Shown piece after piece: positions 1 to 46,725 of a stretch of DNA of 46,725 nt. The stretch lies in assembly GCA_011772645.1 (NCBI GenBank), contig WVZE01000036.1, positions 1 to 46,725 of the forward strand. Reading direction: 5' to 3'. Positions within the stretch are counted from its first letter, which is position 1, and each line of letters begins with the position of its first letter. This stretch comes from Candidatus Aenigmatarchaeota archaeon. GTDB lineage: Archaea > Aenigmatarchaeota > Aenigmatarchaeia > QMZP01 > QMZT01. Position numbers and translations under genes: made by a program. The notes beneath the pieces were generated by a model. It searched no databases and was not told the origin of the DNA. It was given only the letters and a program-made list of their open reading frames with translations.

Positions 1-436
1 CTTTGAACACCGTGTACTGGCTGAGCTCTCTTCCGAAACCGAAAGGGCCGATCGCCTGCAATTTATCCGCATCGAATACGACTTTCGCCTCTATCGTTCT
101 CGCCTTGTGTACACTTGCAGCATCATGGCATTCGATCGCGTGACAGACTTTCTCTATGAAGTCGCCTTTAAAACCTAGTCTCCCCAGGAACGGCTTCGCC
201 ATGTTCGCTCCTATATCTCCGTGCACTTCCTCGTTCTTTGCCTTCCCTATGTCGTGCAGCCAGGCAGCGACCTCGCAAACATCCCTGTCTGCTCCTTCTC
301 CCTCTGCGAGCAATTTCGCTAGTTTAACAGTTCTCTCTATGTGTTCAAAATCGTGGTTGTAATCCAAACCCTCGCTATTCTTCCTGGCAAACTCCTTTAT
401 TTCGTTGAGCTGTGATCTTGAAATCATATTCATCAT
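1..436 (-). CDS. HD-domain metal-dependent phosphohydrolase (C-terminus runs off the window start)
   Basis: Hand translation of the minus strand from ATG at 436-434 gives MMNMISRSQLNEIKEF...EHIERTV...AAWLHDIGK...FDADKL, the H..HD..D pattern of the HD superfamily. Absent from the ORF track because it is open at the window edge. Confidence 0.7.
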   Translation of the reverse strand, partial: MMNMISRSQLNEIKEFARKNSEGLDYNHDFEHIERTVKLAKLLAEGEGADRDVCEVAAWLHDIGKAKNEEVHGDIGANMAKPFLGRLGFKGDFIEKVCHAIECHDAASVHKARTIEAKVVFDADKLQAIGPFGFGRELSQYTVFK

Positions 437-461
437 GATTAATTTGTTTCTGCTATTAAAA

Positions 462-1733
462 TTATTCCTCCCCGTAATCCTTCTTGGTCGCGTACGCTGT
501 CTCGGAGGCGTATTCGTTCTTGACAGAATATTCGTCTTCTGAAAATTTGCTTCCGAGGTCAAAAACGTATTTCTCCTCTTGCTCTTCCTCCTCTCCCGTT
601 TTCTTGACGACCATTTCAAATACTTTGTATGGGGGGTCGACTTTGCAGATTGTTTTATCACTGGTGGCGAACCTCCAGATTTCCTTTCCTTTAAGATCTA
701 TGCAATAAAAATGGCAGTCCCAAGAGCCGAAATAAAGTTTGTTTTCGTATCCTGTTGGAGGATTCCAGGTAGGGCCACCGGTTTTAAAATTCCAGATATT
801 CTTCCCGTTTTCCATTTTCAGGCAATAAATGTTGCCGTCCTCCGAGCCGAAATAAATCCTCCCTTTTTGGATGAGAACACCCAAACCTACGGGTCCTCCT
901 GTTCTAAAACGCCATATCTCTTTTCCTTCCAGAGATAAAGAGTAAAGTACGCCGTCCCTGGATGCGTGAAAGACATGTTTCCCATGGACAACGGGCGCGA
1001 AACAGTTTCCGTATTTTCCTGTGCCAAATCTCCAAGTTTCCTGGCCCGTTTCAGCGTTCAGCGAATAAACCTTGTTGTCCATTGAAGCAAAATATATCCT
1101 TCCATTGTAAACCTTGCTGGGCATTTCGCATTGTATTTCATCCCCTGCTTTGAATTTCCAAATTTCCTTACCGGTTTCCCAATCTAAGCAGTAAGCGTTT
1201 CCGTCTAACGAAGCGAAATATATCTTGCCGTTGTTCTCGCTAGGCGAATAATATATCCCCTTACCTGTCCTGAATCTCCATATATCCTTACCCGTGGAAG
1301 CATCAACGCAATAAAGGTTTCCATCAAGTGAAACGAAATAAACCCTATCGTTATAATACAGTGCTTTGACTGTAATCCCCTTTCCTGCTTTGAATTTCCA
1401 AATCCTTTTTCCGGTTTTTGCGTTAAGAGCGTACATGGAACCGTTTAGGTTTCCCGCGTAAACTGTGTCACCATGAACCTCTGGTGAATTCCCAGCCATG
1501 ATGCCATCCGTCTTGAATCTCCAAACAACTTCGCCGTTTTTGCAGTTCAGGGCATAAATGTAAGTGTCTGCTGACTGAAAGTATACAATCCCGTCTTTCA
1601 CTTCGGCTACCGAAAGTATGCTTCCGCCCGATCCTACACTCAGAAGTCTGTTTATGCAACTTCCCGTTTTTTTAACTTCAAAATCCTCGAGTTCCAGATC
1701 GAAACCAGAGAATCCAGATTCTCCCAAATCCAT
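462..1733 (-). CDS. PQQ-like/WD40-like beta-propeller repeat protein (8 blades) with acidic C-terminal tail
   Basis: Eight copies of a ~40-aa repeat ending in the pattern Y(A/C/S)L(N/D)xxTGKxIW(K/R)F(K/R)T. No obvious signal peptide or TM segment. Confidence 0.7.
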   Translation of the reverse strand: MDLGESGFSGFDLELEDFEVKKTGSCINRLLSVGSGGSILSVAEVKDGIVYFQSADTYIYALNCKNGEVVWRFKTDGIMAGNSPEVHGDTVYAGNLNGSMYALNAKTGKRIWKFKAGKGITVKALYYNDRVYFVSLDGNLYCVDASTGKDIWRFRTGKGIYYSPSENNGKIYFASLDGNAYCLDWETGKEIWKFKAGDEIQCEMPSKVYNGRIYFASMDNKVYSLNAETGQETWRFGTGKYGNCFAPVVHGKHVFHASRDGVLYSLSLEGKEIWRFRTGGPVGLGVLIQKGRIYFGSEDGNIYCLKMENGKNIWNFKTGGPTWNPPTGYENKLYFGSWDCHFYCIDLKGKEIWRFATSDKTICKVDPPYKVFEMVVKKTGEEEEQEEKYVFDLGSKFSEDEYSVKNEYASETAYATKKDYGEE

Positions 1734-1787
1734 ATTAATTAAACAATAAAAAACAATATATAATATAGATAATCTGAGGGTATTGGT

Positions 1788-4037
1788 ATGGCTGTTTGTG
1801 ATTACACGTATGATGAGGAGGCAAGGAGACTGAGAATCGATTGCATGGGGTGCGTATACGGGGCCTCGATCGAGGATTACGACATCTGCATGGCGATGGT
1901 TATTGACAAGCTCCTCACCCTGAAAAACGTGAATTCGATCGTGCTTGCGAAGGAGAGGGAGTACGAATATTCAGGGGAGCAGGTAAAGGTCCTGATGGAG
2001 ATAGCGAAGATAATAGAGGACGTGATCAGGGAGAAGCTCATCTCCTATTCTAAACTGAGGCCCGATATTTGCGGCAAGTGTTATCCTGATTTCAGCCAGA
2101 GATTGCAGTATATAACGATCAACCTCCTCCGAAGGGATCCGATAGGGGCGTACGTGGAACTCACAAGGGAGGGGAGAAATCTCAAAATAAAAATGCAGAG
2201 GAGAACGAAGTGTTATTCCTGTTACAAACACTACCTGGAGAACATCATTTCCCCTCTTAAGAAAAGGTTTGAGGCAACGGAAATAGTAAAATTCGCAAAG
2301 CCTCACCTTTCGGGCTATCACATCGGGACGAGAGAAATTTACAGGCAGCTTTTCAGCCCGAGCGTCCGTCCGAACTTCATGTTAACCAGGTATATGATCA
2401 CTCCCCCGGAGAAGGGGAAGGTGGTGGACAGATATAAGGTTAATGACATACAGGTGGAGATATACAAGCTTCCCCACAAGGCAAGCTATTTCTATCACAT
2501 CGCTCCCCCGGAGTTCGACCTGTCCGAGGAGAAATACGCAGTCCTCGATGCCGCGAGGAGATACATGGCGACTCATCGTCCGAGGACAGCGGAGTTCGTG
2601 AGATCGGAGAAGGTGAGAGACGTCTTTTACAACATAGGTAGGGACATGATAAGGGAGGTGGCGGACAAGCTGGGAGTTTACATGCCCTCCAAAGACCTCG
2701 AACAGCTGGCGAACATCCTCACCAGGTATACCGCAGGGCTGGGGATCCTGGAGATACTCTTGGCGGATGAAAAGATCCAGGATGTCTACATCAACTCGCC
2801 CATAGAGAGCCAGCCCGTCCTTGTTTTCCACCAGGATTTTGAGGAGTGCAGGACAAACCTGATCCCCACGAGGGAGGACGCGGAATCCTGGGCCACCCGT
2901 CTGAGAATACATTCAGGGAGGCCCCTGGATGAGGCGAATCCCGTCCTTGACACCGATGTCGGGGTTCCGGGAGGGAAGGCGAGGTTCGCAGTGATAACCA
3001 GGGGATTGTCCCCGCACGGTTTCGGGTTCGCGATAAGGAGGCACAGGGACAGTCCGTGGACTCTTCCCCTTTTCATCAAGGTCAAGATGATGGACCCGCT
3101 GGCAGCCGGTCTACTCTCCTTCCTGATAGACGGGAGCGTGAGCATACTCGTGGCGGGAGGAAGGGGATCAGGAAAAACGAGCGTTCTCGGTTCCCTCATG
3201 CTGGAGATACTCCCGAAAACGAGGATCGTAACGATCGAGGACACCCTGGAACTTCCGGTGGATCAGCTGAGGGATCTGAATTACAACGTTGAATCCCTGA
3301 AATCGAGATCCGTTATAACGCGGATAGAATCGGAGATGCCGGCGGATGAGGCGCTGAGAACAGCGTTAAGGCTAGGGGATTCCGCCCTGATCTTGGGGGA
3401 GGTGAGATCTGTCGAGGCAAAGGCTCTGTACGAGGCGATGAGGATAGGGGCGCTATCGAACGTGGTGGCGGGAACGATACACGGGGAGTCCGCGTACGGG
3501 GTGTACGACAGGGTTGTAAACGACCTGGGCGTGCCCCCGACGAGTTTCAAGGCAACCGATATCATACCTATATGCAAATCCCTTCGCTCCGCGGACGGTC
3601 TACACCGGTTCAGGAGGCTGACAGAGATAACCGAGGTCCGGAAACACTGGGAAACCAATCCCACGAAGGAGGGGGGTTTCATCAATCTTATGGAGTATTC
3701 CGGAAAGGAGGACAGGATGAAGCCCACGGACACGCTGGTGAACGCGGAGTCCGAGGTGATCAACAGGATAGCCTCCTATGTCAAGGAGTGGTCCGGGAAC
3801 TGGGACGCGGTATGGGAGAACATAAAGCTCCGGGCTAAGATAAAGGAAACGCTAGTTAAGCTTTCTGATCAGCTGAAAATGCCTGAACTCCTGGAGTCTG
3901 GATGGGTGACGAGATCGAATTCTGAATACCACCTGATCACCGAGAGGATGAGAAGCGAGACAGGGGCGGCAGAATCCGGCAAGGTTTACAGGGAATGGGA
4001 GACCTGGCTAAAGAACAGGATCAAAAAAGCCAAGTAA
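1788..4037 (+). CDS. Type II/IV secretion-family ATPase (archaeal type IV pilus / FlaI-ArlI-like assembly ATPase) with long N-terminal region
   Basis: Walker A LVAGGRGSGKTS, then IVTIEDTLEL and ILGEVRSVEA...GTIHGES blocks typical of the GspE/VirB11/FlaI family. Followed directly by a polytopic platform-like gene. Confidence 0.8.
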   Translation: MAVCDYTYDEEARRLRIDCMGCVYGASIEDYDICMAMVIDKLLTLKNVNSIVLAKEREYEYSGEQVKVLMEIAKIIEDVIREKLISYSKLRPDICGKCYPDFSQRLQYITINLLRRDPIGAYVELTREGRNLKIKMQRRTKCYSCYKHYLENIISPLKKRFEATEIVKFAKPHLSGYHIGTREIYRQLFSPSVRPNFMLTRYMITPPEKGKVVDRYKVNDIQVEIYKLPHKASYFYHIAPPEFDLSEEKYAVLDAARRYMATHRPRTAEFVRSEKVRDVFYNIGRDMIREVADKLGVYMPSKDLEQLANILTRYTAGLGILEILLADEKIQDVYINSPIESQPVLVFHQDFEECRTNLIPTREDAESWATRLRIHSGRPLDEANPVLDTDVGVPGGKARFAVITRGLSPHGFGFAIRRHRDSPWTLPLFIKVKMMDPLAAGLLSFLIDGSVSILVAGGRGSGKTSVLGSLMLEILPKTRIVTIEDTLELPVDQLRDLNYNVESLKSRSVITRIESEMPADEALRTALRLGDSALILGEVRSVEAKALYEAMRIGALSNVVAGTIHGESAYGVYDRVVNDLGVPPTSFKATDIIPICKSLRSADGLHRFRRLTEITEVRKHWETNPTKEGGFINLMEYSGKEDRMKPTDTLVNAESEVINRIASYVKEWSGNWDAVWENIKLRAKIKETLVKLSDQLKMPELLESGWVTRSNSEYHLITERMRSETGAAESGKVYREWETWLKNRIKKAK

Positions 4038-4075
4038 TTGAATCCTTTTTATCGGGGAAAGAACAATTAATAAAC

Positions 4076-6175
4076 ATGGTGAGTTTTTTCAGAAAAAAGA
4101 AGGAGAAAGAGGAGAAACCTGATGATTTTATAAAAAGTTACGGAAAACTCCGGATGCCACCGAGCGAGACCAGGCCGAGCATAGTCTCCAGGGAATACAA
4201 GATTTTCAAGAAAAGGGAAGAAAAACGCCTGGGCTGGTTCGAATTTCTGGCGAAAATTTCCGGGAAAATACTGCAGGCGAACCCTGACGAGAACACAAAG
4301 AGGGAGATGGAGAACGCGATATCCTTCACCGGTCTGAGGGTCACGCCCCAGGATGTTATGGCGCTGGTTATACTTGACATAATATTTTTTGTGGGCCTTT
4401 CCGTGATCCTTCTGTTTTCCGGTTCTGTTCCTCTCGTTGTTTCCCTCTTTCTGGCTGCCTTCGGGATAGGTCTCTCTTACTACTTCCTCAGGTATCCCCT
4501 GAATCTTCTGAAATCCTACAGGATAAAGGCTTCCTCCCAGGTTGTCCTTGCCGTGCTCTACATGGTTGTTTCGATGAGGATTTCCCCGAACCTGGAGCAG
4601 GCGTTGAGATTCGCTTCCGCGAACGTTTCGGGCCCGCTAGCCTGGGACATGAGAAGACTCATATGGGACATCGAGATGAGGAAGTATTATTCCGCTTCCC
4701 ACGCCCTCACCGATTACATCGCGAAGTGGAAATCGGAGAACGAGGAATTCGCAGAGGCCCTCAGGCTCATAAGGGATTCGCAGACACACCCAGGAAGGCG
4801 TTCTGAGGCGATCCTGAACGAGGCCCTTGACGTGATACTTGAGGGGACGAAGACCAGGATGAAACATTACGCGCAGGAACTCAGCATGCCCGTTACGATT
4901 ATCCACATGATGGGGATAATCCTTCCGGTTATAGGGTCCATAATGGCTCCGTTGGCGGCGGTGTTCCTGGCGGAGATGGTAAGGATGGAGTACTTCATCA
5001 TAGGATACGATGTTGTTCTGCCGGTGTTCCTGATATGGTTCATAAATTCCATCCTGAAGAGGAGGCCCACCACCTTCTCCCAGGTGGACACTTCCAGACA
5101 TCCCGATCTACCCCCTAAGGGGAATCTACTTATCAGGAGGGGGAAAACAAGGGTGATGATTCCCGTGCTGCCGATATCTATAGCGATAGGCTTGCTTTTC
5201 ATAATGCCGTCCGTTTATTTTTTCGCTGAAAACCCCGAGATAATATTCCCTCCGGAAGGCAGCTCACCGCAGCAGACCCCCGTCTCCCTTGCGATGTCAT
5301 GTTTCCTAACGCTCGGTATAGGTTTTTCCCTCGCGAGTTACATGCTGCTCACGAACTTCCAGAGAATAAGGATCCAGAGCGATGTTCTCAAAACGGAAAG
5401 CGAGTTCGAGCTCGCTCTGTTCCAGCTCGGGAACAGGATATCGGGCGGAACTCCCTCAGAGCTCGCCCTTGAGAAATCAATAGAGGACGTCAAGGACCTG
5501 AGCATCGCCGGCCTGTTCATCCTGACCCTGAGGAACATAAAGAACCTCGGAATGACCTTCAGGGAAGCCCTTTTCCATCCCAAATGGGGATCTGTCGCAT
5601 ACTATCCCAGCAGGCTGATAAAGAACATAATGTACATGATTGTTGACATCTCAAGGAAGGGGTTCAAGTACGCCGCGGAGGGGATGCTAACCGTTTCCAA
5701 ATACCTCCGCAACATCCGCGAAACGCAGGAGTACATCCGGGACCTCCTGCAGGAATCCGTTTCCTCCATGACCTTCCAGGCTTACATGCTCACACCCCTG
5801 GTTACGGGCCTGATCGTTTCCATGGCGCAGATAATAATAAAGGTCCTTACCATCCTGACCAGGCAGCTGGGGGAGCTGAGCACCGGAACGAACCTGCCCC
5901 TGGACATAACAGGAAGTTTTTTCGGGGAGACCCAAAGCGCGGTTTCTCCCGAGATCTTTCAGCTAATAATAGGAATTTATCTCATCGAGGTCATCTTCAT
6001 ACTGGGGATGTTCCTTACCAAGATAACCCAGGGTGAGAACAGAACGGCCCAGTGGTACATGACCGGTAAGATGCTGATCGTTGCCCTGTCCGTGTACTTC
6101 CTCGTGGCGATCGGGACGAGCCTCATGTTCGGCGAGATGATAACCGAGGCTGTGAGGTCAATAGGGATAACATAG
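4076..6175 (+). CDS. FlaJ/TadC-like polytopic membrane platform protein of a type IV pilus-like system
   Basis: Large multi-TM protein with two cytoplasmic soluble blocks, immediately downstream of the secretion ATPase. This pairing is the canonical ATPase plus platform core. Start is uncertain: the track ORF opens at 3995 but would overlap the ATPase by 43 nt, so ATG 4076 (MVSFFRKKK) is preferred. Confidence 0.6.
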   Translation: MVSFFRKKKEKEEKPDDFIKSYGKLRMPPSETRPSIVSREYKIFKKREEKRLGWFEFLAKISGKILQANPDENTKREMENAISFTGLRVTPQDVMALVILDIIFFVGLSVILLFSGSVPLVVSLFLAAFGIGLSYYFLRYPLNLLKSYRIKASSQVVLAVLYMVVSMRISPNLEQALRFASANVSGPLAWDMRRLIWDIEMRKYYSASHALTDYIAKWKSENEEFAEALRLIRDSQTHPGRRSEAILNEALDVILEGTKTRMKHYAQELSMPVTIIHMMGIILPVIGSIMAPLAAVFLAEMVRMEYFIIGYDVVLPVFLIWFINSILKRRPTTFSQVDTSRHPDLPPKGNLLIRRGKTRVMIPVLPISIAIGLLFIMPSVYFFAENPEIIFPPEGSSPQQTPVSLAMSCFLTLGIGFSLASYMLLTNFQRIRIQSDVLKTESEFELALFQLGNRISGGTPSELALEKSIEDVKDLSIAGLFILTLRNIKNLGMTFREALFHPKWGSVAYYPSRLIKNIMYMIVDISRKGFKYAAEGMLTVSKYLRNIRETQEYIRDLLQESVSSMTFQAYMLTPLVTGLIVSMAQIIIKVLTILTRQLGELSTGTNLPLDITGSFFGETQSAVSPEIFQLIIGIYLIEVIFILGMFLTKITQGENRTAQWYMTGKMLIVALSVYFLVAIGTSLMFGEMITEAVRSIGIT

Positions 6176-6220
6176 GGATAAAATTAATATATAAAAACTG
6201 GGCTATCTTTTTAATATAAC

Positions 6221-6332
6221 GGCCGCGGTAGTGTAGTGGTTAGCACAGTAGCCTGTGGAGCTGCTAGCCCGAGTTCAAATGGCCACCTTCGAAAAGTCAA
6301 CGGAAAACGGTCTGAAACTCTCGGCCGCGGCC
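6221..6332 (+). tRNA. tRNA-His (anticodon GTG at 6255-6257) with encoded G-1 and a putative ~39-nt intron in the T-arm (about 6281-6319)
   Basis: Hand fold: G-1 plus GCCGCGG / CCGCGGC plus C73 acceptor; D-stem GTGT/GCAC; anticodon stem GTAGC/GCTGC with loop CTGTGGA; T-stem CCGAG (6269-6273) and loop TTCAAAT. The complementary CTCGG lies only at 6320-6324, after a 39-nt insertion. Confidence 0.6.
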
Positions 6333-6334
6333 CT

Positions 6335-7819
6335 TTATTTCTCCCCGGGCCTCATGAACGGAAAAAGAAGAACGTCGCGGATAGAGGGGGAATCCGTGAG
6401 TATCATTACGAGACGATCGACTCCTAATCCTATGCCCGAGGTGGGGGGCATTCCATACTCCAGAGCGCGGATGAAATCCATATCCATCCTCTGCGCTTCC
6501 TTGTCCCCTCGCTTGAGGTCCTTCTCTGCCTTCTCCCAGTACTTTCGCAATTCTTCAGGGTCGTTTCCCTCTGAATAGGAATTCACGATCTCCCAGGTGT
6601 TGATGAAGGTTTCGAAACGCTCTGCCAGCCTGGGATCATCCTTATTTCTTTTGGCGAGTCCGGAAACGTCCGCGGGGAAGTCGTAGATGTGGATGGGCTG
6701 GATCAGGTGTTCCTCCACCTTCTCCTCGAATATCTGCATCACTATCTCCCCCCAGCTCATTGATTTCTCAGCTTCCACGCCAAGCTGTTTGGCGATTTTG
6801 TATGCCTTTTCCCTGTCGGTTTTCGTGAGGTCTTTTTTCGTATACCTCTTTATCGCGGCGAGCATGCTCATTCTCTTCCACGGAGTCCTGAATTCCAGAA
6901 CCTTCCCCTGGTAGACAACCTTGGTTTTCCCGTGAACCTTTCTGACAACGTGCTCGATCATTTTTTCCGTGACCTCCATGCTCTCCCTGTAATCAGCGTA
7001 AGCGCACATCGTCTCCATTAAAAGGAACTCCGGATTGTGGAGCCTGTCGATTCCCTCGTTCCGGAAGTCCGTGGAGAATTCGAAAACCCTCTCGTATCCG
7101 CCCACTATCAGGCGCTTCAGATACATCTCGTTCGCTATCCTCATGTAGACCCTCATGTCCAGGGCATGGAGTTTCGATTCGAAAGGTCTCGCTGACGCTC
7201 CTCCGTATACCGGCTGGAGGATGGGGGTTTCGACCTCAACGAAGTTTCTTTCCTTCAGGAACCCGCGAATCGCTTCGATTGTCTTCGCGCGTTTATCGAA
7301 AGTCTGCCTTACCTCCGGGTTCATAATGAGGTCTACGTATCTTTGGCGGTAGCGGAGTTCCTTGTCCTTCAGGCCGAACCACTCCTTGGGGAGGGGCTGG
7401 ATGGATTTCGTCAGGAGTTCGAAATCCTTTACCCATACACTTAACTCGCCCCGTTTCGTTTTGAAAACAAAGCCCTTCGCTCCTATTATGTCTCCCGTGT
7501 TGAGCATGTTCTCGAAGAATCCGAACTTCCTGCTTCCGATTGTTTTCATCTCGAGGAAGAGCTGCAACCTCCCGGAGGAATCCTGGAGGTCCGAGAAGAT
7601 CACGCCCCCGTGCTTCCTTATCGAGCGTATCCGACCGGCTACGGAGACCCTGAAATTCCTTCTCCTTTCCTCTTTCTTGATCTTTCCTGACTTCTCTGCT
7701 ATCTCCCCTATCAGGTGGGTTTTTTCGAACTTCCTCTTGTAGGGATCTTCCCCTGCCTTCAGGAGTTCAGAGAGTTTCGCTTTCCTCTCTTCGATTTCCG
7801 AATGCGCCTTCCCTTTCAT
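6335..7819 (-). CDS. lysS: Lysyl-tRNA synthetase, class II
   Basis: N-terminal OB-fold-like region. Class II core has FRNEGIDRLHNPEF (motif 2 region) and GIGLGVDRLVMILT (motif 3 region). Start ATG at 7819 makes an ATGA overlap with the stop of the upstream PLD-like gene; the track alternative is 7831. Confidence 0.9.
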   Translation of the reverse strand: MKGKAHSEIEERKAKLSELLKAGEDPYKRKFEKTHLIGEIAEKSGKIKKEERRRNFRVSVAGRIRSIRKHGGVIFSDLQDSSGRLQLFLEMKTIGSRKFGFFENMLNTGDIIGAKGFVFKTKRGELSVWVKDFELLTKSIQPLPKEWFGLKDKELRYRQRYVDLIMNPEVRQTFDKRAKTIEAIRGFLKERNFVEVETPILQPVYGGASARPFESKLHALDMRVYMRIANEMYLKRLIVGGYERVFEFSTDFRNEGIDRLHNPEFLLMETMCAYADYRESMEVTEKMIEHVVRKVHGKTKVVYQGKVLEFRTPWKRMSMLAAIKRYTKKDLTKTDREKAYKIAKQLGVEAEKSMSWGEIVMQIFEEKVEEHLIQPIHIYDFPADVSGLAKRNKDDPRLAERFETFINTWEIVNSYSEGNDPEELRKYWEKAEKDLKRGDKEAQRMDMDFIRALEYGMPPTSGIGLGVDRLVMILTDSPSIRDVLLFPFMRPGEK

Positions 7820-8376
7820 GATTCCATCCATATCCTTTCAAAGTAACCCTCGAACTGCCTCGCAAACGAGGAGGAGTGAATCACCACGTTCGCTTCGTGG
7901 TTCTTCTCGATTGAATGGTAGCTCCAGTTCGTGGAGCCCAATATAACTATTTTGGAATCGATTATTATAAGTTTCGAGTGTGTCGTAACCTCCCCGGAAT
8001 CGAACTTTATGTCAATCCCGCTCTCCTTCAGAATCCGAACGACTGGCTTTTCGGTCAGATACTCATCCGTTATTATCCTGACTTCGACCCCCCTGGCAGC
8101 GGCGTTCTCGAGATCGGAGAGTAGGGAGTTCACAAGGCTTTCTGGGTAATCAGGGTAGTATTTTATGTCGAACATCACCATGTGGATCGAACTTCTCGCT
8201 TCGGACAGGAGGGAATGAATCCCCTCGAAGTAGTCCCTGTCAGCGAGAAGCAGGACCTGGTTTTCACCGATATCAACAGGCCGGTTCGAAAGGGAGTAGG
8301 TGATGAACATTCCGAAAAATAATCCTATGATGAACATCAAAACGATAACAGGGAATCTTTTCCTGGCCCTCAGCAT
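7816..8376 (-). CDS. Phospholipase D-like (single HKD motif) protein with N-terminal TM anchor
   Basis: HSKLIIIDSKIVILGSTNWS matches HxK(x4)D(x6)GSxN. An N-terminal hydrophobic helix (VIVLMFIIGLFFGMFITY) is present. Confidence 0.75.
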   Translation of the reverse strand: MLRARKRFPVIVLMFIIGLFFGMFITYSLSNRPVDIGENQVLLLADRDYFEGIHSLLSEARSSIHMVMFDIKYYPDYPESLVNSLLSDLENAAARGVEVRIITDEYLTEKPVVRILKESGIDIKFDSGEVTTHSKLIIIDSKIVILGSTNWSYHSIEKNHEANVVIHSSSFARQFEGYFERIWMES

Positions 8377-8478
8377 AAAAATAATTTAAATCGGGTTATT
8401 AAAATAATTACGAACCCCACATAAAGAATAAAAGAGAGGAAAGAGAATTAATTAATATAAGTCAATAATGAGGGTTGC

Positions 8479-11400
8479 ATGAAGAGGGATGTTCTTGGTT
8501 TCGGGATAATGCTAATCTTATTCCTACTTTTATTCCTCTCCATACCCTCCATAACGGCCTTAACCAGTACCAACGGGGCCTTCACAGTTACGCCTGATTT
8601 CATATACATCAACTGGACCAACGGGACCATAAATCTCACCTCGAACTCGAACAACCTTACGGTGGTTATAGACAATTCAAGCACGCAGATATATTCAAAC
8701 TATTCCCAGTCCGGCAGGTACCTTATCGGGAGTTACAAGAACCTCAATGACAACACCTGGAACCTCTGTTTCAACTCAAGCCCGCTTGCCAACCAGACCA
8801 TTAAATTCAAGGTCCAGAACGAGACAGGTTCCCACACCACCACTAGCAAGACCCTTGATGAAACGAACACCACCTTCTTTTATCTAACTCCCTACATGCT
8901 CTGCCCTCCGGGGAAATACTACGGTTATTTCTATGTTGAGAACGAGACCAATGCAACGGAAAACGTCAAGGTAAACGTGTCCTTCCAGATCCCGATAGAT
9001 GAAGAGAACACCTTCAACATCACGAAAAACTCCGGCTTCTTCAACGGGTCGATGATTTTGAATCATGGTTATTACCATTCCTATTATTTCAACACCAGCC
9101 CCACGGAAAACCTCACGGGTCTAACATTGAGGCTGGGCCCTTCCCAATCGGATGATATCGATGTCTTCCTTTACGACAGCTCCGGGAACTTCCTTTCTAA
9201 ATCCATAAACCGCTCTTCCTCCATTGAAGAATTCGTTTACGACGTTCCCGGAACGCCTGAGATGTACGAGCTCAGGATTTACGGCAACGTTTCCGCGAAT
9301 TATAACGGTTTACTTTTGTTTTCCACTATCAACACAACCAACGCGACCGGGTCTGAGATAAGCTCGATAAGTTTCGGCGAGCTGGACGCGAACGAGACCT
9401 CCCCGGACCAGGTATTTGTTCTCAAGAACGAGGATGATAAGGTTCTCACCAGCGTTCTGGAGAAGAAGAGAATTTATCATGTTGACAGTTGGCTGAACCA
9501 GGGCAGCAACGGGACGTTCAGACTTCTCGTCCCCTCCTTCGCAGAGAGAGTTAAAATCATACTGGAATGGAAGAACGAGACCGGGACGGATGCTACCAAC
9601 TGGACTCTGTTCCTCAGGGACGTGAACGGGGTGTTGAGGGGGACTTCCAACTCAAAACACCTTAACGCGAAAACAATAACGGATTCCTCTGTTCTGGAGG
9701 AGTACATAGAGTACACCGGATCGATCTCGGAGAGCAACGACGGGTTCTGGAACATAACCGTCAAAAAGAACCAAAGCGGATCTCTGGACAGCTACAACCT
9801 CACGGCATACATCTACGTTCCCGACATCTGGATAAAAACCAACTACACGACCACGAACTTCAGCTCTTCATACAGCAGGCCCGTGAACATTAATATCACG
9901 ATACCCGAAACTAGCGCTCTCAACGGGAGTTACGAAGGATTCATTGAGTACTACCAGGCCTCCGGGTGGATAGAGAGGCTTCCAATATCTTTCAACGTGA
10001 GGACAGGGATGCTGATTGTGAACGAGGAGCTGAGCCTGACCAGCGACAGCATAACGCACAACACGGGATTCAACACGATATCCTCCCCGCTCTCGATTAA
10101 GATCCCCTACAACAACACGGGAGGTTATCCGCTTTACATAAACGTTGAGAACACGACCAACAACATACTCTACCAGATGGGGAACGGTTCGAACTATGTT
10201 GACGTTGTTCTTTCCGACTTCCCTGTAAACCCGGTAAACCCGGGGACGAGCGGGTTCCTGAACGTCTCCGTTAAGATTGACACGTCAGAAAGCCATAACT
10301 ATGCGGGTCTTTACAGGGGTTTCGTCCTGTTCAACACCACCAATTCCACCAATGTTACGAGACAGTCGTCCCTCTTCAAGAAATTCAACATCACGATGTA
10401 CGTAAACCTCACTAATTTGCTCAACATCACCGTGACCAACATAAACCCCTCCCTCGTTCATCCGCCCACATCCGACAAAAACGTTACTTTCACTGTCCAG
10501 GTCAAGCTGATAAACGGGACGATAATTTCCAACACGAACATGATGGACTATACAAACTTCACCCAGATAAGGATGACAGAGACCAACGTCACCACCTACG
10601 AAAGAACGCTTTCCAACATAGTTGCGGGAGGAACAGGAGGAACCGACTGTTCAGCAGGGAGTTGTAACATCAACGGAACCGTTCCCGCCAACTCGGCGGG
10701 AGGTAAATACAACGTTCATGTTACCGCCAGGTGGAACACAAAAATGCTGGGAGGAACGGGTGAGGTTAATCTGACAGGAACGGGCGTTACCGATGATTTC
10801 AAGGTAAACGACACCGGGGTGAAGCTGACCGCGGTCTCCAACAAGGACTACGGAGAGGTGAATGAAGGCAGAACTAACCTTTATTTCAACATGACCGTCA
10901 AGAACTACGGACCGCTGGCGATGACCTCATCATCCAAATTAAGAGTCTACTTCCATGAAGGTTCATGCTTTGGTGCGCTCACCACGGATGTAAAGGACAG
11001 CAGTCATTCCTACACCCGCACGAAGAACACGACCGGAGTGTATGTGGATTTCGAGATGTCCGCATATGACGCGATAGGTCGCTGGATAAGGTTCGAGATA
11101 GATGTCGCCAACATTTCCGAAACCAACAAGAGCTGCTCGATGGTGATATCCTCCGCGAACAAAAAGTCTTTTGGAGCGATCAGCGGGATACTCCTGAAGA
11201 TCGTGGAGGTCGCGCCCAGTGAGGACGGCAACGGCCAGCAGGCGGCTGCTCCCACCGGATGTACCTCTGACAGCGGCTGTTCTGACACGCAATACTGCTC
11301 CAACGGGCAGTGCTTGGCTGTCTCCTGTCCCGATGGTTTTGTCAGCAACCACAAGTGCAATCCGTACCAGAAAAAGCTTTCCATCACTGATTATGAGTCA

Positions 11401-12333
11401 AAGATCGCTGTGGTTCAGGGCGAGTTTGTCTCAACAAAGGTGGAGGTCAAGAACACGGGGACCTCGGACCTGACAGTAAAGTTTGGCGTAACCCATAACA
11501 TAACCGGTGTAACGCAGACTATAATCCCGAGTTCCTACGGGATAGGCGCGGGTGGTAAATATAAATTCACCGTAAACTTCACCGTGAGCAACACAACCAA
11601 GGTGGGAAACCATCCGATCACACTGAAGGCATACGACAAAAACAACGAGAGCACTTCCACGACAAAAACGATCTATCTCTCCGTGGAACCCCTTGAGGAA
11701 ACGAAGAGGGAGATAAACCAGACCTATGAAGACTACAAGGGTCTCTTCGAGACACTGAAGTCAAGATTCCTTGTGATACAGCCTGCGGGTGTTTCTGACG
11801 TTAACTTCACCAAGACCAACAGGACGTACAGCAGTCTGTTAAACATGCTGGATCAGGTTGAGGAATACCTGAGCAAGAATCAATACGCGGACGCCGCTGA
11901 TCTCCTGGAAGACATAAACTCGTCCCTCGCGAACTTCGAGGCCCAGATACAGCAGCTTCTCTCGGAAGGCTCCATCTTCAATTTCCTGCAGTTTGGCGAT
12001 ATCTGGACCTGGGCCGCGATAGGCGTTGTTATTGTGGTGATCGTGGTTTTCCTGGTTTACCTCCTGCTCCCGCCAAGAAAGGGTTACCACCCCATCTACG
12101 GGTATCGAGCGCCTTCCAAAAAACCGATTTTTGAGAAACTAGGAAAGATCGTGGATAGGATAAAGGGTGTTGGCGGTGGCGTGAGGAAACCTAAAGCGGG
12201 GGAAGAGCAGACAACACTTACCAGGTTCGAGAAAATGAAAAAGCCATACATGGAAGGTTACCAGAGAGCCAAAACCTTCTACCAGTCCAAAAAGGGCATC
12301 AGTGAAAAACTCAAGAAGAAAGTCAAGAAGTAA
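8479..12333 (+). CDS. Very large secreted cell-surface glycoprotein (S-layer-like), C-terminally membrane anchored
   Basis: N-terminal signal-like segment (LGFGIMLILFLLLFLSIPSITA). About 60 N-x-S/T sequons by hand count. Cys-rich module CTSDSGCSDTQYCSNGQCLAVSCPDGFVSNHKC. C-terminal TM (WAAIGVVIVVIVVFLVYLLL) followed by a Lys-rich tail. Confidence 0.7.
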   Translation: MKRDVLGFGIMLILFLLLFLSIPSITALTSTNGAFTVTPDFIYINWTNGTINLTSNSNNLTVVIDNSSTQIYSNYSQSGRYLIGSYKNLNDNTWNLCFNSSPLANQTIKFKVQNETGSHTTTSKTLDETNTTFFYLTPYMLCPPGKYYGYFYVENETNATENVKVNVSFQIPIDEENTFNITKNSGFFNGSMILNHGYYHSYYFNTSPTENLTGLTLRLGPSQSDDIDVFLYDSSGNFLSKSINRSSSIEEFVYDVPGTPEMYELRIYGNVSANYNGLLLFSTINTTNATGSEISSISFGELDANETSPDQVFVLKNEDDKVLTSVLEKKRIYHVDSWLNQGSNGTFRLLVPSFAERVKIILEWKNETGTDATNWTLFLRDVNGVLRGTSNSKHLNAKTITDSSVLEEYIEYTGSISESNDGFWNITVKKNQSGSLDSYNLTAYIYVPDIWIKTNYTTTNFSSSYSRPVNINITIPETSALNGSYEGFIEYYQASGWIERLPISFNVRTGMLIVNEELSLTSDSITHNTGFNTISSPLSIKIPYNNTGGYPLYINVENTTNNILYQMGNGSNYVDVVLSDFPVNPVNPGTSGFLNVSVKIDTSESHNYAGLYRGFVLFNTTNSTNVTRQSSLFKKFNITMYVNLTNLLNITVTNINPSLVHPPTSDKNVTFTVQVKLINGTIISNTNMMDYTNFTQIRMTETNVTTYERTLSNIVAGGTGGTDCSAGSCNINGTVPANSAGGKYNVHVTARWNTKMLGGTGEVNLTGTGVTDDFKVNDTGVKLTAVSNKDYGEVNEGRTNLYFNMTVKNYGPLAMTSSSKLRVYFHEGSCFGALTTDVKDSSHSYTRTKNTTGVYVDFEMSAYDAIGRWIRFEIDVANISETNKSCSMVISSANKKSFGAISGILLKIVEVAPSEDGNGQQAAAPTGCTSDSGCSDTQYCSNGQCLAVSCPDGFVSNHKCNPYQKKLSITDYESKIAVVQGEFVSTKVEVKNTGTSDLTVKFGVTHNITGVTQTIIPSSYGIGAGGKYKFTVNFTVSNTTKVGNHPITLKAYDKNNESTSTTKTIYLSVEPLEETKREINQTYEDYKGLFETLKSRFLVIQPAGVSDVNFTKTNRTYSSLLNMLDQVEEYLSKNQYADAADLLEDINSSLANFEAQIQQLLSEGSIFNFLQFGDIWTWAAIGVVIVVIVVFLVYLLLPPRKGYHPIYGYRAPSKKPIFEKLGKIVDRIKGVGGGVRKPKAGEEQTTLTRFEKMKKPYMEGYQRAKTFYQSKKGISEKLKKKVKK

Positions 12334-12401
12334 AGGGATCATTTCTGTAAATAATTCAGTATTTATATGTGATTTTCCTAATCTAAATTAGGAGTGTTCG
12401 T

Positions 12402-13247
12402 ATGATGAGGACCGTCCTTTTGCTGGGGTTTATGACTGCTATTCTTTTGGCTGTGGGTTTTGTTATAGGAGGATTTTTCGGAATGACTCTCGCCCTTGTC
12501 TTAGCGATAGTGATAAATTTCGTAACATACTGGTATTCGGACAGGATCGTGATAAGGATTTACAGGGCGAAACCAACGGATAATGAAAAACTTAACCACA
12601 TGGTTGACAGGCTCGCGGTTGAGGCTAAGATCCCGAAACCAAGGGTTTACCTCGTTCCGAGCGATGTCCCTAACGCCTTCGCGACGGGGAGGAACCCGGA
12701 CAGAGCGGTTGTGGCGGTGACAGAGGGGCTTATGAACTTGGATGATGATGAAATCGAGGGGGTTTTAGCGCACGAAATCGCGCACGTCAGGAACAAGGAC
12801 ATCCTCATATCAGCTGTTGCAGCCACGATAGCGGGAGCGATCTCCTATCTCGCCCAGATAGGTTACTGGTCGGTATTTCTTGGAGGCGGGAGAAGAGGTG
12901 GTGGAAGTCTGATAGGCCTGATAATGATAATAATATTCGCTCCCCTGGCGGCGTTTCTTGTAAAGCTGGCGATATCGCGGGCAGAGGAGTACAAAGCGGA
13001 CTTCGTTGGAGCGACCCTCACCAAGAAGCCCGGGGCGCTCGCGTCCGCCCTGAAGAAGATCAATGAGATAGCAAGGGAAAACCCCATGAGGGGTTCAGCC
13101 GCCACATCACACATGTGGATAGTCAACCCGTTCAAATCGGACTGGTTCACGGGTCTGTTCTCGACCCACCCTCCTGTCGCGAGGAGGGTCAAGAGACTGG
13201 AGGACATGCAACATGAAGGAACGCCAGAACCGTATGAGATGGATTAG
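12402..13247 (+). CDS. htpX: HtpX-like M48 zinc metalloprotease (membrane)
   Basis: HEIAHV zinc motif between TM segments. Overall layout (two N-terminal TMs, HExxH, two more TMs, C-terminal catalytic part) matches HtpX. Confidence 0.85.
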   Translation: MMRTVLLLGFMTAILLAVGFVIGGFFGMTLALVLAIVINFVTYWYSDRIVIRIYRAKPTDNEKLNHMVDRLAVEAKIPKPRVYLVPSDVPNAFATGRNPDRAVVAVTEGLMNLDDDEIEGVLAHEIAHVRNKDILISAVAATIAGAISYLAQIGYWSVFLGGGRRGGGSLIGLIMIIIFAPLAAFLVKLAISRAEEYKADFVGATLTKKPGALASALKKINEIARENPMRGSAATSHMWIVNPFKSDWFTGLFSTHPPVARRVKRLEDMQHEGTPEPYEMD

Positions 13248-13255
13248 GTGAGGAG

Positions 13256-13504
13256 ATGATAGATCAGAAGATAAAAAGGATTGACAGGGAACTGGAATTT
13301 CTGAAGGACAGGATGGAATTCGGAGGTCCGGATTCTCACAACCTGTGTAAAGCCCTGGAGAGCGTTTTGAGGGACCTGAAGCTTTTCGACCAGAAAAGGC
13401 TTAGAATGGATCAGATGGAAAAGGACATAAACCTGAGGTTCGAGGCCATCGCTCTTTCGCTCGAGAAGATAACCAAGATTCTGAAGGATAACGGGGTCAT
13501 CTGA
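13256..13504 (+). CDS. Small coiled-coil hypothetical protein
   Basis: 82-aa ORF 8 nt after htpX with GGTGAGGAG upstream. Charged heptad-like sequence; no recognisable motif. Confidence 0.4.
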   Translation: MIDQKIKRIDRELEFLKDRMEFGGPDSHNLCKALESVLRDLKLFDQKRLRMDQMEKDINLRFEAIALSLEKITKILKDNGVI

Positions 13505-13525
13505 ATTCGGATTTCCGGAGCGGAT

Positions 13526-13840
13526 CTACTTCAGTATTAAAGACATAACTTTCTTTATCTCTTCCGGGTGTTCCTGGTAAACCGGACATTCCGAGCAGTT
13601 CCGGACGAGCTTTACCAGTTCAGTCTTCGACATCTCGTCCATGCCATCCATCGCGGACTTCCAGTCGAACTGCCAGCAGGGCGTTCTCTGGACGTAGGCA
13701 GGGCATATGGACGTGCATTCCCCGCTTCCGCACCCGGGATTCGCATCCCAGCAGGGCTTATCCCCCGCTTCTCCGCCTTCCTCTGGTTTTTCCTCCTGTG
13801 TAACTTCTTCGCTCGTTTCTTCCGTCATTTCTTCCTGCAT
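13526..13840 (-). CDS. Small acidic Cys-rich protein (7 Cys, two CW dipeptides), unknown function
   Basis: 104 aa. The Glu-rich N-terminus is followed by CWDANPGCGSGECTSICP...PCWQFDW...NCSECP. Lies 33 nt downstream of, and co-directional with, the radical SAM gene. Confidence 0.55.
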   Translation of the reverse strand: MQEEMTEETSEEVTQEEKPEEGGEAGDKPCWDANPGCGSGECTSICPAYVQRTPCWQFDWKSAMDGMDEMSKTELVKLVRNCSECPVYQEHPEEIKKVMSLILK

Positions 13841-13873
13841 AAGATTAATAATTGTGGGAACTTGTATAAAAGT

Positions 13874-14944
13874 TTAGGGTTCCAAATTGTACAAACCGTT
13901 TTTCTTTGCCAGTTCGAAAGCCCTCTCCATCTCCTTCCTCTCGATCCTTCTTACCATTTCCTTGAACTCGAAAACCTCGAATTCCGGGTGGTATTGCCCC
14001 ATTATGTTCAGGCGTATCTCATTGTCCAGGTTTTTCCCCACCCACTTGAAAATCCGAGAAGTACAACACTCCAGGTGGTTCGGGAGAACCAGGTGGCGTA
14101 TGAGGATTTCAGCCTGCCTTTTCGCCAGGAGGTAATTCCTTTTCATGATCTTCCAGTAGTCCGGAGCCTTCGAGAATTTCTTCGCACACTTGTCATTCCC
14201 GTACTTGAAATCCGCCAGGTAAACATCGATCACCCCTTCCAGCAGTTTCATCGCCTTTCTCGAAAGGTACATGTTCGAGTTCCATACAATGGGTTTGTTG
14301 ATTTCAAGGAATTTGAGCATTTCCAGGATCGTGTGCAGGTTGGGGATGGGATCCCCCCCGACGAGGTTTATGTTCCTGCTCTCGTTCTCCCTCCTCTCCG
14401 CCAGGAGTGCGAGATCCTTCCCGCTCACAGGCGTTCCGCTCTCCTTCCCTCTTGAGATCGTCCAGTTCTGGCAGTAGATACAATAGAAGTTGCAACCGAT
14501 GAAGAAGAAGGTGTGGGAAGGGATGATAGATCCCTCCTCTCCCATGTGAATGAACTCGCTCGACAGGAGGGATTTCGAATCGAGTCCGCAGAAACCCCTC
14601 TCCCCCTTCGTTCGATCGATCCTGCATTTCCTCTCGCAGAACTCGCATTTCGCAAGCATGCGTTGAGCGAGCGAGAGCTTGAGATCAACCAGCGATTTCC
14701 TAGCGAAAATGAGCTCGCCCTTCCTCCTGTCGTGAACTTTCAATTTCTTCCGAAAATCTCCCATTCGCTTTTCGTGTTCCTTCCAGAGTTTTGCTTCCGA
14801 TTTCGGAAGCTTTGCAGGAATGGTTTTCGCTATCAGGTATTTCGAGAATTTCCTGTTCTTGGTGATGTCCAGATAGCGACCCATAGCCTTCCGAAGGCCT
14901 TCATCCTCCCTCGGAACCGTCCTCGGATAGAGCAGGAATTCCAT
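13874..14944 (-). CDS. Radical SAM protein, PflX-like (pyruvate formate-lyase activating enzyme homologue family)
   Basis: CNFYCIYCQNW is the CxxxCxxC radical SAM cluster motif. An upstream CEFCERKCRIDR...GFCG Cys cluster and the IRHLVLPNH block resemble the PflX (COG1313-type) layout as I recall it. Confidence 0.75.
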   Translation of the reverse strand: MEFLLYPRTVPREDEGLRKAMGRYLDITKNRKFSKYLIAKTIPAKLPKSEAKLWKEHEKRMGDFRKKLKVHDRRKGELIFARKSLVDLKLSLAQRMLAKCEFCERKCRIDRTKGERGFCGLDSKSLLSSEFIHMGEEGSIIPSHTFFFIGCNFYCIYCQNWTISRGKESGTPVSGKDLALLAERRENESRNINLVGGDPIPNLHTILEMLKFLEINKPIVWNSNMYLSRKAMKLLEGVIDVYLADFKYGNDKCAKKFSKAPDYWKIMKRNYLLAKRQAEILIRHLVLPNHLECCTSRIFKWVGKNLDNEIRLNIMGQYHPEFEVFEFKEMVRRIERKEMERAFELAKKNGLYNLEP

Positions 14945-15053
14945 AATAAGAATTTCGCAGGAGGATTAATATTTTAGAATTCAGGCGCTACCGATAGCTT
15001 TATATATTAATTATATAGTTAATTAACCATAAAATGTAAAACGGAGGGAGAAA

Positions 15054-15281
15054 ATGGTAACGTTCGAAACCATAAAAGCGGAAGAAGTGAAGTTCGGAAA
15101 GAACAACTTCCTTGAGGTCGCAAGAAAGAAAGCGACTTCTGAACAGGGAGAGAACGAGTTCATAGCGATTTCCCGTGGTTTCTTCCTGCCCGATGGGACG
15201 AAGAAATTCAAGAGATCTATCGCTATACCGGACGAAGACGAGATAAAGAATTTCATTTCGGAAAAGATCAAAGAGTTTTAA
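15054..15281 (+). CDS. Small protein, possibly PC4/YdbC-like ssDNA-binding fold
   Basis: 75 aa. The pattern FGKNNFLEVARKK...ENEFIAISRGFFLPDGTKKFKRSIAIP resembles the beta-sheet core of PC4-like proteins. Weak, by eye only. Confidence 0.35.
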   Translation: MVTFETIKAEEVKFGKNNFLEVARKKATSEQGENEFIAISRGFFLPDGTKKFKRSIAIPDEDEIKNFISEKIKEF

Positions 15282-15357
15282 TGCGGTTCTCCAGAACCAA
15301 AAAACCTGATCTTGTTTCTTTTTATTTTCATTTCGTTAGACCATACTATATAAGATG

Positions 15358-15378
15358 GATGCAGGTGAAACCTGCATC
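15358..15378 (+). promoter_or_regulatory. Perfect 8-bp stem / 5-nt loop hairpin between a TATA-like box and the MATE start codon
   Basis: GATGCAGG tgaaa CCTGCATC, read directly. A TATATAAG-like box lies at about 15346-15353 and the start codon at 15400. Confidence 0.4.
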
Positions 15379-15399
15379 ATTCGAAATTAGGGGTTTTGC

Positions 15400-16779
15400 A
15401 TGGACATGTCGAAACGTGCGGAAGAACTGATGAGTGATCCGAGAAGGGGATTGTTCAAGCTCGCAATTCCGATAATGGTCGGGATGCTCGCCCACACCCT
15501 TTTTAACATAGTGGATACGATCTTTGTCGGGAGGCTGGGAGCTGAGGCTATCGCTTCCGTAACTATCGCGTTCCCCATAGCCTTCATAATCATAGCGATA
15601 GGATCGGGCGTGGGGATAGGGACGACCTCCCTGGTAGCGAGACTGATAGGGGCGAAAAGAAAACGAATGGTTGACAGCGCCGCTGAGAACGCGATTATTT
15701 TATCAATTATTTTAAGCATTATCATAACGGTTGCGGGTATAGTTACGAGCAGGCCTCTTTTTGTTTTAATGGGCGTCACGGGAAACGTCCTGGAGATGAG
15801 CGTTTCGTACATCAACATCATATTCTCCGGGATGATCTTCATGCTTCCCATGATGATTCTCGCCTCGATTCTCCGGGGGGAGGGAAACGCGAAGACGCCA
15901 ATGAAGATCATGATAACCACATCCATATTGAACGCGGTTTTCGATCCTGTTTTCATCTATCTTTTAGGGTACGGCGTTCCCGGGGCGGCGATGGCAAGCG
16001 TACTCGCGAGGCTCATCGGATCCTTAGTTATGTTCCACATATTCTTCATAAAGAGATCCACGTATGTCGAATTGTCTTTCAGGAAGTTCAGGATGAACTG
16101 GAATATAATAAAGGACATCTTCAGCGTCGGTATCCCTGCCTCACTTTCCCAGATGAGCATGTCCGCCGGTTTGCTAATACTCAACGTTTTCCTGATCGCC
16201 CTGGGCTCTGTATATGTCGCAGCGTTTGGTTTGGGATTCAGGGTTGACATGCTCATTTTGCTACCCATATTCGGAATATCCTCAGGTCTGATAACCATGG
16301 TGGGGATGTACGTGGGAGCGAGGAACTTCGAAAGGGCGAAGTGGATCACGAAATACGCGATGAAGATCTCGGTTGTTATAATGGGACTTGTAGGTTTGCT
16401 TTTCTTCTTGATAGCTGAGTACTTAATGATGATTTTCACGAACGACCCGCAGGTTATAATGTCAGGGGCGGAATACATAAGGATTGTCGTTCTGAGTTAT
16501 CCCTTCGCTGCGATCGGGATAACGGTATACTCCTCTTTCCAGGGAGCGGGTAAGGGGATTCCCGCCCTCGTGCTCACCCTCCTTCGTGTCATCCTTTTGT
16601 CGGTTCCCATAGCATACGCCTTAACGTTTGTGTACGGATTCGGGGCGACAGGGGTGTGGATAGCGGTCTCCTCAGCTTCCATAATTTCCGCAGTGGTGGG
16701 CCTGATCTGGTATAAGTGTTTCCACTTCGAGAAATGTAAAATAACGAAACCGAAATTCCCGATCAATTCTGCCCATTGA
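15400..16779 (+). CDS. MATE family efflux transporter
   Basis: 459 aa and about 12 TM segments. N-terminal KLAIPIMVGMLAHTLFNIVDTIFVGRLG is typical of the MATE/NorM family, and the two halves are internally duplicated. Confidence 0.85.
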   Translation: MDMSKRAEELMSDPRRGLFKLAIPIMVGMLAHTLFNIVDTIFVGRLGAEAIASVTIAFPIAFIIIAIGSGVGIGTTSLVARLIGAKRKRMVDSAAENAIILSIILSIIITVAGIVTSRPLFVLMGVTGNVLEMSVSYINIIFSGMIFMLPMMILASILRGEGNAKTPMKIMITTSILNAVFDPVFIYLLGYGVPGAAMASVLARLIGSLVMFHIFFIKRSTYVELSFRKFRMNWNIIKDIFSVGIPASLSQMSMSAGLLILNVFLIALGSVYVAAFGLGFRVDMLILLPIFGISSGLITMVGMYVGARNFERAKWITKYAMKISVVIMGLVGLLFFLIAEYLMMIFTNDPQVIMSGAEYIRIVVLSYPFAAIGITVYSSFQGAGKGIPALVLTLLRVILLSVPIAYALTFVYGFGATGVWIAVSSASIISAVVGLIWYKCFHFEKCKITKPKFPINSAH

Positions 16780-16791
16780 TGAAAAGAATAA

Positions 16792-17130
16792 CTACCCTAT
16801 GTAAACCTCTTCCTTGCTCGTTACGATCTCGCTCTTGCCCGGTTTCTTAGAGGTTTTCGGGGTCTTGATCTCCCCGTATTTCTTCTCGTACCCCTCGATC
16901 GATTTCTTGAGGGTGTTGAGAAATATCTTGGCGAACTTCACATCCATGATCACGACCTTGTGTTTTACGGCTAGCGTCTCCTGGGGTTTTCCGTGTACGT
17001 GATCCATGCGGGGGGTGATCTGCTTGAAGTCCAGGATGAATTTCGTGGGGTTGTAGATGATGCTTATGTTGTCAGAATAGAATCCGTTCTCCCTGTGGTC
17101 TATCTGGATGTTCACGTGCTTTTCCGCCAT
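16792..17130 (-). CDS. DUF3467-like small protein
   Basis: The pattern FYSDNISIIYNPTKFILDFKQ resembles the DUF3467 core. By eye only. Confidence 0.45.
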   Translation of the reverse strand: MAEKHVNIQIDHRENGFYSDNISIIYNPTKFILDFKQITPRMDHVHGKPQETLAVKHKVVIMDVKFAKIFLNTLKKSIEGYEKKYGEIKTPKTSKKPGKSEIVTSKEEVYIG

Positions 17131-17163
17131 GCTTATCCTCTCTTAATAGATTCGGATTCGTAT

Positions 17164-18402
17164 TTAAATAAGGTTGGGAACGATGAAGGCAGCGATTATC
17201 AGGAAGAGCGTTATCAGGCTGACCGTTTTCGTTATGTCCCCTCCCCGTTCAGGGGATAAGCGTTTGAACACGATCTCCCACATCCTCCCTCCGTCAAGCG
17301 GCTTTATGGGCAGCATGTTTACGAGACCCACTCCGAAGTTTATGATAAAGAGAAAGGTTAGAAGGCTCAGGAAAAAGAAAATAACGCTCGAATAGGCCTC
17401 CAGACCCTCGTTAAGGGAGAAGAACATCCTGAAGTCGGGGTTTGCAAAGAAAGCGGCGGGAAATACAAACCGGGAGATATCGTTACCGTCGAGAACGCCC
17501 CTGATCCCGATATAGGCCTTGCCCGTTGGTTTACCCTCATCATCGATTCTTTCGGCCGTGGTGAGGTTGTAGGTCCTGAAAACCACTTTCCTCTCCTCAT
17601 CGTAATCCTTAGTGATGATCTCGATTGTCTGGTTCGGACTGATGCTCTCCATCACTGACTGGAGATCGTCCCTGTTCATCACGTCCTGACCGTTTATCTT
17701 TACTATCAGACCTGTGAGGTTCACTTCCTTGGCCGGAAAGCCTTCATCGTACCCTACGAATCCGACCCCCGAAGCCGTGAAAAGACCGGAGAGCAAAGGA
17801 AAGGATATCAGGAGGACGACCCCGGCAACGATAAAATTCGCGAAAGATCCGGCCGCGAAAACCCTCAGCTGCGGCCAGTTCCCCCTTTTCTGGAGAATCT
17901 TTTCATTCGGCTCCACAAACGCCAAGGGTATGACGAGGAGCAGACCCCATCCAAGTGATTTTATCGGGACTTTCTCGCGGATAGCCATCAGTCCGTGGGA
18001 GCCCTCGTGAACGACTATGAGCAAACCTAGGGAGATTATCAGGTGCCAGAACGGGATCGCAAACACCCCCGGAAGGATAACGACATCCGGGGTGGGGGAG
18101 GGAAGGACGAAAGACAGACCTCCAACGGCCTCCTCCACAACAATGGCGGTAACCACTACGTTAAGGAGGAAGTAAACGCCGAACACCGAGGCCACGAAGG
18201 TGACGAAAACCCCCAGCATTCCAAGGAATTTCCACCCCCTCGGAAACTTGCTTCCTATCTTGAAGAGGAGGTTTTTCCCCCTCTGGGTTTTTCTCAGAAT
18301 TATGATCGATTCCCTGGTTATGTTCTTCCTGTCTATCAGAACTATCACGGCAAGAGCTATGATAAATACGACAACAGAGCCAACGTATAACAGATCTACC
18401 AT
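17164..18402 (-). CDS. Site-2 protease family (M50) membrane metalloprotease with PDZ-like insert
   Basis: HEGSHG (HExxH) lies in a TM segment, with the distal NMLPIKPLDGGRM motif (NxxPxxxLDG). The central soluble block is PDZ-like. Confidence 0.85.
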   Translation of the reverse strand: MVDLLYVGSVVVFIIALAVIVLIDRKNITRESIIILRKTQRGKNLLFKIGSKFPRGWKFLGMLGVFVTFVASVFGVYFLLNVVVTAIVVEEAVGGLSFVLPSPTPDVVILPGVFAIPFWHLIISLGLLIVVHEGSHGLMAIREKVPIKSLGWGLLLVIPLAFVEPNEKILQKRGNWPQLRVFAAGSFANFIVAGVVLLISFPLLSGLFTASGVGFVGYDEGFPAKEVNLTGLIVKINGQDVMNRDDLQSVMESISPNQTIEIITKDYDEERKVVFRTYNLTTAERIDDEGKPTGKAYIGIRGVLDGNDISRFVFPAAFFANPDFRMFFSLNEGLEAYSSVIFFFLSLLTFLFIINFGVGLVNMLPIKPLDGGRMWEIVFKRLSPERGGDITKTVSLITLFLIIAAFIVPNLI

Positions 18403-18485
18403 AAAATTATTTAGTCTGAGTAAGTATTTATATTGCGGATTTTATGAACAAATAATCCTTATAAATTAAAAATACAACTCTGAAT

Positions 18486-18920
18486 ATGGCAAATCAAGGT
18501 ATTACTTCTGGTAAAAAATTTTGCAGTTATTACATTCCGGACGAGGATGGTTGTAAGAAAGGAAATTACAACTGTCCCATGGCATGCGGTGAGAGCGACG
18601 AACTAATATTGGTTAGACAGGCACTCTGTCCAAGTTTTGATTACAGCGGGGGCAAAGGAGAAGATCTCATAGGTTTCTTAAGGCTTTTAGGAACAATGGA
18701 TGAAAACGTCCGGAGTCTGGCAGGGGAAAAGCTTGTAAGACTTACGTATGATAGTTTCGATGGATTTGACCACGGGAAACTAAAGAAAACGGCTGAGAGG
18801 TACGCAAATCTCCTGGAAACCAGTTTAAGAAATCGTATTAGGAAGAAAAACAAATTCCTAATTAGTGCTAGGAGAGCCTTAGTGCTTTTATATGGTTCGA
18901 GTATTAATGATCACATTTAG
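18486..18920 (+). CDS. Hypothetical protein with Cys-rich N-terminus
   Basis: 144-aa ORF in a somewhat AT-richer stretch. Contains CSYYIPDEDGCKKGNYNCPMACG; no family recognised. Confidence 0.4.
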   Translation: MANQGITSGKKFCSYYIPDEDGCKKGNYNCPMACGESDELILVRQALCPSFDYSGGKGEDLIGFLRLLGTMDENVRSLAGEKLVRLTYDSFDGFDHGKLKKTAERYANLLETSLRNRIRKKNKFLISARRALVLLYGSSINDHI

Positions 18921-18942
18921 AAGTAGATATGCATGATCTTAA

Positions 18943-19497
18943 TTAACCGCGGCTATCGAATTCTTTAAATATCTTCTCGAAAACCTTCTTTATCTCCGGG
19001 GTTTTTATGTTTAGTTTTCCGTCCTCGAAGAATTCCTCCAGGTCCTCGTGTTTTTCCGAGTATTTCAGCGCCTGCATGCACATCTCGAGCTTGTCGAGAT
19101 CCTTCACGAGCTCCGCTTCCTTTGATTTCCTGTATTCGAAATCCTCCCAGAGATCGTATATCTCTTTCGCTAGATCCTCAGGGAGGAAGGAAACGATTTT
19201 TTTCAGTCCCTGTTCTTCAAGCTCCCTCTTTTTCGAGTTAGGAACGACCTGATCCTCATCCCTTATCTTATCCGCTATGTCCCCGGAATAGACCTCGCAG
19301 ATGTCATGGATCAGGGCGAGCTTCACGGCTTTGCTGGAATCTAAACCCAGCTTTTTCGAATAAACATAAGCGAGAATCGCGAGCATGAAGGAATGGTCTG
19401 CCACGCTCTCCGGGTCGCGAACGCCCCTCTGAACCCATCCAGTGCGTTTCAGGTCCTTCAGTTCACTTACCTTTTTAGCGAAATCGAGGAGGTTCAT
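18943..19497 (-). CDS. HD-domain hydrolase, YfbR/HDDC2-like 5'-nucleotidase family
   Basis: RTGW...ESVADHSFMLA...LIHDICEVYSGDI...DKLEM matches the YfbR-type HD pattern. Confidence 0.75.
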   Translation of the reverse strand: MNLLDFAKKVSELKDLKRTGWVQRGVRDPESVADHSFMLAILAYVYSKKLGLDSSKAVKLALIHDICEVYSGDIADKIRDEDQVVPNSKKRELEEQGLKKIVSFLPEDLAKEIYDLWEDFEYRKSKEAELVKDLDKLEMCMQALKYSEKHEDLEEFFEDGKLNIKTPEIKKVFEKIFKEFDSRG

Positions 19498-19531
19498 GAA
19501 AATAATTATTTCATTAAATATAATAATAAAG

Positions 19532-20176
19532 ATGAACGAAAATATTGCTACTTTGGTTGGTCTGCATATAGGCGATGGTTCTTTAAGTAAATGGGTAAAT
19601 AAATCAACTGGAAAATTACAGGAAAAATGGACACTCTATCCAGGTGATAACATAAAGTTCGCTACTTCAGTGGTTCACTTCCTAAATAAATTGAATCTGA
19701 ATGCAAAAATTCATCCAAAAGACAAGAAATATTATAGAGTTGATTCATATGATGCAGTTGCCGTTTTAAAAAGATATTTCTTAACAGGAAATAAAACAAA
19801 GACTGTTGATATCCCTAAAGAATTCGTGCAAACACCTCTAATTAACAATGTACTGAAAGGGATTTTTTCCTGTGATGGATGCATAGCTTTCGGGAATAAG
19901 GGGATTTACCTATCGTTTGATACGGTTTCGGAAAGGCTTTCGAACAGTATTATGAAATCTTTGAAATTATTGAAATTAAATGCGTACCTTTACAAATATG
20001 AAGGTTTGAGAAAACTGCCAACGGGTAAAATATCAAAAAAAGAAATGTTTTGCGTAAGAATATGGTCAAAGAGCGATATTAATAAATTTATGAAAGAAAT
20101 AGGTTCAATAAACCCCAAACATCTTAAAAGATACAAAGAATGGCTGCGGGGGTACCCAAGTGGTCAAAGGGGCTAG
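19532..20176 (+). CDS. Free-standing double-motif LAGLIDADG homing-endonuclease-like protein
   Basis: Two LAGLIDADG-type motifs, LVGLHIGDGSL near the N-terminus and LKGIFSCDGCI about 100 aa later. Markedly AT-rich relative to neighbours. Start taken at ATG 19532 because the track start 19442 overlaps the HD gene. The last 31 nt overlap the tRNA-Leu gene. Confidence 0.6.
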   Translation: MNENIATLVGLHIGDGSLSKWVNKSTGKLQEKWTLYPGDNIKFATSVVHFLNKLNLNAKIHPKDKKYYRVDSYDAVAVLKRYFLTGNKTKTVDIPKEFVQTPLINNVLKGIFSCDGCIAFGNKGIYLSFDTVSERLSNSIMKSLKLLKLNAYLYKYEGLRKLPTGKISKKEMFCVRIWSKSDINKFMKEIGSINPKHLKRYKEWLRGYPSGQRG

Positions 20177-20249
20177 ATTGCCATGTGCAAGGCCAAGCTA
20201 AGGACCTAGTAGCTTAGTGCTTTCCTGGGTTCGAATCCCAGCCCCCGCA
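20146..20249 (+). tRNA. Class II tRNA, most likely tRNA-Leu, with a ~20-nt intron in the anticodon loop (about 20181-20200)
   Basis: Hand fold: acceptor GCGGGGG/CCCCCGC plus A73; class II D-arm CCC-AAGTGGTCAAA-GGG; long variable arm (AGC-TTAGT-GCT); T-arm CTGGG-TTCGAAT-CCCAG. The anticodon stem CTAGA/CCTAG encloses 27 nt instead of 7. Joining TTG to AGGA gives loop TTGAGGA (anticodon GAG). Splice points and anticodon are not certain. Confidence 0.65.
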
Positions 20250-20331
20250 TACACACTCTAGAAAATCCTATAAGCTTTAAAAGTTTTTATATTCTTAATT
20301 GCTTTAAATATACTTATTAATTGGTGGTCGC

Positions 20332-21114
20332 TTGAAAATAAAAATCATCAGCAAGAAAGGGGATACGTGGAGGTTCCTTCTCGACGGCGCTACTCCCGCC
20401 CTCGCCAATGCGCTGAGAAGGATAATGATGTCGGAAGTTCCAACCCTTGCGATAGAATGGGTTGACTTTCACGACAACACTTCCTCCATGTTTGATGAGG
20501 TGGTTGCCCACCGCCTGGGTATGATACCCCTGATTTTCGATCTCAAAAAGTTCAACTTCACAGAGGACTGCAAATGCAAGGGGAAGGGGTGTCCTCTCTG
20601 CCAGGTGGTTTTCTCTGCGGAAAAACCAGGCCCTTCAATAGTATATTCAGGGGATATGAAGAGCTCGAACAGGTCTGTAAAACCCGTGAATCCCGATTTC
20701 CCGATAGTAAAGCTCCTAAAGGGACAGAATCTGAAATTCGAGGCGATCGCAAACATGGGGAAAGGCAAGGATCACGCAAAATGGCAGGCAGCGAACGTTT
20801 CCTACCAGTACCTGCCCCAGCTGGAGGTGAAGGATCCCAAGGACCTGAAAAAGATCGTAAAATCCTGCCCACAGGGGGTTATGGGTGTTAAGAACAGAAA
20901 GCTTGTTCTGATCGACCCGTTCAAGTGCGATGAGTGCAGGATCTGCGAGGAGATGAGCGGGAAGGGGGTTGAGATCAAGAGCGACCCGAACAAATTCGTG
21001 TTCAAGGTCGAGTCTATTTCTGGTCTGGACCCGAAACAGATAATTCTGGAGGCTGCCCAGATCCTGGAAGAGAAGGCAAATGAATTTAAAAGTGAGCTCA
21101 AGAATATTAAGTGA
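20332..21114 (+). CDS. rpoD: DNA-directed RNA polymerase subunit D (Rpo3)
   Basis: N-terminal FLLDGATPALANALRRIMMSEVPTLAIEWV...NTSSMFDEVVAHRLGMIPL is typical of Rpo3/RpoD, and a Cys-containing ferredoxin-like insert is present. The ORF opens with TTG at 20332 preceded by GGTGGT, with no in-frame ATG nearby. Confidence 0.9.
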   Translation: MKIKIISKKGDTWRFLLDGATPALANALRRIMMSEVPTLAIEWVDFHDNTSSMFDEVVAHRLGMIPLIFDLKKFNFTEDCKCKGKGCPLCQVVFSAEKPGPSIVYSGDMKSSNRSVKPVNPDFPIVKLLKGQNLKFEAIANMGKGKDHAKWQAANVSYQYLPQLEVKDPKDLKKIVKSCPQGVMGVKNRKLVLIDPFKCDECRICEEMSGKGVEIKSDPNKFVFKVESISGLDPKQIILEAAQILEEKANEFKSELKNIK

Positions 21115-21311
21115 TGGGCAGAAAGCTTGTGGTGTACTGGATTTTTGGAGCGATCCTGGTGATGTTATCCTCATGGATCTTGGGGAACATAGAGCAGACC
21201 ACCGGAACTTCCCCGATATCTTACGCTCTTGCAGTATTCATAGCATTCGTTCTGGTTCTCGCCGGAGGCCTTGCCTGGATAACCGTTGCGTCCGTGGTGG
21301 CGAAGCATTGA
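21114..21311 (+). CDS. Small two-TM membrane protein
   Basis: 65 aa. Its ATG overlaps the rpoD stop (TGATG), and two hydrophobic helices are present. Confidence 0.4.
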   Translation: MGRKLVVYWIFGAILVMLSSWILGNIEQTTGTSPISYALAVFIAFVLVLAGGLAWITVASVVAKH

Positions 21312-21356
21312 TTCCCATAGGTTAAAAATAAAAGCGTCCCCGGACAATAATATATT

Positions 21357-21575
21357 ATGTTGAGGGAAAGGGAAAGGCAGGTTCTCGAGATCATAAACAG
21401 GCAGCTCCTGATAAGAAAGGAAGAGCTGAGGGGTCAGCTGAGAAACGAGGGATTCGATGACGGCATATCCGTGGCGAACAGGCTGATGGAACTGGGTTAC
21501 GTCAAATTCATTGAGGCCGTCGGAACCCCCTGCTACACGATCACGCAGAGCGGTATGAAAATCCTAAAAGGGTAA
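21357..21575 (+). CDS. Small winged-helix-like DNA-binding protein
   Basis: 72 aa. ERQVLEIINRQ...ELRGQL...VANRLMELGYV resembles a minimal wHTH. By eye only. Confidence 0.4.
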   Translation: MLRERERQVLEIINRQLLIRKEELRGQLRNEGFDDGISVANRLMELGYVKFIEAVGTPCYTITQSGMKILKG

Positions 21576-21651
21576 ACAAGCTATTTTTAAGATAAGGATA
21601 TAATTTAATATGGCAAGTTGACGTAGGCTTTGCCTGTGTCGCTCGAAACCC

Positions 21652-21775
21652 AGCCCCGTAGTCTAGCGGCCAAGGATGCCGGGCCTTGGAGCACAGCTTT
21701 AAGGAGTTGAGTGGGGATTATTTCCACAATGACAGAGGAAACCCGGTGACGGCGGTTCGAATCCGCCCGGGGCTA
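21652..21775 (+). tRNA. tRNA-Gln-like (anticodon TTG at 21686-21688) with a 51-nt intron at the canonical 37/38 position (about 21690-21740)
   Basis: Hand fold: A1:U72 acceptor AGCCCCG/CGGGGCT plus A73; D-arm GTCT-AGCGGCCAA-GGAT; anticodon stem CCGGG/CCCGG; T-arm GGCGG-TTCGAAT-CCGCC. The layout aligns well with archaeal tRNA-Gln as I recall it. The loop reads CCTTGGA, so C instead of the near-universal U at position 33, and the isotype is therefore tentative. Confidence 0.6.
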
Positions 21776-21776
21776 T
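21761..21776 (+). repeat. attL-like direct repeat (within tRNA 3' end)
   Basis: Perfect 16-mer ATCCGCCCGGGGCTAT, with GGTT also shared 7 nt upstream of both copies. Confidence 0.8.
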
Positions 21777-21833
21777 GCTATCTGAGTCCAGATTGGGGTT
21801 TTCAATAAAACTCCGGGCGTAAGGAGTATTAAC

Positions 21834-23012
21834 ATGAAACCCCAAATAAACCTTGAATATAGCAAAATGGTAGAAAAACGAATTAAAACTTTTGAGGAAA
21901 AGGACAAAGTAAGACCCAGAAACAAAGAGCTTGTTCTGAAATTTGTCGAGAACGCAATAAGAGAAGGTATAGGAGAAAGGAGGATTGTGAAGTATTTTGG
22001 CGTGTTTAAAAACATTGACAACTTGCTTGGAAAGGACTTTGACAAAGCAATAAGGAAAGATATAGAGTTACTTGTAGGTAAAATAGCGACTTCCAAATAT
22101 GAAGCATGGACAAAATGGGCTTACAGAGTGATGATAAAGAAATTCTATAAGTGGCTCGAAGGTAGGAATGAAGAATATCCAGAAAAGGTAAAATGGATTA
22201 AATCCAAGCAAGGACCATGTAAAATAACTGTTCCCGAAGACCTTATAACAAGGGAGGATCTCAAAAAGCTAATAGAGACCTGCACAAGCGACAGGGACAG
22301 GTGTATTGTCGCCTTGCTTTATGAAAGTGGCTTTCGTATTGGCGAATTGCTAGGACTCAAAATAAAAGATATTGACTTTAACAGCGACCCTGTAAAAATC
22401 CTAGTAAATGCGGAGAAGACCAAAACCAAAAGGAGAGTCCCTATCGTTGAATCCGTTGGTTACATAGCAAGGTGGATTCAATCACACCCGGACAAAAAAC
22501 CACAATCCAGATTATTCGTAAATTGCGGGAAATACGCAGGAAACTCAATGAGTGCTCATTGTGTACGTAAGGTTTTGAAAAGACTCAAGGAAAATCTCAA
22601 CAACGGAAAGAAGTTAAATCCTCACTTATTCAGGCATTCCAGAGCGACGGAATTGGCAAACCATCTAACAGAAGCACAGATGAATAAGTTCTTCGGCTGG
22701 GCAAACGGCTCGGACATGCCGTCTGTATATGTTCATCTTTCCGGGAGAGACATAGACAACGCTATACTGAATTTGTATGGGAAAGGGAACAGAGAGGAAA
22801 AACTTCAGGGAAAATTGACACCTAGACTTTGCCCTAGATGTAAAGAAAATAATCTAGAGACAGATACGCTTTGTTTAAACTGCGGATTGCCCCTTGACGA
22901 AAAAACAAGAATGGAATTTATGAACAAAGCAAGGCATATGCAACCCATATACGAGAAAATCGAGGAGCTAATAGAGGCAAAAATCAAGGAAATTCTAAGT
23001 CTCAAGACCTAA
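21834..23012 (+). CDS. Tyrosine recombinase / phage-type integrase with C-terminal zinc-ribbon extension
   Basis: GFRIGELLGLKIKDID (Arg box), HLFRHSRATELA (HxxR) and SVYVHLSG (catalytic Tyr region), followed by CPRCKENNLETDTLCLNCG after the catalytic domain. Confidence 0.85.
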   Translation: MKPQINLEYSKMVEKRIKTFEEKDKVRPRNKELVLKFVENAIREGIGERRIVKYFGVFKNIDNLLGKDFDKAIRKDIELLVGKIATSKYEAWTKWAYRVMIKKFYKWLEGRNEEYPEKVKWIKSKQGPCKITVPEDLITREDLKKLIETCTSDRDRCIVALLYESGFRIGELLGLKIKDIDFNSDPVKILVNAEKTKTKRRVPIVESVGYIARWIQSHPDKKPQSRLFVNCGKYAGNSMSAHCVRKVLKRLKENLNNGKKLNPHLFRHSRATELANHLTEAQMNKFFGWANGSDMPSVYVHLSGRDIDNAILNLYGKGNREEKLQGKLTPRLCPRCKENNLETDTLCLNCGLPLDEKTRMEFMNKARHMQPIYEKIEELIEAKIKEILSLKT

Positions 23013-23116
23013 AAACCGATAGGCAGTGATATGTGGAAATTACAACAGGTATGTGTTTATAAACCGCATGGTTATTCCATTCATGAATGAAAAAAACGAA
23101 AACTTTATGGGAAGAA

Positions 23117-23136
23117 TTGTCAATTGCTGTTGACAA
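23117..23136 (+). promoter_or_regulatory. Inverted repeat TTGTCAA-N6-TTGACAA upstream of the element's wHTH gene
   Basis: Read directly. A further TTGACAA copy lies at 23751-23757, upstream of the RHH gene. Confidence 0.35.
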
Positions 23137-23168
23137 GGAAGTCAAAAGGAGAATTATGGAGGATCCTC

Positions 23169-23378
23169 ATGGTAGAAAATTACGATTTCGAGAAAATGCT
23201 TAGAGACATACTCAAGGAAAGACCCGTAAGCGTGGACACAATATCCGCCATAACAGGCTATCCATCAAACTACATAATTATGAAACTTCGCAGATTGCAG
23301 AAGTGGAACGAGGTAAAACCGGTAACAAAAAAGGAAGTAACGTTCTGGGCTTTGTGTAACGGGCAGGAGGTTTCTTAA
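23169..23378 (+). CDS. Small wHTH-like DNA-binding protein (element-encoded)
   Basis: 69 aa from ATG 23169. VSVDTISAITGYPSNYIIMKLRRLQKWNEV resembles an HTH recognition segment. The track ORF opens upstream at a TTG (23124). Confidence 0.45.
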   Translation: MVENYDFEKMLRDILKERPVSVDTISAITGYPSNYIIMKLRRLQKWNEVKPVTKKEVTFWALCNGQEVS

Positions 23379-23539
23379 TGAATGGCACTCGTTATCGGGC
23401 GAAGTGCCCTCGCTTGTCGAAGGACAAGCCCGTATCGTTGCCTTCTCTCCACTTCCACTACTTTGGCGATACCCGAAGGGCTTTTATTCGGGGAAGTGGG
23501 TCGAGGAAGCGGGAGCTCCTGAGACCCAAATTCAAATAA
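23378..23539 (+). CDS. Possible 53-aa basic ORF (below track cutoff), or alternatively a structured RNA region
   Basis: Hand translation gives MNGTRYRAKCPRLSKDKPVSLPSLHFHYFGDTRRAFIRGSGSRKRELLRPKFK. Its ATG overlaps the previous stop (TAATG). The region is GC-rich and hairpin-rich, so coding status is uncertain. Confidence 0.25.
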   Translation: MNGTRYRAKCPRLSKDKPVSLPSLHFHYFGDTRRAFIRGSGSRKRELLRPKFK

Positions 23540-23549
23540 AGGAGGAAAT

Positions 23550-23717
23550 ATGAAAAGATTAACACCAACTCAAGCAATCAGAAAGAAGTGTCTGGATTGT
23601 TCATGTGACCAGATTAAGGAAATTCGCAATTGCCCCATAGAAAGCTGTTCACTTTTTCCTTTCCGAATGGGAATGAGACCTGAGACCTACAAAAAAAGGG
23701 AAGAAAAAAATACCTAG
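23550..23717 (+). CDS. Small Cys-rich (zinc-finger-like) protein, 55 aa, below track cutoff
   Basis: Hand translation gives MKRLTPTQAIRKKCLDCSCDQIKEIRNCPIESCSLFPFRMGMRPETYKKREEKNT. A strong AAGGAGG lies 7 nt upstream. The CxxC...CPxxxC pattern resembles small mobile-element proteins I recall from phages and plasmids. Confidence 0.55.
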   Translation: MKRLTPTQAIRKKCLDCSCDQIKEIRNCPIESCSLFPFRMGMRPETYKKREEKNT

Positions 23718-23922
23718 AAAGCTAGGTAGTTATTTCACATAATTCCCTGTATTGACAATTAACCTATTAATGTATCTTATCTAGGACTTCACTTGATTAG
23801 TATAGAAATAACTTTACAACGAGCCGATAGATAACGGAAATTGAAAAACCACGAGAGAAAAAATACCCAAAATTCATCAAAATCTGAGGAGTTTCAGACA
23901 CTAAAAATAGGGTGTGCACACC

Positions 23923-24129
23923 ATGACAAGCAAGATAACTTTAAGCTTTGGTGTAAGGATGGATAAAAATCTAGTCGAAAAGCTAGACAAAATAGTGAAA
24001 GAATCTGAATATTTGAACACGAACAGGTCGGAAGTGATAGAATCAATCCTGAAGGCGTTCTTTAAATCGAAATTCAATCATCTGGAAAAGAGCAGAGAAT
24101 TGGTGATAATAGGCAGGAAGGAGGTTTAA
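23923..24129 (+). CDS. Ribbon-helix-helix (CopG/Arc/MetJ-like) protein
   Basis: KITLSFGVRMDKNLVEKLDKIVKES...NRSEVIESILKAFF fits the beta-strand plus two-helix RHH pattern. Confidence 0.6.
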   Translation: MTSKITLSFGVRMDKNLVEKLDKIVKESEYLNTNRSEVIESILKAFFKSKFNHLEKSRELVIIGRKEV

Positions 24130-24165
24130 ACATATTAATTTAAATTCATGATTTAATTCTAAAAA

Positions 24166-24900
24166 ATGGCAGGTGAAAAGGTATTAAAAAAGGAATTTGT
24201 AGATAAATTAGATGAAGAAAGACGCCATGAAGAAGTATTGAAACAACAGAAAAATTTTAATAAAAAAAAATTGGAGCAAGAAAGGAAATTTCATAAAGAA
24301 AGGCTGACACTTTTGAAAGAAATTGAAGAAGAAAAAAGTTCTTCCTTTTCATTATGGAACAAAATTTCAACTGCTCTTATGATAATTTTAGTTTTCGCTA
24401 ATGTTATATTAGCCTATGTATCATATCAGGGAATGCAAGACAATAGAATTTTAATAAATAAAACATTAGAAACATTATCCCCAATAGAGCCTGAGATAGA
24501 AATACGACTTATGAATGAGGTTAAAAGTCGTTCGTTCTCAACAAGATCATTAACAAGAGTATTTAGAGATGAAAACAATAATCAGTTTAGTGGAGCCATA
24601 TTAAATTTTAAAGTCATTAATTATGGGAGAAGGGATAGTGGACCCGTCCGTTTATATGTAGAAAAGAGTAATTTGACCAAAAGTTACAGTACTTATCTGG
24701 AAAATGTAAATGGTACAGAGTATGTACAACTCAGTTTATGGTACAAAGATTGTGGACATATAGATGGTGATTGTGATATTGAAAAGATACCTACTGGTAT
24801 ACAAGAAATAACGGTGGGTGTAAGATGTGATGGATGTAAAACTACGCTTAAAGAAGAAAAATATGAAATATGTATTTACGATAATACAACGAAATGCTGA
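24166..24900 (+). CDS. Hypothetical membrane-anchored protein: Lys/Glu coiled-coil N-terminus, one TM, Cys-containing C-terminal domain
   Basis: 244 aa and very AT-rich. TM segment ISTALMIILVFANVILAYVSY. The C-terminal part has 6 Cys (CGHIDGDCD...CDGC...C...C). Confidence 0.45.
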   Translation: MAGEKVLKKEFVDKLDEERRHEEVLKQQKNFNKKKLEQERKFHKERLTLLKEIEEEKSSSFSLWNKISTALMIILVFANVILAYVSYQGMQDNRILINKTLETLSPIEPEIEIRLMNEVKSRSFSTRSLTRVFRDENNNQFSGAILNFKVINYGRRDSGPVRLYVEKSNLTKSYSTYLENVNGTEYVQLSLWYKDCGHIDGDCDIEKIPTGIQEITVGVRCDGCKTTLKEEKYEICIYDNTTKC

Positions 24901-24955
24901 TTTTCTGAAGTCTTAATAAACACACCAATTTAAAACCTTTGGCGAATTTTGAAAT

Positions 24956-25717
24956 ATGAGAAAAGAAAGCAAAGAACTTACTTTCGCAATCAAGGCTGCG
25001 AAAGAAGCGGGAAAAATAACCTTAGATCAATTTGAAAAATTCAAGGATGTTAGTTACAAACCCGGCGAAGAGATCGTTACAGACGTGGATGTAAAGGCTG
25101 AAAGAAAGATCAAGGAAATTATAAAGAAACATTTCCCTAAACATAACATTCTGGCTGAGGAGGAGGGCGAAGATTTCGTTTCCAGTTCAGATTATCTTTG
25201 GATTATTGATCCTGTTGACGGAACAGTGAATTATAGTAGAGGGATAAAACTTTATGGGATTTCAATCGCCTTGGCAAAAAACAATGAAGTAGTTCTCGGG
25301 GTGGTCTACAATCCCATCTTTGATGAGCTATTTACAACTGAAAGAGGTAAGGGCGCATTCCTTAACGGTAAAAAGATAAAAGTATCTTCAGAAAATGAAC
25401 TGTTCAAAACAGTTATTTATTCAACTGAATTGTTCAGGACTAAAGAGATTATAAAAAATCTTTTCGATAGAGTTAGAAATTTGAGAATCACAAGTTCCTC
25501 TGCTTACGAGACATGTCTGGTTGCGTGTGGAAAGGTGGATGCGTATATCAAGGTTACGAATGTTCCTTGGGGCTTTGCCGCTGCCAATTTAATAGTTGAA
25601 GAGGCAGGAGGGAGAGTCACGAATTTTGATGGCTCTAAGTGGAACATTCACTCTAAAAATATTCTTTCTTCGAATGGAATTTTACACGAAAAAATCTTAT
25701 CACTTTTGGAAAAATAA
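24956..25717 (+). CDS. suhB: Inositol monophosphatase family protein (IMPase/FBPase-type)
   Basis: ILAEEEG, WIIDPVDGTVNY and the distal WGFAAANLIVEEAGG blocks are IMPase family signatures. Confidence 0.85.
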   Translation: MRKESKELTFAIKAAKEAGKITLDQFEKFKDVSYKPGEEIVTDVDVKAERKIKEIIKKHFPKHNILAEEEGEDFVSSSDYLWIIDPVDGTVNYSRGIKLYGISIALAKNNEVVLGVVYNPIFDELFTTERGKGAFLNGKKIKVSSENELFKTVIYSTELFRTKEIIKNLFDRVRNLRITSSSAYETCLVACGKVDAYIKVTNVPWGFAAANLIVEEAGGRVTNFDGSKWNIHSKNILSSNGILHEKILSLLEK

Positions 25718-25786
25718 AAACACCACTTTTAAATCGAAGTTCTGAATTATATATAGAAACCCCCTAAATCGTACTCAGTGGTTTAC

Positions 25787-25802
25787 ATCCGCCCGGGGCT
25801 AT
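25787..25802 (+). repeat. attR-like direct repeat (tRNA 3' end remnant)
   Basis: Second perfect copy of ATCCGCCCGGGGCTAT. It overlaps the stop codon of the minus-strand gene 25799-26200. Confidence 0.8.
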
Positions 25803-26200
25803 CTGTGGTAGAACTTGAAGGATCCTGTGGTGTCCTTTCCCAGACCGGTTATGCGGATGCTTATGTTAAGGGGATTTTCGGCCGGGGGAGAATTTCCCCA
25901 GAATTCGCAATTCAGGGATCTGGAAATGTAGATCACGTAGATCCTCCCTGTTTCCTCTTTCTTTATTACGGAATCCAGCTCTTCCAGGTAGGTCTCGAAG
26001 CTGTCATCGCTTCCGTTGCATTGCATACTCGCTTTTATCGTCCGGTTCACGTCTTCGGTCAGGCTCCTGATCGTGTGGGTGTCGCTCAGCCTCATGGGCT
26101 CGGAGATATCAATAAGCGTGTACTGAAACAAAACCTGCTGGACAACAAATATCAGGCCGACAAGAAAAACCATCGCGACAACAAACATCTGACCCTTCAT
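25799..26200 (-). CDS. Small secreted/membrane protein with class III (type IV pilin-like) signal peptide candidate
   Basis: The N-terminus MKGQMFVVAMVFLVGLIFVV has a short basic leader, then G-Q, then a ~20-aa hydrophobic helix, as in archaeal prepilins. The rest is unrecognised. Confidence 0.4.
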   Translation of the reverse strand: MKGQMFVVAMVFLVGLIFVVQQVLFQYTLIDISEPMRLSDTHTIRSLTEDVNRTIKASMQCNGSDDSFETYLEELDSVIKKEETGRIYVIYISRSLNCEFWGNSPPAENPLNISIRITGLGKDTTGSFKFYHR

Positions 26201-26253
26201 AAAGAATAATTGGAAGGGATGAAATAAATAAAAAAAGGAGGGGGGGAGGGGGG

Positions 26254-27420
26254 TTACTTCAGAATAGGAATCCCCAACTCCTTGCTAACGTCTCTCTCTC
26301 CTTCTTCCTGCGCAGCGACTGGTCCGAGAATGTAGGGAGATTTCACGCCCGTCACGATCGTGATTACCTTCATCTTGCTCCCGTAGTTCTCATCTATCCT
26401 CGCTCCCCATATCACCTGCGCCTCGGGATCGAGCTGTTTCGAGACGTACTCACCGATCTGATTGACCTCGTCCAACCGAAGTTCATTCCCTCCGGTCACG
26501 TGGATTAGCGCGCCGGAACCTCCGTGGTAGTCAACCTCCAGCAACGGGTTGGTCATTGCCTTTATTATGCATTCTTCCGCCCGGTTTTTCGTATCGGATT
26601 CGCCGAAACCCACTGTAGCGACTCCTCCCGAATGCATTATCGTCCTGACGTCCGCGTAATCGAGGTTCACGAGCGAGGGCTGCGAGATCGTTTCCGTCAC
26701 TCCCTTTATCATGTTCGCTATCAGGTCGTCCGCAACAGCGAAGGCCTGCTGTATGGGGAGATTGCCGGCGACGTTCAAAAGCTTGTCGTTCTCTATCACG
26801 ATCACGGTATCGCAGACCTGTCTCAATTGGTAGAGCCCGTCCTCAGCTTTCCCTATTCTAGCGCCTTCCACCTTGAAAGGCATGGTCACGCTCGAGATAA
26901 CGATCGCTCCCATCTCCTTTGCGAGTTTTGCTATCGCAGGGGTTCCGCCTGTTCCTGTTCCTCCTCCGAGGCCTGTCACTATGTATAACATATCGATGCC
27001 TTCCATGAGTTTTTTCAGATCCCTCTCGCTCTCCTCCGCTGCCTTTCGCCCCAGGTTCGGATAGCCTCCTGCTCCCAAACCTCGAGTTAGCTCCCTTCCT
27101 ATCAGGACCTTGTTGTCTGCCCTGGATATGCTCAGATGTTTCGCGTCCGTGTTTATCGCGACCGTCTGAGCTCCCTTTATGCCTATGTCATTCAGCCTGG
27201 TTATGCAGTTGTTTCCTGCTCCTCCGATCCCCATGACCAGGATCTTTGCCGTCATTACGTCCAGGCCGAATTCGTCCTGTATTTTTTGCTCGATGTTTTC
27301 GCTCGGTGTTTCATTCGTTTCTATCGGTTTTTCCTCCACCTTTTCCTCCTTCTCTATCGGTTTTTCTTGTACGTCCTCTTCGAAGACGTTTTCAAACGCT
27401 TTCTGGATCAATGAATCCAT
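26254..27420 (-). CDS. ftsZ: Cell division protein FtsZ (paralogue A, acidic N-terminal extension)
   Basis: GIGGAGNN and the [12 protein letters not shown] tubulin signature are present. Start chosen at MDSLIQ (ATG 27420), preceded by AGAGGAGGGGG on the coding strand; the track start is 27498. Confidence 0.9.
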   Translation of the reverse strand: MDSLIQKAFENVFEEDVQEKPIEKEEKVEEKPIETNETPSENIEQKIQDEFGLDVMTAKILVMGIGGAGNNCITRLNDIGIKGAQTVAINTDAKHLSISRADNKVLIGRELTRGLGAGGYPNLGRKAAEESERDLKKLMEGIDMLYIVTGLGGGTGTGGTPAIAKLAKEMGAIVISSVTMPFKVEGARIGKAEDGLYQLRQVCDTVIVIENDKLLNVAGNLPIQQAFAVADDLIANMIKGVTETISQPSLVNLDYADVRTIMHSGGVATVGFGESDTKNRAEECIIKAMTNPLLEVDYHGGSGALIHVTGGNELRLDEVNQIGEYVSKQLDPEAQVIWGARIDENYGSKMKVITIVTGVKSPYILGPVAAQEEGERDVSKELGIPILK

Positions 27421-27553
27421 TTTACCCCCTCCTCTTTTCGTTCTTTCACCCCAAAATATATTTTGAAGTGGCGAAATCTTTTTATTTATAGATTTCAAAT
27501 ATTTTTAGAAAACTAGTTTATACTAAAAAGTAAACTTGTTCCAAATTCCCCAA

Positions 27554-27577
27554 TTGCAACTTCCCCCAAAGTTGCAA
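27554..27577. promoter_or_regulatory. Perfect 9-bp inverted repeat in the ftsZ / unknown-cluster divergent intergenic region
   Basis: TTGCAACTT ccccca AAGTTGCAA, read directly. It lies in a ~420-bp AT-rich spacer between divergently transcribed genes. Confidence 0.4.
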
Positions 27578-27840
27578 AAAACTTTTTCTACACCGTTTAA
27601 AAATTTAATAATAATATTATTCGGTTTTGATTTATAAAGATTTCTCTACTTAGCCATTCATTTTTACAGTCTTTTCGTTCTTTTCCGGTCGAAATAAGCG
27701 TTTTCCTGCTCTTTCACGAGTGGGATCGCCCGGGAATTCCGGATCACTTTAGGCTCTCAAGATATCGAAATACAGCGAACGAAAGCTTTATATACCCTTA
27801 AAGTAATTACTATATAGAGGTAACGGGTAAGGTGATCAAG

Positions 27841-28104
27841 ATGACAGAAAACTACATAAAGAGCGGGGAAAGTCTGAATGTTGATAGCTTAAGATATAGT
27901 TCTGGAATGAACGAGATTGTGAATTACGGTTATAAAAAGTTATTCGAAGGTATAGGAAAAGGTCTGGACTACGTGTTTGATAAATTGGGCATAAACCAGT
28001 TTGTAGAATACGTAAACCCTGGATATGCTCACGCGGTAGAGAGCAAGCCCGCTGGATGGGAATACAACAGCAGACTGTTAAAGAAAGCTCTGGGGAGGTC
28101 CTGA
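27841..28104 (+). CDS. Hypothetical protein (cluster gene 1)
   Basis: 87 aa from ATG 27841, preceded by AAGGTGA. No recognisable motif. Confidence 0.45.
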   Translation: MTENYIKSGESLNVDSLRYSSGMNEIVNYGYKKLFEGIGKGLDYVFDKLGINQFVEYVNPGYAHAVESKPAGWEYNSRLLKKALGRS

Positions 28105-28105
28105 A

Positions 28106-28684
28106 ATGAATGAGAATCTTATAAGGGAATTGTATGATGCTGATGTTGAGGTAAAGCATTTCGATCCCAGAAAATACAAAATCGACGGGAAGGGGATCTG
28201 GGCAAAAACCAAGCTGGAAGATGACGGGAAACAGACCATCTACCTCCCTGACAGGAAAACGGCCAGGAAAATGCTGCCGGATGAGTTCTGGAATTTCCTA
28301 GAAGGCGGGAAATACGAGGTTAAATACAAGGATAAGGAAGGCAAGATGGTGAAAAAATACATAAAGATCAAGAAAAAGGTGAAGAATGCAGTTGACAAGT
28401 TTTTGAACTACCTCCTGATCCACGAATTGAAGCACGCGGAATACGCCCATCTGGGAAACGATAAACTGGAAGAGGTTTATACAGAACTGGATACGATAAA
28501 CACCCAGGACCCCGGGGAAAGGTCTTTCAGAGAATACATTCACGCCTTTGGCCTAGTATACAACCACTGGCTTTCAAGACAGGTTAAAAAGGCATACCAA
28601 GGCCTTGAGAAGAAGGCAAATGAGTACAAGAACTACATGGAGAGCCTTGGTTTCGATCTTAAAGCCGCGGGGGTAAGAGTTTAA
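28106..28684 (+). CDS. Hypothetical protein with HExxH motif (cluster gene 2), putative zinc metallopeptidase-like
   Basis: 192 aa, starting 1 nt after the gene 1 stop. LLIHELKHAEYAH contains HELKH; the rest is Lys-rich and unrecognised. Confidence 0.5.
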   Translation: MNENLIRELYDADVEVKHFDPRKYKIDGKGIWAKTKLEDDGKQTIYLPDRKTARKMLPDEFWNFLEGGKYEVKYKDKEGKMVKKYIKIKKKVKNAVDKFLNYLLIHELKHAEYAHLGNDKLEEVYTELDTINTQDPGERSFREYIHAFGLVYNHWLSRQVKKAYQGLEKKANEYKNYMESLGFDLKAAGVRV

Positions 28685-28699
28685 GTGAGGTGAAGTGAT

Positions 28700-28957
28700 A
28701 TGGGATACAAATCATTTGTGGAGGAACATTTGAATGCCATCAAGTTGGATTTAAAAGAAGCGTTAAGCGAGGCCTTTTACAGGACTTTGAGGAATAATGA
28801 GTTTACAAACCAGTTTTTTGAGTTAGCTGAGAAAATGAGTTCTAATCGTGAACCTTTACTTACACGAATTTACAGGTCTTTTGAAAAACAAGCTAAGAGA
28901 CTTATGGAAGAAGTTAATTCAAATGGTAAAGAGATTGTAAAGAAGGGGTATGTTTAG
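28700..28957 (+). CDS. Hypothetical helical protein (cluster gene 3)
   Basis: 85 aa, preceded by GAGGTGAAGTGAT. No motif recognised. Confidence 0.45.
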   Translation: MGYKSFVEEHLNAIKLDLKEALSEAFYRTLRNNEFTNQFFELAEKMSSNREPLLTRIYRSFEKQAKRLMEEVNSNGKEIVKKGYV

Positions 28958-28967
28958 GTGAGATGAT

Positions 28968-29744
28968 ATGGGATTTTATCAAGATTGTCTGAAAGCTCTT
29001 GCAGAAGGTCTGGATAAGTACATAAACGCGTTGCAGCAGAAGTACAAACTTACTAATGTTATCACGGATTTCACTTACACTGGTTACAGGGGAGGATTCC
29101 TTAGCGATGTTAACGAAATCTTCTTCAAGAGGGGAGAAGACAAGATAATGGGCGCAAAATACATAAACCTCAGCGATCCTACACATCTGCCCACACAGTT
29201 TTATGAAGATCTTGACATACAGAGTGACAGGGTTGTTAAAGTTCAAAATGGTACAGTAGTGGATTATGATAAAATAAGGTTTGATGAATCCGCTGAGCTT
29301 GGTGGGTCTCTTGACAGGTTTTTCAAAGATTACCAGCCATTGATGCTGGATAGTACATATCTAAAGGGCAGGATGGTTGAAGAGGACATAAACTATGTGG
29401 GTTCAAAAATGCCAAGGGAGGTCCTTCCTCACCAAGCAACTGGATTACCTTCTAATGTGGAAGTTGTAAGGATTCCAATATCGCCTGGTTTGTATCATGG
29501 TTTCCTCAAAAACATAGATCCAAGGGGTTACAACATCCCGCAGATATGGTACAGAACTAAACAGTGGGTTGTGAAAAAGGTTGTGATTGACACCATATTT
29601 TCACCTGCCCTAAAACTTCTGAAAAGGCTGAGAAAGGGGGGTTTAAATATACATATAGACCCCATTTACAATATAGAAGCCGATTTGATGCACTCATTTG
29701 ATTCCATGTTCGGTATAAGAAAAATGGAGCCTGCATACGTCTAA
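28968..29744 (+). CDS. Hypothetical soluble protein (cluster gene 4)
   Basis: 258 aa, preceded by AGGTGAGATGAT. No motif recognised. Confidence 0.5.
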   Translation: MGFYQDCLKALAEGLDKYINALQQKYKLTNVITDFTYTGYRGGFLSDVNEIFFKRGEDKIMGAKYINLSDPTHLPTQFYEDLDIQSDRVVKVQNGTVVDYDKIRFDESAELGGSLDRFFKDYQPLMLDSTYLKGRMVEEDINYVGSKMPREVLPHQATGLPSNVEVVRIPISPGLYHGFLKNIDPRGYNIPQIWYRTKQWVVKKVVIDTIFSPALKLLKRLRKGGLNIHIDPIYNIEADLMHSFDSMFGIRKMEPAYV

Positions 29745-29781
29745 AACACACATTTAAACTTACACCCATAATAGATTAATT

Positions 29782-30420
29782 ATGGCTGTGGATCTATTCG
29801 ACATGCTGGTGCAAATACTCCAGATCAGCCCCACGCTCGTTAATGAGTATGCCACCCAGGGTCCGATCTATCAGCTTTTTTACCTTTTCTTCTTCCCCAT
29901 GGTCTTCATCATTATCCTGGTATGGATGATAATGGAGAGGTTTTCTAGGCACAGGGGTTTGAGCATACTCGTGGGGATCGCTGTCCTCGCGTTCATAATA
30001 CTGAACGGGTGGTATAATTTTTTCGCTTATCTGAGCAGGTTCTGGCTAATTATCGTGATAATCCTCGGAGCCATCTGGGCGTTCTTCTCCTTCAAAGGGA
30101 AGAAGGAGGGTGGTCCGGCTGCCAAAGGCAGAATGGGCGGTCTTGAGAGACAGATCACGGGAAGGCTTTACAGGAAAGCGGTGGGGGTGGAGAAGGAGCT
30201 TGAACGTGAGGTAGAAAGGGCAATAAACGCAGTTGAAAGATCGAGAGGTGGCGTTGAAACCACGGAAGCTATTAGGATAGCGAATGACACCATGCTGAAA
30301 TACAGGGAAGCTGTTGATATTGCGGGAATAGGAAAGTTTTCAACCAAATATCGTAAATTCGAAGAGAGACTTCACAAGGCAATTAAAAAACACAGTATTG
30401 ATATGAAGAAGGTGGGATGA
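29782..30420 (+). CDS. Hypothetical polytopic membrane protein with charged helical C-terminal domain (cluster gene 5)
   Basis: About 4 TM segments, then ~90 aa of Arg/Glu/Lys-rich helix. The N-terminal LFYLFFFPMVFIIIL resembles the motif shared by genes 6 and 7. Confidence 0.55.
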   Translation: MAVDLFDMLVQILQISPTLVNEYATQGPIYQLFYLFFFPMVFIIILVWMIMERFSRHRGLSILVGIAVLAFIILNGWYNFFAYLSRFWLIIVIILGAIWAFFSFKGKKEGGPAAKGRMGGLERQITGRLYRKAVGVEKELEREVERAINAVERSRGGVETTEAIRIANDTMLKYREAVDIAGIGKFSTKYRKFEERLHKAIKKHSIDMKKVG

Positions 30421-30430
30421 GGTTGATTGA

Positions 30431-30898
30431 ATGGATGGTTTGCTTTCGATAGATTTCCTGATCCCTTTCTTTTTCATATTCGCGATCGTTTACGGAGCCC
30501 TCGAGATCTCCGGGGTCTTCAAGAACAAAGCCGTGAAGGCGATCATTGCTTTAGCTCTGGGTTTCTTTGCGGTCTCGAACGCGGATGTTGTCGCCTTTAT
30601 CCACCTGGTCCTCCCGTACGCAGCGATCTTTTTCGTTGTCGTGTTTTTCATAGGATTCATAGCGAAGCCGTTTAAAAGGAAGGCGGGAGAACCGGGAAGG
30701 AGGGATCCGTTCCTGTTACTGGTTGTGCTCGGACTCCTTTTGATAATATTCGCACAACTCGCAACCCCATCGTCCCCCTTCTACCCTGATATAAGTTCCA
30801 CCATCCTCGGGGATGAGACCGTCCTCTGGGGTATAGGGATCGTGATCGTTATATTTATGTTCTACTACGCATACAGCCAGAGCAGGCAACAGCAGTAA
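30431..30898 (+). CDS. Hypothetical polytopic membrane protein (cluster gene 6), paralogue of gene 7
   Basis: About 4 TM segments. N-terminal FLIPFFFIFAIVYGALE aligns with FLFPFLLALAIVYGVLS of the next gene. Confidence 0.55.
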   Translation: MDGLLSIDFLIPFFFIFAIVYGALEISGVFKNKAVKAIIALALGFFAVSNADVVAFIHLVLPYAAIFFVVVFFIGFIAKPFKRKAGEPGRRDPFLLLVVLGLLLIIFAQLATPSSPFYPDISSTILGDETVLWGIGIVIVIFMFYYAYSQSRQQQ

Positions 30899-30962
30899 TT
30901 AACAATAAAAACGTTCTCTGGAAGCGTAAAACCTTATAAATGTGATAGGGCAAATAATTAAT

Positions 30963-31511
30963 ATGGCGGCATTTGATCAGTTGATACAGAACATGATGAA
31001 TCTGGAGTTCTTCCAGTTTCTTTTCCCGTTCTTGCTTGCCTTAGCGATCGTCTACGGAGTGCTCAGTTGGGCACTGAAAGAACAGTTGCCGAAATCAGCG
31101 AGGGGAGTGATCTCCCTTATCATAGCGTTCTTCGTGATGCTGTACTCCAGTTGGAACTACATGGTGGTTTCGTTCTTCGCGAACATCTCTGGCGGATTCC
31201 TGATAGTCGGTTCAGGTATTCTCTTCATAATAATACTCATGGGCCTGGTCGGCCTGAGACCTGAGGACCTGTGGCCAGGGAAGGAGAAGGGCAAATCCAA
31301 ATGGATAGTGGTATTGCTGGTGGTATTCATTGGAGCATTGATATTCTTCGGCGCAGGAGGTTCCTGGTTGGTAGGAATTCCGGGATGGGCGGCAGGATCA
31401 GACTTCTGGACAATAATATTCTTCGTGATAATACTGGCAATAGTGGTATTCTGGATGGGAGCAGAAAAGGAAGATAGGGAAGAAGAAGTAAAAACTCCTG
31501 GAAAGCCCTGA
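30963..31511 (+). CDS. Hypothetical polytopic membrane protein (cluster gene 7), paralogue of gene 6
   Basis: About 5 TM segments with the shared N-terminal motif. ATG 30963 is preferred over the GTG 30942 opening of the track ORF. Confidence 0.55.
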   Translation: MAAFDQLIQNMMNLEFFQFLFPFLLALAIVYGVLSWALKEQLPKSARGVISLIIAFFVMLYSSWNYMVVSFFANISGGFLIVGSGILFIIILMGLVGLRPEDLWPGKEKGKSKWIVVLLVVFIGALIFFGAGGSWLVGIPGWAAGSDFWTIIFFVIILAIVVFWMGAEKEDREEEVKTPGKP

Positions 31512-31561
31512 ACTCCAGTTAGCATCAGAATCCCTTTTTATTTCTATTTCTAATTTTAATT

Positions 31562-31903
31562 ATGGTTAAGAGTAAACAGGCGAAACCTTCGGGCTGGAAG
31601 AGGATAGCGAAGGAAAGGGTTTCGATCCTTTTCAAACAGGCAGGGAAGGAGTTCAGGAAACATCCCGAACGTTCGAAACGTTACGTGGAGCTGTCGAGGA
31701 AGATAGGGATGCGCTACAACGTCAGAATCCCTAAAGATCTCAGGAGGAGGTTCTGTTCGAAATGCTCCTCTTACCTGAGGCCAGGGGTCAACTGCAGGGT
31801 GAGAACCAGCGAGAGCAAACAGGCTGTTACCGTGACATGTTTGGTTTGCGGTTTCGTTTCTCGTCATCCTTATATAAGAGAGAAACAAAATATTAAACAA
31901 TGA
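31562..31903 (+). CDS. rnp4: RNase P protein component 4 (Rpp21/Rpr2 family)
   Basis: Basic N-terminal helices (IAKERVSILFKQA...RYVELSRKIGMRYNVRIP), then the zinc ribbon RRFCSKCSSYL...CLVCG. Confidence 0.8.
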   Translation: MVKSKQAKPSGWKRIAKERVSILFKQAGKEFRKHPERSKRYVELSRKIGMRYNVRIPKDLRRRFCSKCSSYLRPGVNCRVRTSESKQAVTVTCLVCGFVSRHPYIREKQNIKQ

Positions 31904-32175
31904 AGCTTGTGATCTTTCTCGGTTTAATAATAGTCTTCATATCATGTTTTTTCATATTCTTCACCTTCCACACGCTTCTTGGAGTGAAAATGTCCTGCGA
32001 GTACGGGATAGGATCGAACATTTTCAGCTGTAACGTGGAGGAACTGAACTTCTCTGTTGTTTTCGGCATACTGGTCGTTGGCCTGTTCCTCTTTGTGGAT
32101 ACCCTGGTTGTCTATCTGATGATAAAAACATGGGCCCCGGACCTGTTCATGTACAGGCTCTCGAGGTCCAGATAG
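31900..32175 (+). CDS. Small membrane protein (3 TM)
   Basis: 91 aa. ATGA overlap with the rnp4 stop, and hydrophobic helices are present. Confidence 0.4.
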   Translation: MKLVIFLGLIIVFISCFFIFFTFHTLLGVKMSCEYGIGSNIFSCNVEELNFSVVFGILVVGLFLFVDTLVVYLMIKTWAPDLFMYRLSRSR

Positions 32176-32181
32176 AGAAAT

Positions 32182-32817
32182 CTATTCAACGCCCAGCAAT
32201 TTTCTGAAAATCCACGTTGCCGGCAGTGTGCAAATTATGTACCACATGAGCCAGTTCAGATGGTATCCGAAGAAGGGCAGGGGGAAGGGCATTCTTATCA
32301 AGAGGTACATGGAGGTTTTATCCTCTTCCGGGAAGACGTGCCAGTCAATGTTCCCTATGTTTGCTACTTCCCCGCTCGAGTAGGATTCCTCATCAGAGAA
32401 GTCCCCGTTACCGTTAGTATCGATCGCTACGCTTTCGCTTTCGTATTTAAGGGTGTGGTTGAAATCCATGAAGGAGAAGTATCCGATTCCATTCTCGTTC
32501 GTTTCAACAACGACCCCGCTGTATGTCTGGTGGACGAAACCCAGGAGGAAGATCACAACAATCATTGAAACGAACATGGGCTTCATGTTCATCTTGAACT
32601 GTTTCTGGCTCGCCTTCATCATCTCGCTCAGGTATTCCTGCGACTTTTTCGTGTCCTTCCTTTTCTGCGCCTCGTTCGCTTTCTCCCGATAGAACTTCAT
32701 TTCCTCCTTGATCTTCCTGATCTCTCCGGGCTTCGTGAATATCCTGTACATCACCGTTATTATCAGGGAAAGAACCATAGCCCATATGAAAATGTCCTGA
32801 TGTGGTAAGAACATCAA
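32182..32817 (-). CDS. DUF106 / EMC3-TMCO1-like (archaeal YidC/Oxa1-like) membrane protein with inserted loop domain
   Basis: TM1, then a Lys-rich coiled coil (KEEMKFYREKANEAQKRKDTKKSQEYLSEMMKASQKQFKMNMKP), TM2, and a C-terminal PFPLPFFG...LNWLMWYI...IFRKLLG. This is the family layout as I recall it. Confidence 0.5.
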   Translation of the reverse strand: MMFLPHQDIFIWAMVLSLIITVMYRIFTKPGEIRKIKEEMKFYREKANEAQKRKDTKKSQEYLSEMMKASQKQFKMNMKPMFVSMIVVIFLLGFVHQTYSGVVVETNENGIGYFSFMDFNHTLKYESESVAIDTNGNGDFSDEESYSSGEVANIGNIDWHVFPEEDKTSMYLLIRMPFPLPFFGYHLNWLMWYIICTLPATWIFRKLLGVE

Positions 32818-32859
32818 ATCACCCGATTAATTCCTATTTGTAAGCTGTATTTATATATT

Positions 32860-33372
32860 TCAGTGTTTTATCAGATCGCCCAGCTCTTTGACAGCGTCCA
32901 TCATTCTGTCCTCCCTGAACCTTATTATCTTCAGGTTGGACCCGCACATGGAAGAATACGTGGTGGCGTAATACCTGTTGATTCCCTGCTGCTCGTTCAC
33001 TCTTTCATCCTTGCTCTCCATTTCGAGAATAACGATCACATCGGGCTTGAAAGTCTGAAAGAAGGTTTCTGGGGTTGCCAAAAAATAGCCGAACATCGGA
33101 TTGTATATGCTCAGGTAGCCGTTCACTATTATGTTGCCCATCTGCTCCTTGAGATCCTTTATCACCCTCCTCTCCACGCCTTCATAGAAATCAGACATCA
33201 CCTTTCTCGCGGAAAGCATGTCCTTCGCTCCCTCCATTTCCTCGTTTATGTTCCCCGCTTCATCGAAGTCCACGTACTTGAACTTCTCCTTGTATCCCGA
33301 TCTCTGGAGGGCGAGGTTGACTATGGTTTTCCGGTCGATCTCCTTTAACCCCGAAACGAATATCATCTTCAT
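32860..33372 (-). CDS. Archaeal-type adenylate kinase (AdkA)-like protein with degenerate P-loop
   Basis: Length and C-terminal two-thirds resemble archaeal AdkA. The N-terminal IFVSGLKEIDRKT replaces the GxPGxGK(S/T)T Walker A. Confidence 0.45.
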   Translation of the reverse strand: MKMIFVSGLKEIDRKTIVNLALQRSGYKEKFKYVDFDEAGNINEEMEGAKDMLSARKVMSDFYEGVERRVIKDLKEQMGNIIVNGYLSIYNPMFGYFLATPETFFQTFKPDVIVILEMESKDERVNEQQGINRYYATTYSSMCGSNLKIIRFREDRMMDAVKELGDLIKH

Positions 33373-33381
33373 ACTAATTAT

Positions 33382-34428
33382 TTACCCGTGTCTTAATATA
33401 TACTTTAGATCGGTCAGCAGTTCTGTCTTGCTTGGATCCTTTCTGTGGAGTATCCCGAGGTAGATGCTGACGAAATTAAGCATGTACATTACGGAAAGTA
33501 TCCTCGAAAGGTCTGAATGGTAGATGCTCCGTATCTCGATCACGCTCCCCCCGGAGTTCCTGACCGCGTCCTCTGTGAACTCTATCCTCCTTTGCATTTC
33601 CCTGTCCTCCTCCCTGTCCCTTATGAAGATGACGGCAAGCATCTTCGAGAGGTTTCTGGGTGATTCCCATCCAACTATCGCGTTGTGGCTCAGTTCGGGG
33701 AAGTTATCCGAGAAGGAGTGGATTTTCGAGTTCTCATTGAACTGCGCCTTCGCACGCAAAGCGACCGCCTCGAACTTCCCGAACCCGTAAATCAGGGGGA
33801 TCTTTCTCCTGAGTTTGATCGCGATCCTCTTCGCCGGGTTGTCCTTTGTCCTGACATCCGGGGTGAGCTCGTCCCTTGTTTCCTTCAGGTTCCTGACCAC
33901 CCTCCCCAGGTCTGATCCTTCCCTGATGAACCTGATCTTTCTCAGAACAACCAGCAGGGGGAAAAAGAGATAGGCTATGGCGTATCTTGGCTGCATGCCC
34001 CCGGGGATTTTTATGAAGGGGGTTTTCTCTTCCCTGAATTCCTTTTCCAGCTTTCCTCCAGAGGTAATTCCTATCATGTTTAATTTCCTCTTCACTGCCT
34101 GCCTGAAAAGGCTCAAGGTTTCCTCTGTGTTTCCTGAATAGCTTGAAATTAAAACGAGCGAATCCTTATCCACATATCCAGGAAGGTCGTGACCCCTGAA
34201 AACCCTTATGTCGTGATCCCTCAGCCACGTCCGAAGGATATCGCCAGCTATCGCTGATCCTCCCATGCCGCAGATGCACACGGATTTGGGTTTTTTGAGC
34301 TTCAGGGTTTTTGAGAATTCCTTCCCTATCCCTATCGCTTCCTCGCACTGTTCAGGGAAATTCCTGATGGTTCCAAGTACGTTTCTCCTGTCAACTTCCA
34401 TCATCCCTACTATATCGTCCAGAATCAT
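33382..34428 (-). CDS. Bifunctional phosphoglucose/phosphomannose isomerase (SIS domain)
   Basis: CICGMGGSAIAGDI and ISSYSGNTEET SIS motifs. Length and architecture are typical of archaeal PGI/PMI. Confidence 0.75.
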   Translation of the reverse strand: MILDDIVGMMEVDRRNVLGTIRNFPEQCEEAIGIGKEFSKTLKLKKPKSVCICGMGGSAIAGDILRTWLRDHDIRVFRGHDLPGYVDKDSLVLISSYSGNTEETLSLFRQAVKRKLNMIGITSGGKLEKEFREEKTPFIKIPGGMQPRYAIAYLFFPLLVVLRKIRFIREGSDLGRVVRNLKETRDELTPDVRTKDNPAKRIAIKLRRKIPLIYGFGKFEAVALRAKAQFNENSKIHSFSDNFPELSHNAIVGWESPRNLSKMLAVIFIRDREEDREMQRRIEFTEDAVRNSGGSVIEIRSIYHSDLSRILSVMYMLNFVSIYLGILHRKDPSKTELLTDLKYILRHG

Positions 34429-35759
34429 CTCTTTATCTCCCCGAAGTTGAGATAGGGTTTCAGGACTTTCGGGATTGAAACAGAACCGTCCTTCCTCTGG
34501 TAGTTTTCAAGGATCGCCACAATCGTTCGCCCTGTTGCGATCGCCGTGGCGTTCAGGGTGTGCAGAACGAATTTCTCCCTTTTCTTGTTCACGAACTTTA
34601 CGTTCAGTTTCCTCGGCTGGTAATCCGTGCAATTCGAGCAGGAAACCACCTCCCTGAACCTACCCTGTGCAGGCATCCAGGTCTCGAGATCATATTTTAT
34701 CGAGGCGTTGTCGTTCATCTCCCCGGAACTTATGGACATGATTCTGTAGGGGAGCGAAAGTTTCTGGTGGAGGGTTTCGGTGTTCTTGATAAGTTTTTCA
34801 AACCATTCATCCGAATCCTCCGGCCTGCAGAAAACGAACTGCTCGACCTTGTCGAACTGGTGGACGCGGAAGATTCCCTTCGTGTCCTTTCCGTGTGATC
34901 CCGCCTCCCTCCGGAAGTTAGTGGAGAAACCGGCGTAGAGTTTCGGGAGGTCGCTTTCCTTGAAGGTTTCGTTCATGTGGTAGGCAGCGAGTGTTTGCTC
35001 GGCGGTTGCTATAAGAAACAGGTCTTCCTTGTCTATCTTATACAATTGGTTCTCGAAGTCGGAAAGTTCGGAAGCCCTCGCCATGGGATCCTTCCTGAGC
35101 ATGAAGGGCGTCCAGATAGGGGTGAATCCCTCCTTCACAAGGAAGTCCATCGCGAACCTTATGAGGGCGAGGTTCAGGGAAACGAGCTCGTTTTTCAGGT
35201 AAAAGAAGCGAGCACCTGAAAGCTTCGAGGCCTTCTCGGTGTCAGCGAGGTCGAGATTCCCCAGCAGGTCAACGTGACTCTTGGGAAGGAAATCAATCTC
35301 CTTGAATTTCAATCCCTTCGATTCTTTCTTGAAGTTCCCGATGTGATCCTTGAAAACCAGGGGCTCGCCCCAGGCGCGAACGAACGAATTCTCCTCCTCT
35401 GTCTTACCGACAGGGACGTTCTTGTTAAGGATGTTCCCGATTTTGTACCGGTAGAGATCACGCCTGGAAAGGTATTCCTCCGCCTTTTTATCGTTTCTTG
35501 CTATCTCGTTGTTTATCCTTTTCATCTCCAGGATTTTCTTTCTCGTGGGCTTTTTCGATTTCTTAAGCTCTGCGATTTCTTTCGAGACCACGTTTCTCTT
35601 GTGCTTGAGCTTCTCGGCCCTCTGCAGGGAAGATCTCCACTTCTTATCGAACTCCACAACCATCTCCACGTTTTTGACGTCCTTGAACCTCTTCTTTTCC
35701 GATTCCCGGACCAAGTCCGGTTTCTCCCTGAAAACTCGCATGTCAAGCATTTCGAACAC
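34425..35759 (-). CDS. serS: Seryl-tRNA synthetase (bacterial/common type)
   Basis: N-terminal coiled-coil arm, class II core with FRVHQFDKVEQF and GRTIVAILENYQ blocks. The true start may be the 4th codon (MLDMRVFREKP, ATG 35750). 4-nt overlap with the downstream PGI/PMI start. Confidence 0.9.
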   Translation of the reverse strand: MFEMLDMRVFREKPDLVRESEKKRFKDVKNVEMVVEFDKKWRSSLQRAEKLKHKRNVVSKEIAELKKSKKPTRKKILEMKRINNEIARNDKKAEEYLSRRDLYRYKIGNILNKNVPVGKTEEENSFVRAWGEPLVFKDHIGNFKKESKGLKFKEIDFLPKSHVDLLGNLDLADTEKASKLSGARFFYLKNELVSLNLALIRFAMDFLVKEGFTPIWTPFMLRKDPMARASELSDFENQLYKIDKEDLFLIATAEQTLAAYHMNETFKESDLPKLYAGFSTNFRREAGSHGKDTKGIFRVHQFDKVEQFVFCRPEDSDEWFEKLIKNTETLHQKLSLPYRIMSISSGEMNDNASIKYDLETWMPAQGRFREVVSCSNCTDYQPRKLNVKFVNKKREKFVLHTLNATAIATGRTIVAILENYQRKDGSVSIPKVLKPYLNFGEIKR

Positions 35760-35801
35760 CTATAATAATTTCTTAATGCCCAGTTTAATAAACTTTAGAA
35801 A

Positions 35802-36347
35802 TCATTCCTCTTCTTCGTAATTGACGAGCGTGAAGACCTCGTACTTCGTTAGCCTGTCCCTTCCCTTCAGAAAACCCAGCTCTATGAGTATCGCTATGCC
35901 CACGATGTTCCCTCCGAGCCTCTCAACCAGTTTCGTCGCGGCCTCCATTGTCCCGCCCGTGGCGAGCAGGTCGTCCACTATCAGGACGTTCTCCCCCTCC
36001 TTTATCGCGTCCCTGTGTATCTCGAACGCGTCCTTCGAATACTCTGTTTCGTATTCCTCCCTTATGGTCTCATGAGGGAGCTTCCCCGGCTTCCGCAGAG
36101 GGACGAAGCCCGCATGGAGTTTGTGAGCGATCACCGAGCCGAAGATGAATCCCCGGCTTTCAGCGGAAACAACCTTGTCTATCCTCTCGTCCTTGAAATG
36201 CTCCACCATCTCGCTTACCGCGTAACGGAAGCAGCGGTTATCGTTCAGAAGGGTCGTTATGTCCTTGAAGATCACGCCGTGCTTGGGGAAATGGGGTATG
36301 TCACGTATACTTGATTTAAGATCGATTTTTTCTTTCCTCTCTTCCAT
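35802..36347 (-). CDS. apt: Adenine phosphoribosyltransferase
   Basis: VLIVDDLLATGGT PRPP-binding motif and FKDITTLL near the N-terminus; ~180 aa. Confidence 0.85.
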   Translation of the reverse strand: MEERKEKIDLKSSIRDIPHFPKHGVIFKDITTLLNDNRCFRYAVSEMVEHFKDERIDKVVSAESRGFIFGSVIAHKLHAGFVPLRKPGKLPHETIREEYETEYSKDAFEIHRDAIKEGENVLIVDDLLATGGTMEAATKLVERLGGNIVGIAILIELGFLKGRDRLTKYEVFTLVNYEEEE

Positions 36348-36384
36348 AACAAATTTTTATTGTGCAGGGTTAAAAATATTTTTT

Positions 36385-37194
36385 ATGAGGATATATCTGG
36401 GCCCTGCGGGAAGTCCAGCACGCAGCACATTGGAAGGGGTGGCGAAGGTGAAGGAATTGGGACTCCACTGCATGGAGGTCCAGTTCACCCACGGGATAAA
36501 GATGGGGCTCGATCTCGCGAAAGAGATCGGGAAGGAGAGGGAGAGGGTAGGGATCGAGCTGAGCGTGCACGCCCCTTATTATATCAATCTCGCCAGCAAG
36601 GACCCGAAAAAGATTAAGGAGAGCGAACAGAGAATTCTGGATTCCTGCGAACGCGCGCATCACATGGGAGCAAAAAACGTGGTCTTCCATCCAGCTTACT
36701 TCGGAGGAAAGGACAGGGAAAGCATATACAAGATCGCGAAAGAACACATACTGGATATGATGGGGACGGTCGAAAATAGGAAGTGGGACGTTTTGATCTC
36801 TCCCGAGACCACGGGGAAGCATTCCGCCCTCGGGAGCCTGGAGGAAACGATAAGGCTTTCGAAGGAGACCGGATGTTCCCTGTGCGTGGATTTCGCTCAC
36901 CTGTTCGCAAGGAATTACGGAAGGATGGATTTTTCTGGAATTTTCGAAAAGCTCAGAACCCTTCGAAAGAAACATCTTCATTCCCACTTTTCAGGCATAG
37001 AGTACACGGCAAAGGGGGAGAAAAACCATTTGAACATGGACCACTCCCCGGATTTCAGGAAGTTCGCGAAGGTCCTGTTCAAGCAGAAATGGCTGGATTC
37101 AATAACTATTATATCTGAAAGTCCAATAACATGGAAGGACTCTCTCAAAATGAAGGATTCGCTGGCGAAGCTGGGATACAGGTGGAAGGAATGA
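36385..37194 (+). CDS. nfo: Endonuclease IV-like AP endonuclease (xylose isomerase-like TIM barrel)
   Basis: HAPYYINL, VVFHPAY, SPETTG, CVDFAHLF and HSHFS blocks match the Nfo metal-ligand pattern. Start at ATG 36385 (MRIYLGPAG) rather than the track start 36259, which overlaps apt. Confidence 0.7.
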   Translation: MRIYLGPAGSPARSTLEGVAKVKELGLHCMEVQFTHGIKMGLDLAKEIGKERERVGIELSVHAPYYINLASKDPKKIKESEQRILDSCERAHHMGAKNVVFHPAYFGGKDRESIYKIAKEHILDMMGTVENRKWDVLISPETTGKHSALGSLEETIRLSKETGCSLCVDFAHLFARNYGRMDFSGIFEKLRTLRKKHLHSHFSGIEYTAKGEKNHLNMDHSPDFRKFAKVLFKQKWLDSITIISESPITWKDSLKMKDSLAKLGYRWKE

Positions 37195-37589
37195 TCGAGA
37201 TATACACGGACGGGGCGTCCCGCGGAAACCCGGGACCCGGAGCTATCGCTTTCATAATATTCAAGGGCGAGAAAATCATAAGGAAGCACAGTCATTTTAT
37301 AGGAAAGACAACGAACAACGTCGCTGAATATCGCGCCCTCATATCTGCGCTGGAGAGGGCGAGGAAACTTTCGAAGGAAGTCCGCTTGTTCTCGGACAGC
37401 AAGTTGTTGGTCAAACAGATGAAGGGCGAGTACAAAGTGAAAAAACCCCACATAAAGGAACTCTTCGAGAAGGCGAAAACCCTCGAGGGGGGGTTCGAAA
37501 AGATCGAGTATGTCCACGTGAACAGAACTAACCCTGGAATCAAAATGGTGGATAAAATGGTGAACCAGGTTCTTGACAGAATTGTTTAA
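37191..37589 (+). CDS. rnhA: Ribonuclease HI (type 1 RNase H)
   Basis: MIEIYTDGASRGNPGPGA...NNVAEYRALI...SDSKLLVKQM is the RNase HI DEDD pattern. ATGA overlap with the nfo stop. Confidence 0.85.
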   Translation: MIEIYTDGASRGNPGPGAIAFIIFKGEKIIRKHSHFIGKTTNNVAEYRALISALERARKLSKEVRLFSDSKLLVKQMKGEYKVKKPHIKELFEKAKTLEGGFEKIEYVHVNRTNPGIKMVDKMVNQVLDRIV

Positions 37590-38272
37590 TTTTTATCAAC
37601 CAGCTTAGCCTTCTCTATCAGGTAGATTCCCCTCACCCCGTTCCACTCCTTTCTCGCCTCAAGAATTTCGATTCTTTTGTTGAATATCGGGCCGTCGAGG
37701 ACGAAGGTCTCGGCTTCGCCTCCCTCGAATCCCTTGTGGATTCCGTATTTCCTGCTTAGCTTTGCCAGATCGTTGAGAGCGGAGTGATCGAGCCTTCTCC
37801 CCAACCATTCCTCGTTCAACCCTTCCGCAGATACGGAGGTTACTATTATCTCGAAACCGGAAACTATGAGGTCCTGGAGATAATCACGCATGCTCCTCTG
37901 CCAGTGAGGGGCGAAAGATTCCAGACCGAGCTTCCTTGCGAGATCATCGATCCTCGCCTTCTGGTAACGGGATTCCAGGGCGCCGGAGACAACTCCCTGG
38001 ATTTCGGGTTTGATCGATTTCAAAACCTCCTCGAGATCCTCGAGTTCGCTTTCCTTCTCTCCCTTGGTTTTCCTGGTTATGAGTTTTATCCCCATAGCCT
38101 TCGCCTGGAGTTTGGTCCACCTGACGTTGGGGTAGTGGAACATGTACGACTCGTCGGTTTGGGGGATTATCGTGACCAAATACTTGACGTTCATTCCCCT
38201 GTTCATCGCCTTGTATATAGCGAACGTCGAGTCCTTCGCTCCTGAAAAGAGAACAGCCACATTCATTAACAA
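37586..38272 (-). CDS. Diphthine-ammonia ligase-like PP-loop ATP pyrophosphatase (MJ0570/Dph6 family)
   Basis: VAVLFSGAKDS (SGGKDS-type PP-loop) at the N-terminus and a GEAETFVLDGP block near the C-terminus. Confidence 0.7.
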   Translation of the reverse strand: MLMNVAVLFSGAKDSTFAIYKAMNRGMNVKYLVTIIPQTDESYMFHYPNVRWTKLQAKAMGIKLITRKTKGEKESELEDLEEVLKSIKPEIQGVVSGALESRYQKARIDDLARKLGLESFAPHWQRSMRDYLQDLIVSGFEIIVTSVSAEGLNEEWLGRRLDHSALNDLAKLSRKYGIHKGFEGGEAETFVLDGPIFNKRIEILEARKEWNGVRGIYLIEKAKLVDKN

Positions 38273-38312
38273 TTAATTGAAACGTTCCTCTTAAAAAGCT
38301 TGTGTGCAGAAA

Positions 38313-39086
38313 TCATTGGAGCAGGTTTTTCAATTCCCCGAGAAATGTTCCGTCCAGGAGATAAACCTTCGCCGAACCGAGCTTCTCAGATCTGACCAGC
38401 GTGCCTATCCCTGTATGATAGGTTTCGTGCGCCCTCTCGATGTCCGAGACCGGACGGTTCATCGAGATCCCCCCGGACAAACGGTTGAATCTAGGGAAGA
38501 TGATCAGTTCGGGGAGTTTCTTGGGTAGGGATTTGTATTTCTTTCCGAGCTTCTCCCTGTCGAGTTTCGCTCGAACCCATACGGGCTCGAAAAACCTGTA
38601 ACCCAGGGAATCGATGAATTCGATCTGGGGGTGTTCGTGTCCTACGAAAACGTAATCGGATTTCAGGAATTCCTGGGAAGGCCAGGTGTGGCCGTGAAAA
38701 AAGAAGCAACCGTCCGTTTTGAACCCCCTGCTTGAATGCAGACGGACGTTGTTCGGGATGAAATCCTTCAGGCCGGAATCGTGGTTTCCCGGAAGGATTT
38801 CCACCTTTATTTTGTCCCCGAAGTGTTCCAGAAATTCCGGGATCTCCCTGAGTTCCTGCCTGCTAACACCCGGGACCTTGTGCTTAACGTCCCCGAGTAT
38901 CACCAGACGTTCGGATCTGGTTTGTTTTACCAGCTCGTCCAGATCCCTTTTCATCTGTTCTGTGTTTGAGGGGATGCGAATCCCTGACTTGTAGTATTCG
39001 AACTCGATCCCTATGTGAAGGTCCGCGATCACGAGGGTTCTGCCCATTACCAGCGCGGGTCTCCCTGTCACGAATTTCTGCTCCAT
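38313..39086 (-). CDS. Calcineurin-like metallophosphoesterase
   Basis: The ordered motifs of the family are present: ADLHIG, GDVKH, GNHD, HGH and GHEH. Confidence 0.8.
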   Translation of the reverse strand: MEQKFVTGRPALVMGRTLVIADLHIGIEFEYYKSGIRIPSNTEQMKRDLDELVKQTRSERLVILGDVKHKVPGVSRQELREIPEFLEHFGDKIKVEILPGNHDSGLKDFIPNNVRLHSSRGFKTDGCFFFHGHTWPSQEFLKSDYVFVGHEHPQIEFIDSLGYRFFEPVWVRAKLDREKLGKKYKSLPKKLPELIIFPRFNRLSGGISMNRPVSDIERAHETYHTGIGTLVRSEKLGSAKVYLLDGTFLGELKNLLQ

Positions 39087-39135
39087 AGTGATTTATTCGG
39101 AGTTTATTTTTAAAATCTAACCCTAATTTTAAACC

Positions 39136-40080
39136 ATGGCCACCAAGGACGAGATCAGGGACGAGATCGAGCTCGCGCGCAAGCACTTGGAGGAGGACGT
39201 GCATAAAAGGGAACTGGAGGCGGAGGAGAGGCTGGACGAGCTGCTTTCCAAGAAAAAGATGGAGTTCTGCTCCCGCTGCGGGAGGAAGATCGATTCCAGG
39301 ATGGACTGGGGCGGGAAGTGTCTGCATGAAGGGTGTGAAGAACTCGTATGTCATGAGTGCTGGGCTTCCGAGGAGAGGAGGTTCTGCAGGAAGCACCTTA
39401 AGGAATACGTTAGGAAGGAAGGGAAGGAAGAACCGGAAGTGAAGGAGAGCAGGATGAAGAGGCTCACGCTCAGCTACATGGATTTCCTGAGGGACAGGTT
39501 TGAAAAATTCGAAAGCATGGACTGGACCCCGGAGGAGTTCATAAAGAAACCGGTATTCCAGATAAAGAACAGGAACTACGGGAAATTCAGGATCGTGGTC
39601 TACAGAAAGGGCTGGATAAGGAAGAGGCCGAAGATCGAATTCCTGGTCAGGCCGATCGAGGAGAATATCGAAGGGGTGATAAACGAATTCTTGGAAAGGG
39701 AGAAAAAAGTTCATATCATAATTGTTCTGACCGGAGATACGCCCTCCATCGATATTAAAACAAAGGATTTCGTTGAAAAGTTCAGCGACAAGAGGATTTC
39801 CCTGTTCCTGGGGGATGTTGAAATGAACCAGGTTTACTTCAATTTAAAGGAGAAGGTAACCGAGAAATACTCTTCCTGGGTTGATCCTTCCAAGGTTCCG
39901 ATGAAATTCAGGGACATGCTGGCGGAGATCGCGGAAAGCATGTCCGGAAGGAAGATCGTTTCTGCAAAGAGATTCTCAACGGAATTCGGACTGGAGAATG
40001 TAACCGGCCTGAAAATCCTGAGTGAATGCGATTTTCTGGAGGGCATAAGCGGGACGGATTGCTTCATTCTGAGGGAATGA
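39136..40080 (+). CDS. Hypothetical protein: N-terminal coiled coil, Cys-rich zinc-ribbon-like module, unknown C-terminal domain
   Basis: CSRCGRK...CLHEGCEELVCHECW...FCRKH follows an acidic coiled coil. The C-terminal ~200 aa are unrecognised. Confidence 0.5.
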   Translation: MATKDEIRDEIELARKHLEEDVHKRELEAEERLDELLSKKKMEFCSRCGRKIDSRMDWGGKCLHEGCEELVCHECWASEERRFCRKHLKEYVRKEGKEEPEVKESRMKRLTLSYMDFLRDRFEKFESMDWTPEEFIKKPVFQIKNRNYGKFRIVVYRKGWIRKRPKIEFLVRPIEENIEGVINEFLEREKKVHIIIVLTGDTPSIDIKTKDFVEKFSDKRISLFLGDVEMNQVYFNLKEKVTEKYSSWVDPSKVPMKFRDMLAEIAESMSGRKIVSAKRFSTEFGLENVTGLKILSECDFLEGISGTDCFILRE

Positions 40081-40131
40081 AATTTATAAATTAAGATTTC
40101 TTTTATATGGTATAGATCGAAGCGTACATGC

Positions 40132-40270
40132 GGTCCCGTAGCTCAGCCTGGTACCTTCGCTTCTCGCGGAGCGAGTGGGCACTTAGAGCGCACGACTGAT
40201 AACTAGCGAAAGAAGTCTATCGACTTCGTCGGATATCGTGAGGTCGCGAGTTCAAATCTCGCCGGGACCA
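40132..40270 (+). tRNA. tRNA-Ile (anticodon GAT) with two introns: about 31 nt in the D-loop (~40154-40184) and 33 nt at or near 37/38 (~40201-40233)
   Basis: Hand fold: acceptor GGTCCCG/CGGGACC plus A73. D-stem GCTC...GAGC is separated by AGCCTGGTA plus an extra ~31 nt containing the hairpin CTCGC-GGA-GCGAG. Anticodon stem CACGA/TCGTG encloses CTGATAA plus 33 extra nt. T-arm GCGAG-TTCAAAT-CTCGC. Confidence 0.7.
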
Positions 40271-40271
40271 T

Positions 40272-40949
40272 ATGAAACAGGGGGAATTTATCGAAATAGA
40301 GTATGTTGGAAGGGTTAAACTAACGAATGAGATATTCGATCTCACCTCTGAGGAACTCGCAAAGAAGGAGAATATCTACAACCCTAAACATACGTATGGA
40401 CCTGCCCTCGTGATCGTTGGATCGAACATGGTTATAAGAGGGGTGATGAAGGAGATCGAGAAGATGGAGGTGGGGGAGGAGAGACAATTCGAGGTCTCCC
40501 CGGGCGAAGGGTTCGGGATGAGGAACCCTAAAATGATAAGGGTTCTCCCCATTTCCAAGTTCATAGAGAACAAGATCAATCCGGTTCCCGGAGGTTATTT
40601 CGAGATAGACGGCATGCAGGCGAAGGTTCAGAGCGTATCCGGAGGGAGGGTGCGCGTGGACTTCAACAACCCCCTTGCGGGGAAAGATCTTGTTTACAGG
40701 CTTAAGATAGTGAGAAGGGTCGAGGGGAACAAGAACAAGGTGGGGAAATTGCTTTCGTATTACAGGATTGGTTATTCAGAGGTCAGGATAAAGGAGAGGT
40801 CGCTCGTTATAGTTTCTGAAAAACCTGTCAACCCGGTTGCGAAGAGGATGGTCACGGAGATGGCAACCAAATGGATAAAGGTGAAGAAGATCGAATTCAA
40901 AGAGAAGGGGGCAGGAACGAAAAAAAATCAAGGATTAAATAAAGTTTAA
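40272..40949 (+). CDS. FKBP-type peptidyl-prolyl cis-trans isomerase (archaeal long type with insert/C-terminal domain)
   Basis: FIEIEYVGR...FDLT...ALVIVGSNMVIRGVMKEIEKMEVGEERQFEVSPGEGFG is an FKBP core pattern. The ATG lies 2 nt after the tRNA-Ile discriminator base. Confidence 0.8.
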   Translation: MKQGEFIEIEYVGRVKLTNEIFDLTSEELAKKENIYNPKHTYGPALVIVGSNMVIRGVMKEIEKMEVGEERQFEVSPGEGFGMRNPKMIRVLPISKFIENKINPVPGGYFEIDGMQAKVQSVSGGRVRVDFNNPLAGKDLVYRLKIVRRVEGNKNKVGKLLSYYRIGYSEVRIKERSLVIVSEKPVNPVAKRMVTEMATKWIKVKKIEFKEKGAGTKKNQGLNKV

Positions 40950-40983
40950 ATAGCTTACTTCCATATTTTTTTTATAAATCTTT

Positions 40984-41005
40984 AAACTCATAATTATTTG
41001 AGTTT
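40984..41005 (+). promoter_or_regulatory. 7-bp inverted repeat between a TATA-like box and the RBS of ftsZ paralogue B
   Basis: AAACTCA taattatt TGAGTTT, read directly. TTTTATAAA lies just upstream and GGAGGGG just downstream. Confidence 0.3.
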
Positions 41006-41020
41006 CGAAGGAGGGGTAGT

Positions 41021-42136
41021 ATGGCGATGGAAAAGGGTTCCATAATTGATTCTGCTTTAGTTAGGGAGGACGTTCCAAAGGAAAAGGACACAGCGATGGA
41101 CGAGGAATTGAGAAGGATCCTCGAGTCCAGGAAAGCTGAAATAAAGGTCTGCGGCGTAGGAGGAGCCGGTGGGAATACGGTTTCTCGATTGATGCAGGTT
41201 GGTATTGTTGGCGCAGAGACCATAGGCGTGAACACAGATGCTCAGGACCTGCTCTACACGGACGCGGATATGAAAGTCCTGATAGGAAGGGAACTCACTG
41301 GTGGTTTAGGAGCTGGTGCTGATCCAAAGGTTGGTCTTGAAGCCGCAAAGGAATCGAAGGACGACATAAAGAAGGACCTGGAAGGAGCGGACATGGTCTT
41401 CATAACCTGCGGACTCGGTGGCGGAACAGGAACAGGAGCAGCCCCTATCATAGCGGATATCGCAAAGAAGGTAGGAGCCCTTACTGTTGGGGTCGTTACG
41501 CTTCCCTTCACCATGGAGGGCAAACAGAGAGGTAAGAACGCGCAGGAAGGTCTTGAAGGACTGGAGAGCGTGGCAGACACCCTTATCGTCATACCGAACG
41601 ACAAGCTTTTGGAGATCGTTCCTGACGTTTCGATAACCACTGCTTTCAAGGTAGCGGACGAGATCTTGGTGAATGCTGTTAAGGGGATAGCAGAGCTTAT
41701 CACGAAACCCGGTCTTGTTAACCTTGACTTCGCGGACATCCGGGCGGTGATGGGTTCCGGAGGAATCGCGATGATAGGGATGGGAGAGTCAGACACAGAG
41801 AACCGGGCGCTGGAATCGGTTGAGAAGTCCCTGACCAACCCTCTGCTCGATGTGGACATAGACGGGGCGACGGGAGCTCTGGTGAACGTGTCCGGAGGGG
41901 AGGACATCACGATAAAGGAGTGCCAGGAGATCGTGGAGACTGTGAGTTCCAAACTTAACCCGGACGCGAAGATAATCTGGGGAGCCCAGATCATAAAGGA
42001 ACTCGGTGACGTGATAAGATCTATGCTGATCGTGACCGGGGTGAAATCTTCCCAGATATACGGGCCTGAGAAAACCTATACAACCGAGAAAAAGAAGGAG
42101 ATAGAGAAGGTCTTAGGAATTGATTTTGTTGGGTAG
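41021..42136 (+). CDS. ftsZ: Cell division protein FtsZ (paralogue B)
   Basis: GVGGAGGN and the [12 protein letters not shown] tubulin signature; full FtsZ core. Confidence 0.9.
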
Positions 42137-42205
42137 AATCCCCCCTTTCCTTTTTTAAGTATTTATATATAAACAGTCAAAACAAGAGATATTATAAGTG
42201 GTTAG

Positions 42206-42433
42206 ATGAACATAAAGGAACTTATAAAGAACTATAGAAGGGTGATGCAGATCGCCAGGAAACCCAACAAGGAGGAGTTTCTCTCCACCGGGAAGATCTG
42301 CGCGATAGGTCTGCTCTTGATAGGGTTTATAGGATTCATCATATTCCTACCCTTCATCCTGCTGGGAGATCTCGCTCTCATAGGTTTCGTTTTTATAGCG
42401 ATAGTTCTGGCTGCCGTGCTTTTCAGGGCTTAG
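42206..42433 (+). CDS. secE: Protein translocase subunit SecE (Sec61-gamma)
   Basis: 75 aa. KNYRRVMQIARKPNKEEF is followed by a single TM. Conserved position upstream of spt5 and rpl11. Confidence 0.8.
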   Translation: MNIKELIKNYRRVMQIARKPNKEEFLSTGKICAIGLLLIGFIGFIIFLPFILLGDLALIGFVFIAIVLAAVLFRA

Positions 42434-42441
42434 GTGATTTC

Positions 42442-42900
42442 ATGATATATACGGTACGAACTACATCGGGAAGGGAGAACATCGTTATGGACATGATCTA
42501 CACCTCTGTAAAGGCAAAGAATCTCGACGTGAAAAGCATAGTCCACCCGAGTGAACTTAAAGGCTACGTGTTCATTGAGGGAAGACTCGGCGAGGTCCAC
42601 AAAGCCGTTCAGGGTGTGATGCACATAAAGGGAGTGATAGACAAGCCTGTTGAGCTCCCCGAGATACAGCACTTCTTTGAGTCCAAGAAAGCGAAGATAA
42701 TGGTCAGCGAGGGGGACATCATCGAGATAATAGGCGGACCCTTCAAGGGTGAGAAGGGAAAGATAGAGAGGATAGACCAGGTCAAGGACGAAGTCACGGT
42801 TGAATTGCTCGAAGCGAGCATACCAATTCCGGTTACGATTTCTACCGAGCTGGTTAAGCTGATCAAGAGGGAGAAGGCAGAAAAGAAGGAAGAGGAATGA
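42442..42900 (+). CDS. spt5: Transcription elongation factor Spt5 (archaeal NusG)
   Basis: NGN-domain start MIYTVRTTSGRE and KOW motif GDIIEIIGGPFKGEKGKIERID. Confidence 0.9.
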   Translation: MIYTVRTTSGRENIVMDMIYTSVKAKNLDVKSIVHPSELKGYVFIEGRLGEVHKAVQGVMHIKGVIDKPVELPEIQHFFESKKAKIMVSEGDIIEIIGGPFKGEKGKIERIDQVKDEVTVELLEASIPIPVTISTELVKLIKREKAEKKEEE

Positions 42901-43547
42901 TTATGCCGAAGGAGAAAGTGGAAGTGATGGTTGAAGCCGGGAAGGCGAGTGCAGCGCCTCCCCTTGGACCCGCGCTAGGTCCTCTGGGCGTTCCCATACA
43001 GAACGTGATAGATGAGATAAACAGGAAGACGAAAGACCTGGAAGGGATGAAGGTCCCGGTTACCGTCATAGTTGATACCGTAACGAAAGGTTTCGAGATC
43101 AAGGTTGGTTCTCCTCCCGCAGCGGCGCTGATCAGGAAGGAACTAGGGATTGAGAAGGGATCGAGCGAGACAGGGAAGATCCGTGCGGGGGATTTGAGTG
43201 AGGAGCAGGTTAAAAAGGTCGCCTCCGCGAAGTTCGGCTCGACAGAGGATCGCTACGTTAACCAGATCAAAGGAACCGCCCGGAGTATGGGCATAACGAT
43301 CGGTGAGGGAAAGCTTTCGGAAGAGGAAATGAAGGCAGCAGAGGAAGCGCACAAGAAAGCGGCAGAAGAAGCGGCAGCGGCGGAAGCTGCGGCTGCTGCA
43401 CCTGCGGAAGGCGCTCCGGCAGAGGGTGAAGCCCCGAAAGAAGGGGAAGAGGCGAAAGAAGGCGAGGAGAAGCCGGAAGAGGCAAAGGAAGAGGAGAAGC
43501 CTGAGGGAGAGAAAGAGGGAAAGAAACCCAAAGAGAAAAAGGAATAA
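42897..43547 (+). CDS. rpl11: Ribosomal protein uL11 with ~70-aa Ala/Glu/Lys-rich C-terminal extension
   Basis: GKASAAPPLGPALGPLGV is the uL11 N-terminal signature. After ...MGITIGEG the protein continues with EEAAAAEAAAAAPAEG...KEGEEKPEE...KKPKEKKE. ATGA overlap with the spt5 stop; an alternative start is 42903. Confidence 0.9.
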   Translation: MIMPKEKVEVMVEAGKASAAPPLGPALGPLGVPIQNVIDEINRKTKDLEGMKVPVTVIVDTVTKGFEIKVGSPPAAALIRKELGIEKGSSETGKIRAGDLSEEQVKKVASAKFGSTEDRYVNQIKGTARSMGITIGEGKLSEEEMKAAEEAHKKAAEEAAAAEAAAAAPAEGAPAEGEAPKEGEEAKEGEEKPEEAKEEEKPEGEKEGKKPKEKKE

Positions 43548-43550
43548 GTT

Positions 43551-44066
43551 TCACCCTTTCATTTCTGTTTTTTCAGCGAGGCCCTTTTTTATCAGTAGAT
43601 CGGCGTTCGGTTCCGGGACAGTTGTAAGATCCCCTTTCTTGAAAGGGCCGTAATTCTTCATGTTTATTCCAACGAACTTCTCGACGTCCTCCAGGATCGT
43701 GACAAGAACGAGGTTTTCCTCCCCTTCCTCGAATTTCTCCTCCCTTTCCCTGTGGAATTCCTTTATCCGCTCGACAACCGTTTCGAAGAACTTTGTTTCT
43801 TCCGGGGTCATGTTCTCGGGAAGGACCCCTGAATCTATGAAACCGGGAGCGGAGTTAAGGATCTTCCTTTCCCTTGCCTGGAATATCGTGCGCAAACGTC
43901 TCTTTACCGAATCAAGCGCCCACCTGTCGGGCTCGATCTTCGCAACCTTTGATTTGTTCTCCAGATAGGCCTTCACCTGCTCGAAGAAATCCTCGGGGAG
44001 CTTTGTCAAACCCTGCGAGTTCTTCTCCTCATCGAATATCCTCCGAATCGTTTCGTCCGTGAGCAT
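43551..44066 (-). CDS. GINS complex subunit (Gins51-like)
   Basis: N-terminal EEKNSQGLTKLPEDFFEQVKAYL, central ERKILNSA...ENMTPEE..FF, and C-terminal FVG...NYGPFKKGDLTTVPEPNADLLIKKGLA resemble archaeal Gins51. By eye only. Confidence 0.55.
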   Translation of the reverse strand: MLTDETIRRIFDEEKNSQGLTKLPEDFFEQVKAYLENKSKVAKIEPDRWALDSVKRRLRTIFQARERKILNSAPGFIDSGVLPENMTPEETKFFETVVERIKEFHREREEKFEEGEENLVLVTILEDVEKFVGINMKNYGPFKKGDLTTVPEPNADLLIKKGLAEKTEMKG

Positions 44067-44116
44067 AATTAATTGGTACAGGCTAGAAATATAAAATTAA
44101 GTCTTTATTTAAATTT

Positions 44117-44380
44117 ATGAGTGATCTGCTTCACACCTTTAGGTTTAAGCCGAGACCATCTGCCATACCCTTGCTAAGAGAAAAAGTTGGTGAGAATCTT
44201 ATCAATTTCGAGTGGGTAAGAGCGGCTCACGAATGTTATAATTATAAATTTTTCTATAAGCCAAATAACAAAACTATAAGAGTGGAAGTACATTATGGAA
44301 CAAGTGCTCCGGCGACGGAAAGTAGACGTAATCTGAGAATTGCGGCCGCCGAAACCCTTGAAGAAGAAGGCTACATATAA
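44117..44380 (+). CDS. Hypothetical protein
   Basis: 87-aa ORF in an AT-richer spacer. No motif recognised. Confidence 0.3.
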   Translation: MSDLLHTFRFKPRPSAIPLLREKVGENLINFEWVRAAHECYNYKFFYKPNNKTIRVEVHYGTSAPATESRRNLRIAAAETLEEEGYI

Positions 44381-44435
44381 ACAATTTCTTTAAAAACCGC
44401 TAACGTAATAATTATTATGCGCCAAGGTGATTGCC

Positions 44436-46154
44436 ATGCCCATAAGACAGCCCATAATAAGCGTGCTCGGTCACGTGGATTCGGGGAAGACGACTTTGTT
44501 AGACAAGATCAGGGGAAGCGCTGTCGCTCCCGGGGAGGCCGGAGGGATCACCCAGCATATTGGAGCGTCCGAAATCCCGATAAAAAACATAATGGGGATA
44601 TGCGGTGATCTTGTCAAGAAGATGGGCATCGATGTCAAGATACCAGGTCTTCTTTTTATCGATACCCCAGGTCACGAAGCTTTTACGACCCTTAGGAAGA
44701 GGGGAGGGTCGATCTCGGACCTCGCGATCCTGATAATCGATATAAACGAGGGTTTTCAGCCGCAGACAGAGGAGAGTCTGATCTTCCTTAAGGAGTTCAA
44801 GACTCCGTTCGTTGTGGCTGCCACGAAGATCGACCGCATACTCGGGTGGAGATCCGAGGACGTGTGCTTCCTCCCGAACTTCAAGGAACAGGAGGAGCGC
44901 GTGCAGAACGAGGTGGAGGAGAAGATTTACAGGATCGTGGGCCAGCTCGGGGAGAAGGGATTCAAATCAGAGCGCTACGATCGCGTGGGGGATTTCGCAA
45001 AGGAAATCTGCATCGTCCCTGTCTCGGGCGTGACAGGGGAGGGGATACCTGATCTTTTGGTGGTTCTGACAGGACTCGCCCAGAGATATCTGGAGGAGAG
45101 GCTTGAGGTGACTTCCGGTATGGGAAAAGGGACGATCCTGGAGGTGAGGGAATTCAAGGGTCTGGGAACGACAATAGATGTCATACTTTACGATGGCGTT
45201 GTGAACAGGGGAGACACGCTCGTTGTCGGAGGGAAGGAGATATTCACGACAAAGGTCAAGGCCTTGCTCAAACCAGAGCCCCTGAAGGAGATGAGGGTGG
45301 AGAAGATGTTCAGGCCTGTGGGTCACGTGTCCGCTGCGACGGGCGTGAAGATATCGGCTCCTAACCTCGAGAACGTGATAGCCGGGTCTCCGGTCAGGTT
45401 CCTCAAGAGCGAGAGGGATCTCGGGAAGGCGAAGGAGGACATAGAGAGGGAGATAGAGGAAGTGGAGATAGAAACCGAAAATGAAGGATTGATCCTGAAG
45501 GCGGACACTCTCGGGAGCCTAGAGGGGTTGATCAAGGCCCTGAGGGATCTGAAAATCCCCATAAGGAAGGCAAAGGTGGGGAACGTCCTGAAATCGGACG
45601 TGATGGAGAGCTCGGGGATGGAGAATCCCGTGATATTCGCTTTCCATGTGGAAATCCTTCCGGATGCTTCCGAATCCGCCAAAAAACAGGGCGTGAGGAT
45701 CTTCAAATCGAGCGTGATCTACAAGCTGATCGAGGATTACCAGGAATGGGGTGAGGAGGAAAAAAGGAGGAAAGAGAAGGAACTCCTCGAGAGCGTGACC
45801 CATCCGGGAAGGGTAAAGATTCTCCCGGGTTATGTTTTCAGGCAGTCGAAACCCGCGATATTCGGAGTGGAAGTCCTCGGGGGAATGATAAAGCCCGGGT
45901 ATAAGCTCAGGAAAAGGGAGAAAACCGTGGGAGAGGTGAAGGAGCTTCAGATGGAGGGGGAGAACGTGGACAAGGCGAAGGCCGGGGATAAGGTTGCGCT
46001 ATCCATGGAAGGCGTTACGATCGGGAGGCAGGTGAGCGAGGGGGATACGCTCGAAACCGTGATGAAGGAAAAGGACTTCGAGGTCCTGAACAAATTCAAA
46101 TCGAAACTACCGGGGGACGAGAGGAAGCTTCTCGAGGAATTCGGGGGGAAATAA
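44436..46154 (+). CDS. infB: Translation initiation factor aIF5B (IF-2 homologue)
   Basis: GTPase motifs VLGHVDSGKTTLLD, DTPGHEAF and TKID, with domain order as in aIF5B. ATG 44436 lies 5 nt after AAGGTGA; the track start is GTG 44427. Confidence 0.9.
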   Translation: MPIRQPIISVLGHVDSGKTTLLDKIRGSAVAPGEAGGITQHIGASEIPIKNIMGICGDLVKKMGIDVKIPGLLFIDTPGHEAFTTLRKRGGSISDLAILIIDINEGFQPQTEESLIFLKEFKTPFVVAATKIDRILGWRSEDVCFLPNFKEQEERVQNEVEEKIYRIVGQLGEKGFKSERYDRVGDFAKEICIVPVSGVTGEGIPDLLVVLTGLAQRYLEERLEVTSGMGKGTILEVREFKGLGTTIDVILYDGVVNRGDTLVVGGKEIFTTKVKALLKPEPLKEMRVEKMFRPVGHVSAATGVKISAPNLENVIAGSPVRFLKSERDLGKAKEDIEREIEEVEIETENEGLILKADTLGSLEGLIKALRDLKIPIRKAKVGNVLKSDVMESSGMENPVIFAFHVEILPDASESAKKQGVRIFKSSVIYKLIEDYQEWGEEEKRRKEKELLESVTHPGRVKILPGYVFRQSKPAIFGVEVLGGMIKPGYKLRKREKTVGEVKELQMEGENVDKAKAGDKVALSMEGVTIGRQVSEGDTLETVMKEKDFEVLNKFKSKLPGDERKLLEEFGGK

Positions 46155-46181
46155 TATAAAAAACAAGGTTCAAGTGATATT

Positions 46182-46589
46182 ATGCAATCCTATGAAAAAC
46201 TCTTGGACGAGGCATTCGGGAAACTTCCAAAGCGTTCGGAATCTTCCGAGAGATTCCAGATGCCGAAAGCGAGCATCCTGCCGGCTGGGGCGCGAACCAT
46301 AATAACCAACTTCGTTGAGATAGCGAATTCTCTAAGGAGAAAACCAGATCACCTGCAGAAATTCCTTCTGAAAGAGCTCGCCACGTCCGGGGAACTCCAG
46401 GGGAACAGGCTGGTCGTGCAGGGGAGGTTCAGGTCGGACGTTGTGGACAGGAAAATCGAACTCTACGCGAAGGAATACGTTTTCTGCCCGGACTGCGGGA
46501 AGCCCGATACGAAATTCCTGAAGGAGGATCGTTATCTTTTTCTCAAGTGCGAGGCGTGCGGATCAAGGCATGTGGTAAAGAAGGTTTAG
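46182..46589 (+). CDS. eif2b: Translation initiation factor aIF2 subunit beta
   Basis: YEKLLDEAF start, a central helical domain and the C-terminal zinc ribbon CPDCGKPDT...CEACG. Confidence 0.85.
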   Translation: MQSYEKLLDEAFGKLPKRSESSERFQMPKASILPAGARTIITNFVEIANSLRRKPDHLQKFLLKELATSGELQGNRLVVQGRFRSDVVDRKIELYAKEYVFCPDCGKPDTKFLKEDRYLFLKCEACGSRHVVKKV

Positions 46590-46591
46590 TT

Positions 46592-46725
46592 CTATAAGAG
46601 CGGTATTTCCATGCAGTTGCAGAATTTATTCTCTGTCGCAGAACATATGTTCTCAAAATTGGAATCTATCGCGAGTATGTAGTCAGCTCCCTCGTAATCG
46701 ACCCTGTACATCCATTGGATGGTTG
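46592..46725 (-). CDS. C-terminal fragment of an unidentified protein (N-terminus beyond window end)
   Basis: Hand translation of the minus strand gives ...TIQWMYRVDYEGADYILAIDSNFENICSATENKFCNCMEIPLL then a stop (TAG, complement of 46592-46594). It is open to the window edge. Confidence 0.35.
   Translation of the reverse strand, partial: TIQWMYRVDYEGADYILAIDSNFENICSATENKFCNCMEIPLL

Follow-up and report, generated by a model that had tools for sequence, protein, structure and literature searches.

The tRNA genes of the Aenigmatarchaeota contig analysed here raise the question of whether they are functional genes split by introns and, if so, of what kind these introns are and how they spread. 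The window, i.e., the whole 46.7-kb stretch of DNA that was analysed, comes from Candidatus Aenigmatarchaeota, a small-genome DPANN lineage. The same label is carried by all close relatives of the RpoD, LysRS and FKBP sequences, in agreement with an original prediction that had associated such introns with small-genome archaea.

Interrupted tRNA genes

Four tRNA genes, for His(GUG), Leu(AAG), Gln(UUG) and Ile(GAU), are present in the window and contain five insertions in total (Table 1). ARAGORN in default mode gave no tRNA call on the unmodified window and, with the intron option, it assigned wrong anticodons to these genes. No intron-free fold was obtained from the covariance model either: the Rfam tRNA model reached its gathering score for the Leu and Gln loci only, by skipping 23 and 57 nt, respectively, in the anticodon region, and the His and Ile loci gave sub-threshold partial matches. 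Precise removal of the five insertions restored canonical cloverleaves, and ARAGORN in default mode then called all four genes, as His(GTG), Leu(AAG), Gln(TTG) and Ile(GAT), all of regular structure. The spliced products have the expected identity elements, which are G-1:C73 for His (within an acceptor helix of 8 bp), a long variable arm and A73 for Leu, and A1-U72 and A73 for Gln. The last gene had been called only Gln-like; its Gln identity is clear and, apart from C33 in the anticodon loop (CCUUGGA), it is a normal archaeal tRNA-Gln(UUG).

No further tRNA was found in the window by an Rfam scan at E<=10, by a permissive search for acceptor and T-arm that allowed T-loop insertions, or by inspection of the intergenic gaps; therefore the prediction that every tRNA gene of the window is interrupted, with five insertions in four genes, stands. 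All exons are collinear within 104-139 nt, which rules out split or circularly permuted tRNA genes.

Both the canonical position 37/38 and the non-canonical positions 19/20, 30/31 and 59/60 are occupied; this kind of arrangement is known in other archaea (PMC4090602, PMC5829648), where 20/21, 30/31 and 59/60 had already been described as non-canonical sites (PMC4090602). For the first Ile intron, position 20/20a is equally possible by sequence alone. Insertions outside the anticodon loop had been anticipated, but they are three of the five, not two.

Table 1. Coordinates of the tRNA genes, their introns and the adjoining open reading frame in the window; arrows mark exon-intron borders.
Feature	Coordinates	Strand	Description	Detection or junction
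tRNA-His(GUG) gene	6221..6332	+		Partial Rfam match; ARAGORN on spliced form; orthologues L033-L036
tRNA-His exons	6221-6279 (G-1 to A59), 6319-6332 (U60 to C73)	+		
His intron	6280..6318	+	39 nt, T-loop, position 59/60	Central helix UUCA(6274-77)/UGAA(6313-16); bulges AA↓U, AC↓U
LAGLIDADG endonuclease-like ORF	19532..20176	+	214 aa, double-motif, free-standing	Pfam LAGLIDADG_3 (PF14528), 2.5e-10
tRNA-Leu(AAG) gene	20146..20249	+		Rfam 44.7 bits; ARAGORN Leu(AAG) on spliced form
tRNA-Leu exons	20146-20176, 20197-20249	+		
Leu intron	20177..20196	+	20 nt, anticodon stem, position 30/31	Central helix GGCU(20171-74)/GGCC(20191-94); bulges AG↓A, AA↓G
tRNA-Gln(UUG) gene	21652..21775	+		Rfam 47.5 bits; ARAGORN Gln(TTG) on spliced form
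tRNA-Gln exons	21652-21689, 21741-21775	+		
Gln intron	21690..21740	+	51 nt, canonical 37/38	Central helix CCUU(21684-87)/GAGG(21735-38); bulges GG↓A, AA↓A
tRNA-Ile(GAU) gene	40132..40270	+		Sub-threshold Rfam match over 3' two thirds; ARAGORN Ile(GAT) on spliced form
tRNA-Ile exons	40132-40151, 40183-40201, 40235-40270	+		
Ile intron 1	40152..40182	+	31 nt, D-loop after G19, position 19/20	Central helix GCCU(40146-49)/GGGC(40177-80); bulges GG↓U, AC↓U
Ile intron 2	40202..40234	+	33 nt, canonical 37/38	Central helix CUGA(40196-99)/UCGG(40229-32); bulges UA↓A, AU↓A

Anatomy of the junctions

At all five junctions a fully paired central helix of 4 bp is flanked by two 3-nt bulges, i.e., the archaeal bulge-helix-bulge (BHB) motif, and at each site the register of the junction yields the spliced product defined by the orthologues. 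The flanking helices have the strict form for His and Leu and a relaxed form for Gln and for the D-loop and 37/38 sites of Ile. The His junction is a strict hBHBh' (H 4/4, outer 5, inner 4), in which the T-stem CCGAG/CUCGG provides the outer helix and GGCC/GGUC the inner one; at the Leu junction the inner helix is UUG(C)/(G)CAA and the outer helix has 2 bp only (GG/CU). In tRNA-Gln the anticodon stem forms the outer helix (H 4/4, outer 7) and no inner helix abuts the bulge. The D-loop junction of tRNA-Ile has an outer helix of 1 bp plus a mismatch, and its 37/38 junction combines the anticodon stem CACGA/UCGUG (5 bp) as outer helix with an inner helix of 1 bp. For four of the five introns, the Leu intron included, the central helix appeared in the minimum free energy fold together with one or both bulges; in the fold of pre-tRNA-Gln, the anticodon loop pairs with the middle part of the intron, and this alternative prevails over the BHB helix.

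By itself, a BHB motif in its loose definition occurs frequently by chance (5.3 strict motifs per 100 nt of the window). The borders, however, were fixed independently by orthologues from related Aenigmatarchaeota metagenome contigs, and at a boundary fixed in this way the chance of a 4/4 central helix is about 0.375^4 = 2% per junction. It is very probable, from the sequences, that the window contains four functional tRNA genes split by five protein-spliced archaeal BHB introns; the boundaries and the anatomy are established, and splicing would proceed in the usual steps. The pre-tRNA junctions would fold into two 3-nt bulges separated by the 4-bp helix, EndA would cleave each bulge behind its second nucleotide, and ligation of the exons by an enzyme of the RtcB type would give tRNA-His(GUG), Leu(AAG), Gln(UUG) and Ile(GAU). 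The host EndA would accept non-canonical sites in the T-loop (59/60), the D-loop (19/20) and the anticodon stem (30/31); no endA or rtcB gene lies within the 46.7-kb window.

Conservation of exons and turnover of introns

Among the orthologues the exons are conserved, and each intron is absent, diverged or found elsewhere in the gene. Exons of the window and of L001 are 90-97% identical, and conservation of 90-100% extends to relatives that share no more than 65-83% identity in RpoD. The syntenic places beside rpoD, LysRS and FKBP genes are maintained: the LysRS gene adjoins tRNA-His in L033-L036, and tRNA-Ile precedes the FKBP gene in L025, L027, L029 and L031. All 24 tRNA genes examined in Aenigmatarchaeota-related loci are interrupted, by a total of 37 introns, and 3-4 of the 4 central-helix pairs are formed at most of the aligned junctions.

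A T-loop intron occurs at the same place in 4/4 His orthologues, with unrelated sequence and a length of 57-209 nt. The Leu insertion, which had been suspected to lie inside the anticodon (AAG), is instead placed between nucleotides 30 and 31 by orthologue L010, in which this insertion is absent and the sequence is ...GGGGCUAGGCUAAGGACCUAG... The intron recurs in L001, L039 and L041, where its sequence and length differ (20, 31 and 22 nt), and its central helix is maintained by compensatory change (GGCU/GGCC, GGCU/GGCU and, in L041, GGCA/UGCC); the stem of the variable arm covaries as well (AGC/GCU vs AGG/CCU in L001). A34 of this tRNA is conserved in five genomes. In tRNA-Gln, the border CCUUGG↓...↓A is common to L001, L005, L010 and L039, and the introns of the window and L001 share 45% identity, compared with 90-94% for the exons; C33 is likewise conserved in five genomes.

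For tRNA-Ile, a D-loop intron with identical exon borders (AGCCUGG↓...↓UUAGAGC) occurs in L025, L029 and L031; it is absent from L027, whose D-loop reads AGCUUGGUUA, the mature D-loop of the window gene being AGCCUGGUUA. At 37/38 the orthologues carry introns of 47-51 nt with different sequence, L027 having none there, and a 21-nt intron at 30/31 is found in L027 only, among the five Ile orthologues. A 90%-identical copy of the D-loop intron of the window sits in the D-loop of tRNA-His of L033, and different tRNAs have intron sequence families in common; the presence of near-identical intron sequences in different tRNAs implies intron transposition. To judge from these comparisons, the introns are evolutionarily mobile, with gain, loss and copying between tRNAs and positions within the clade.

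The Gln intron has an internal layout that is conserved in five genomes: a stretch complementary to nucleotides 32-37 of the loop is followed by 2 nt, xUGA, a hairpin and AUGAnnA. This order resembles a D'/C' K-loop with a guide, for which the N+5 rule points to U34, and a box C'/D'-like guide is thus predicted; no Rfam hit was found for it. In Euryarchaeota, the intron of pre-tRNA-Trp reportedly acts as a box C/D guide for 2'-O-methylation at nucleotides 34 and 39, a finding credited to Clouet d'Orval and co-workers in 2001. The Gln 37/38 intron is similar in its complementarity to the anticodon loop and in its box-like elements, whereas here the tRNA is a different one, a single box pair is recognisable and no clear terminal C/D boxes are seen.

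Alternative explanations

The failure of standard tools on these loci, together with the odd A34 of Leu and C33 of Gln, might indicate decaying pseudogenes that accumulated insertions, the functional copies being elsewhere. Against this, both odd nucleotides recur in five genomes, the exons keep their high identity while the introns diverge, stems change by compensatory substitutions, synteny beside rpoD, LysRS and FKBP is maintained and a BHB junction is found at every insertion, and decay is considered very improbable. To the same small degree it may be supposed that these are unusual tRNAs whose mature form retains the insertions as expansion segments; however, close relatives lack a given insertion or have unrelated ones of 20-209 nt at other sites, the tertiary core and the anticodon helix would be lost with insertions in the T-loop, D-loop and anticodon stem, and the geometry of the junctions is that of an endonuclease substrate.

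Still less credible is an origin from self-splicing group I or II introns or from other mobile DNA, such as MITE or IS remnants, even though some intron sequences recur in several tRNAs and positions. With 20-51 nt the insertions are far too short for ribozyme cores, and no Rfam intron family matched them even at E<=10; terminal inverted repeats and target duplications are absent, and the borders are set by RNA structure rather than by DNA repeats. The source being a metagenome assembly, artefacts or chimeras were also considered, and they are practically out of the question: the His locus was recovered without a single base difference in Logan contigs of two separate runs, and homologous interrupted genes recur in many independent NCBI, JGI, ENA and Logan assemblies, among which is the closed 846-kb genome CP070809.1. 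Functional genes with protein-spliced BHB introns are thus the preferred reading.

An endonuclease-like gene upstream of tRNA-Leu

The ORF that precedes tRNA-Leu, for which a longer GTG-started reading begins at 19442, overlaps the tRNA gene by 31 nt, and its stop codon TAG (20174-76) coincides with the final three bases of exon 1. The predicted protein has two LAGLIDADG-type helices, with the conserved acidic residue and ending in GDG and CDG, and an AF2 model (pLDDT 89) is in keeping with the double-domain alpha-beta-beta-alpha-beta-beta-alpha fold of LAGLIDADG proteins; the CDG motif is invariant in six homologues. Foldseek gave a probability of 1.00 to many LAGLIDADG enzymes, the top matches being PI-PfuI, PI-SceI, I-AniI, I-OnuI, I-Tsp061I and I-DmoI; no sequence-level match to PDB chains was found. 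I-DmoI and I-Tsp061I are encoded by archaeal introns and PI-PfuI and PI-SceI are intein endonucleases; the fold is the same by Foldseek for these four (E 1e-9 to 1e-7), while the ORF of the window lies outside such elements. An intron- or intein-encoded nature was rejected, as the ORF is free-standing upstream of tRNA-Leu and the neighbouring intron has only 20 nt.

The ORF and the 30/31 intron occur together in the window, L001, L039 and L041, and both are missing from L010, the closest relative by RpoD; in L027, a 26%-identical LAGLIDADG ORF is located 20 nt upstream of the tRNA-Ile that carries the 30/31 intron. From the ORF through tRNA-Leu to the downstream spacer, the window and L001 share 83-95% identity, compared with 69-75% for the flanking rpoD and HD genes; by its spacer the window groups with L001 (91%) rather than with L010 (72%), contrary to the rpoD signal. 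All six retrieved homologues of the ORF lie directly 5' of tRNA-Leu genes, with three different anticodons; two of these loci, L037 and L040, have introns at other positions. These comparisons link the ORF to the 30/31 intron, both by physical position and in evolution; the ORF is not part of the introns.

This linkage might, tentatively, reflect collaborative homing: the ORF would be an active free-standing homing endonuclease targeting the uninterrupted tRNA gene near nucleotides 30/31, the 20-nt BHB intron would act as the partner that confers immunity, and the two would spread jointly by double-strand-break repair. The patchy presence and a tract younger than its flanks can be read in this direction; the sample, however, consists of few and phylogenetically non-independent loci, and no such neighbour accompanies most introns of the clade, which makes the proposal rather doubtful. 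A precedent is the cyanophage psbA group I intron, which lacks an endonuclease of its own and reportedly homes in collaboration with the neighbouring free-standing gene F-CphI, as Zeng and co-workers are said to have found in 2009. The two cases have in common that a free-standing homing-endonuclease-like gene adjoins a gene whose short intron lacks an ORF, that gene and intron are present or absent together and that the tract is younger than its flanks. In the window, the intron belongs to a tRNA gene and is of the protein-spliced BHB kind, the enzyme is LAGLIDADG and the host an archaeon; the likeness is an analogy, not a demonstrated mechanism.

Comparison with other archaea and significance

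Genes with several and non-canonical introns are described for Thermoproteales (Pyrobaculum, Thermofilum, Caldivirga) in a review (PMC4090602) that summarises Marck & Grosjean 2003, Sugahara 2007/2008 and Fujishima 2010. [quoted passage not shown] Lineage and small genome are shared with the ultrasmall DPANN, in which tRNA genes are heavily disrupted, a feature linked to EndA variants with an extra L3 loop (PMC5829648). Their broad-specificity enzymes comprise the epsilon2 form of ARMAN-2 (PMC3239211) and the alpha4 form with the L3 loop in several lineages (PMC5829648). A high share of non-canonical and multiple introns, and tRNA finders that miss complete tRNA sets, are found in both; the genomes covered by those studies (PMC3239211, PMC5829648) did not include Aenigmatarchaeota.

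Dense BHB introns in tRNA genes are a known habit of small-genome archaea, and Aenigmatarchaeota are an addition to the lineages with dense multi-site introns. Since the introns interrupt the tRNA genes, standard finders return incomplete tRNA sets for such metagenome-assembled genomes, and the missed genes affect estimates of completeness and codon capacity of DPANN genomes. The positions predict that the Aenigmatarchaeota splicing endonuclease is able to cut in the D-loop, the T-loop and the anticodon stem. In the comparative set of loci, introns are gained, lost and copied from one tRNA to another within short evolutionary distances. The more unusual feature is the selfish-looking endonuclease gene that adjoins tRNA-Leu, and it may have a bearing on the spread of introns. 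The mechanism of intron transposition was described as unknown in a 2014 review (PMC4090602), and this gene offers a testable handle on it; collaborative homing, if true, would be the first concrete DNA-level mechanism by which archaeal tRNA introns of at least one class are gained.

Detection of the interrupted tRNA genes

The contig is archaeal and has a G+C content of 47%; the closest relatives of its RpoD, class II LysRS and FKBP proteins come from MAGs that carry the label Candidatus Aenigmatarchaeota or Aenigmarchaeota (DPANN), and the public runs containing the window sequence are DNA metagenomes only. Reading of the sequence had indicated that each tRNA gene in the window is interrupted, with five introns in four genes. 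This observation is confirmed, with one correction concerning the Leu intron, which lies at 30/31: default ARAGORN gave no tRNA call in the raw window, and once the five segments were cut out it called His(GTG), Leu(AAG), Gln(TTG) and Ile(GAT), all with regular cloverleaves. Two loci, 20146-20249 and 21652-21775, passed the gathering threshold of the Rfam tRNA model, which in both skipped a long stretch of the anticodon region, while partial matches at 6227-6284 and 40177-40270 appeared in the scan at E<=10; together, these are the same four loci that had been recognized originally. No further tRNA-like locus was left in the window after inspection of the Rfam (E<=10), ARAGORN and permissive scans and of the intergenic gaps. 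When introns were allowed, ARAGORN proposed Pro(TGG), Pro(TGG) and Glu(CTC), which were rejected, since neither the identity elements nor the exons defined by the orthologues agree with them; additional low-stringency ARAGORN candidates were located within ORFs, and the other matches of a permissive acceptor/T-arm scan had no convincing G+C-rich stems. The gene structures listed in the table combine sequence reading and comparison with orthologues.

Features of the window and of the related loci (prefix L, Aenigmatarchaeota-related contigs); arrows mark the cut within each bulge
Feature	Location	Strand	Description	Central helix	Bulges
tRNA-His(GUG)	6221-6332		8-bp acceptor helix, G-1:C73		
His intron	6280-6318		39 nt, T-loop, 59/60; outer helix is the T-stem, inner helix GGCC/GGUC	UUCA/UGAA	AA↓U, AC↓U
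LAGLIDADG endonuclease-like ORF	19532-20176	+	free-standing, double-motif; Pfam LAGLIDADG_3		
tRNA-Leu(AAG)	20146-20249		long variable arm, A73		
Leu intron	20177-20196		20 nt, anticodon stem, between nt 30 and 31	GGCU/GGCC	AG↓A, AA↓G
tRNA-Gln(UUG)	21652-21775		A1-U72, A73		
Gln anticodon loop	21684-21689 and 21741				
Gln intron	21690-21740		51 nt, 37/38	CCUU/GAGG	GG↓A, AA↓A
Gln intron, L001	4347-4397		compared, with those of L005, L010 and L039		
Direct repeat	21761-21776 and 25787-25802		16 nt, ATCCGCCCGGGGCTAT, bounds integrated element		
Tyrosine integrase	21834-23012		in element		
Ribbon-helix-helix ORF	23914-24129		in element		
Inositol-monophosphatase-family gene	24956-25717		in element		
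tRNA-Ile(GAU)	40132-40270		two introns		
Ile intron 1	40152-40182		31 nt, D-loop, after G19	GCCU/GGGC	GG↓U, AC↓U
Ile intron 2	40202-40234		33 nt, 37/38	CUGA/UCGG	UA↓A, AU↓A
LAGLIDADG homologue	L001 2200-2841				
LAGLIDADG homologue	L039 about 1745-2426				
LAGLIDADG homologue	L041 154-873				
LAGLIDADG homologue	L037 2001-2603				
LAGLIDADG homologue	L040 114-767				
LAGLIDADG ORF	L027 577-1383		26% identical, 20 nt upstream of tRNA-Ile		

Intron borders

Syntenic loci were found through protein anchors, namely the rpoD, FKBP and LysRS neighbours, the rpoD set deriving from genome and metagenome collections. The 24 tRNA genes examined in the compared loci contain 37 introns in total, and none of them is uninterrupted.

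The decisive locus for tRNA-Leu is L010, the closest of the rpoD loci considered here (RpoD identity to the window 83%; L001, 68%; L039, 65%). Its anticodon arm is uninterrupted, GGGG-CUAGG-CUAAGGA-CCUAG, and the gene carries instead a 38-nt intron in the T-loop; the window Leu intron is therefore uniquely placed at 30/31, with anticodon AAG, and not inside the anticodon, as the original prediction had considered. The same arm rejects an intron at 34/35 (anticodon GAG), one at 31/32, and one at 37/38, which would also give the window and L001 different anticodons (GCC and GCU, respectively). The variable-arm stem of tRNA-Leu shows a compensatory pair change between orthologues.

As for tRNA-Ile, the exon borders AGCCUGG↓...↓UUAGAGC and CUGAUA↓...↓AUCG are common to L025, L029 and L031, L029 having a third intron in the T-loop, and in L027 the gene has neither the D-loop intron (its D-loop reads AGCUUGGUUA) nor the one at 37/38. 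In each of the four His orthologues a T-loop intron is found at the identical place; these introns measure 57-209 nt and are unrelated in sequence, and each of the four genes has in addition a D-loop or a 37/38 intron. The CCUUGG↓...↓A border is common to the Gln orthologues, with additional introns in the D-loop of L005 and in the T-loop of L010. When the window is compared with L001, identity is 90-97% in the exons and 45% in the Gln intron.

Splicing motif

In archaea, the bulge-helix-bulge (BHB) substrate is formed by an outer helix, a 4-bp central helix and two 3-nt bulges, with cuts after the second nucleotide of each bulge. Loosely defined BHB motifs occur 5.3 times per 100 nt of the window and, since they are so frequent by chance, the motif by itself proves little; a generic scan was thus dropped as stand-alone evidence because of this high background, and BHB scanning was applied only at boundaries set by other evidence. 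There, the central helix is fully paired at all five window junctions, in the very register needed to obtain the product defined by the orthologues, the chance of four pairs out of four at a pre-defined boundary being about 2%. At the Leu site the helix also covaries among genomes (GGCU/GGCU in L039, GGCA/UGCC in L041). Four introns show the central helix together with a bulge in their MFE folds, while in the Gln precursor an alternative pairing beats the BHB helix. The motif and its relaxed forms are described in a review (PMC4090602).

Anticodon loops and the Gln intron

The tRNA-Leu anticodon AAG, with A34, is kept in five genomes (window, L001, L010, L039 and L041), and its loop, CUAAGGA, corresponds to 20198-20204 of the window; archaea have been reported to be without A34 tRNA genes (PMC11066159). 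CUC codons are more common than CUU in the window ORFs (303 and 201, respectively), so that A34 has to be converted to I34 or complemented by a separate GAG tRNA. U33 is near-universal in tRNA; tRNA-Gln(UUG) has C33 in all five orthologues compared (window, L001, L005, L010 and L039), with the loop CCUUGG↓A.

The Gln intron has a layout that is kept in all five sequences: 6-9 nt complementary to loop nucleotides 32-37 are followed by 2 nt and xUGA, after which a hairpin of 14-20 nt leads to AUGAnnA and (A)GAGGAA. This arrangement resembles a box D′/C′ K-loop, which would make the intron a candidate guide with N+5 paired to U34; the guide-loop duplex forms in the MFE fold of the window Gln precursor.

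The LAGLIDADG gene and intron mobility

The LAGLIDADG ORF contains the motifs GDG and CDG, and its AF2 model (pLDDT 89) matched PI-PfuI, PI-SceI, I-AniI, I-OnuI, I-Tsp061I and I-DmoI in Foldseek; matches came from the fold search alone, a PDB sequence search with the protein giving no significant one, and a scan of viral contigs revealed no relatives. The ORF is without its own stop codon; it extends 31 nt into tRNA-Leu and ends at the UAG closing exon 1, an arrangement that is identical in L001. L010 has neither the ORF nor the 30/31 intron, and a distance of 53 nt separates its HD gene from the tRNA. The retrievable homologues are six, all immediately 5′ of a tRNA-Leu gene, whose anticodon is AAG in the window, L001, L039 and L041, GAG in L037 and UAG in L040; the 30/31 intron is present in the four AAG genes (4/4) next to the ORF, and the introns of L037 and L040 are at other places. 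The more distant ORF of L027 precedes a tRNA-Ile that differs from the other four Ile orthologues in having an intron of 21 nt, for which the best BHB register is also 30/31. It is possible, but in our opinion rather unlikely given a small and phylogenetically non-independent sample, that the ORF encodes a putative free-standing homing endonuclease of which the short intron is the immunity partner.

Identity to L001 is 83-95% over the tract that comprises the ORF, tRNA-Leu and the spacer, and 69-75% in rpoD and HD, which flank it; the 82-nt spacer 3′ of tRNA-Leu shows 91% identity to L001 and 72% to L010. Because these values are incongruent with RpoD and the flanks, they suggest that the LAGLIDADG/tRNA-Leu cassette may have been exchanged more recently than its surroundings.

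Intron sequence families are common to different tRNAs and positions across genomes. Over 42 nt, the window Ile D-loop intron shares 90% identity with the His D-loop intron of L033, and a 52-nt element nested in the L010 Gln 37/38 intron is 98% identical to the L034 His T-loop intron; the regions compared were 40152-40182 with L033 3041-3253, and L010 3788-4030 with L034 3475-3676. No relatives of the Ile D-loop family were found in a scan of viral contigs. Near-identical introns in different tRNAs are the same pattern as intron transposition in Thermoproteales; the mechanism of intron transposition was called unknown in a 2014 review (PMC4090602).

Genomic surroundings

Several features were observed next to these genes. 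A 144-aa ORF (18486-18920, + strand), to which Pfam gave no match, separates the M50 peptidase gene from the HD gene and has no counterpart in L010, which is elsewhere syntenic. An element roughly 4 kb long (21761-25802) is integrated into the 3′ end of tRNA-Gln, with a G+C content of 35-40% vs 47% in the window; L010 tRNA-Gln has an empty site. Compared with four relatives (L033-L036), tRNA-His and its promoter/AT-rich upstream region (6176-6334) are inverted with respect to the neighbouring LysRS and 726-aa genes; the acceptor ends make the palindrome GGCCGCGGCC, and the window orientation is backed by two independent Logan assemblies.

The AUG of the FKBP-type isomerase (40272) is one base past the tRNA-Ile discriminator (GGGACCAUAUG, 40270-40274), a junction kept in L025 and L027, so that the mRNA would be essentially leaderless once the tRNA 3′ end is processed. 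The hairpin GAAACCCGCUGGUGGUUUC is conserved within the Ile 37/38 introns of L025, L029 and L031. A near-copy, GAAACCCGCUGGAGGUUUC, covers in L031 a Shine-Dalgarno-like GGAGG directly upstream of the FKBP start, and L029 has a more diverged version of it between tRNA-Ile and FKBP; the hairpin is absent from the window.

Splicing machinery

A Pfam search of the approximately 55 window ORFs found neither endA, for the tRNA splicing endonuclease, nor rtcB, for the ligase, and our literature search found no paper on tRNA introns of Aenigmatarchaeota. We infer cleavage and ligation of the window introns, as well as the breadth of the endonuclease. The interpretation originally proposed, of dense introns at non-canonical positions as in other small-genome archaea, is supported, and a broad-specificity splicing endonuclease may act on them. 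Intron positions 20/21, 30/31 and 59/60 had already been recorded as non-canonical sites (PMC4090602), and tRNA gene disruption is markedly increased in DPANN lineages with an L3-loop EndA, whose tRNA sets are incompletely predicted (PMC5829648); the splicing that we propose for this archaeon would fit with both lines of published work.

Follow-up and report, generated by a model that had tools for sequence, protein, structure and literature searches.

The described systems closest to the element analysed here include the cryptic integrated elements (CIE) of Thaumarchaeota, a descriptive class and not a monophyletic family. [quoted passage not shown] The genomic island PYG1 of Pyrococcus, a hyperthermophilic euryarchaeon, carries an integrase of the classical type and lacks an identified replication module, and its spontaneous excision to a circle has been shown experimentally (Li et al. 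2016, summarised in PMC8371274). All characterised archaeal integrases both integrate and excise without directionality factors; in the type I or 'suicidal' ones (SSV1, pTN3, pT26-2, pSSVi), which likewise serve small archaeal elements integrating into tRNA genes, attP lies within the integrase gene, which is split on integration (PMC8371274).

We analysed a stretch of 46,725 nucleotides (the window, along which all positions are counted) from a Candidatus Aenigmatarchaeota archaeon. The segment 21777-25802 is, with a probability that we put at about 0.8, a small cryptic integrative element lodged in the chromosome of this DPANN archaeon and equipped with its own classical integrase (Table 1). 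It measures 4.0 kb (4026 bp between the starts of the two repeats), and all six of its genes are co-directional. It resembles PYG1, reportedly a much larger island of about 21 kb, in its classical integrase and in the lack of an identified replication module, but the hosts differ, and for the window element excision is only a prediction. The likeness to CIE extends to the small size, the position of a classical tyrosine integrase next to the 3' end of a tRNA, the short att core (16 bp) and the combination of a wHTH protein, hypothetical proteins and metabolic or other cargo with no identifiable replication or virion genes; the differences lie in the DPANN host, the tRNA-Gln target, and the presence of Cys55, mem244 and IMPase, a gene set not reported in PMC6563490.

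Table 1. Features of the integrated element and its host tRNA gene
Feature	Position	Strand	Remarks
Host tRNA, most likely tRNA-Gln(UUG)	21652..21775	+	51-nt anticodon-loop intron; ARAGORN with introns, Rfam
attL core	21761..21776	+	16-bp direct repeat, left copy; similarity continues imperfectly back to 21754
Left arm of imperfect inverted repeat flanking the core in the inferred attP	21782..21803	+	CTGAGTCCAGATTGGGGTTTTC
Tyrosine integrase, 392 aa	21834..23012	+	classical, non-split; C-terminal zinc ribbon; PF00589 1.4e-27
Probable (winged) helix-turn-helix protein, 84 aa (wHTH84)	23124..23378	+	homologues beside related integrases
Cys-rich zinc-finger-like protein, 55 aa (Cys55)	23550..23717	+	invariant CxxCxC...C....C and LFPFRMG
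RHH-like protein (CopG/NikR N-terminal/Arc-like), 71 aa	23914..24129	+	weak matches
Membrane protein, 244 aa (mem244)	24166..24900	+	N-terminal charged helix, one transmembrane helix, Cys-containing domain of ~160 aa
IMPase-family phosphatase (IMPase/FBPase/SuhB-like), 253 aa	24956..25717	+	PF00459 6.9e-65
Right arm of the same attP inverted repeat	25756..25778	+	GAAACCCCCTAAATCGTACTCAG
attR core	25787..25802	+	right repeat copy, the displaced original tRNA 3' end

The 16-mer ATCCGCCCGGGGCTAT has exactly two copies in the window, both on the + strand, against an expectation of 0; no dinucleotide-preserving shuffle contained two or more copies at up to 2 mismatches, and no further copy was found in the window at up to 3 mismatches. 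As att cores go, 16 bp is short. The similarity of the two copies extends to 23 nt (GGTTCGAATCCGCCCGGGGCTAT versus GGTTTACATCCGCCCGGGGCTAT; 20/23 or 87% identical). The left copy comprises the last 15 nt of the tRNA, that is, T-loop, T-stem, acceptor 3' end and discriminator, plus 1 nt downstream, and the right copy takes in the stop codon of p133, a convergent host gene (25799-26200, - strand). In local alignment the left arm matches the reverse-complemented right arm with a score of 33, reached by 0/2000 shuffles. The left arm recurs in conserved form upstream of related integrases in the genomes L005, L016 and L077, and partly in L002, and is a probable integrase-binding site; a remnant insert in L009 ends in a sequence similar to the right arm.

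Default ARAGORN missed the host tRNA, which was detected once introns were permitted and also matches Rfam RF00005 (47.5 bits, E 6e-8). With the 51-nt intron spliced out, the call is Gln(UUG), the anticodon stem pairing throughout, and the acceptor stem (AGCCCCG/CGGGGCU) is the same as that of the intron-less tRNA-Gln(CUG) adjoining a related integrase in L077. Hence, we rejected the ARAGORN label of tRNA-Pro, and Gln(UUG) is the most likely identity.

In five related Aenigmatarchaeota genomes (L006, L007, L008, L010 and L012) the genes FtsZ-p133-tRNA-wHTH72-(mem66)-RpoD are contiguous, though tblastn with mem66 gave no match in L006, and none of the six element proteins has a match in them; with the site empty of intervening genes, the segment is therefore an insertion. 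In L007, whose FtsZ is 91% identical to that of the window, the sequence after ...GGGGCTAT aligns with the window from 25803 onward. The six genes are also absent from L011, the junction comparison having covered the other five genomes. The composition of the segment is foreign: its interior has 36.6% GC versus 48.0% in the rest of the window, and its genes have 21-52% GC3 versus 55-70% for FtsZ, RpoD, mem66 and wHTH72 (p133, adjoining attR, has 45%). Within the element, the right half (23.7-25.7 kb) has 30-37% GC versus ~40% in the integrase half, and may have had a separate history. A preliminary description of this DNA had proposed an integrative element of about 4 kb in a tRNA 3' end, with an intact integrase beside the tRNA and perfect 16-bp att repeats preceded at 7 nt by a shared GGTT, which falls within the 23-nt extended repeat; our results on the repeats, tRNA and empty sites agree with it. 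The two circumstances that it named as contrary to this proposal did not apply: the relatives show the tRNA followed by the sequence right of 25802 and not the same gene content without repeats, and the repeat is no common genomic motif.

The integrase (phrog_1, 2.7e-31) has 1819 homologues, mostly archaeal, including proteins of ~45% identity annotated in Nitrososphaerales. Alignment with Pyrococcus abyssi XerA (4a8e) places its R, K, HxxR, W and Y at the equivalent motif positions, so that all catalytic residues are kept, and weak matches at residues 331-357 point to the zinc ribbon. The gene begins 58 nt from the core and is transcribed away from the tRNA. With the att core outside a full-length reading frame that retains every catalytic residue, the enzyme is of the classical, non-suicidal type, unlike that of pSSVi, a small integrative satellite of comparable size, and it has HxxR in place of the KxxR of the SSV type (PMC8371274). 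Among solved structures and NCBIfam models alike, XerA itself is the best match (4a8e, 1.2e-16, for the structures), and it shares the catalytic motif; nevertheless, the score against the XerA equivalog (109 bits) is far under the 220-bit cut-off, and the protein has an extra N-terminal region in addition to the zinc ribbon. It also differs from a chromosomal dimer-resolution recombinase in lying in a foreign segment beside its own att site and in being absent from the relatives at this locus. The nearest named viral integrases, at 38-39% identity (83-87% of the query, E 5e-66), are those of the temperate archaeal pleolipoviruses GacPV1 (Geoglobus acetivorans pleomorphic virus 1; BK065156) and ThalV2 (BK065158). 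In these proviruses too the integrase gene stands at the left end of the map, and GacPV1 has a rolling-circle Rep, as has L077, a relative of the window element. In contrast to them, the window element lacks VP3-like and VP4-like structural genes and Rep, and no gene other than the integrase is common to it and GacPV1.

wHTH84 is encoded by the second gene conserved in this element family and has homologues adjoining the related integrases in L005 (32% identity), L016 (45%) and L077 (52%). The L005 homologue matches HTH_11 at 3.7e-4, and the PDB-profile and Foldseek matches of wHTH84 itself are winged-helix proteins below significance; it might serve as a regulator, a recombination helper or a replication factor. 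Cys55, which is missing from the NCBI and Logan gene calls listed for the stretch, has a 78% identical homologue at the same position in L005. The 71-aa protein matches RHH_1 under the Pfam cut-off (E 1.1e-3), the NikR N-terminal region at 6.8e-6 and PHROG repressor families at ~1e-3, and is a putative transcriptional regulator. The mem244 gene (30% GC) found no family in profile scans with Pfam, PHROGs, NCBIfam and PADLOC; it has ~50 distant homologues with the same layout of a transmembrane segment plus a domain, one with a weak CARDB match, and its AF2 model forms a helix over residues 3-103, with high confidence over residues 1-80 (block means 73-97) and values below 50 from residue 90 onward. 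The best PDB match of the IMPase is an inositol-1-monophosphatase (2p3n, 1e-50), which we take to be the Thermotoga maritima enzyme. Its named homologues come from Kerfeldbacteria (59% identity), Patescibacteria (55%) and Aenigmatarchaeota (47%), and a 65% identical one adjoins an ECF sigma-70 gene; this ranking and the one genomic context suggest a bacterial, Patescibacteria/CPR-like type. The IMPase is absent from the corresponding locus in all relatives. We regard it, the RHH-like protein and mem244 as element cargo of differing composition. The preliminary description had listed the same six genes, all of which are present, though its 'wHTH' and 'RHH' labels draw on weak matches; its statement that no replication, capsid or conjugation gene is recognisable held in scans with Pfam, PHROGs, NCBIfam and PADLOC, which detected no replication, virion/capsid, conjugation/transfer or defence gene in the element. 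The search that it had suggested for relatives of the integrase and the 55-aa protein led to the pleolipovirus integrases and to just three Cys55 homologues, two of them on virus-like contigs, one with terminase and DnaB-like genes and the other with YopX.

Targeting of tRNA-Gln runs through the family: the integrases of L015/L016 (69% identical) and L077 (53%) each come immediately after a tRNA-Gln gene. The closest relative, L005, has the same order of integrase, wHTH and Cys55. L077 has its rolling-circle Rep (PF23343 8.8e-7, Rep_1 2.3e-5) directly downstream of the wHTH homologue, and in L016 no repeat of the tRNA 3' end was found within 7.3 kb, the element exceeding 7 kb. Decayed forms occur as well, namely the L009 insert at the same tRNA and a remnant at another tRNA in L022.

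We propose that the circular form bore an attP with the 16-bp core inside the imperfect inverted repeat of ~22 bp. This would have recombined with an attB running from the T-loop to the discriminator of the tRNA-Gln(UUG) gene, in a site-specific reaction catalysed by the element's own integrase, presumably with the arms as its binding sites; strand exchange within the identical core would have left an intact tRNA at attL and moved the original 3' end to attR. The attP junction of such a circle would contain ...GGTTTACATCCGCCCGGGGCTATGCTATCTGAG.... Given no recognisable replication initiator, virion or transfer gene, the element is most likely copied passively as part of the chromosome, and its movement between cells would need a helper or chance uptake.

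The view that the six genes belong to the host's own gene order and that the second 16-mer arose by chance has nothing in its favour beyond the shortness of the repeat, and we consider it refuted by the repeat statistics and the empty sites, whose right flank is homologous to the sequence downstream of the tRNA; the GC difference of ~11 percentage points and the same tRNA-integrase architecture at related integrases also speak against it. A possible, if somewhat doubtful, alternative is that the segment descends from a larger plasmid or provirus, from which the genes for replication and morphogenesis were deleted, and persists as a fixed island that no longer excises, its perfect repeats reflecting recent integration or a conserved tRNA-like sequence. 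The relatives with Rep (L077) or of larger extent (L016), together with the remnants in L009 and L022, are in keeping with this, and perfect repeats alone are no proof of activity, since in L022 a truncated integrase is still flanked by 17-nt repeats. Moreover, all occurrences of the element are 100% identical and occupied; neither a circular junction nor an empty site from the same population was found, and IMG/VR does not contain the attP junction. Conversely, the full-length integrase with all its catalytic residues, both intact attP arms, the conservation of wHTH84 and Cys55 as in L005, and the lack of any detectable pseudogene or Rep remnant inside the element argue against such a dead remnant, and the element may still be able to excise.

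The classing of that element as non-autonomous is an argument from absence, and wHTH84, Cys55 or the RHH protein may be an unrecognised replication protein. The 4-kb circle might then be a self-replicating mini-plasmid, driven by one of these or by host factors acting on an origin in an AT-rich intergenic region. For NitUzo-E2, Krupovic et al. (2019) likewise put forward such a possibility (PMC6563490); the retention of wHTH84 and Cys55 with the integrase in L005, the wHTH84 homologues in L016 and L077, and the replication-module context suggested by the neighbouring Rep in L077 are consistent with it. We nevertheless hold it to be unlikely, as none of the proteins has a replication-related match in Pfam, PHROGs or NCBIfam, the conserved ones are small for an initiator (55-84 aa), and no free circular contig was found. 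Archaeal satellites such as pSSVi/pSSVx and the plasmid-derived satellites of nanohaloarchaeal spindle viruses offer a further model, in which the excised element travels between cells with the help of a virus or plasmid of the same host. An integrase of its own without transfer or virion genes, the pleolipovirus affinity of that integrase, the virus-like contigs with Cys55 homologues and the satellites on record for DPANN viruses (bioRxiv 10.1101/2025.02.15.638363) would fit it, but no helper was identified, the integrase is all that is shared with GacPV1, and neither a packaging signal nor a gene for capsid interaction could be recognised, which makes it improbable.

On the choice that the preliminary description had left between a very small and a decayed element, a reduced derivative is plausible, because relatives carry Rep or are much larger. 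We therefore regard the integrative element of the window as a probably reduced form within a family in which the fuller elements have Rep or many more genes. It belongs to an ordinary kind of mobile element, and stands out only by being small, by its little-studied host and by its sugar-phosphatase gene of apparently bacterial type.

The ~4-kb segment that follows a tRNA gene in the window is best explained as a small cryptic integrative element, showing the combination typical of tRNA-targeting integrative elements, namely the catalytic set of a tyrosine recombinase, tRNA-derived direct repeats and an unoccupied site in relatives. The 16-mer ATCCGCCCGGGGCTAT, whose left copy is the end of the tRNA gene, occurs exactly twice in the 46.7-kb window, both times on the plus strand. 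The preliminary description had claimed such a perfect repeat, along with a GGTT common to both copies upstream, and a repeat search indeed finds the similarity continuing over 23 nt (87% identity), the GGTT included. None of the dinucleotide-preserving shuffles gave two matches at ≤2 mismatches, and no third copy with ≤3 mismatches lies inside the element or elsewhere in the window, so that the suspicion of a common genomic motif, raised beforehand as a possible refutation, fails there.

Features of the element and its surroundings, in window coordinates
Feature	Position	Strand	Size	Evidence or remarks
LAGLIDADG-domain ORF	19442-20176	+		PF14528, 2.5e-10; GC 33%
Second intron-containing tRNA	20146-20249			start overlaps end of LAGLIDADG ORF
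Target tRNA	21652-21775	+		ARAGORN with introns allowed; Rfam tRNA model 47.5 bits, E 6e-8
Anticodon-loop intron	21690-21740		51 nt
attL core	21761-21776	+	16 nt	tRNA 3' end
Element	21777-25802
Integrase	21834-23012	+	392 aa	PF00589 1.4e-27; weak zinc-ribbon matches, residues 331-357
wHTH84	23124-23378	+	84 aa	own HTH evidence weak; homologues adjoin related integrases
Cys55	23550-23717	+	55 aa	78% identical homologue at same position in related locus L005
RHH71	23914-24129	+	71 aa	RHH_1 1e-3; NikR N-terminal 7e-6
mem244	24166-24900	+	244 aa	no family match; ~50 distant homologues
IMPase	24956-25717	+	253 aa	PF00459 7e-65
attR core	25787-25802	+	16 nt
p133 (host gene)	25799-26200	-		stop codon (TAG) at 25799-25802
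Third tRNA candidate	40132-40270			Glu-CUC, 47-nt intron (ARAGORN with introns allowed); poor D and anticodon stems

The flanking FtsZ was searched in one genome per species, yielding eight loci from Aenigmatarchaeota or "uncultured archaeon" entries. In tblastn searches with all window proteins, the host genes flanking the element are contiguous, in the order FtsZ-p133-tRNA-wHTH72-mem66-RpoD, in the nearest relative L007 (FtsZ 91% identical) and in L008, L010, L011 and L012, with the same order in L006 except that mem66 has no tblastn match; none of these loci had a tblastn match to any of the six element proteins. The junction sequence was read in L006, L007, L008, L010 and L012, in all of which the tRNA directly adjoins the p133 flank, while L011 was judged by the absent element genes alone. 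The L007 tRNA ends ...GGTTCGAATCCGCCCGGGGCTAT and is followed by sequence aligning with the window from 25803 onward (...TTGAA(A/G)GATCCTGT(C/G)GTGTCCTTTCCCAG...); this locus is an empty site. Hence, the relatives do not retain the same genes without repeats, as an ancestral arrangement would have it, but an empty site devoid of element genes. The element also differs in composition, with an interior GC of 36.6% versus 48.0% in the rest of the window and GC3 values of 21-52% in its genes versus 55-70% in FtsZ, RpoD, mem66 and wHTH72; p133, which adjoins attR, stands at 45%. The stop codon of p133, which is convergent, falls within the attR core, i.e. the original tRNA 3' end.

The default ARAGORN settings report no tRNA at the left repeat because the gene contains an intron; this call is a settings artefact, and the gene appears once introns are allowed. 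We rejected the ARAGORN label Pro(UGG), as its fold requires a C-A mismatch and an extra base, whereas splicing out a 51-nt intron leaves a fully paired anticodon stem and the call Gln(UUG). Archaeal tRNA-Gln is marked by an A1-U72 pair, and the intron-less tRNA-Gln(CUG) that adjoins a related integrase in the contig L077 has the same AGCCCCG/CGGGGCU acceptor stem as the window tRNA. From the splice call, this shared stem and the A1-U72 pair, the integration target is read as tRNA-Gln(UUG). The pattern of the anticodon-loop intron, (C/A)(G/T)TTGA(G/T), a variable hairpin, (A/G)TGA and an A/G-rich stretch, is kept in the related loci L007, L009, L010, L011, L012 and L015 and resembles a k-turn or C/D-box-like element. 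The tRNA homologue of L011 has a D-loop intron, and several relatives have an extra intron in the T-loop (~40 nt in L006, 16 nt in L008, 12 nt in L010 and ~70 nt in L015/L016), which lies 0-2 nt from the start point of the window att core. Elsewhere in the window, the LAGLIDADG-domain ORF possibly encodes a free-standing homing endonuclease; L012 has an 82% identical homologue in the equivalent place.

Joining the right end of the element to its left end gives an inferred attP, the junction of a circular form, of ...GAAACCCCCTAAATCGTACTCAG-TGGTTTAC-[ATCCGCCCGGGGCTAT]-GCTAT-CTGAGTCCAGATTGGGGTTTTC..., with predicted junction sequences of ...GGCGGTTCGAATCCGCCCGGGGCTATCTGTGGTAGAAC... for attB, the empty target site, and ...CTCAGTGGTTTACATCCGCCCGGGGCTATGCTATCTGAGTCC... 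for attP. The arms flanking the core in attP form an imperfect inverted repeat, with a local alignment score of 33 that was reached by 0/2000 shuffles. The left arm is kept upstream of the integrases in L005, L016, L077 and, partly, L002, and a right-arm-like sequence is found at the end of a remnant insert in L009. The att core itself, read directly, has partial dyad symmetry around CCCGGG. We infer that strand exchange would occur inside the 16-bp identity block, with the arms as putative integrase-binding sites.

All six element genes lie on the plus strand, co-directional with the tRNA. The integrase adjoining the latter was described beforehand as a full-length tyrosine integrase, and its unbroken ORF, its PF00589 match and a catalytic set aligned to P. 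abyssi XerA (4a8e), comprising R (GFRIGE), K (KTKTKRRVPI), HxxR (HLFRHSRAT), W (FGWANG) and Y (SVYVHL), bear this out. Since the ORF is uninterrupted and does not contain the att core, which is found 58 nt upstream, the enzyme belongs with the classical (type II) rather than the SSV-type split integrases in the available archaeal classification (PMC8371274); an SSV-type (type I, suicidal) element was accordingly rejected, with attP outside the int ORF and no int(N)/int(C) split. A chromosomal XerA recombinase would share the catalytic set; it was rejected with a score of 109 bits against NF040815, versus an equivalog cut-off of 220, and is further disfavoured by the lack of the integrase gene at the locus in relatives. 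The integrase homologues (n=1819) come mostly from uncultured archaea at 40-45% identity, with named sources including Nitrososphaerales, Syntropharchaeia, Nanoarchaeota and Thermoplasmatota, and among named viruses the nearest integrases belong to two archaeal pleolipoviruses, GacPV1 and ThalV2 (38-39%).

That viral affinity goes no further than the integrase, as no other gene is common to the element and GacPV1, and a provirus of any type (head-tailed, pleolipovirus, spindle or others) was rejected with no capsid, terminase or VP3/VP4-like match in PHROG or Pfam. Searches of all element ORFs against Pfam, PHROGs, NCBIfam and PADLOC gave no match to replication, virion, conjugation or defence genes, in agreement with the earlier reading of the gene content, and the same scans recovered neither a casposase nor a viral hallmark gene. 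An integrative conjugative element was rejected, as no VirB4/HerA-type ATPase, coupling protein or relaxase was detected in the 4 kb. An integrative plasmid of the rolling-circle type is what the related L077 suggests, but the window element, unlike L077, has no HUH Rep gene, and tblastn with the L077 Rep (PF23343, Rep_1) found neither a match nor a Rep pseudogene in the element or the window. The small cryptic integrative element that we favor corresponds to the cryptic integrated elements of Krupovic et al. 2019 (PMC6563490), a descriptive class defined for Thaumarchaeota by the presence of an integrase and att sites and the absence of casposase, conjugation and viral hallmark genes; its thaumarchaeal members span 2.6-98 kb, with a median att of 17 bp, lie mostly at tRNA 3' ends and are often devoid of a recognizable replication protein.

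The closer integrase relatives share the order tRNA, arm, integrase. In the L015/L016 contigs, a 69% identical integrase adjoins a gene resembling tRNA-Gln whose T-loop holds a long intron, and further genes encode a wHTH84 homologue, a DDE transposase and membrane or secreted proteins; as no repeat of the tRNA 3' end occurs in L016 within 7.3 kb, this element is larger. Here, the T-loop intron has not kept a related element from occupying the tRNA. L077 (48-3714) has a 53% identical integrase at tRNA-Gln(CUG) and a wHTH84 homologue (52%), after which comes a rolling-circle Rep with an IS91-like zinc-binding N-terminal domain and an HUH-like HFH motif; the Rep matches PF23343 at 8.8e-7, which passes the Pfam cut-off, and Rep_1 at 2.3e-5, and the contig ends within the rep gene. 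The L002/L003 contigs (~23-25 kb; integrase 57%) have no adjacent tRNA and carry Orc1/Cdc6 and DUF87 ATPases, which are not found in the window element; in L017/L020, the integrase (38%) adjoins tRNA-Thr. No attR was found within the contigs of L016, L017, L020 and L077. The ends of the contig L004 (8809 bp, Logan SRR26113683) overlap directly by 20 nt, which may mean that a whole circular element of ~8.8 kb was recovered; it encodes a 52% identical integrase and two large proteins of 602 and 774 aa without family assignment. At the other extreme, L009 has, at the same tRNA, a ~0.85-kb insert (about 4040-4850, between p133 and the tRNA) with two tandem paralogous ORFs and no integrase. This insert closes on the right with a sequence similar to the right arm of the window element and a degenerate core (GCCCCGGGTTAT), and a further fragment, GTAGTTTACATCCGC, lies towards its left end; both seem to be what is left of related, decayed elements. 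In L022 (7627-9212), a tRNA gene with an intron precedes an integrase cut short at ~residue 150 and unrelated reverse-strand ORFs, and 17-nt direct repeats (CCCATCCGCGGCGTTTA) bound this segment 1.45 kb apart; hence, att repeats can outlast decay of the integrase. Against this background, the window element has probably been reduced, the fuller members of its family carrying a Rep gene.

Among the small proteins, the preliminary label of winged HTH for wHTH84 stands in part: its homologues beside related integrases (L005 32%, L016 45%, L077 52%) include one, in L005, that matches HTH_11 at 3.7e-4, and the AF2 model (pLDDT 62) draws Foldseek matches that are mostly winged-helix domains, though non-significant, whereas the window protein itself gives weak matches only. 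PDB profile searches returned no significant match for wHTH84 or Cys55. The latter has no entry in the NCBI or Logan gene annotation listed for the stretch; its invariant positions are CxxCxC...C....C and LFPFRMG, and its other homologues occur only on two virus-like contigs, of which one encodes YopX and the other carries terminase and DnaB-like genes. The GC content of mem244 is 30%; its distant homologues share its TM-plus-domain layout, and its AF2 model, built without an alignment, has pLDDT <50 from residue 90 (the C-terminal domain). The IMPase (inositol monophosphatase) has its best PDB match in an inositol-1-monophosphatase (2p3n, 1e-50), which we take to be that of Thermotoga maritima. 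Its closest named homologues are from Kerfeldbacteria (59%) and Patescibacteria (55%), with an Aenigmatarchaeota homologue at 47%; a 65% identical homologue neighbours an ECF sigma-70 factor on a contig of 33% GC, a bacterial context, and no relative has an IMPase gene at the locus. Given this ranking and the one genomic context, the simplest reading would be that the element acquired a bacterial, CPR-like IMPase gene. A sigma-70 promoter scan was disregarded, the host being an archaeon.

We propose that the element's own classical tyrosine integrase inserted it into the T-loop-to-3'-end part of tRNA-Gln, regenerating the tRNA at attL and leaving the displaced 3' end at attR, and that the element would since have been kept passively; passive maintenance is most likely because there are no replicon or transfer genes. 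All archaeal integrases characterized so far work in both directions, integrating and excising, with no need of directionality factors, and spontaneous excision is reported for PYG1, an island devoid of a replicon (PMC8371274). The element is likened to PYG1; with integrase and arms intact, the bidirectionality of archaeal integrases and the PYG1 precedent make its excision plausible. In IMG/VR, neither the integrase protein nor patterns built on the attL/attP arms, on a loosened arm motif or on the exact attP junction returned anything useful, the junction being absent. Two metagenome assemblies at NCBI and a Logan assembly contain the element with 100% identity, and look-ups of same-population empty-site contigs by exact flanking proteins returned occupied, 100% identical copies only. 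On the scaffold L070 (GCA_012974965.1; 990-1198, corresponding to window 21777-22049), an N-gap begins exactly at 21777, the first base past the core, and other gaps in the same assemblies lie away from att sites; this gap might tentatively mark the point where occupied and empty alleles diverge in the assembly graph, or be a coincidence. We consider it rather unlikely that the element is an active, self-excising minimal shuttle of a tRNA-Gln-targeting family that moves genes among co-occurring ultra-small symbionts and brought a Patescibacteria-type IMPase to a reduced-genome DPANN archaeon.

The element reveals no new kind of system. DPANN viruses and mobile elements were surveyed earlier (Wu et al. 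2024, as cited in PMC13573593), and a text search found no paper on an Aenigmatarchaeota tRNA-integrated element. Integrated elements of DPANN are sparsely described, and here both att sites, empty sites in sister genomes and an inferred attP with conserved arms are available, with relatives that include Rep-carrying elements at one end and truncated remnants at the other. Together with the arms, the 16-bp core provides a defined substrate set for tests of an archaeal integrase family widespread in uncultured lineages. The att core starts 0-2 nt from the 3' exon start in relatives with T-loop introns, which, in a linked and likewise rather unlikely reading, would allow integration into both intron-bearing and intron-less alleles; if true, this would be relevant to the long-standing view of tRNA introns as a protection from integration. 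Moreover, a bacterial-type metabolic gene is here carried by an archaeal element whose host has a reduced genome.

Follow-up and report, generated by a model that had tools for sequence, protein, structure and literature searches.

The seven genes g1–g7 are best explained as a two-layer locus, not a single operon, that encodes a membrane-tethered HExxH module held under balancing selection and acting in conflict or recognition; we give this reading a probability of about 0.4. The first layer consists of conserved, lineage-specific small polytopic membrane proteins, namely the transmembrane part of g5, g6, and g7. The second layer is an upstream recombination hotspot with its own predicted promoter, which always encodes an A and a B protein. 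In the strain of the window, that is, the whole 46,725-nt stretch of Aenigmatarchaeota (DPANN) DNA that was analysed, A is split into g1 and g2, B is g4, and an extra small gene, g3, is present. The dominant feature of the locus is a recombining hypervariable region with sharp boundaries, made up of g1–g4 and the tail of g5 (Table 1).

Table 1. Features of the locus and its divergent neighbour, in window coordinates.
Feature	Position	Strand	Description
ftsZ	26254..27423	-	Divergent neighbour (context); matches TIGR00065 and Pfam Tubulin, FtsZ_C
Divergent spacer, 417 bp	27424..27840		ftsZ-proximal half nearly invariant; no Rfam match
Predicted BRE/TATA of g1–g4 unit	27780..27796	+	CGAAAGCTTTATATACC; invariant block in four-genome spacer alignment
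g1	27841..28104	+	A-protein N-terminal 'KNYL' module, 87 aa, soluble
g2	28106..28684	+	A-protein HExxH (zincin-like) module, 192 aa
Replaced cassette segment g2-g3-g4	28113..29746		blastn break points versus L020, L022
g3	28700..28957	+	85-aa helical ORF, seen in one strain only
g4	28968..29744	+	'B' protein, family B-I, 258 aa, soluble
Predicted TATA upstream of g5	29752..29759	+	ATTTAAAC; kept in 9 loci
g5 N-terminal part	29782..30106	+	Conserved 30-aa head and 3 transmembrane helices
g5 C-terminal tail	30107..30420	+	Gly-rich linker and K/R-rich helical region; second hypervariable segment
g6	30431..30898	+	Membrane protein, 155 aa, ~5 transmembrane helices
Predicted TATA upstream of g7	30933..30940	+	CTTATAAA; kept in 9/10 loci
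g7	30963..31511	+	Aenigmatarchaeota membrane protein, 182 aa, ~5 transmembrane helices

The seven ORFs lie on one strand at the positions given in the earlier note, and their intergenic gaps from g1 to g7 (1, 15, 10, 37, 10, and 64 nt) match its values. Of the cluster bounds that it set, 27421–31511, the end is that of g7, but the start falls at the last ftsZ codon and the spacer and not in a gene. Conservation in relatives shows that g1, g2, and g4–g7 are real genes. Hydropathy agrees with a division into soluble and polytopic membrane proteins: g1–g4 lack any hydrophobic segment (Kyte-Doolittle scores of at most 1.19 over 19 residues), and g5 (whole ORF 29782–30420), g6, and g7 have about three, five, and five predicted transmembrane segments, respectively. 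The soluble half is indeed AT-richer, with a GC content of 0.393 over 27424–29781 versus 0.46–0.52 in the flanks, and the cassette is below its surroundings in GC in every locus.

The divergent neighbour is a genuine FtsZ (TIGR00065, 389.8 bits versus a cutoff of 295), and the protein is 91–93% identical in L004, L020, and L022. The spacer, put at ~420 bp in the earlier note, measures 417 bp. Its ftsZ-proximal half (27424–27640) is almost invariant among relatives and contains a hairpin at 27554–27577.

The predicted BRE/TATA of g1–g4 is located ~50 nt 5′ of the g1 ATG, and the GGTGA ribosome-binding site of g1 at 27831–27835. GGTGA also precedes g3 and g4, GGAGG precedes g2, and GGTGG/GAGGT precedes g6, whose start is 10 nt downstream of g5; no Shine-Dalgarno sequence lies upstream of g5 or g7. 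The claim that GGTGA-type sites precede most genes therefore holds for Shine-Dalgarno-like sites (five of seven), but the exact motif is found at only three. The ATGs of g5 and g7 each have a TATA box ~26 nt upstream. The g5 box is kept irrespective of the upstream B cassette, and the g7 box is also present in L006, where g7 stands alone. These starts predict a leaderless g5–g6 transcript and a leaderless monocistronic g7. Judged from promoter sequence, there would be three transcription units, g1–g4, g5–g6, and g7, and the seven genes probably do not form the one operon proposed earlier, which the conserved boxes before g5 and g7 do not support. Read-through from g4 to g5 may occur.

About 20 related Aenigmatarchaeota loci were compared. 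The order A-B-g5-g6, usually with g7 at its 3′ side, is found in all 16 distinct loci with sequence upstream of g5 (the window, L004, L005, L007–L011, L020, L022, L023, L024, L027, L029, L030, and L031), across which g7 identities range from 49% to 88%. A-B remains directly upstream of g5 also in loci with a break in synteny at ftsZ or Rpr2. Gene order is conserved for this core but not for all seven genes: g3 is confined to one strain, and g7 is found by itself elsewhere (L006, L013–L016, L032). Linkage to ftsZ is kept in most loci: 14 have the divergent arrangement, including L031 with a different downstream synteny, but L011 retains A-B-g5-g6-g7 without ftsZ. L011 also carries a toxin-antitoxin-like pair inserted between g5 and g6, another hotspot-like insertion.

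The genes of the soluble half had been seen before, but their nature as a hypervariable cassette was missed. In blastn alignments, DNA homology to L020 and L022 (~80%) stops at 28112–28119 and resumes at 29747, and homology to L004 breaks at 27861/29778 and again at 30107/30436. The two g5-tail types, C1 and C2, share <35% identity. Allele types reassort freely between genomes, in the combinations T1-Ta, T1-Tb, T2-Ta, T3-Ta, and T3-Tb for g1 with A; Ta-B1, Ta-B2, Tb-B2, and Tb-B3 for A with B; and B1-C1, B2-C1, B2-C2, and B3-C1 for B with the g5 tail. Such free reassortment argues against tight pairwise specificity among A, B, and the g5 tail. The g1, A, B, and g5-tail segments each come in old, deeply diverged types, and homologous recombination at conserved flanks and junctions exchanges them between genomes independently of one another. 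In L026, the background is ~77% identical at the nucleotide level, g4 is 95% identical (dS 0.16), and A is 55% identical in amino acids, which is evidence of lateral exchange of g4.

Each allele type is under purifying selection, with within-type dN/dS of 0.1–0.3 for g1, B, g5, g6, and g7 (0.16 for g4). Synonymous divergence is saturated in A (pS 0.77) and raised in the g5 tail (0.62), compared with 0.37–0.49 in the flanks and 0.37 in the g5 N-terminal part. The A and g5-tail alleles therefore predate the genomes in which they are found.

Two copies of the A-to-B junction sequence, at 28679–28706 and 28952–28974, flank g3. Both contain the start context GTTTArGTGAG..TGATATGGGAT, in keeping with the near-identical starts of g3 and g4 reported earlier. 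The g3 protein forms a singleton cluster seen only in the window strain; in L003/L025 and L026, g3 is absent and the g4 homologue comes immediately after the A stop. The g4 protein is 67% identical to P0002. It matches the B protein of L031 (BLASTP E = 9e-9) and those of L024, L030, and L007 (hhalign probability 96.9%); family B-I is ancient. At least two alternative B families exist, and B proteins range from 230 to 390 aa. Loss of B is tolerated, as its gene is fragmented in L005.

The A protein carries the HELKH motif noted earlier in one soluble protein, at residues 106–110 of g2 (nt 28421–28435). Besides M1, only H106, E107, and H110 are near-invariant among 13 very divergent orthologues. 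The motif falls within a predicted helix that follows an N-terminal part rich in beta structure. Catalysis may not be universal, as three variants, L010 (HEAIE), L011 (HELME), and L031 (HEVYA), do not have the second histidine. No consistent candidate emerges for the third zinc ligand; some variants have a histidine 2–5 residues after the motif, and others have an acidic ExxxD/E motif downstream of it. A is split in several genomes, that of the window included, and fused elsewhere, as in P0124/L026 (a 249-aa g1+g2 fusion), L005, L008, L009, and L024. The g1 protein is 68–73% identical in L020, L022, and L025, and other allele types occur in L004, L027, and L029. Of 15 A proteins, 12 carry a K-N-Y-L-like N-terminal peptide, which is kept even though the A proteins are otherwise unalignable. 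All A variants belong to one family and do not represent a swap of unrelated toxin domains; an A-family HMM finds a copy in all related loci but one, and g2 has only three relatives among 1.84 billion representative proteins. No peptidase family matched A above noise, and the AF2 model of g2 (pLDDT 44) is too poor to test the fold.

The N-terminal part of g5 is 69–94% identical among close relatives, and a g5 HMM matches in 15 distinct loci. With 25 K+R, the g5 tail is predicted to be cytoplasmic; the flexible linker between the transmembrane helices and the helical tail completes an anchor-like architecture of g5. The g6 protein is 78–92% identical in close relatives. The three membrane proteins had been called paralogues; this stands for g6 and g7 (hhalign 95%, E = 4.8e-8), which have an N-terminal two-helix hairpin in common, and is tentative for g5. 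Present across the phylum, g7 has 286 homologues, every one unnamed or labelled Aenigmatarchaeota. Its AF2 model (pLDDT 68, pTM 0.38) gave no Foldseek match.

As the earlier note found, the genes cannot be assigned to families: g1–g7 have no significant match in Pfam, NCBIfam, PHROGs, or PADLOC and nothing in PDB, IMG/VR, GenBank phages, or PLSDB plasmids. The module is thus described in no library searched.

In the reading that we prefer, A would be a small zinc-dependent peptidase or a peptidase-like binding protein. A and B may be recruited to a membrane complex of g5 and g6, possibly with g7, through the conserved N-terminal peptide of A and the variable cytoplasmic tail of g5; the proposed link is drawn from adjacency across separate predicted promoters. 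The module would recognise or cleave a partner that changes fast, for instance a viral protein or one at the symbiont-host interface. That many interchangeable alleles are maintained points to frequency-dependent selection and is at odds with a housekeeping device for division or transport. The hypervariability could also stem from a recombination hotspot that is tolerated, and not from selection for diversity.

In a somewhat unlikely alternative, g1–g4 are fast-turnover accessory genes in a permissive recombination hotspot, such as a selfish pair of the toxin-antitoxin or abortive-infection kind, with no functional link to g5–g7, which would be ordinary lineage-specific membrane proteins. The separate predicted promoters, the low cassette GC in every locus, the fragmented B of L005, the gain of g3 in one strain, and the pair inserted in L011 are all in its favour. 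However, A-B lies directly 5′ of g5 in 16 of 16 loci despite g7 identities of 49% to 88% and even with broken ftsZ/Rpr2 synteny, the slot keeps the A family and not unrelated cargo, g5 itself contains a similar variable segment, and the cluster matches no toxin-antitoxin or known defence family. Export in the manner of effectors or polymorphic toxins, with A as cargo, B as immunity protein or chaperone, and g5–g7 as a conduit to the host cells or competitors of an episymbiont, is unlikely. It would suit the DPANN lifestyle, the succession of a conserved A N-terminal module, a sharply variable C-terminal module, and a variable gene, the retention of the KNYL-like peptide, and the adjoining small multi-pass membrane proteins. 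Yet A and B reassort freely and hence form no cognate pairs, B is large, A variants are one family, types evolve under purifying selection, and the cluster has no ATPase, known secretion component, or matched toxin or trafficking domain.

The main reading of the earlier note, a seven-gene operon forming an envelope or division accessory apparatus that works with FtsZ, seems decidedly improbable. The retained divergent ftsZ, L031 included, the highly conserved ftsZ-proximal spacer, and the anchor-like g5 are consistent with it, but L011 keeps the genes without ftsZ, other loci carry g7 alone, internal promoters are predicted, SepF, ZapA, and other division families are unmatched, and allele replacement and hypervariability are unexpected for core division proteins. 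Hardly credible, too, is an origin as a virus or plasmid module, whether domesticated, as also suggested earlier, or integrated. Low cassette GC and the evidence of lateral exchange of g4 could be read that way, as could a genuine integrase-bearing element that lies beyond ftsZ at a distance of 2 kb; this element, however, is bounded at 25801 by direct repeats of its own, and g1–g7 are outside it. No integrase or att sites flank the cluster, its chromosomal position is fixed over deep divergence, and the mobile-element collections hold no relatives.

Among known systems, the membrane-tethered module that we favour can be compared with small zincins. Like the minigluzincins (proabylysin/projannalysin), A is short and soluble, with a catalytic part of ~100–190 aa and an HExxH-bearing predicted helix behind a beta-rich segment, and proabylysin is its best match and the only peptidase found in the PDB-profile search (E = 0.38, not significant). 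By analogy, a zinc peptidase module at a membrane-protein scaffold would also resemble the M48/M56 catalytic domains of BlaR1/MecR1. The third ligand of minigluzincins is a histidine (PMC6925264). Unlike these zincins, A shows no significant sequence match or consistent third ligand, has three variants without the second histidine, and is hypervariable and split into two genes in several genomes. The N-terminal transmembrane region of DUF2070 (PF09843; positions 28–170) can be aligned with g7 and with 21 of 36 homologues (E down to 2e-6), but all scores are below gathering (14.7 versus 30 bits for g7), and g7 has 182 aa against a 561-position profile. DUF2070 comprises predicted archaeal membrane proteins without known function, so this likeness explains nothing of the mechanism. 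A further comparison is with specificity loci that are hypervariable and in which ancient alleles reassort, such as Staphylococcus agrB-D-C, polymorphic toxin-immunity loci, and the ids/tra self-recognition loci. The present locus has no homology to these, a cytoplasmic location is predicted for its variable proteins, neighbouring modules do not keep their alleles in cognate sets, and the organism is a DPANN archaeon. It nevertheless resembles them in sharp boundaries inside and between genes, deeply diverged allele types under purifying selection, recombination at conserved flanks, and the variation of part of a membrane protein, here the g5 tail, together with adjacent small genes.

The seven genes facing away from ftsZ (g1–g7) are real and make up a conserved, so far undescribed module whose mosaic evolution is unusual and well documented; they are probably not a seven-gene operon. 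They are co-directional, with gaps of 1, 15, 10, 37, 10 and 64 nt, as the earlier note had claimed. The start of g1 is set at the ATG at 27841, because the homologous codon is a GTG start in relatives and a GGTGA lies just upstream, and that of g7 at the ATG at 30963, since the GTG farther upstream is part of a conserved promoter box. The split into soluble and membrane proteins was correctly recognized: g1–g4 contain no hydrophobic segment, and g5, g6 and g7 are polytopic with about three, five and five transmembrane segments. The HExxH motif noted before is present in g2, and the soluble half is indeed AT-richer, with a GC content of 0.393 versus 0.46–0.52 in the flanks. GGTGA ribosome-binding sites, reported for most of the genes, precede g1, g3 and g4; different SD-like sequences stand before g2 and g6, and g5 and g7 have none. 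The seven proteins, which had defied family assignment, have no significant match in Pfam, NCBIfam, PHROGs or PADLOC, and literature searches found no description of the locus. Identical copies of the cluster are present on GCA_012975005.1 and in one Logan assembly.

Features of the window in order of position
Feature	Position	Strand	Description
T2SSE-type ATPase gene	1788–4037		749 aa
ORF	3995–6175		726 aa; directly past the T2SSE ATPase; no Pfam match at E <= 1e-5
ORF	8479–12333		1284 aa; no Pfam match at E <= 1e-5
tRNA gene	20146–20249		104 nt; Rfam 44.7 bits
tRNA gene	21652–21775		124 nt; Rfam 47.5 bits
Direct repeat, copy 1	21761–21775		15 bp, ATCCGCCCGGGGCTA
Integrated element	21776–25786		~4 kb; GC 0.31–0.40
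Tyrosine integrase gene	21834–23012		PF00589, E = 1e-27
ORF	25778–26209	+	spurious; overlaps the 133-aa ORF
Direct repeat, copy 2	25787–25801		15 bp
133-aa ORF	25799–26200	−	just downstream of ftsZ
ftsZ	26254–27423	−	bona fide FtsZ
Spacer, ftsZ-proximal half	27424–27640		~95% identical in four genomes
Spacer hairpin	27554–27577		GCAAC-TTTGGGGGAA-GTTGC
BRE/TATA block	27780–27796		invariant in four genomes
g1	27841–28104	+	87 aa
g2	28106–28684	+	192 aa; HELKH = residues 106–110
g3	28700–28957	+	85 aa
g4	28968–29744	+	258 aa
g5	29782–30420	+	212 aa
g6	30431–30898	+	155 aa
g7	30963–31511	+	182 aa

About 20 independent related loci in other genomes were gathered (handles with the letter L). In one clade, the gene order is 133-aa ORF ← ftsZ ←, spacer, variable region, g5 → g6 → g7 → Rpr2, and synteny continues past Rpr2 with a small TM ORF ← EMC3/TMCO1 ← kinase-like ← PGI. 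The slot upstream of g5 holds two proteins in 16 of 16 distinct loci with sequence there, namely an HExxH protein, designated A (g1 and g2 in the window), and a downstream soluble protein, designated B (g4). The five-gene order A, B, g5, g6, g7 is conserved and has no described relatives. The single seven-gene operon suspected earlier is not supported. The genes do lie on one strand with short gaps (1 to 64 nt), but internal promoters are predicted and the members are not all co-conserved: g3 is missing in L003/L025 and L026, where the stop of A is directly followed by the g4 homolog, and g7 occurs without A, B, g5 or g6 within 4–10 kb in L006, L013–L016 and L032. Since g7 stands alone in those loci, the tightly co-conserved set is A-B-g5-g6, and g7 is a more widespread paralog. 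Insertions separate g6 from g7 in L005, L008, L011 and L030. In L011, whose full cluster is the most remote one, two additional small ORFs lie between g5 and g6 (7387–8039), and between g6 and g7 (8439–9842) there is a gene for a secreted, Cys-rich protein of 467 aa that carries an HExxH motif of its own (IIHEYGHF).

Conserved boxes and the SD pattern predict three transcription units, g1–g4, g5–g6 (leaderless) and g7 (leaderless), with read-through possible. The BRE/TATA block lies ~50 nt upstream of g1, far enough for a leader that includes the GGTGA. A TATA-like ATTTAAAC is centered ~26 nt before the ATG of g5, which lacks an SD, and is kept in nine loci regardless of the upstream B gene; g6 starts 10 nt past g5 and has an SD. 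Upstream of g7, CTTATAAA is found at about −26 in 9 of 10 loci, including L006, where g7 is alone. A bacterial promoter and terminator scan was uninformative for an archaeon.

A is one polypeptide in L005, L008, L009, L024 and L026 (P0124, 249 aa) and is split in the window, L004, L020, L022, L025, L027 and L029, where the g1 stop and the g2 start overlap or stand 1 nt apart. g1 and g2 thus correspond to the two halves of a single protein. Databases contain exceedingly few members of the family: an exhaustive HMMER search for g2 among 1.84 billion representatives found three proteins, and a word-indexed search with the A-family profile found five. Of 15 A proteins, 12 start with a K-N-Y-L-like peptide. 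Among 13 A orthologs (13–56% identity), near-invariance is confined to H106, E107 and H110, apart from the initial Met. Three variants depart from HExxH and lack the second His, reading HEAIE (L010), HELME (L011) and HEVYA (L031). As candidates for a third zinc ligand, some variants carry a His 2–5 residues past the motif (HELKHAEYAH) and others an acidic ExxxD/E stretch 12–17 residues past it (NEEIWAD, DEEVFAD).

No peptidase family in Pfam or NCBIfam matches g2 or the 13 A-family members. Profile searches of the PDB returned nothing significant for the A or B families; the best match to A, and the sole peptidase retrieved, was proabylysin (4jiu) at a non-significant E = 0.38. The AF2 model of g2, from a three-sequence alignment, is poor (pLDDT 44), with an order of secondary structures compatible with a zincin fold, and Foldseek against the PDB gave only noise. 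A common C-terminal docking motif (…GVRV, …GYV, …AYV) was dropped, as it failed to hold across loci.

B proteins span 230–390 aa. g4 belongs to a family, B-I, with P0002 of L003 (67%) and the L026 protein (95% at the nucleotide level). B-I also takes in the L031 protein (BLASTP 9e-9 against g4) and the proteins of L024, L030 and L007 (hhalign 96.9%, E = 1.9e-10). These matches overturn the view of g4 as an orphan unrelated to other B genes; that view holds toward family B-II (L020, L022 and L008–L011), for which no relation to B-I was detectable. Family B2 (L004, L023, L027 and L029) is tentatively linked to B-I, with a probability of 24% and a common G-x-D-S-F-G-R-x-V/I-Y motif. A word-indexed search with g4 found two proteins, and a GTDB genome scan found no match. 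Scans of 23 A and B variants from relatives, along with the window proteins, against Pfam, NCBIfam, PHROGs and PADLOC gave nothing above noise. g3 forms a singleton protein cluster and lies between two copies of the junction sequence GTTTArGTGAG..TGATATGGGAT, which explains the common start context of g3 and g4 that the earlier note had pointed out. In L005 (5275–5672), the B gene is broken into 68-aa and 58-aa ORFs matching parts of L007 B; on this contig of complete-genome size, the break reflects either a pseudogene or a frameshift in the assembly.

Over the first two helices, g6 and g7 are paralogous (94.9% by hhalign, E = 4.8e-8, and the HMM of each also hits the other), and g5 is only tentatively related to them (53% and 33%). 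From their charge distribution, all three are predicted to adopt an N-out, C-in topology, with the K/R-rich tail of g5 in the cytoplasm. g7 has 286 homologs, and all named ones are Candidatus Aenigmatarchaeota/Aenigmarchaeota MAG proteins. In GTDB, its profile finds loci of Aenigmatarchaeota or of DPANN MAGs labeled ‘Nanoarchaeota’. g7 bears a distant resemblance to DUF2070 (PF09843) in the transmembrane region of that family. It scores 14.7 bits, under the gathering score of 30, and covers only positions 28–170 of the ~560-position profile; 21 of 36 g7 homologs match at E < 0.01 (best 2.3e-6), all under the gathering score. The AF2 model of g7, from 116 sequences, is likewise too poor to use, with a pLDDT of 68 and a pTM of 0.38, and Foldseek against the PDB gave only noise.

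A 417-bp spacer separates ftsZ from g1. In the four genomes that conserve its ftsZ-proximal half, coding DNA is only ~80% identical. The hairpin in this half is kept out to L005, L008 and L030, a second hairpin with a G5 loop occurs in several relatives, and Rfam has no match to the spacer. The ftsZ-proximal half may regulate ftsZ, encode a small RNA or act as an origin-like element. The 133-aa ORF on the other side of ftsZ has an N terminus of the class-III (prepilin-like) signal type, MKGQ/MFVVAMVFLVGL, and is present in every ftsZ-linked locus, including L031, with 35–78% identity.

Further out, the integrated element sits at the 3′ end of a tRNA gene that contains an intron, and it codes for the integrase, small ORFs and proteins of 244 and 253 aa. 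Homology to L004, L027 and L029 ends exactly at 21776 and returns at 25787, at the element boundaries. The lengths of the two tRNA genes, which ARAGORN misses, imply introns, in keeping with an archaeal source. In distant relatives, three conserved genes on the opposite strand follow g7 (L031 8625–12119; L006 8601–12184; L032 8561–9325). They encode a 241–265-aa Pro-rich/coiled-coil protein, a 128–131-aa coiled-coil protein and a 748–756-aa T2SSE-type ATPase; the T2SSE ATPase of the window lies far from g7.

The variable region has sharp boundaries. In relatives with FtsZ 91–93% identical, g6 and g7 are 74–92% identical and the transmembrane part of g5 is 69–94% identical. g2 shares 37% identity with its L004 counterpart and is undetectable by tblastn in L020 and L022, where no counterpart of g4 was found either. 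Nucleotide identity of ~80% to L020/L022 covers ftsZ, the spacer and g1 up to 28112–28119, the g1/g2 junction, and returns at 29747, three bases past the g4 stop. Against L004, the breaks lie at 27861 and 29778, and a second variable block, 30107–30436, codes for the predicted cytoplasmic tail of g5. Such sharp DNA breaks indicate segment replacement rather than gradual decay. A diversity-generating retroelement was considered and rejected, as neither an RT nor a template repeat is present and entire genes are swapped, not point-mutated.

The segments fall into allele types. Among eight close genomes, g1 is of type T1 in the window, L020, L022 and L025, T2 in L004, and T3 in L027 and L029. A is of type Ta in the window, L025, L026, L029 and L004, and Tb in L020, L022, L023 and L027. 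For B, type B1 includes the window, L003 and L026; B2 includes L004, L023, L027 and L029; and B3 includes L020 and L022. The g5 tail is of type C1 in the window, L020, L022, L027 and L029, and C2 in L004 and L023. Nearly all combinations of adjacent types occur, so the segments reassort independently.

Within types, dN/dS (Nei-Gojobori) is 0.10–0.30 for g1, B, g5, g6 and g7, indicating that these are maintained coding genes. Between L020 and L022, pS reaches 0.77 (saturated) in A and 0.62 in the g5 tail versus 0.37–0.49 in flanking genes, which makes these alleles older than the genome around them. In L026, the DNA of ftsZ, spacer and g1 matches the window at 77% identity, and its A shares just 55% amino acid identity, whereas its g4 is 95% identical (dS 0.16). 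This indicates that g4 alone was laterally replaced in recent times. The pattern of the locus is the signature of old alleles retained and shuffled by homologous recombination.

The module matches no defense, toxin, division, secretion or viral family, and for its function we infer a joint reading with a probability of about 0.4. A, a small putative zinc peptidase or peptidase-derived binding protein, and B would act at the membrane together with g5 and g6; the candidate contact elements are A's conserved N-terminal peptide and the variable g5 tail. Encounters with a fast-changing partner, either a virus or the symbiont–host interface, would keep the module diverse. That the genes are unlinked neighbors sitting in a hotspot is unlikely. 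Effector or polymorphic-toxin-like export is quite unlikely. Polymorphic toxin loci have a conserved N-terminal part, a variable C-terminal part and a variable downstream gene, and likewise here g1 is 68–73% identical in L020 and L022, where g2 is undetectable, with the break at the g1/g2 junction. However, cognate pairing is expected of polymorphic toxin and immunity proteins, whereas Ta-B1, Ta-B2, Tb-B2 and Tb-B3 all occur here, which weakens the export reading. In addition, no toxin, trafficking or secretion domain of Pfam matches any A or B variant.

Very unlikely is an ftsZ-linked division accessory encoded by one operon. The ftsZ linkage raised in the earlier note is suggestive, not obligatory: 14 loci have ftsZ next to the cluster, among them L031, in which a T2SSE ATPase neighborhood takes the place of the Rpr2-side synteny, but L011 does not. 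The cluster has no match to division families (SepF, ZapA and the like) in Pfam or NCBIfam. A domesticated mobile element is highly improbable and has no support; the sole integrase element of the window has its own 15-bp repeats. The IMG/VR, phage, plasmid and PHROG collections contain no virus or plasmid relatives of the cluster, and the defense-system models of PADLOC-DB 2.0 match neither the seven window proteins nor 10 variant A and B proteins. It is also rather improbable that an undescribed apparatus specific to DPANN archaea has g5–g7 as its membrane core. Such a core would receive A and B as hypervariable cytoplasmic clients via the short conserved N-terminal peptide, and client diversity would be the footprint of an arms race at a symbiont–host or virus–host interface. 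If so, archaea would have a new system for effector delivery or infection sensing, in which inter-lineage recombination upholds a balanced polymorphism.

DPANN archaea have tiny genomes with mostly uncharacterized lineage-specific genes, and the locus offers a concrete, testable handle on their dealings with hosts and viruses. Its soluble half is like a classic diversity-selected locus in its old alleles, reassortment, within-type purifying selection and recent lateral replacement. As a recognition or conflict device, the module would be the first such device defined in Aenigmatarchaeota and a marker of strain-level population structure. As a tolerated hotspot only, it would still document homologous recombination between lineages that share ~77% DNA identity, within a group whose evolution is commonly assumed to proceed mostly through gene loss.

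The nearest known kind of protein to A is the small soluble zincins (minigluzincins), with which it has HExxH in common. Membership of A in the zincins is not established, because the profile match is not significant, no single column of the third-ligand region is conserved across variants, and three variants lack the second His. The third zinc ligand is a Glu in gluzincins. In minigluzincins, it is a His (PMC6925264). DUF2070, to which g7 may be distantly related, is a family without known function, and its full-length architecture is not matched by g7. The agr and polymorphic toxin loci are hypervariable specificity loci. Without homology to them or cognate pairing, the present locus resembles them in evolutionary behavior.
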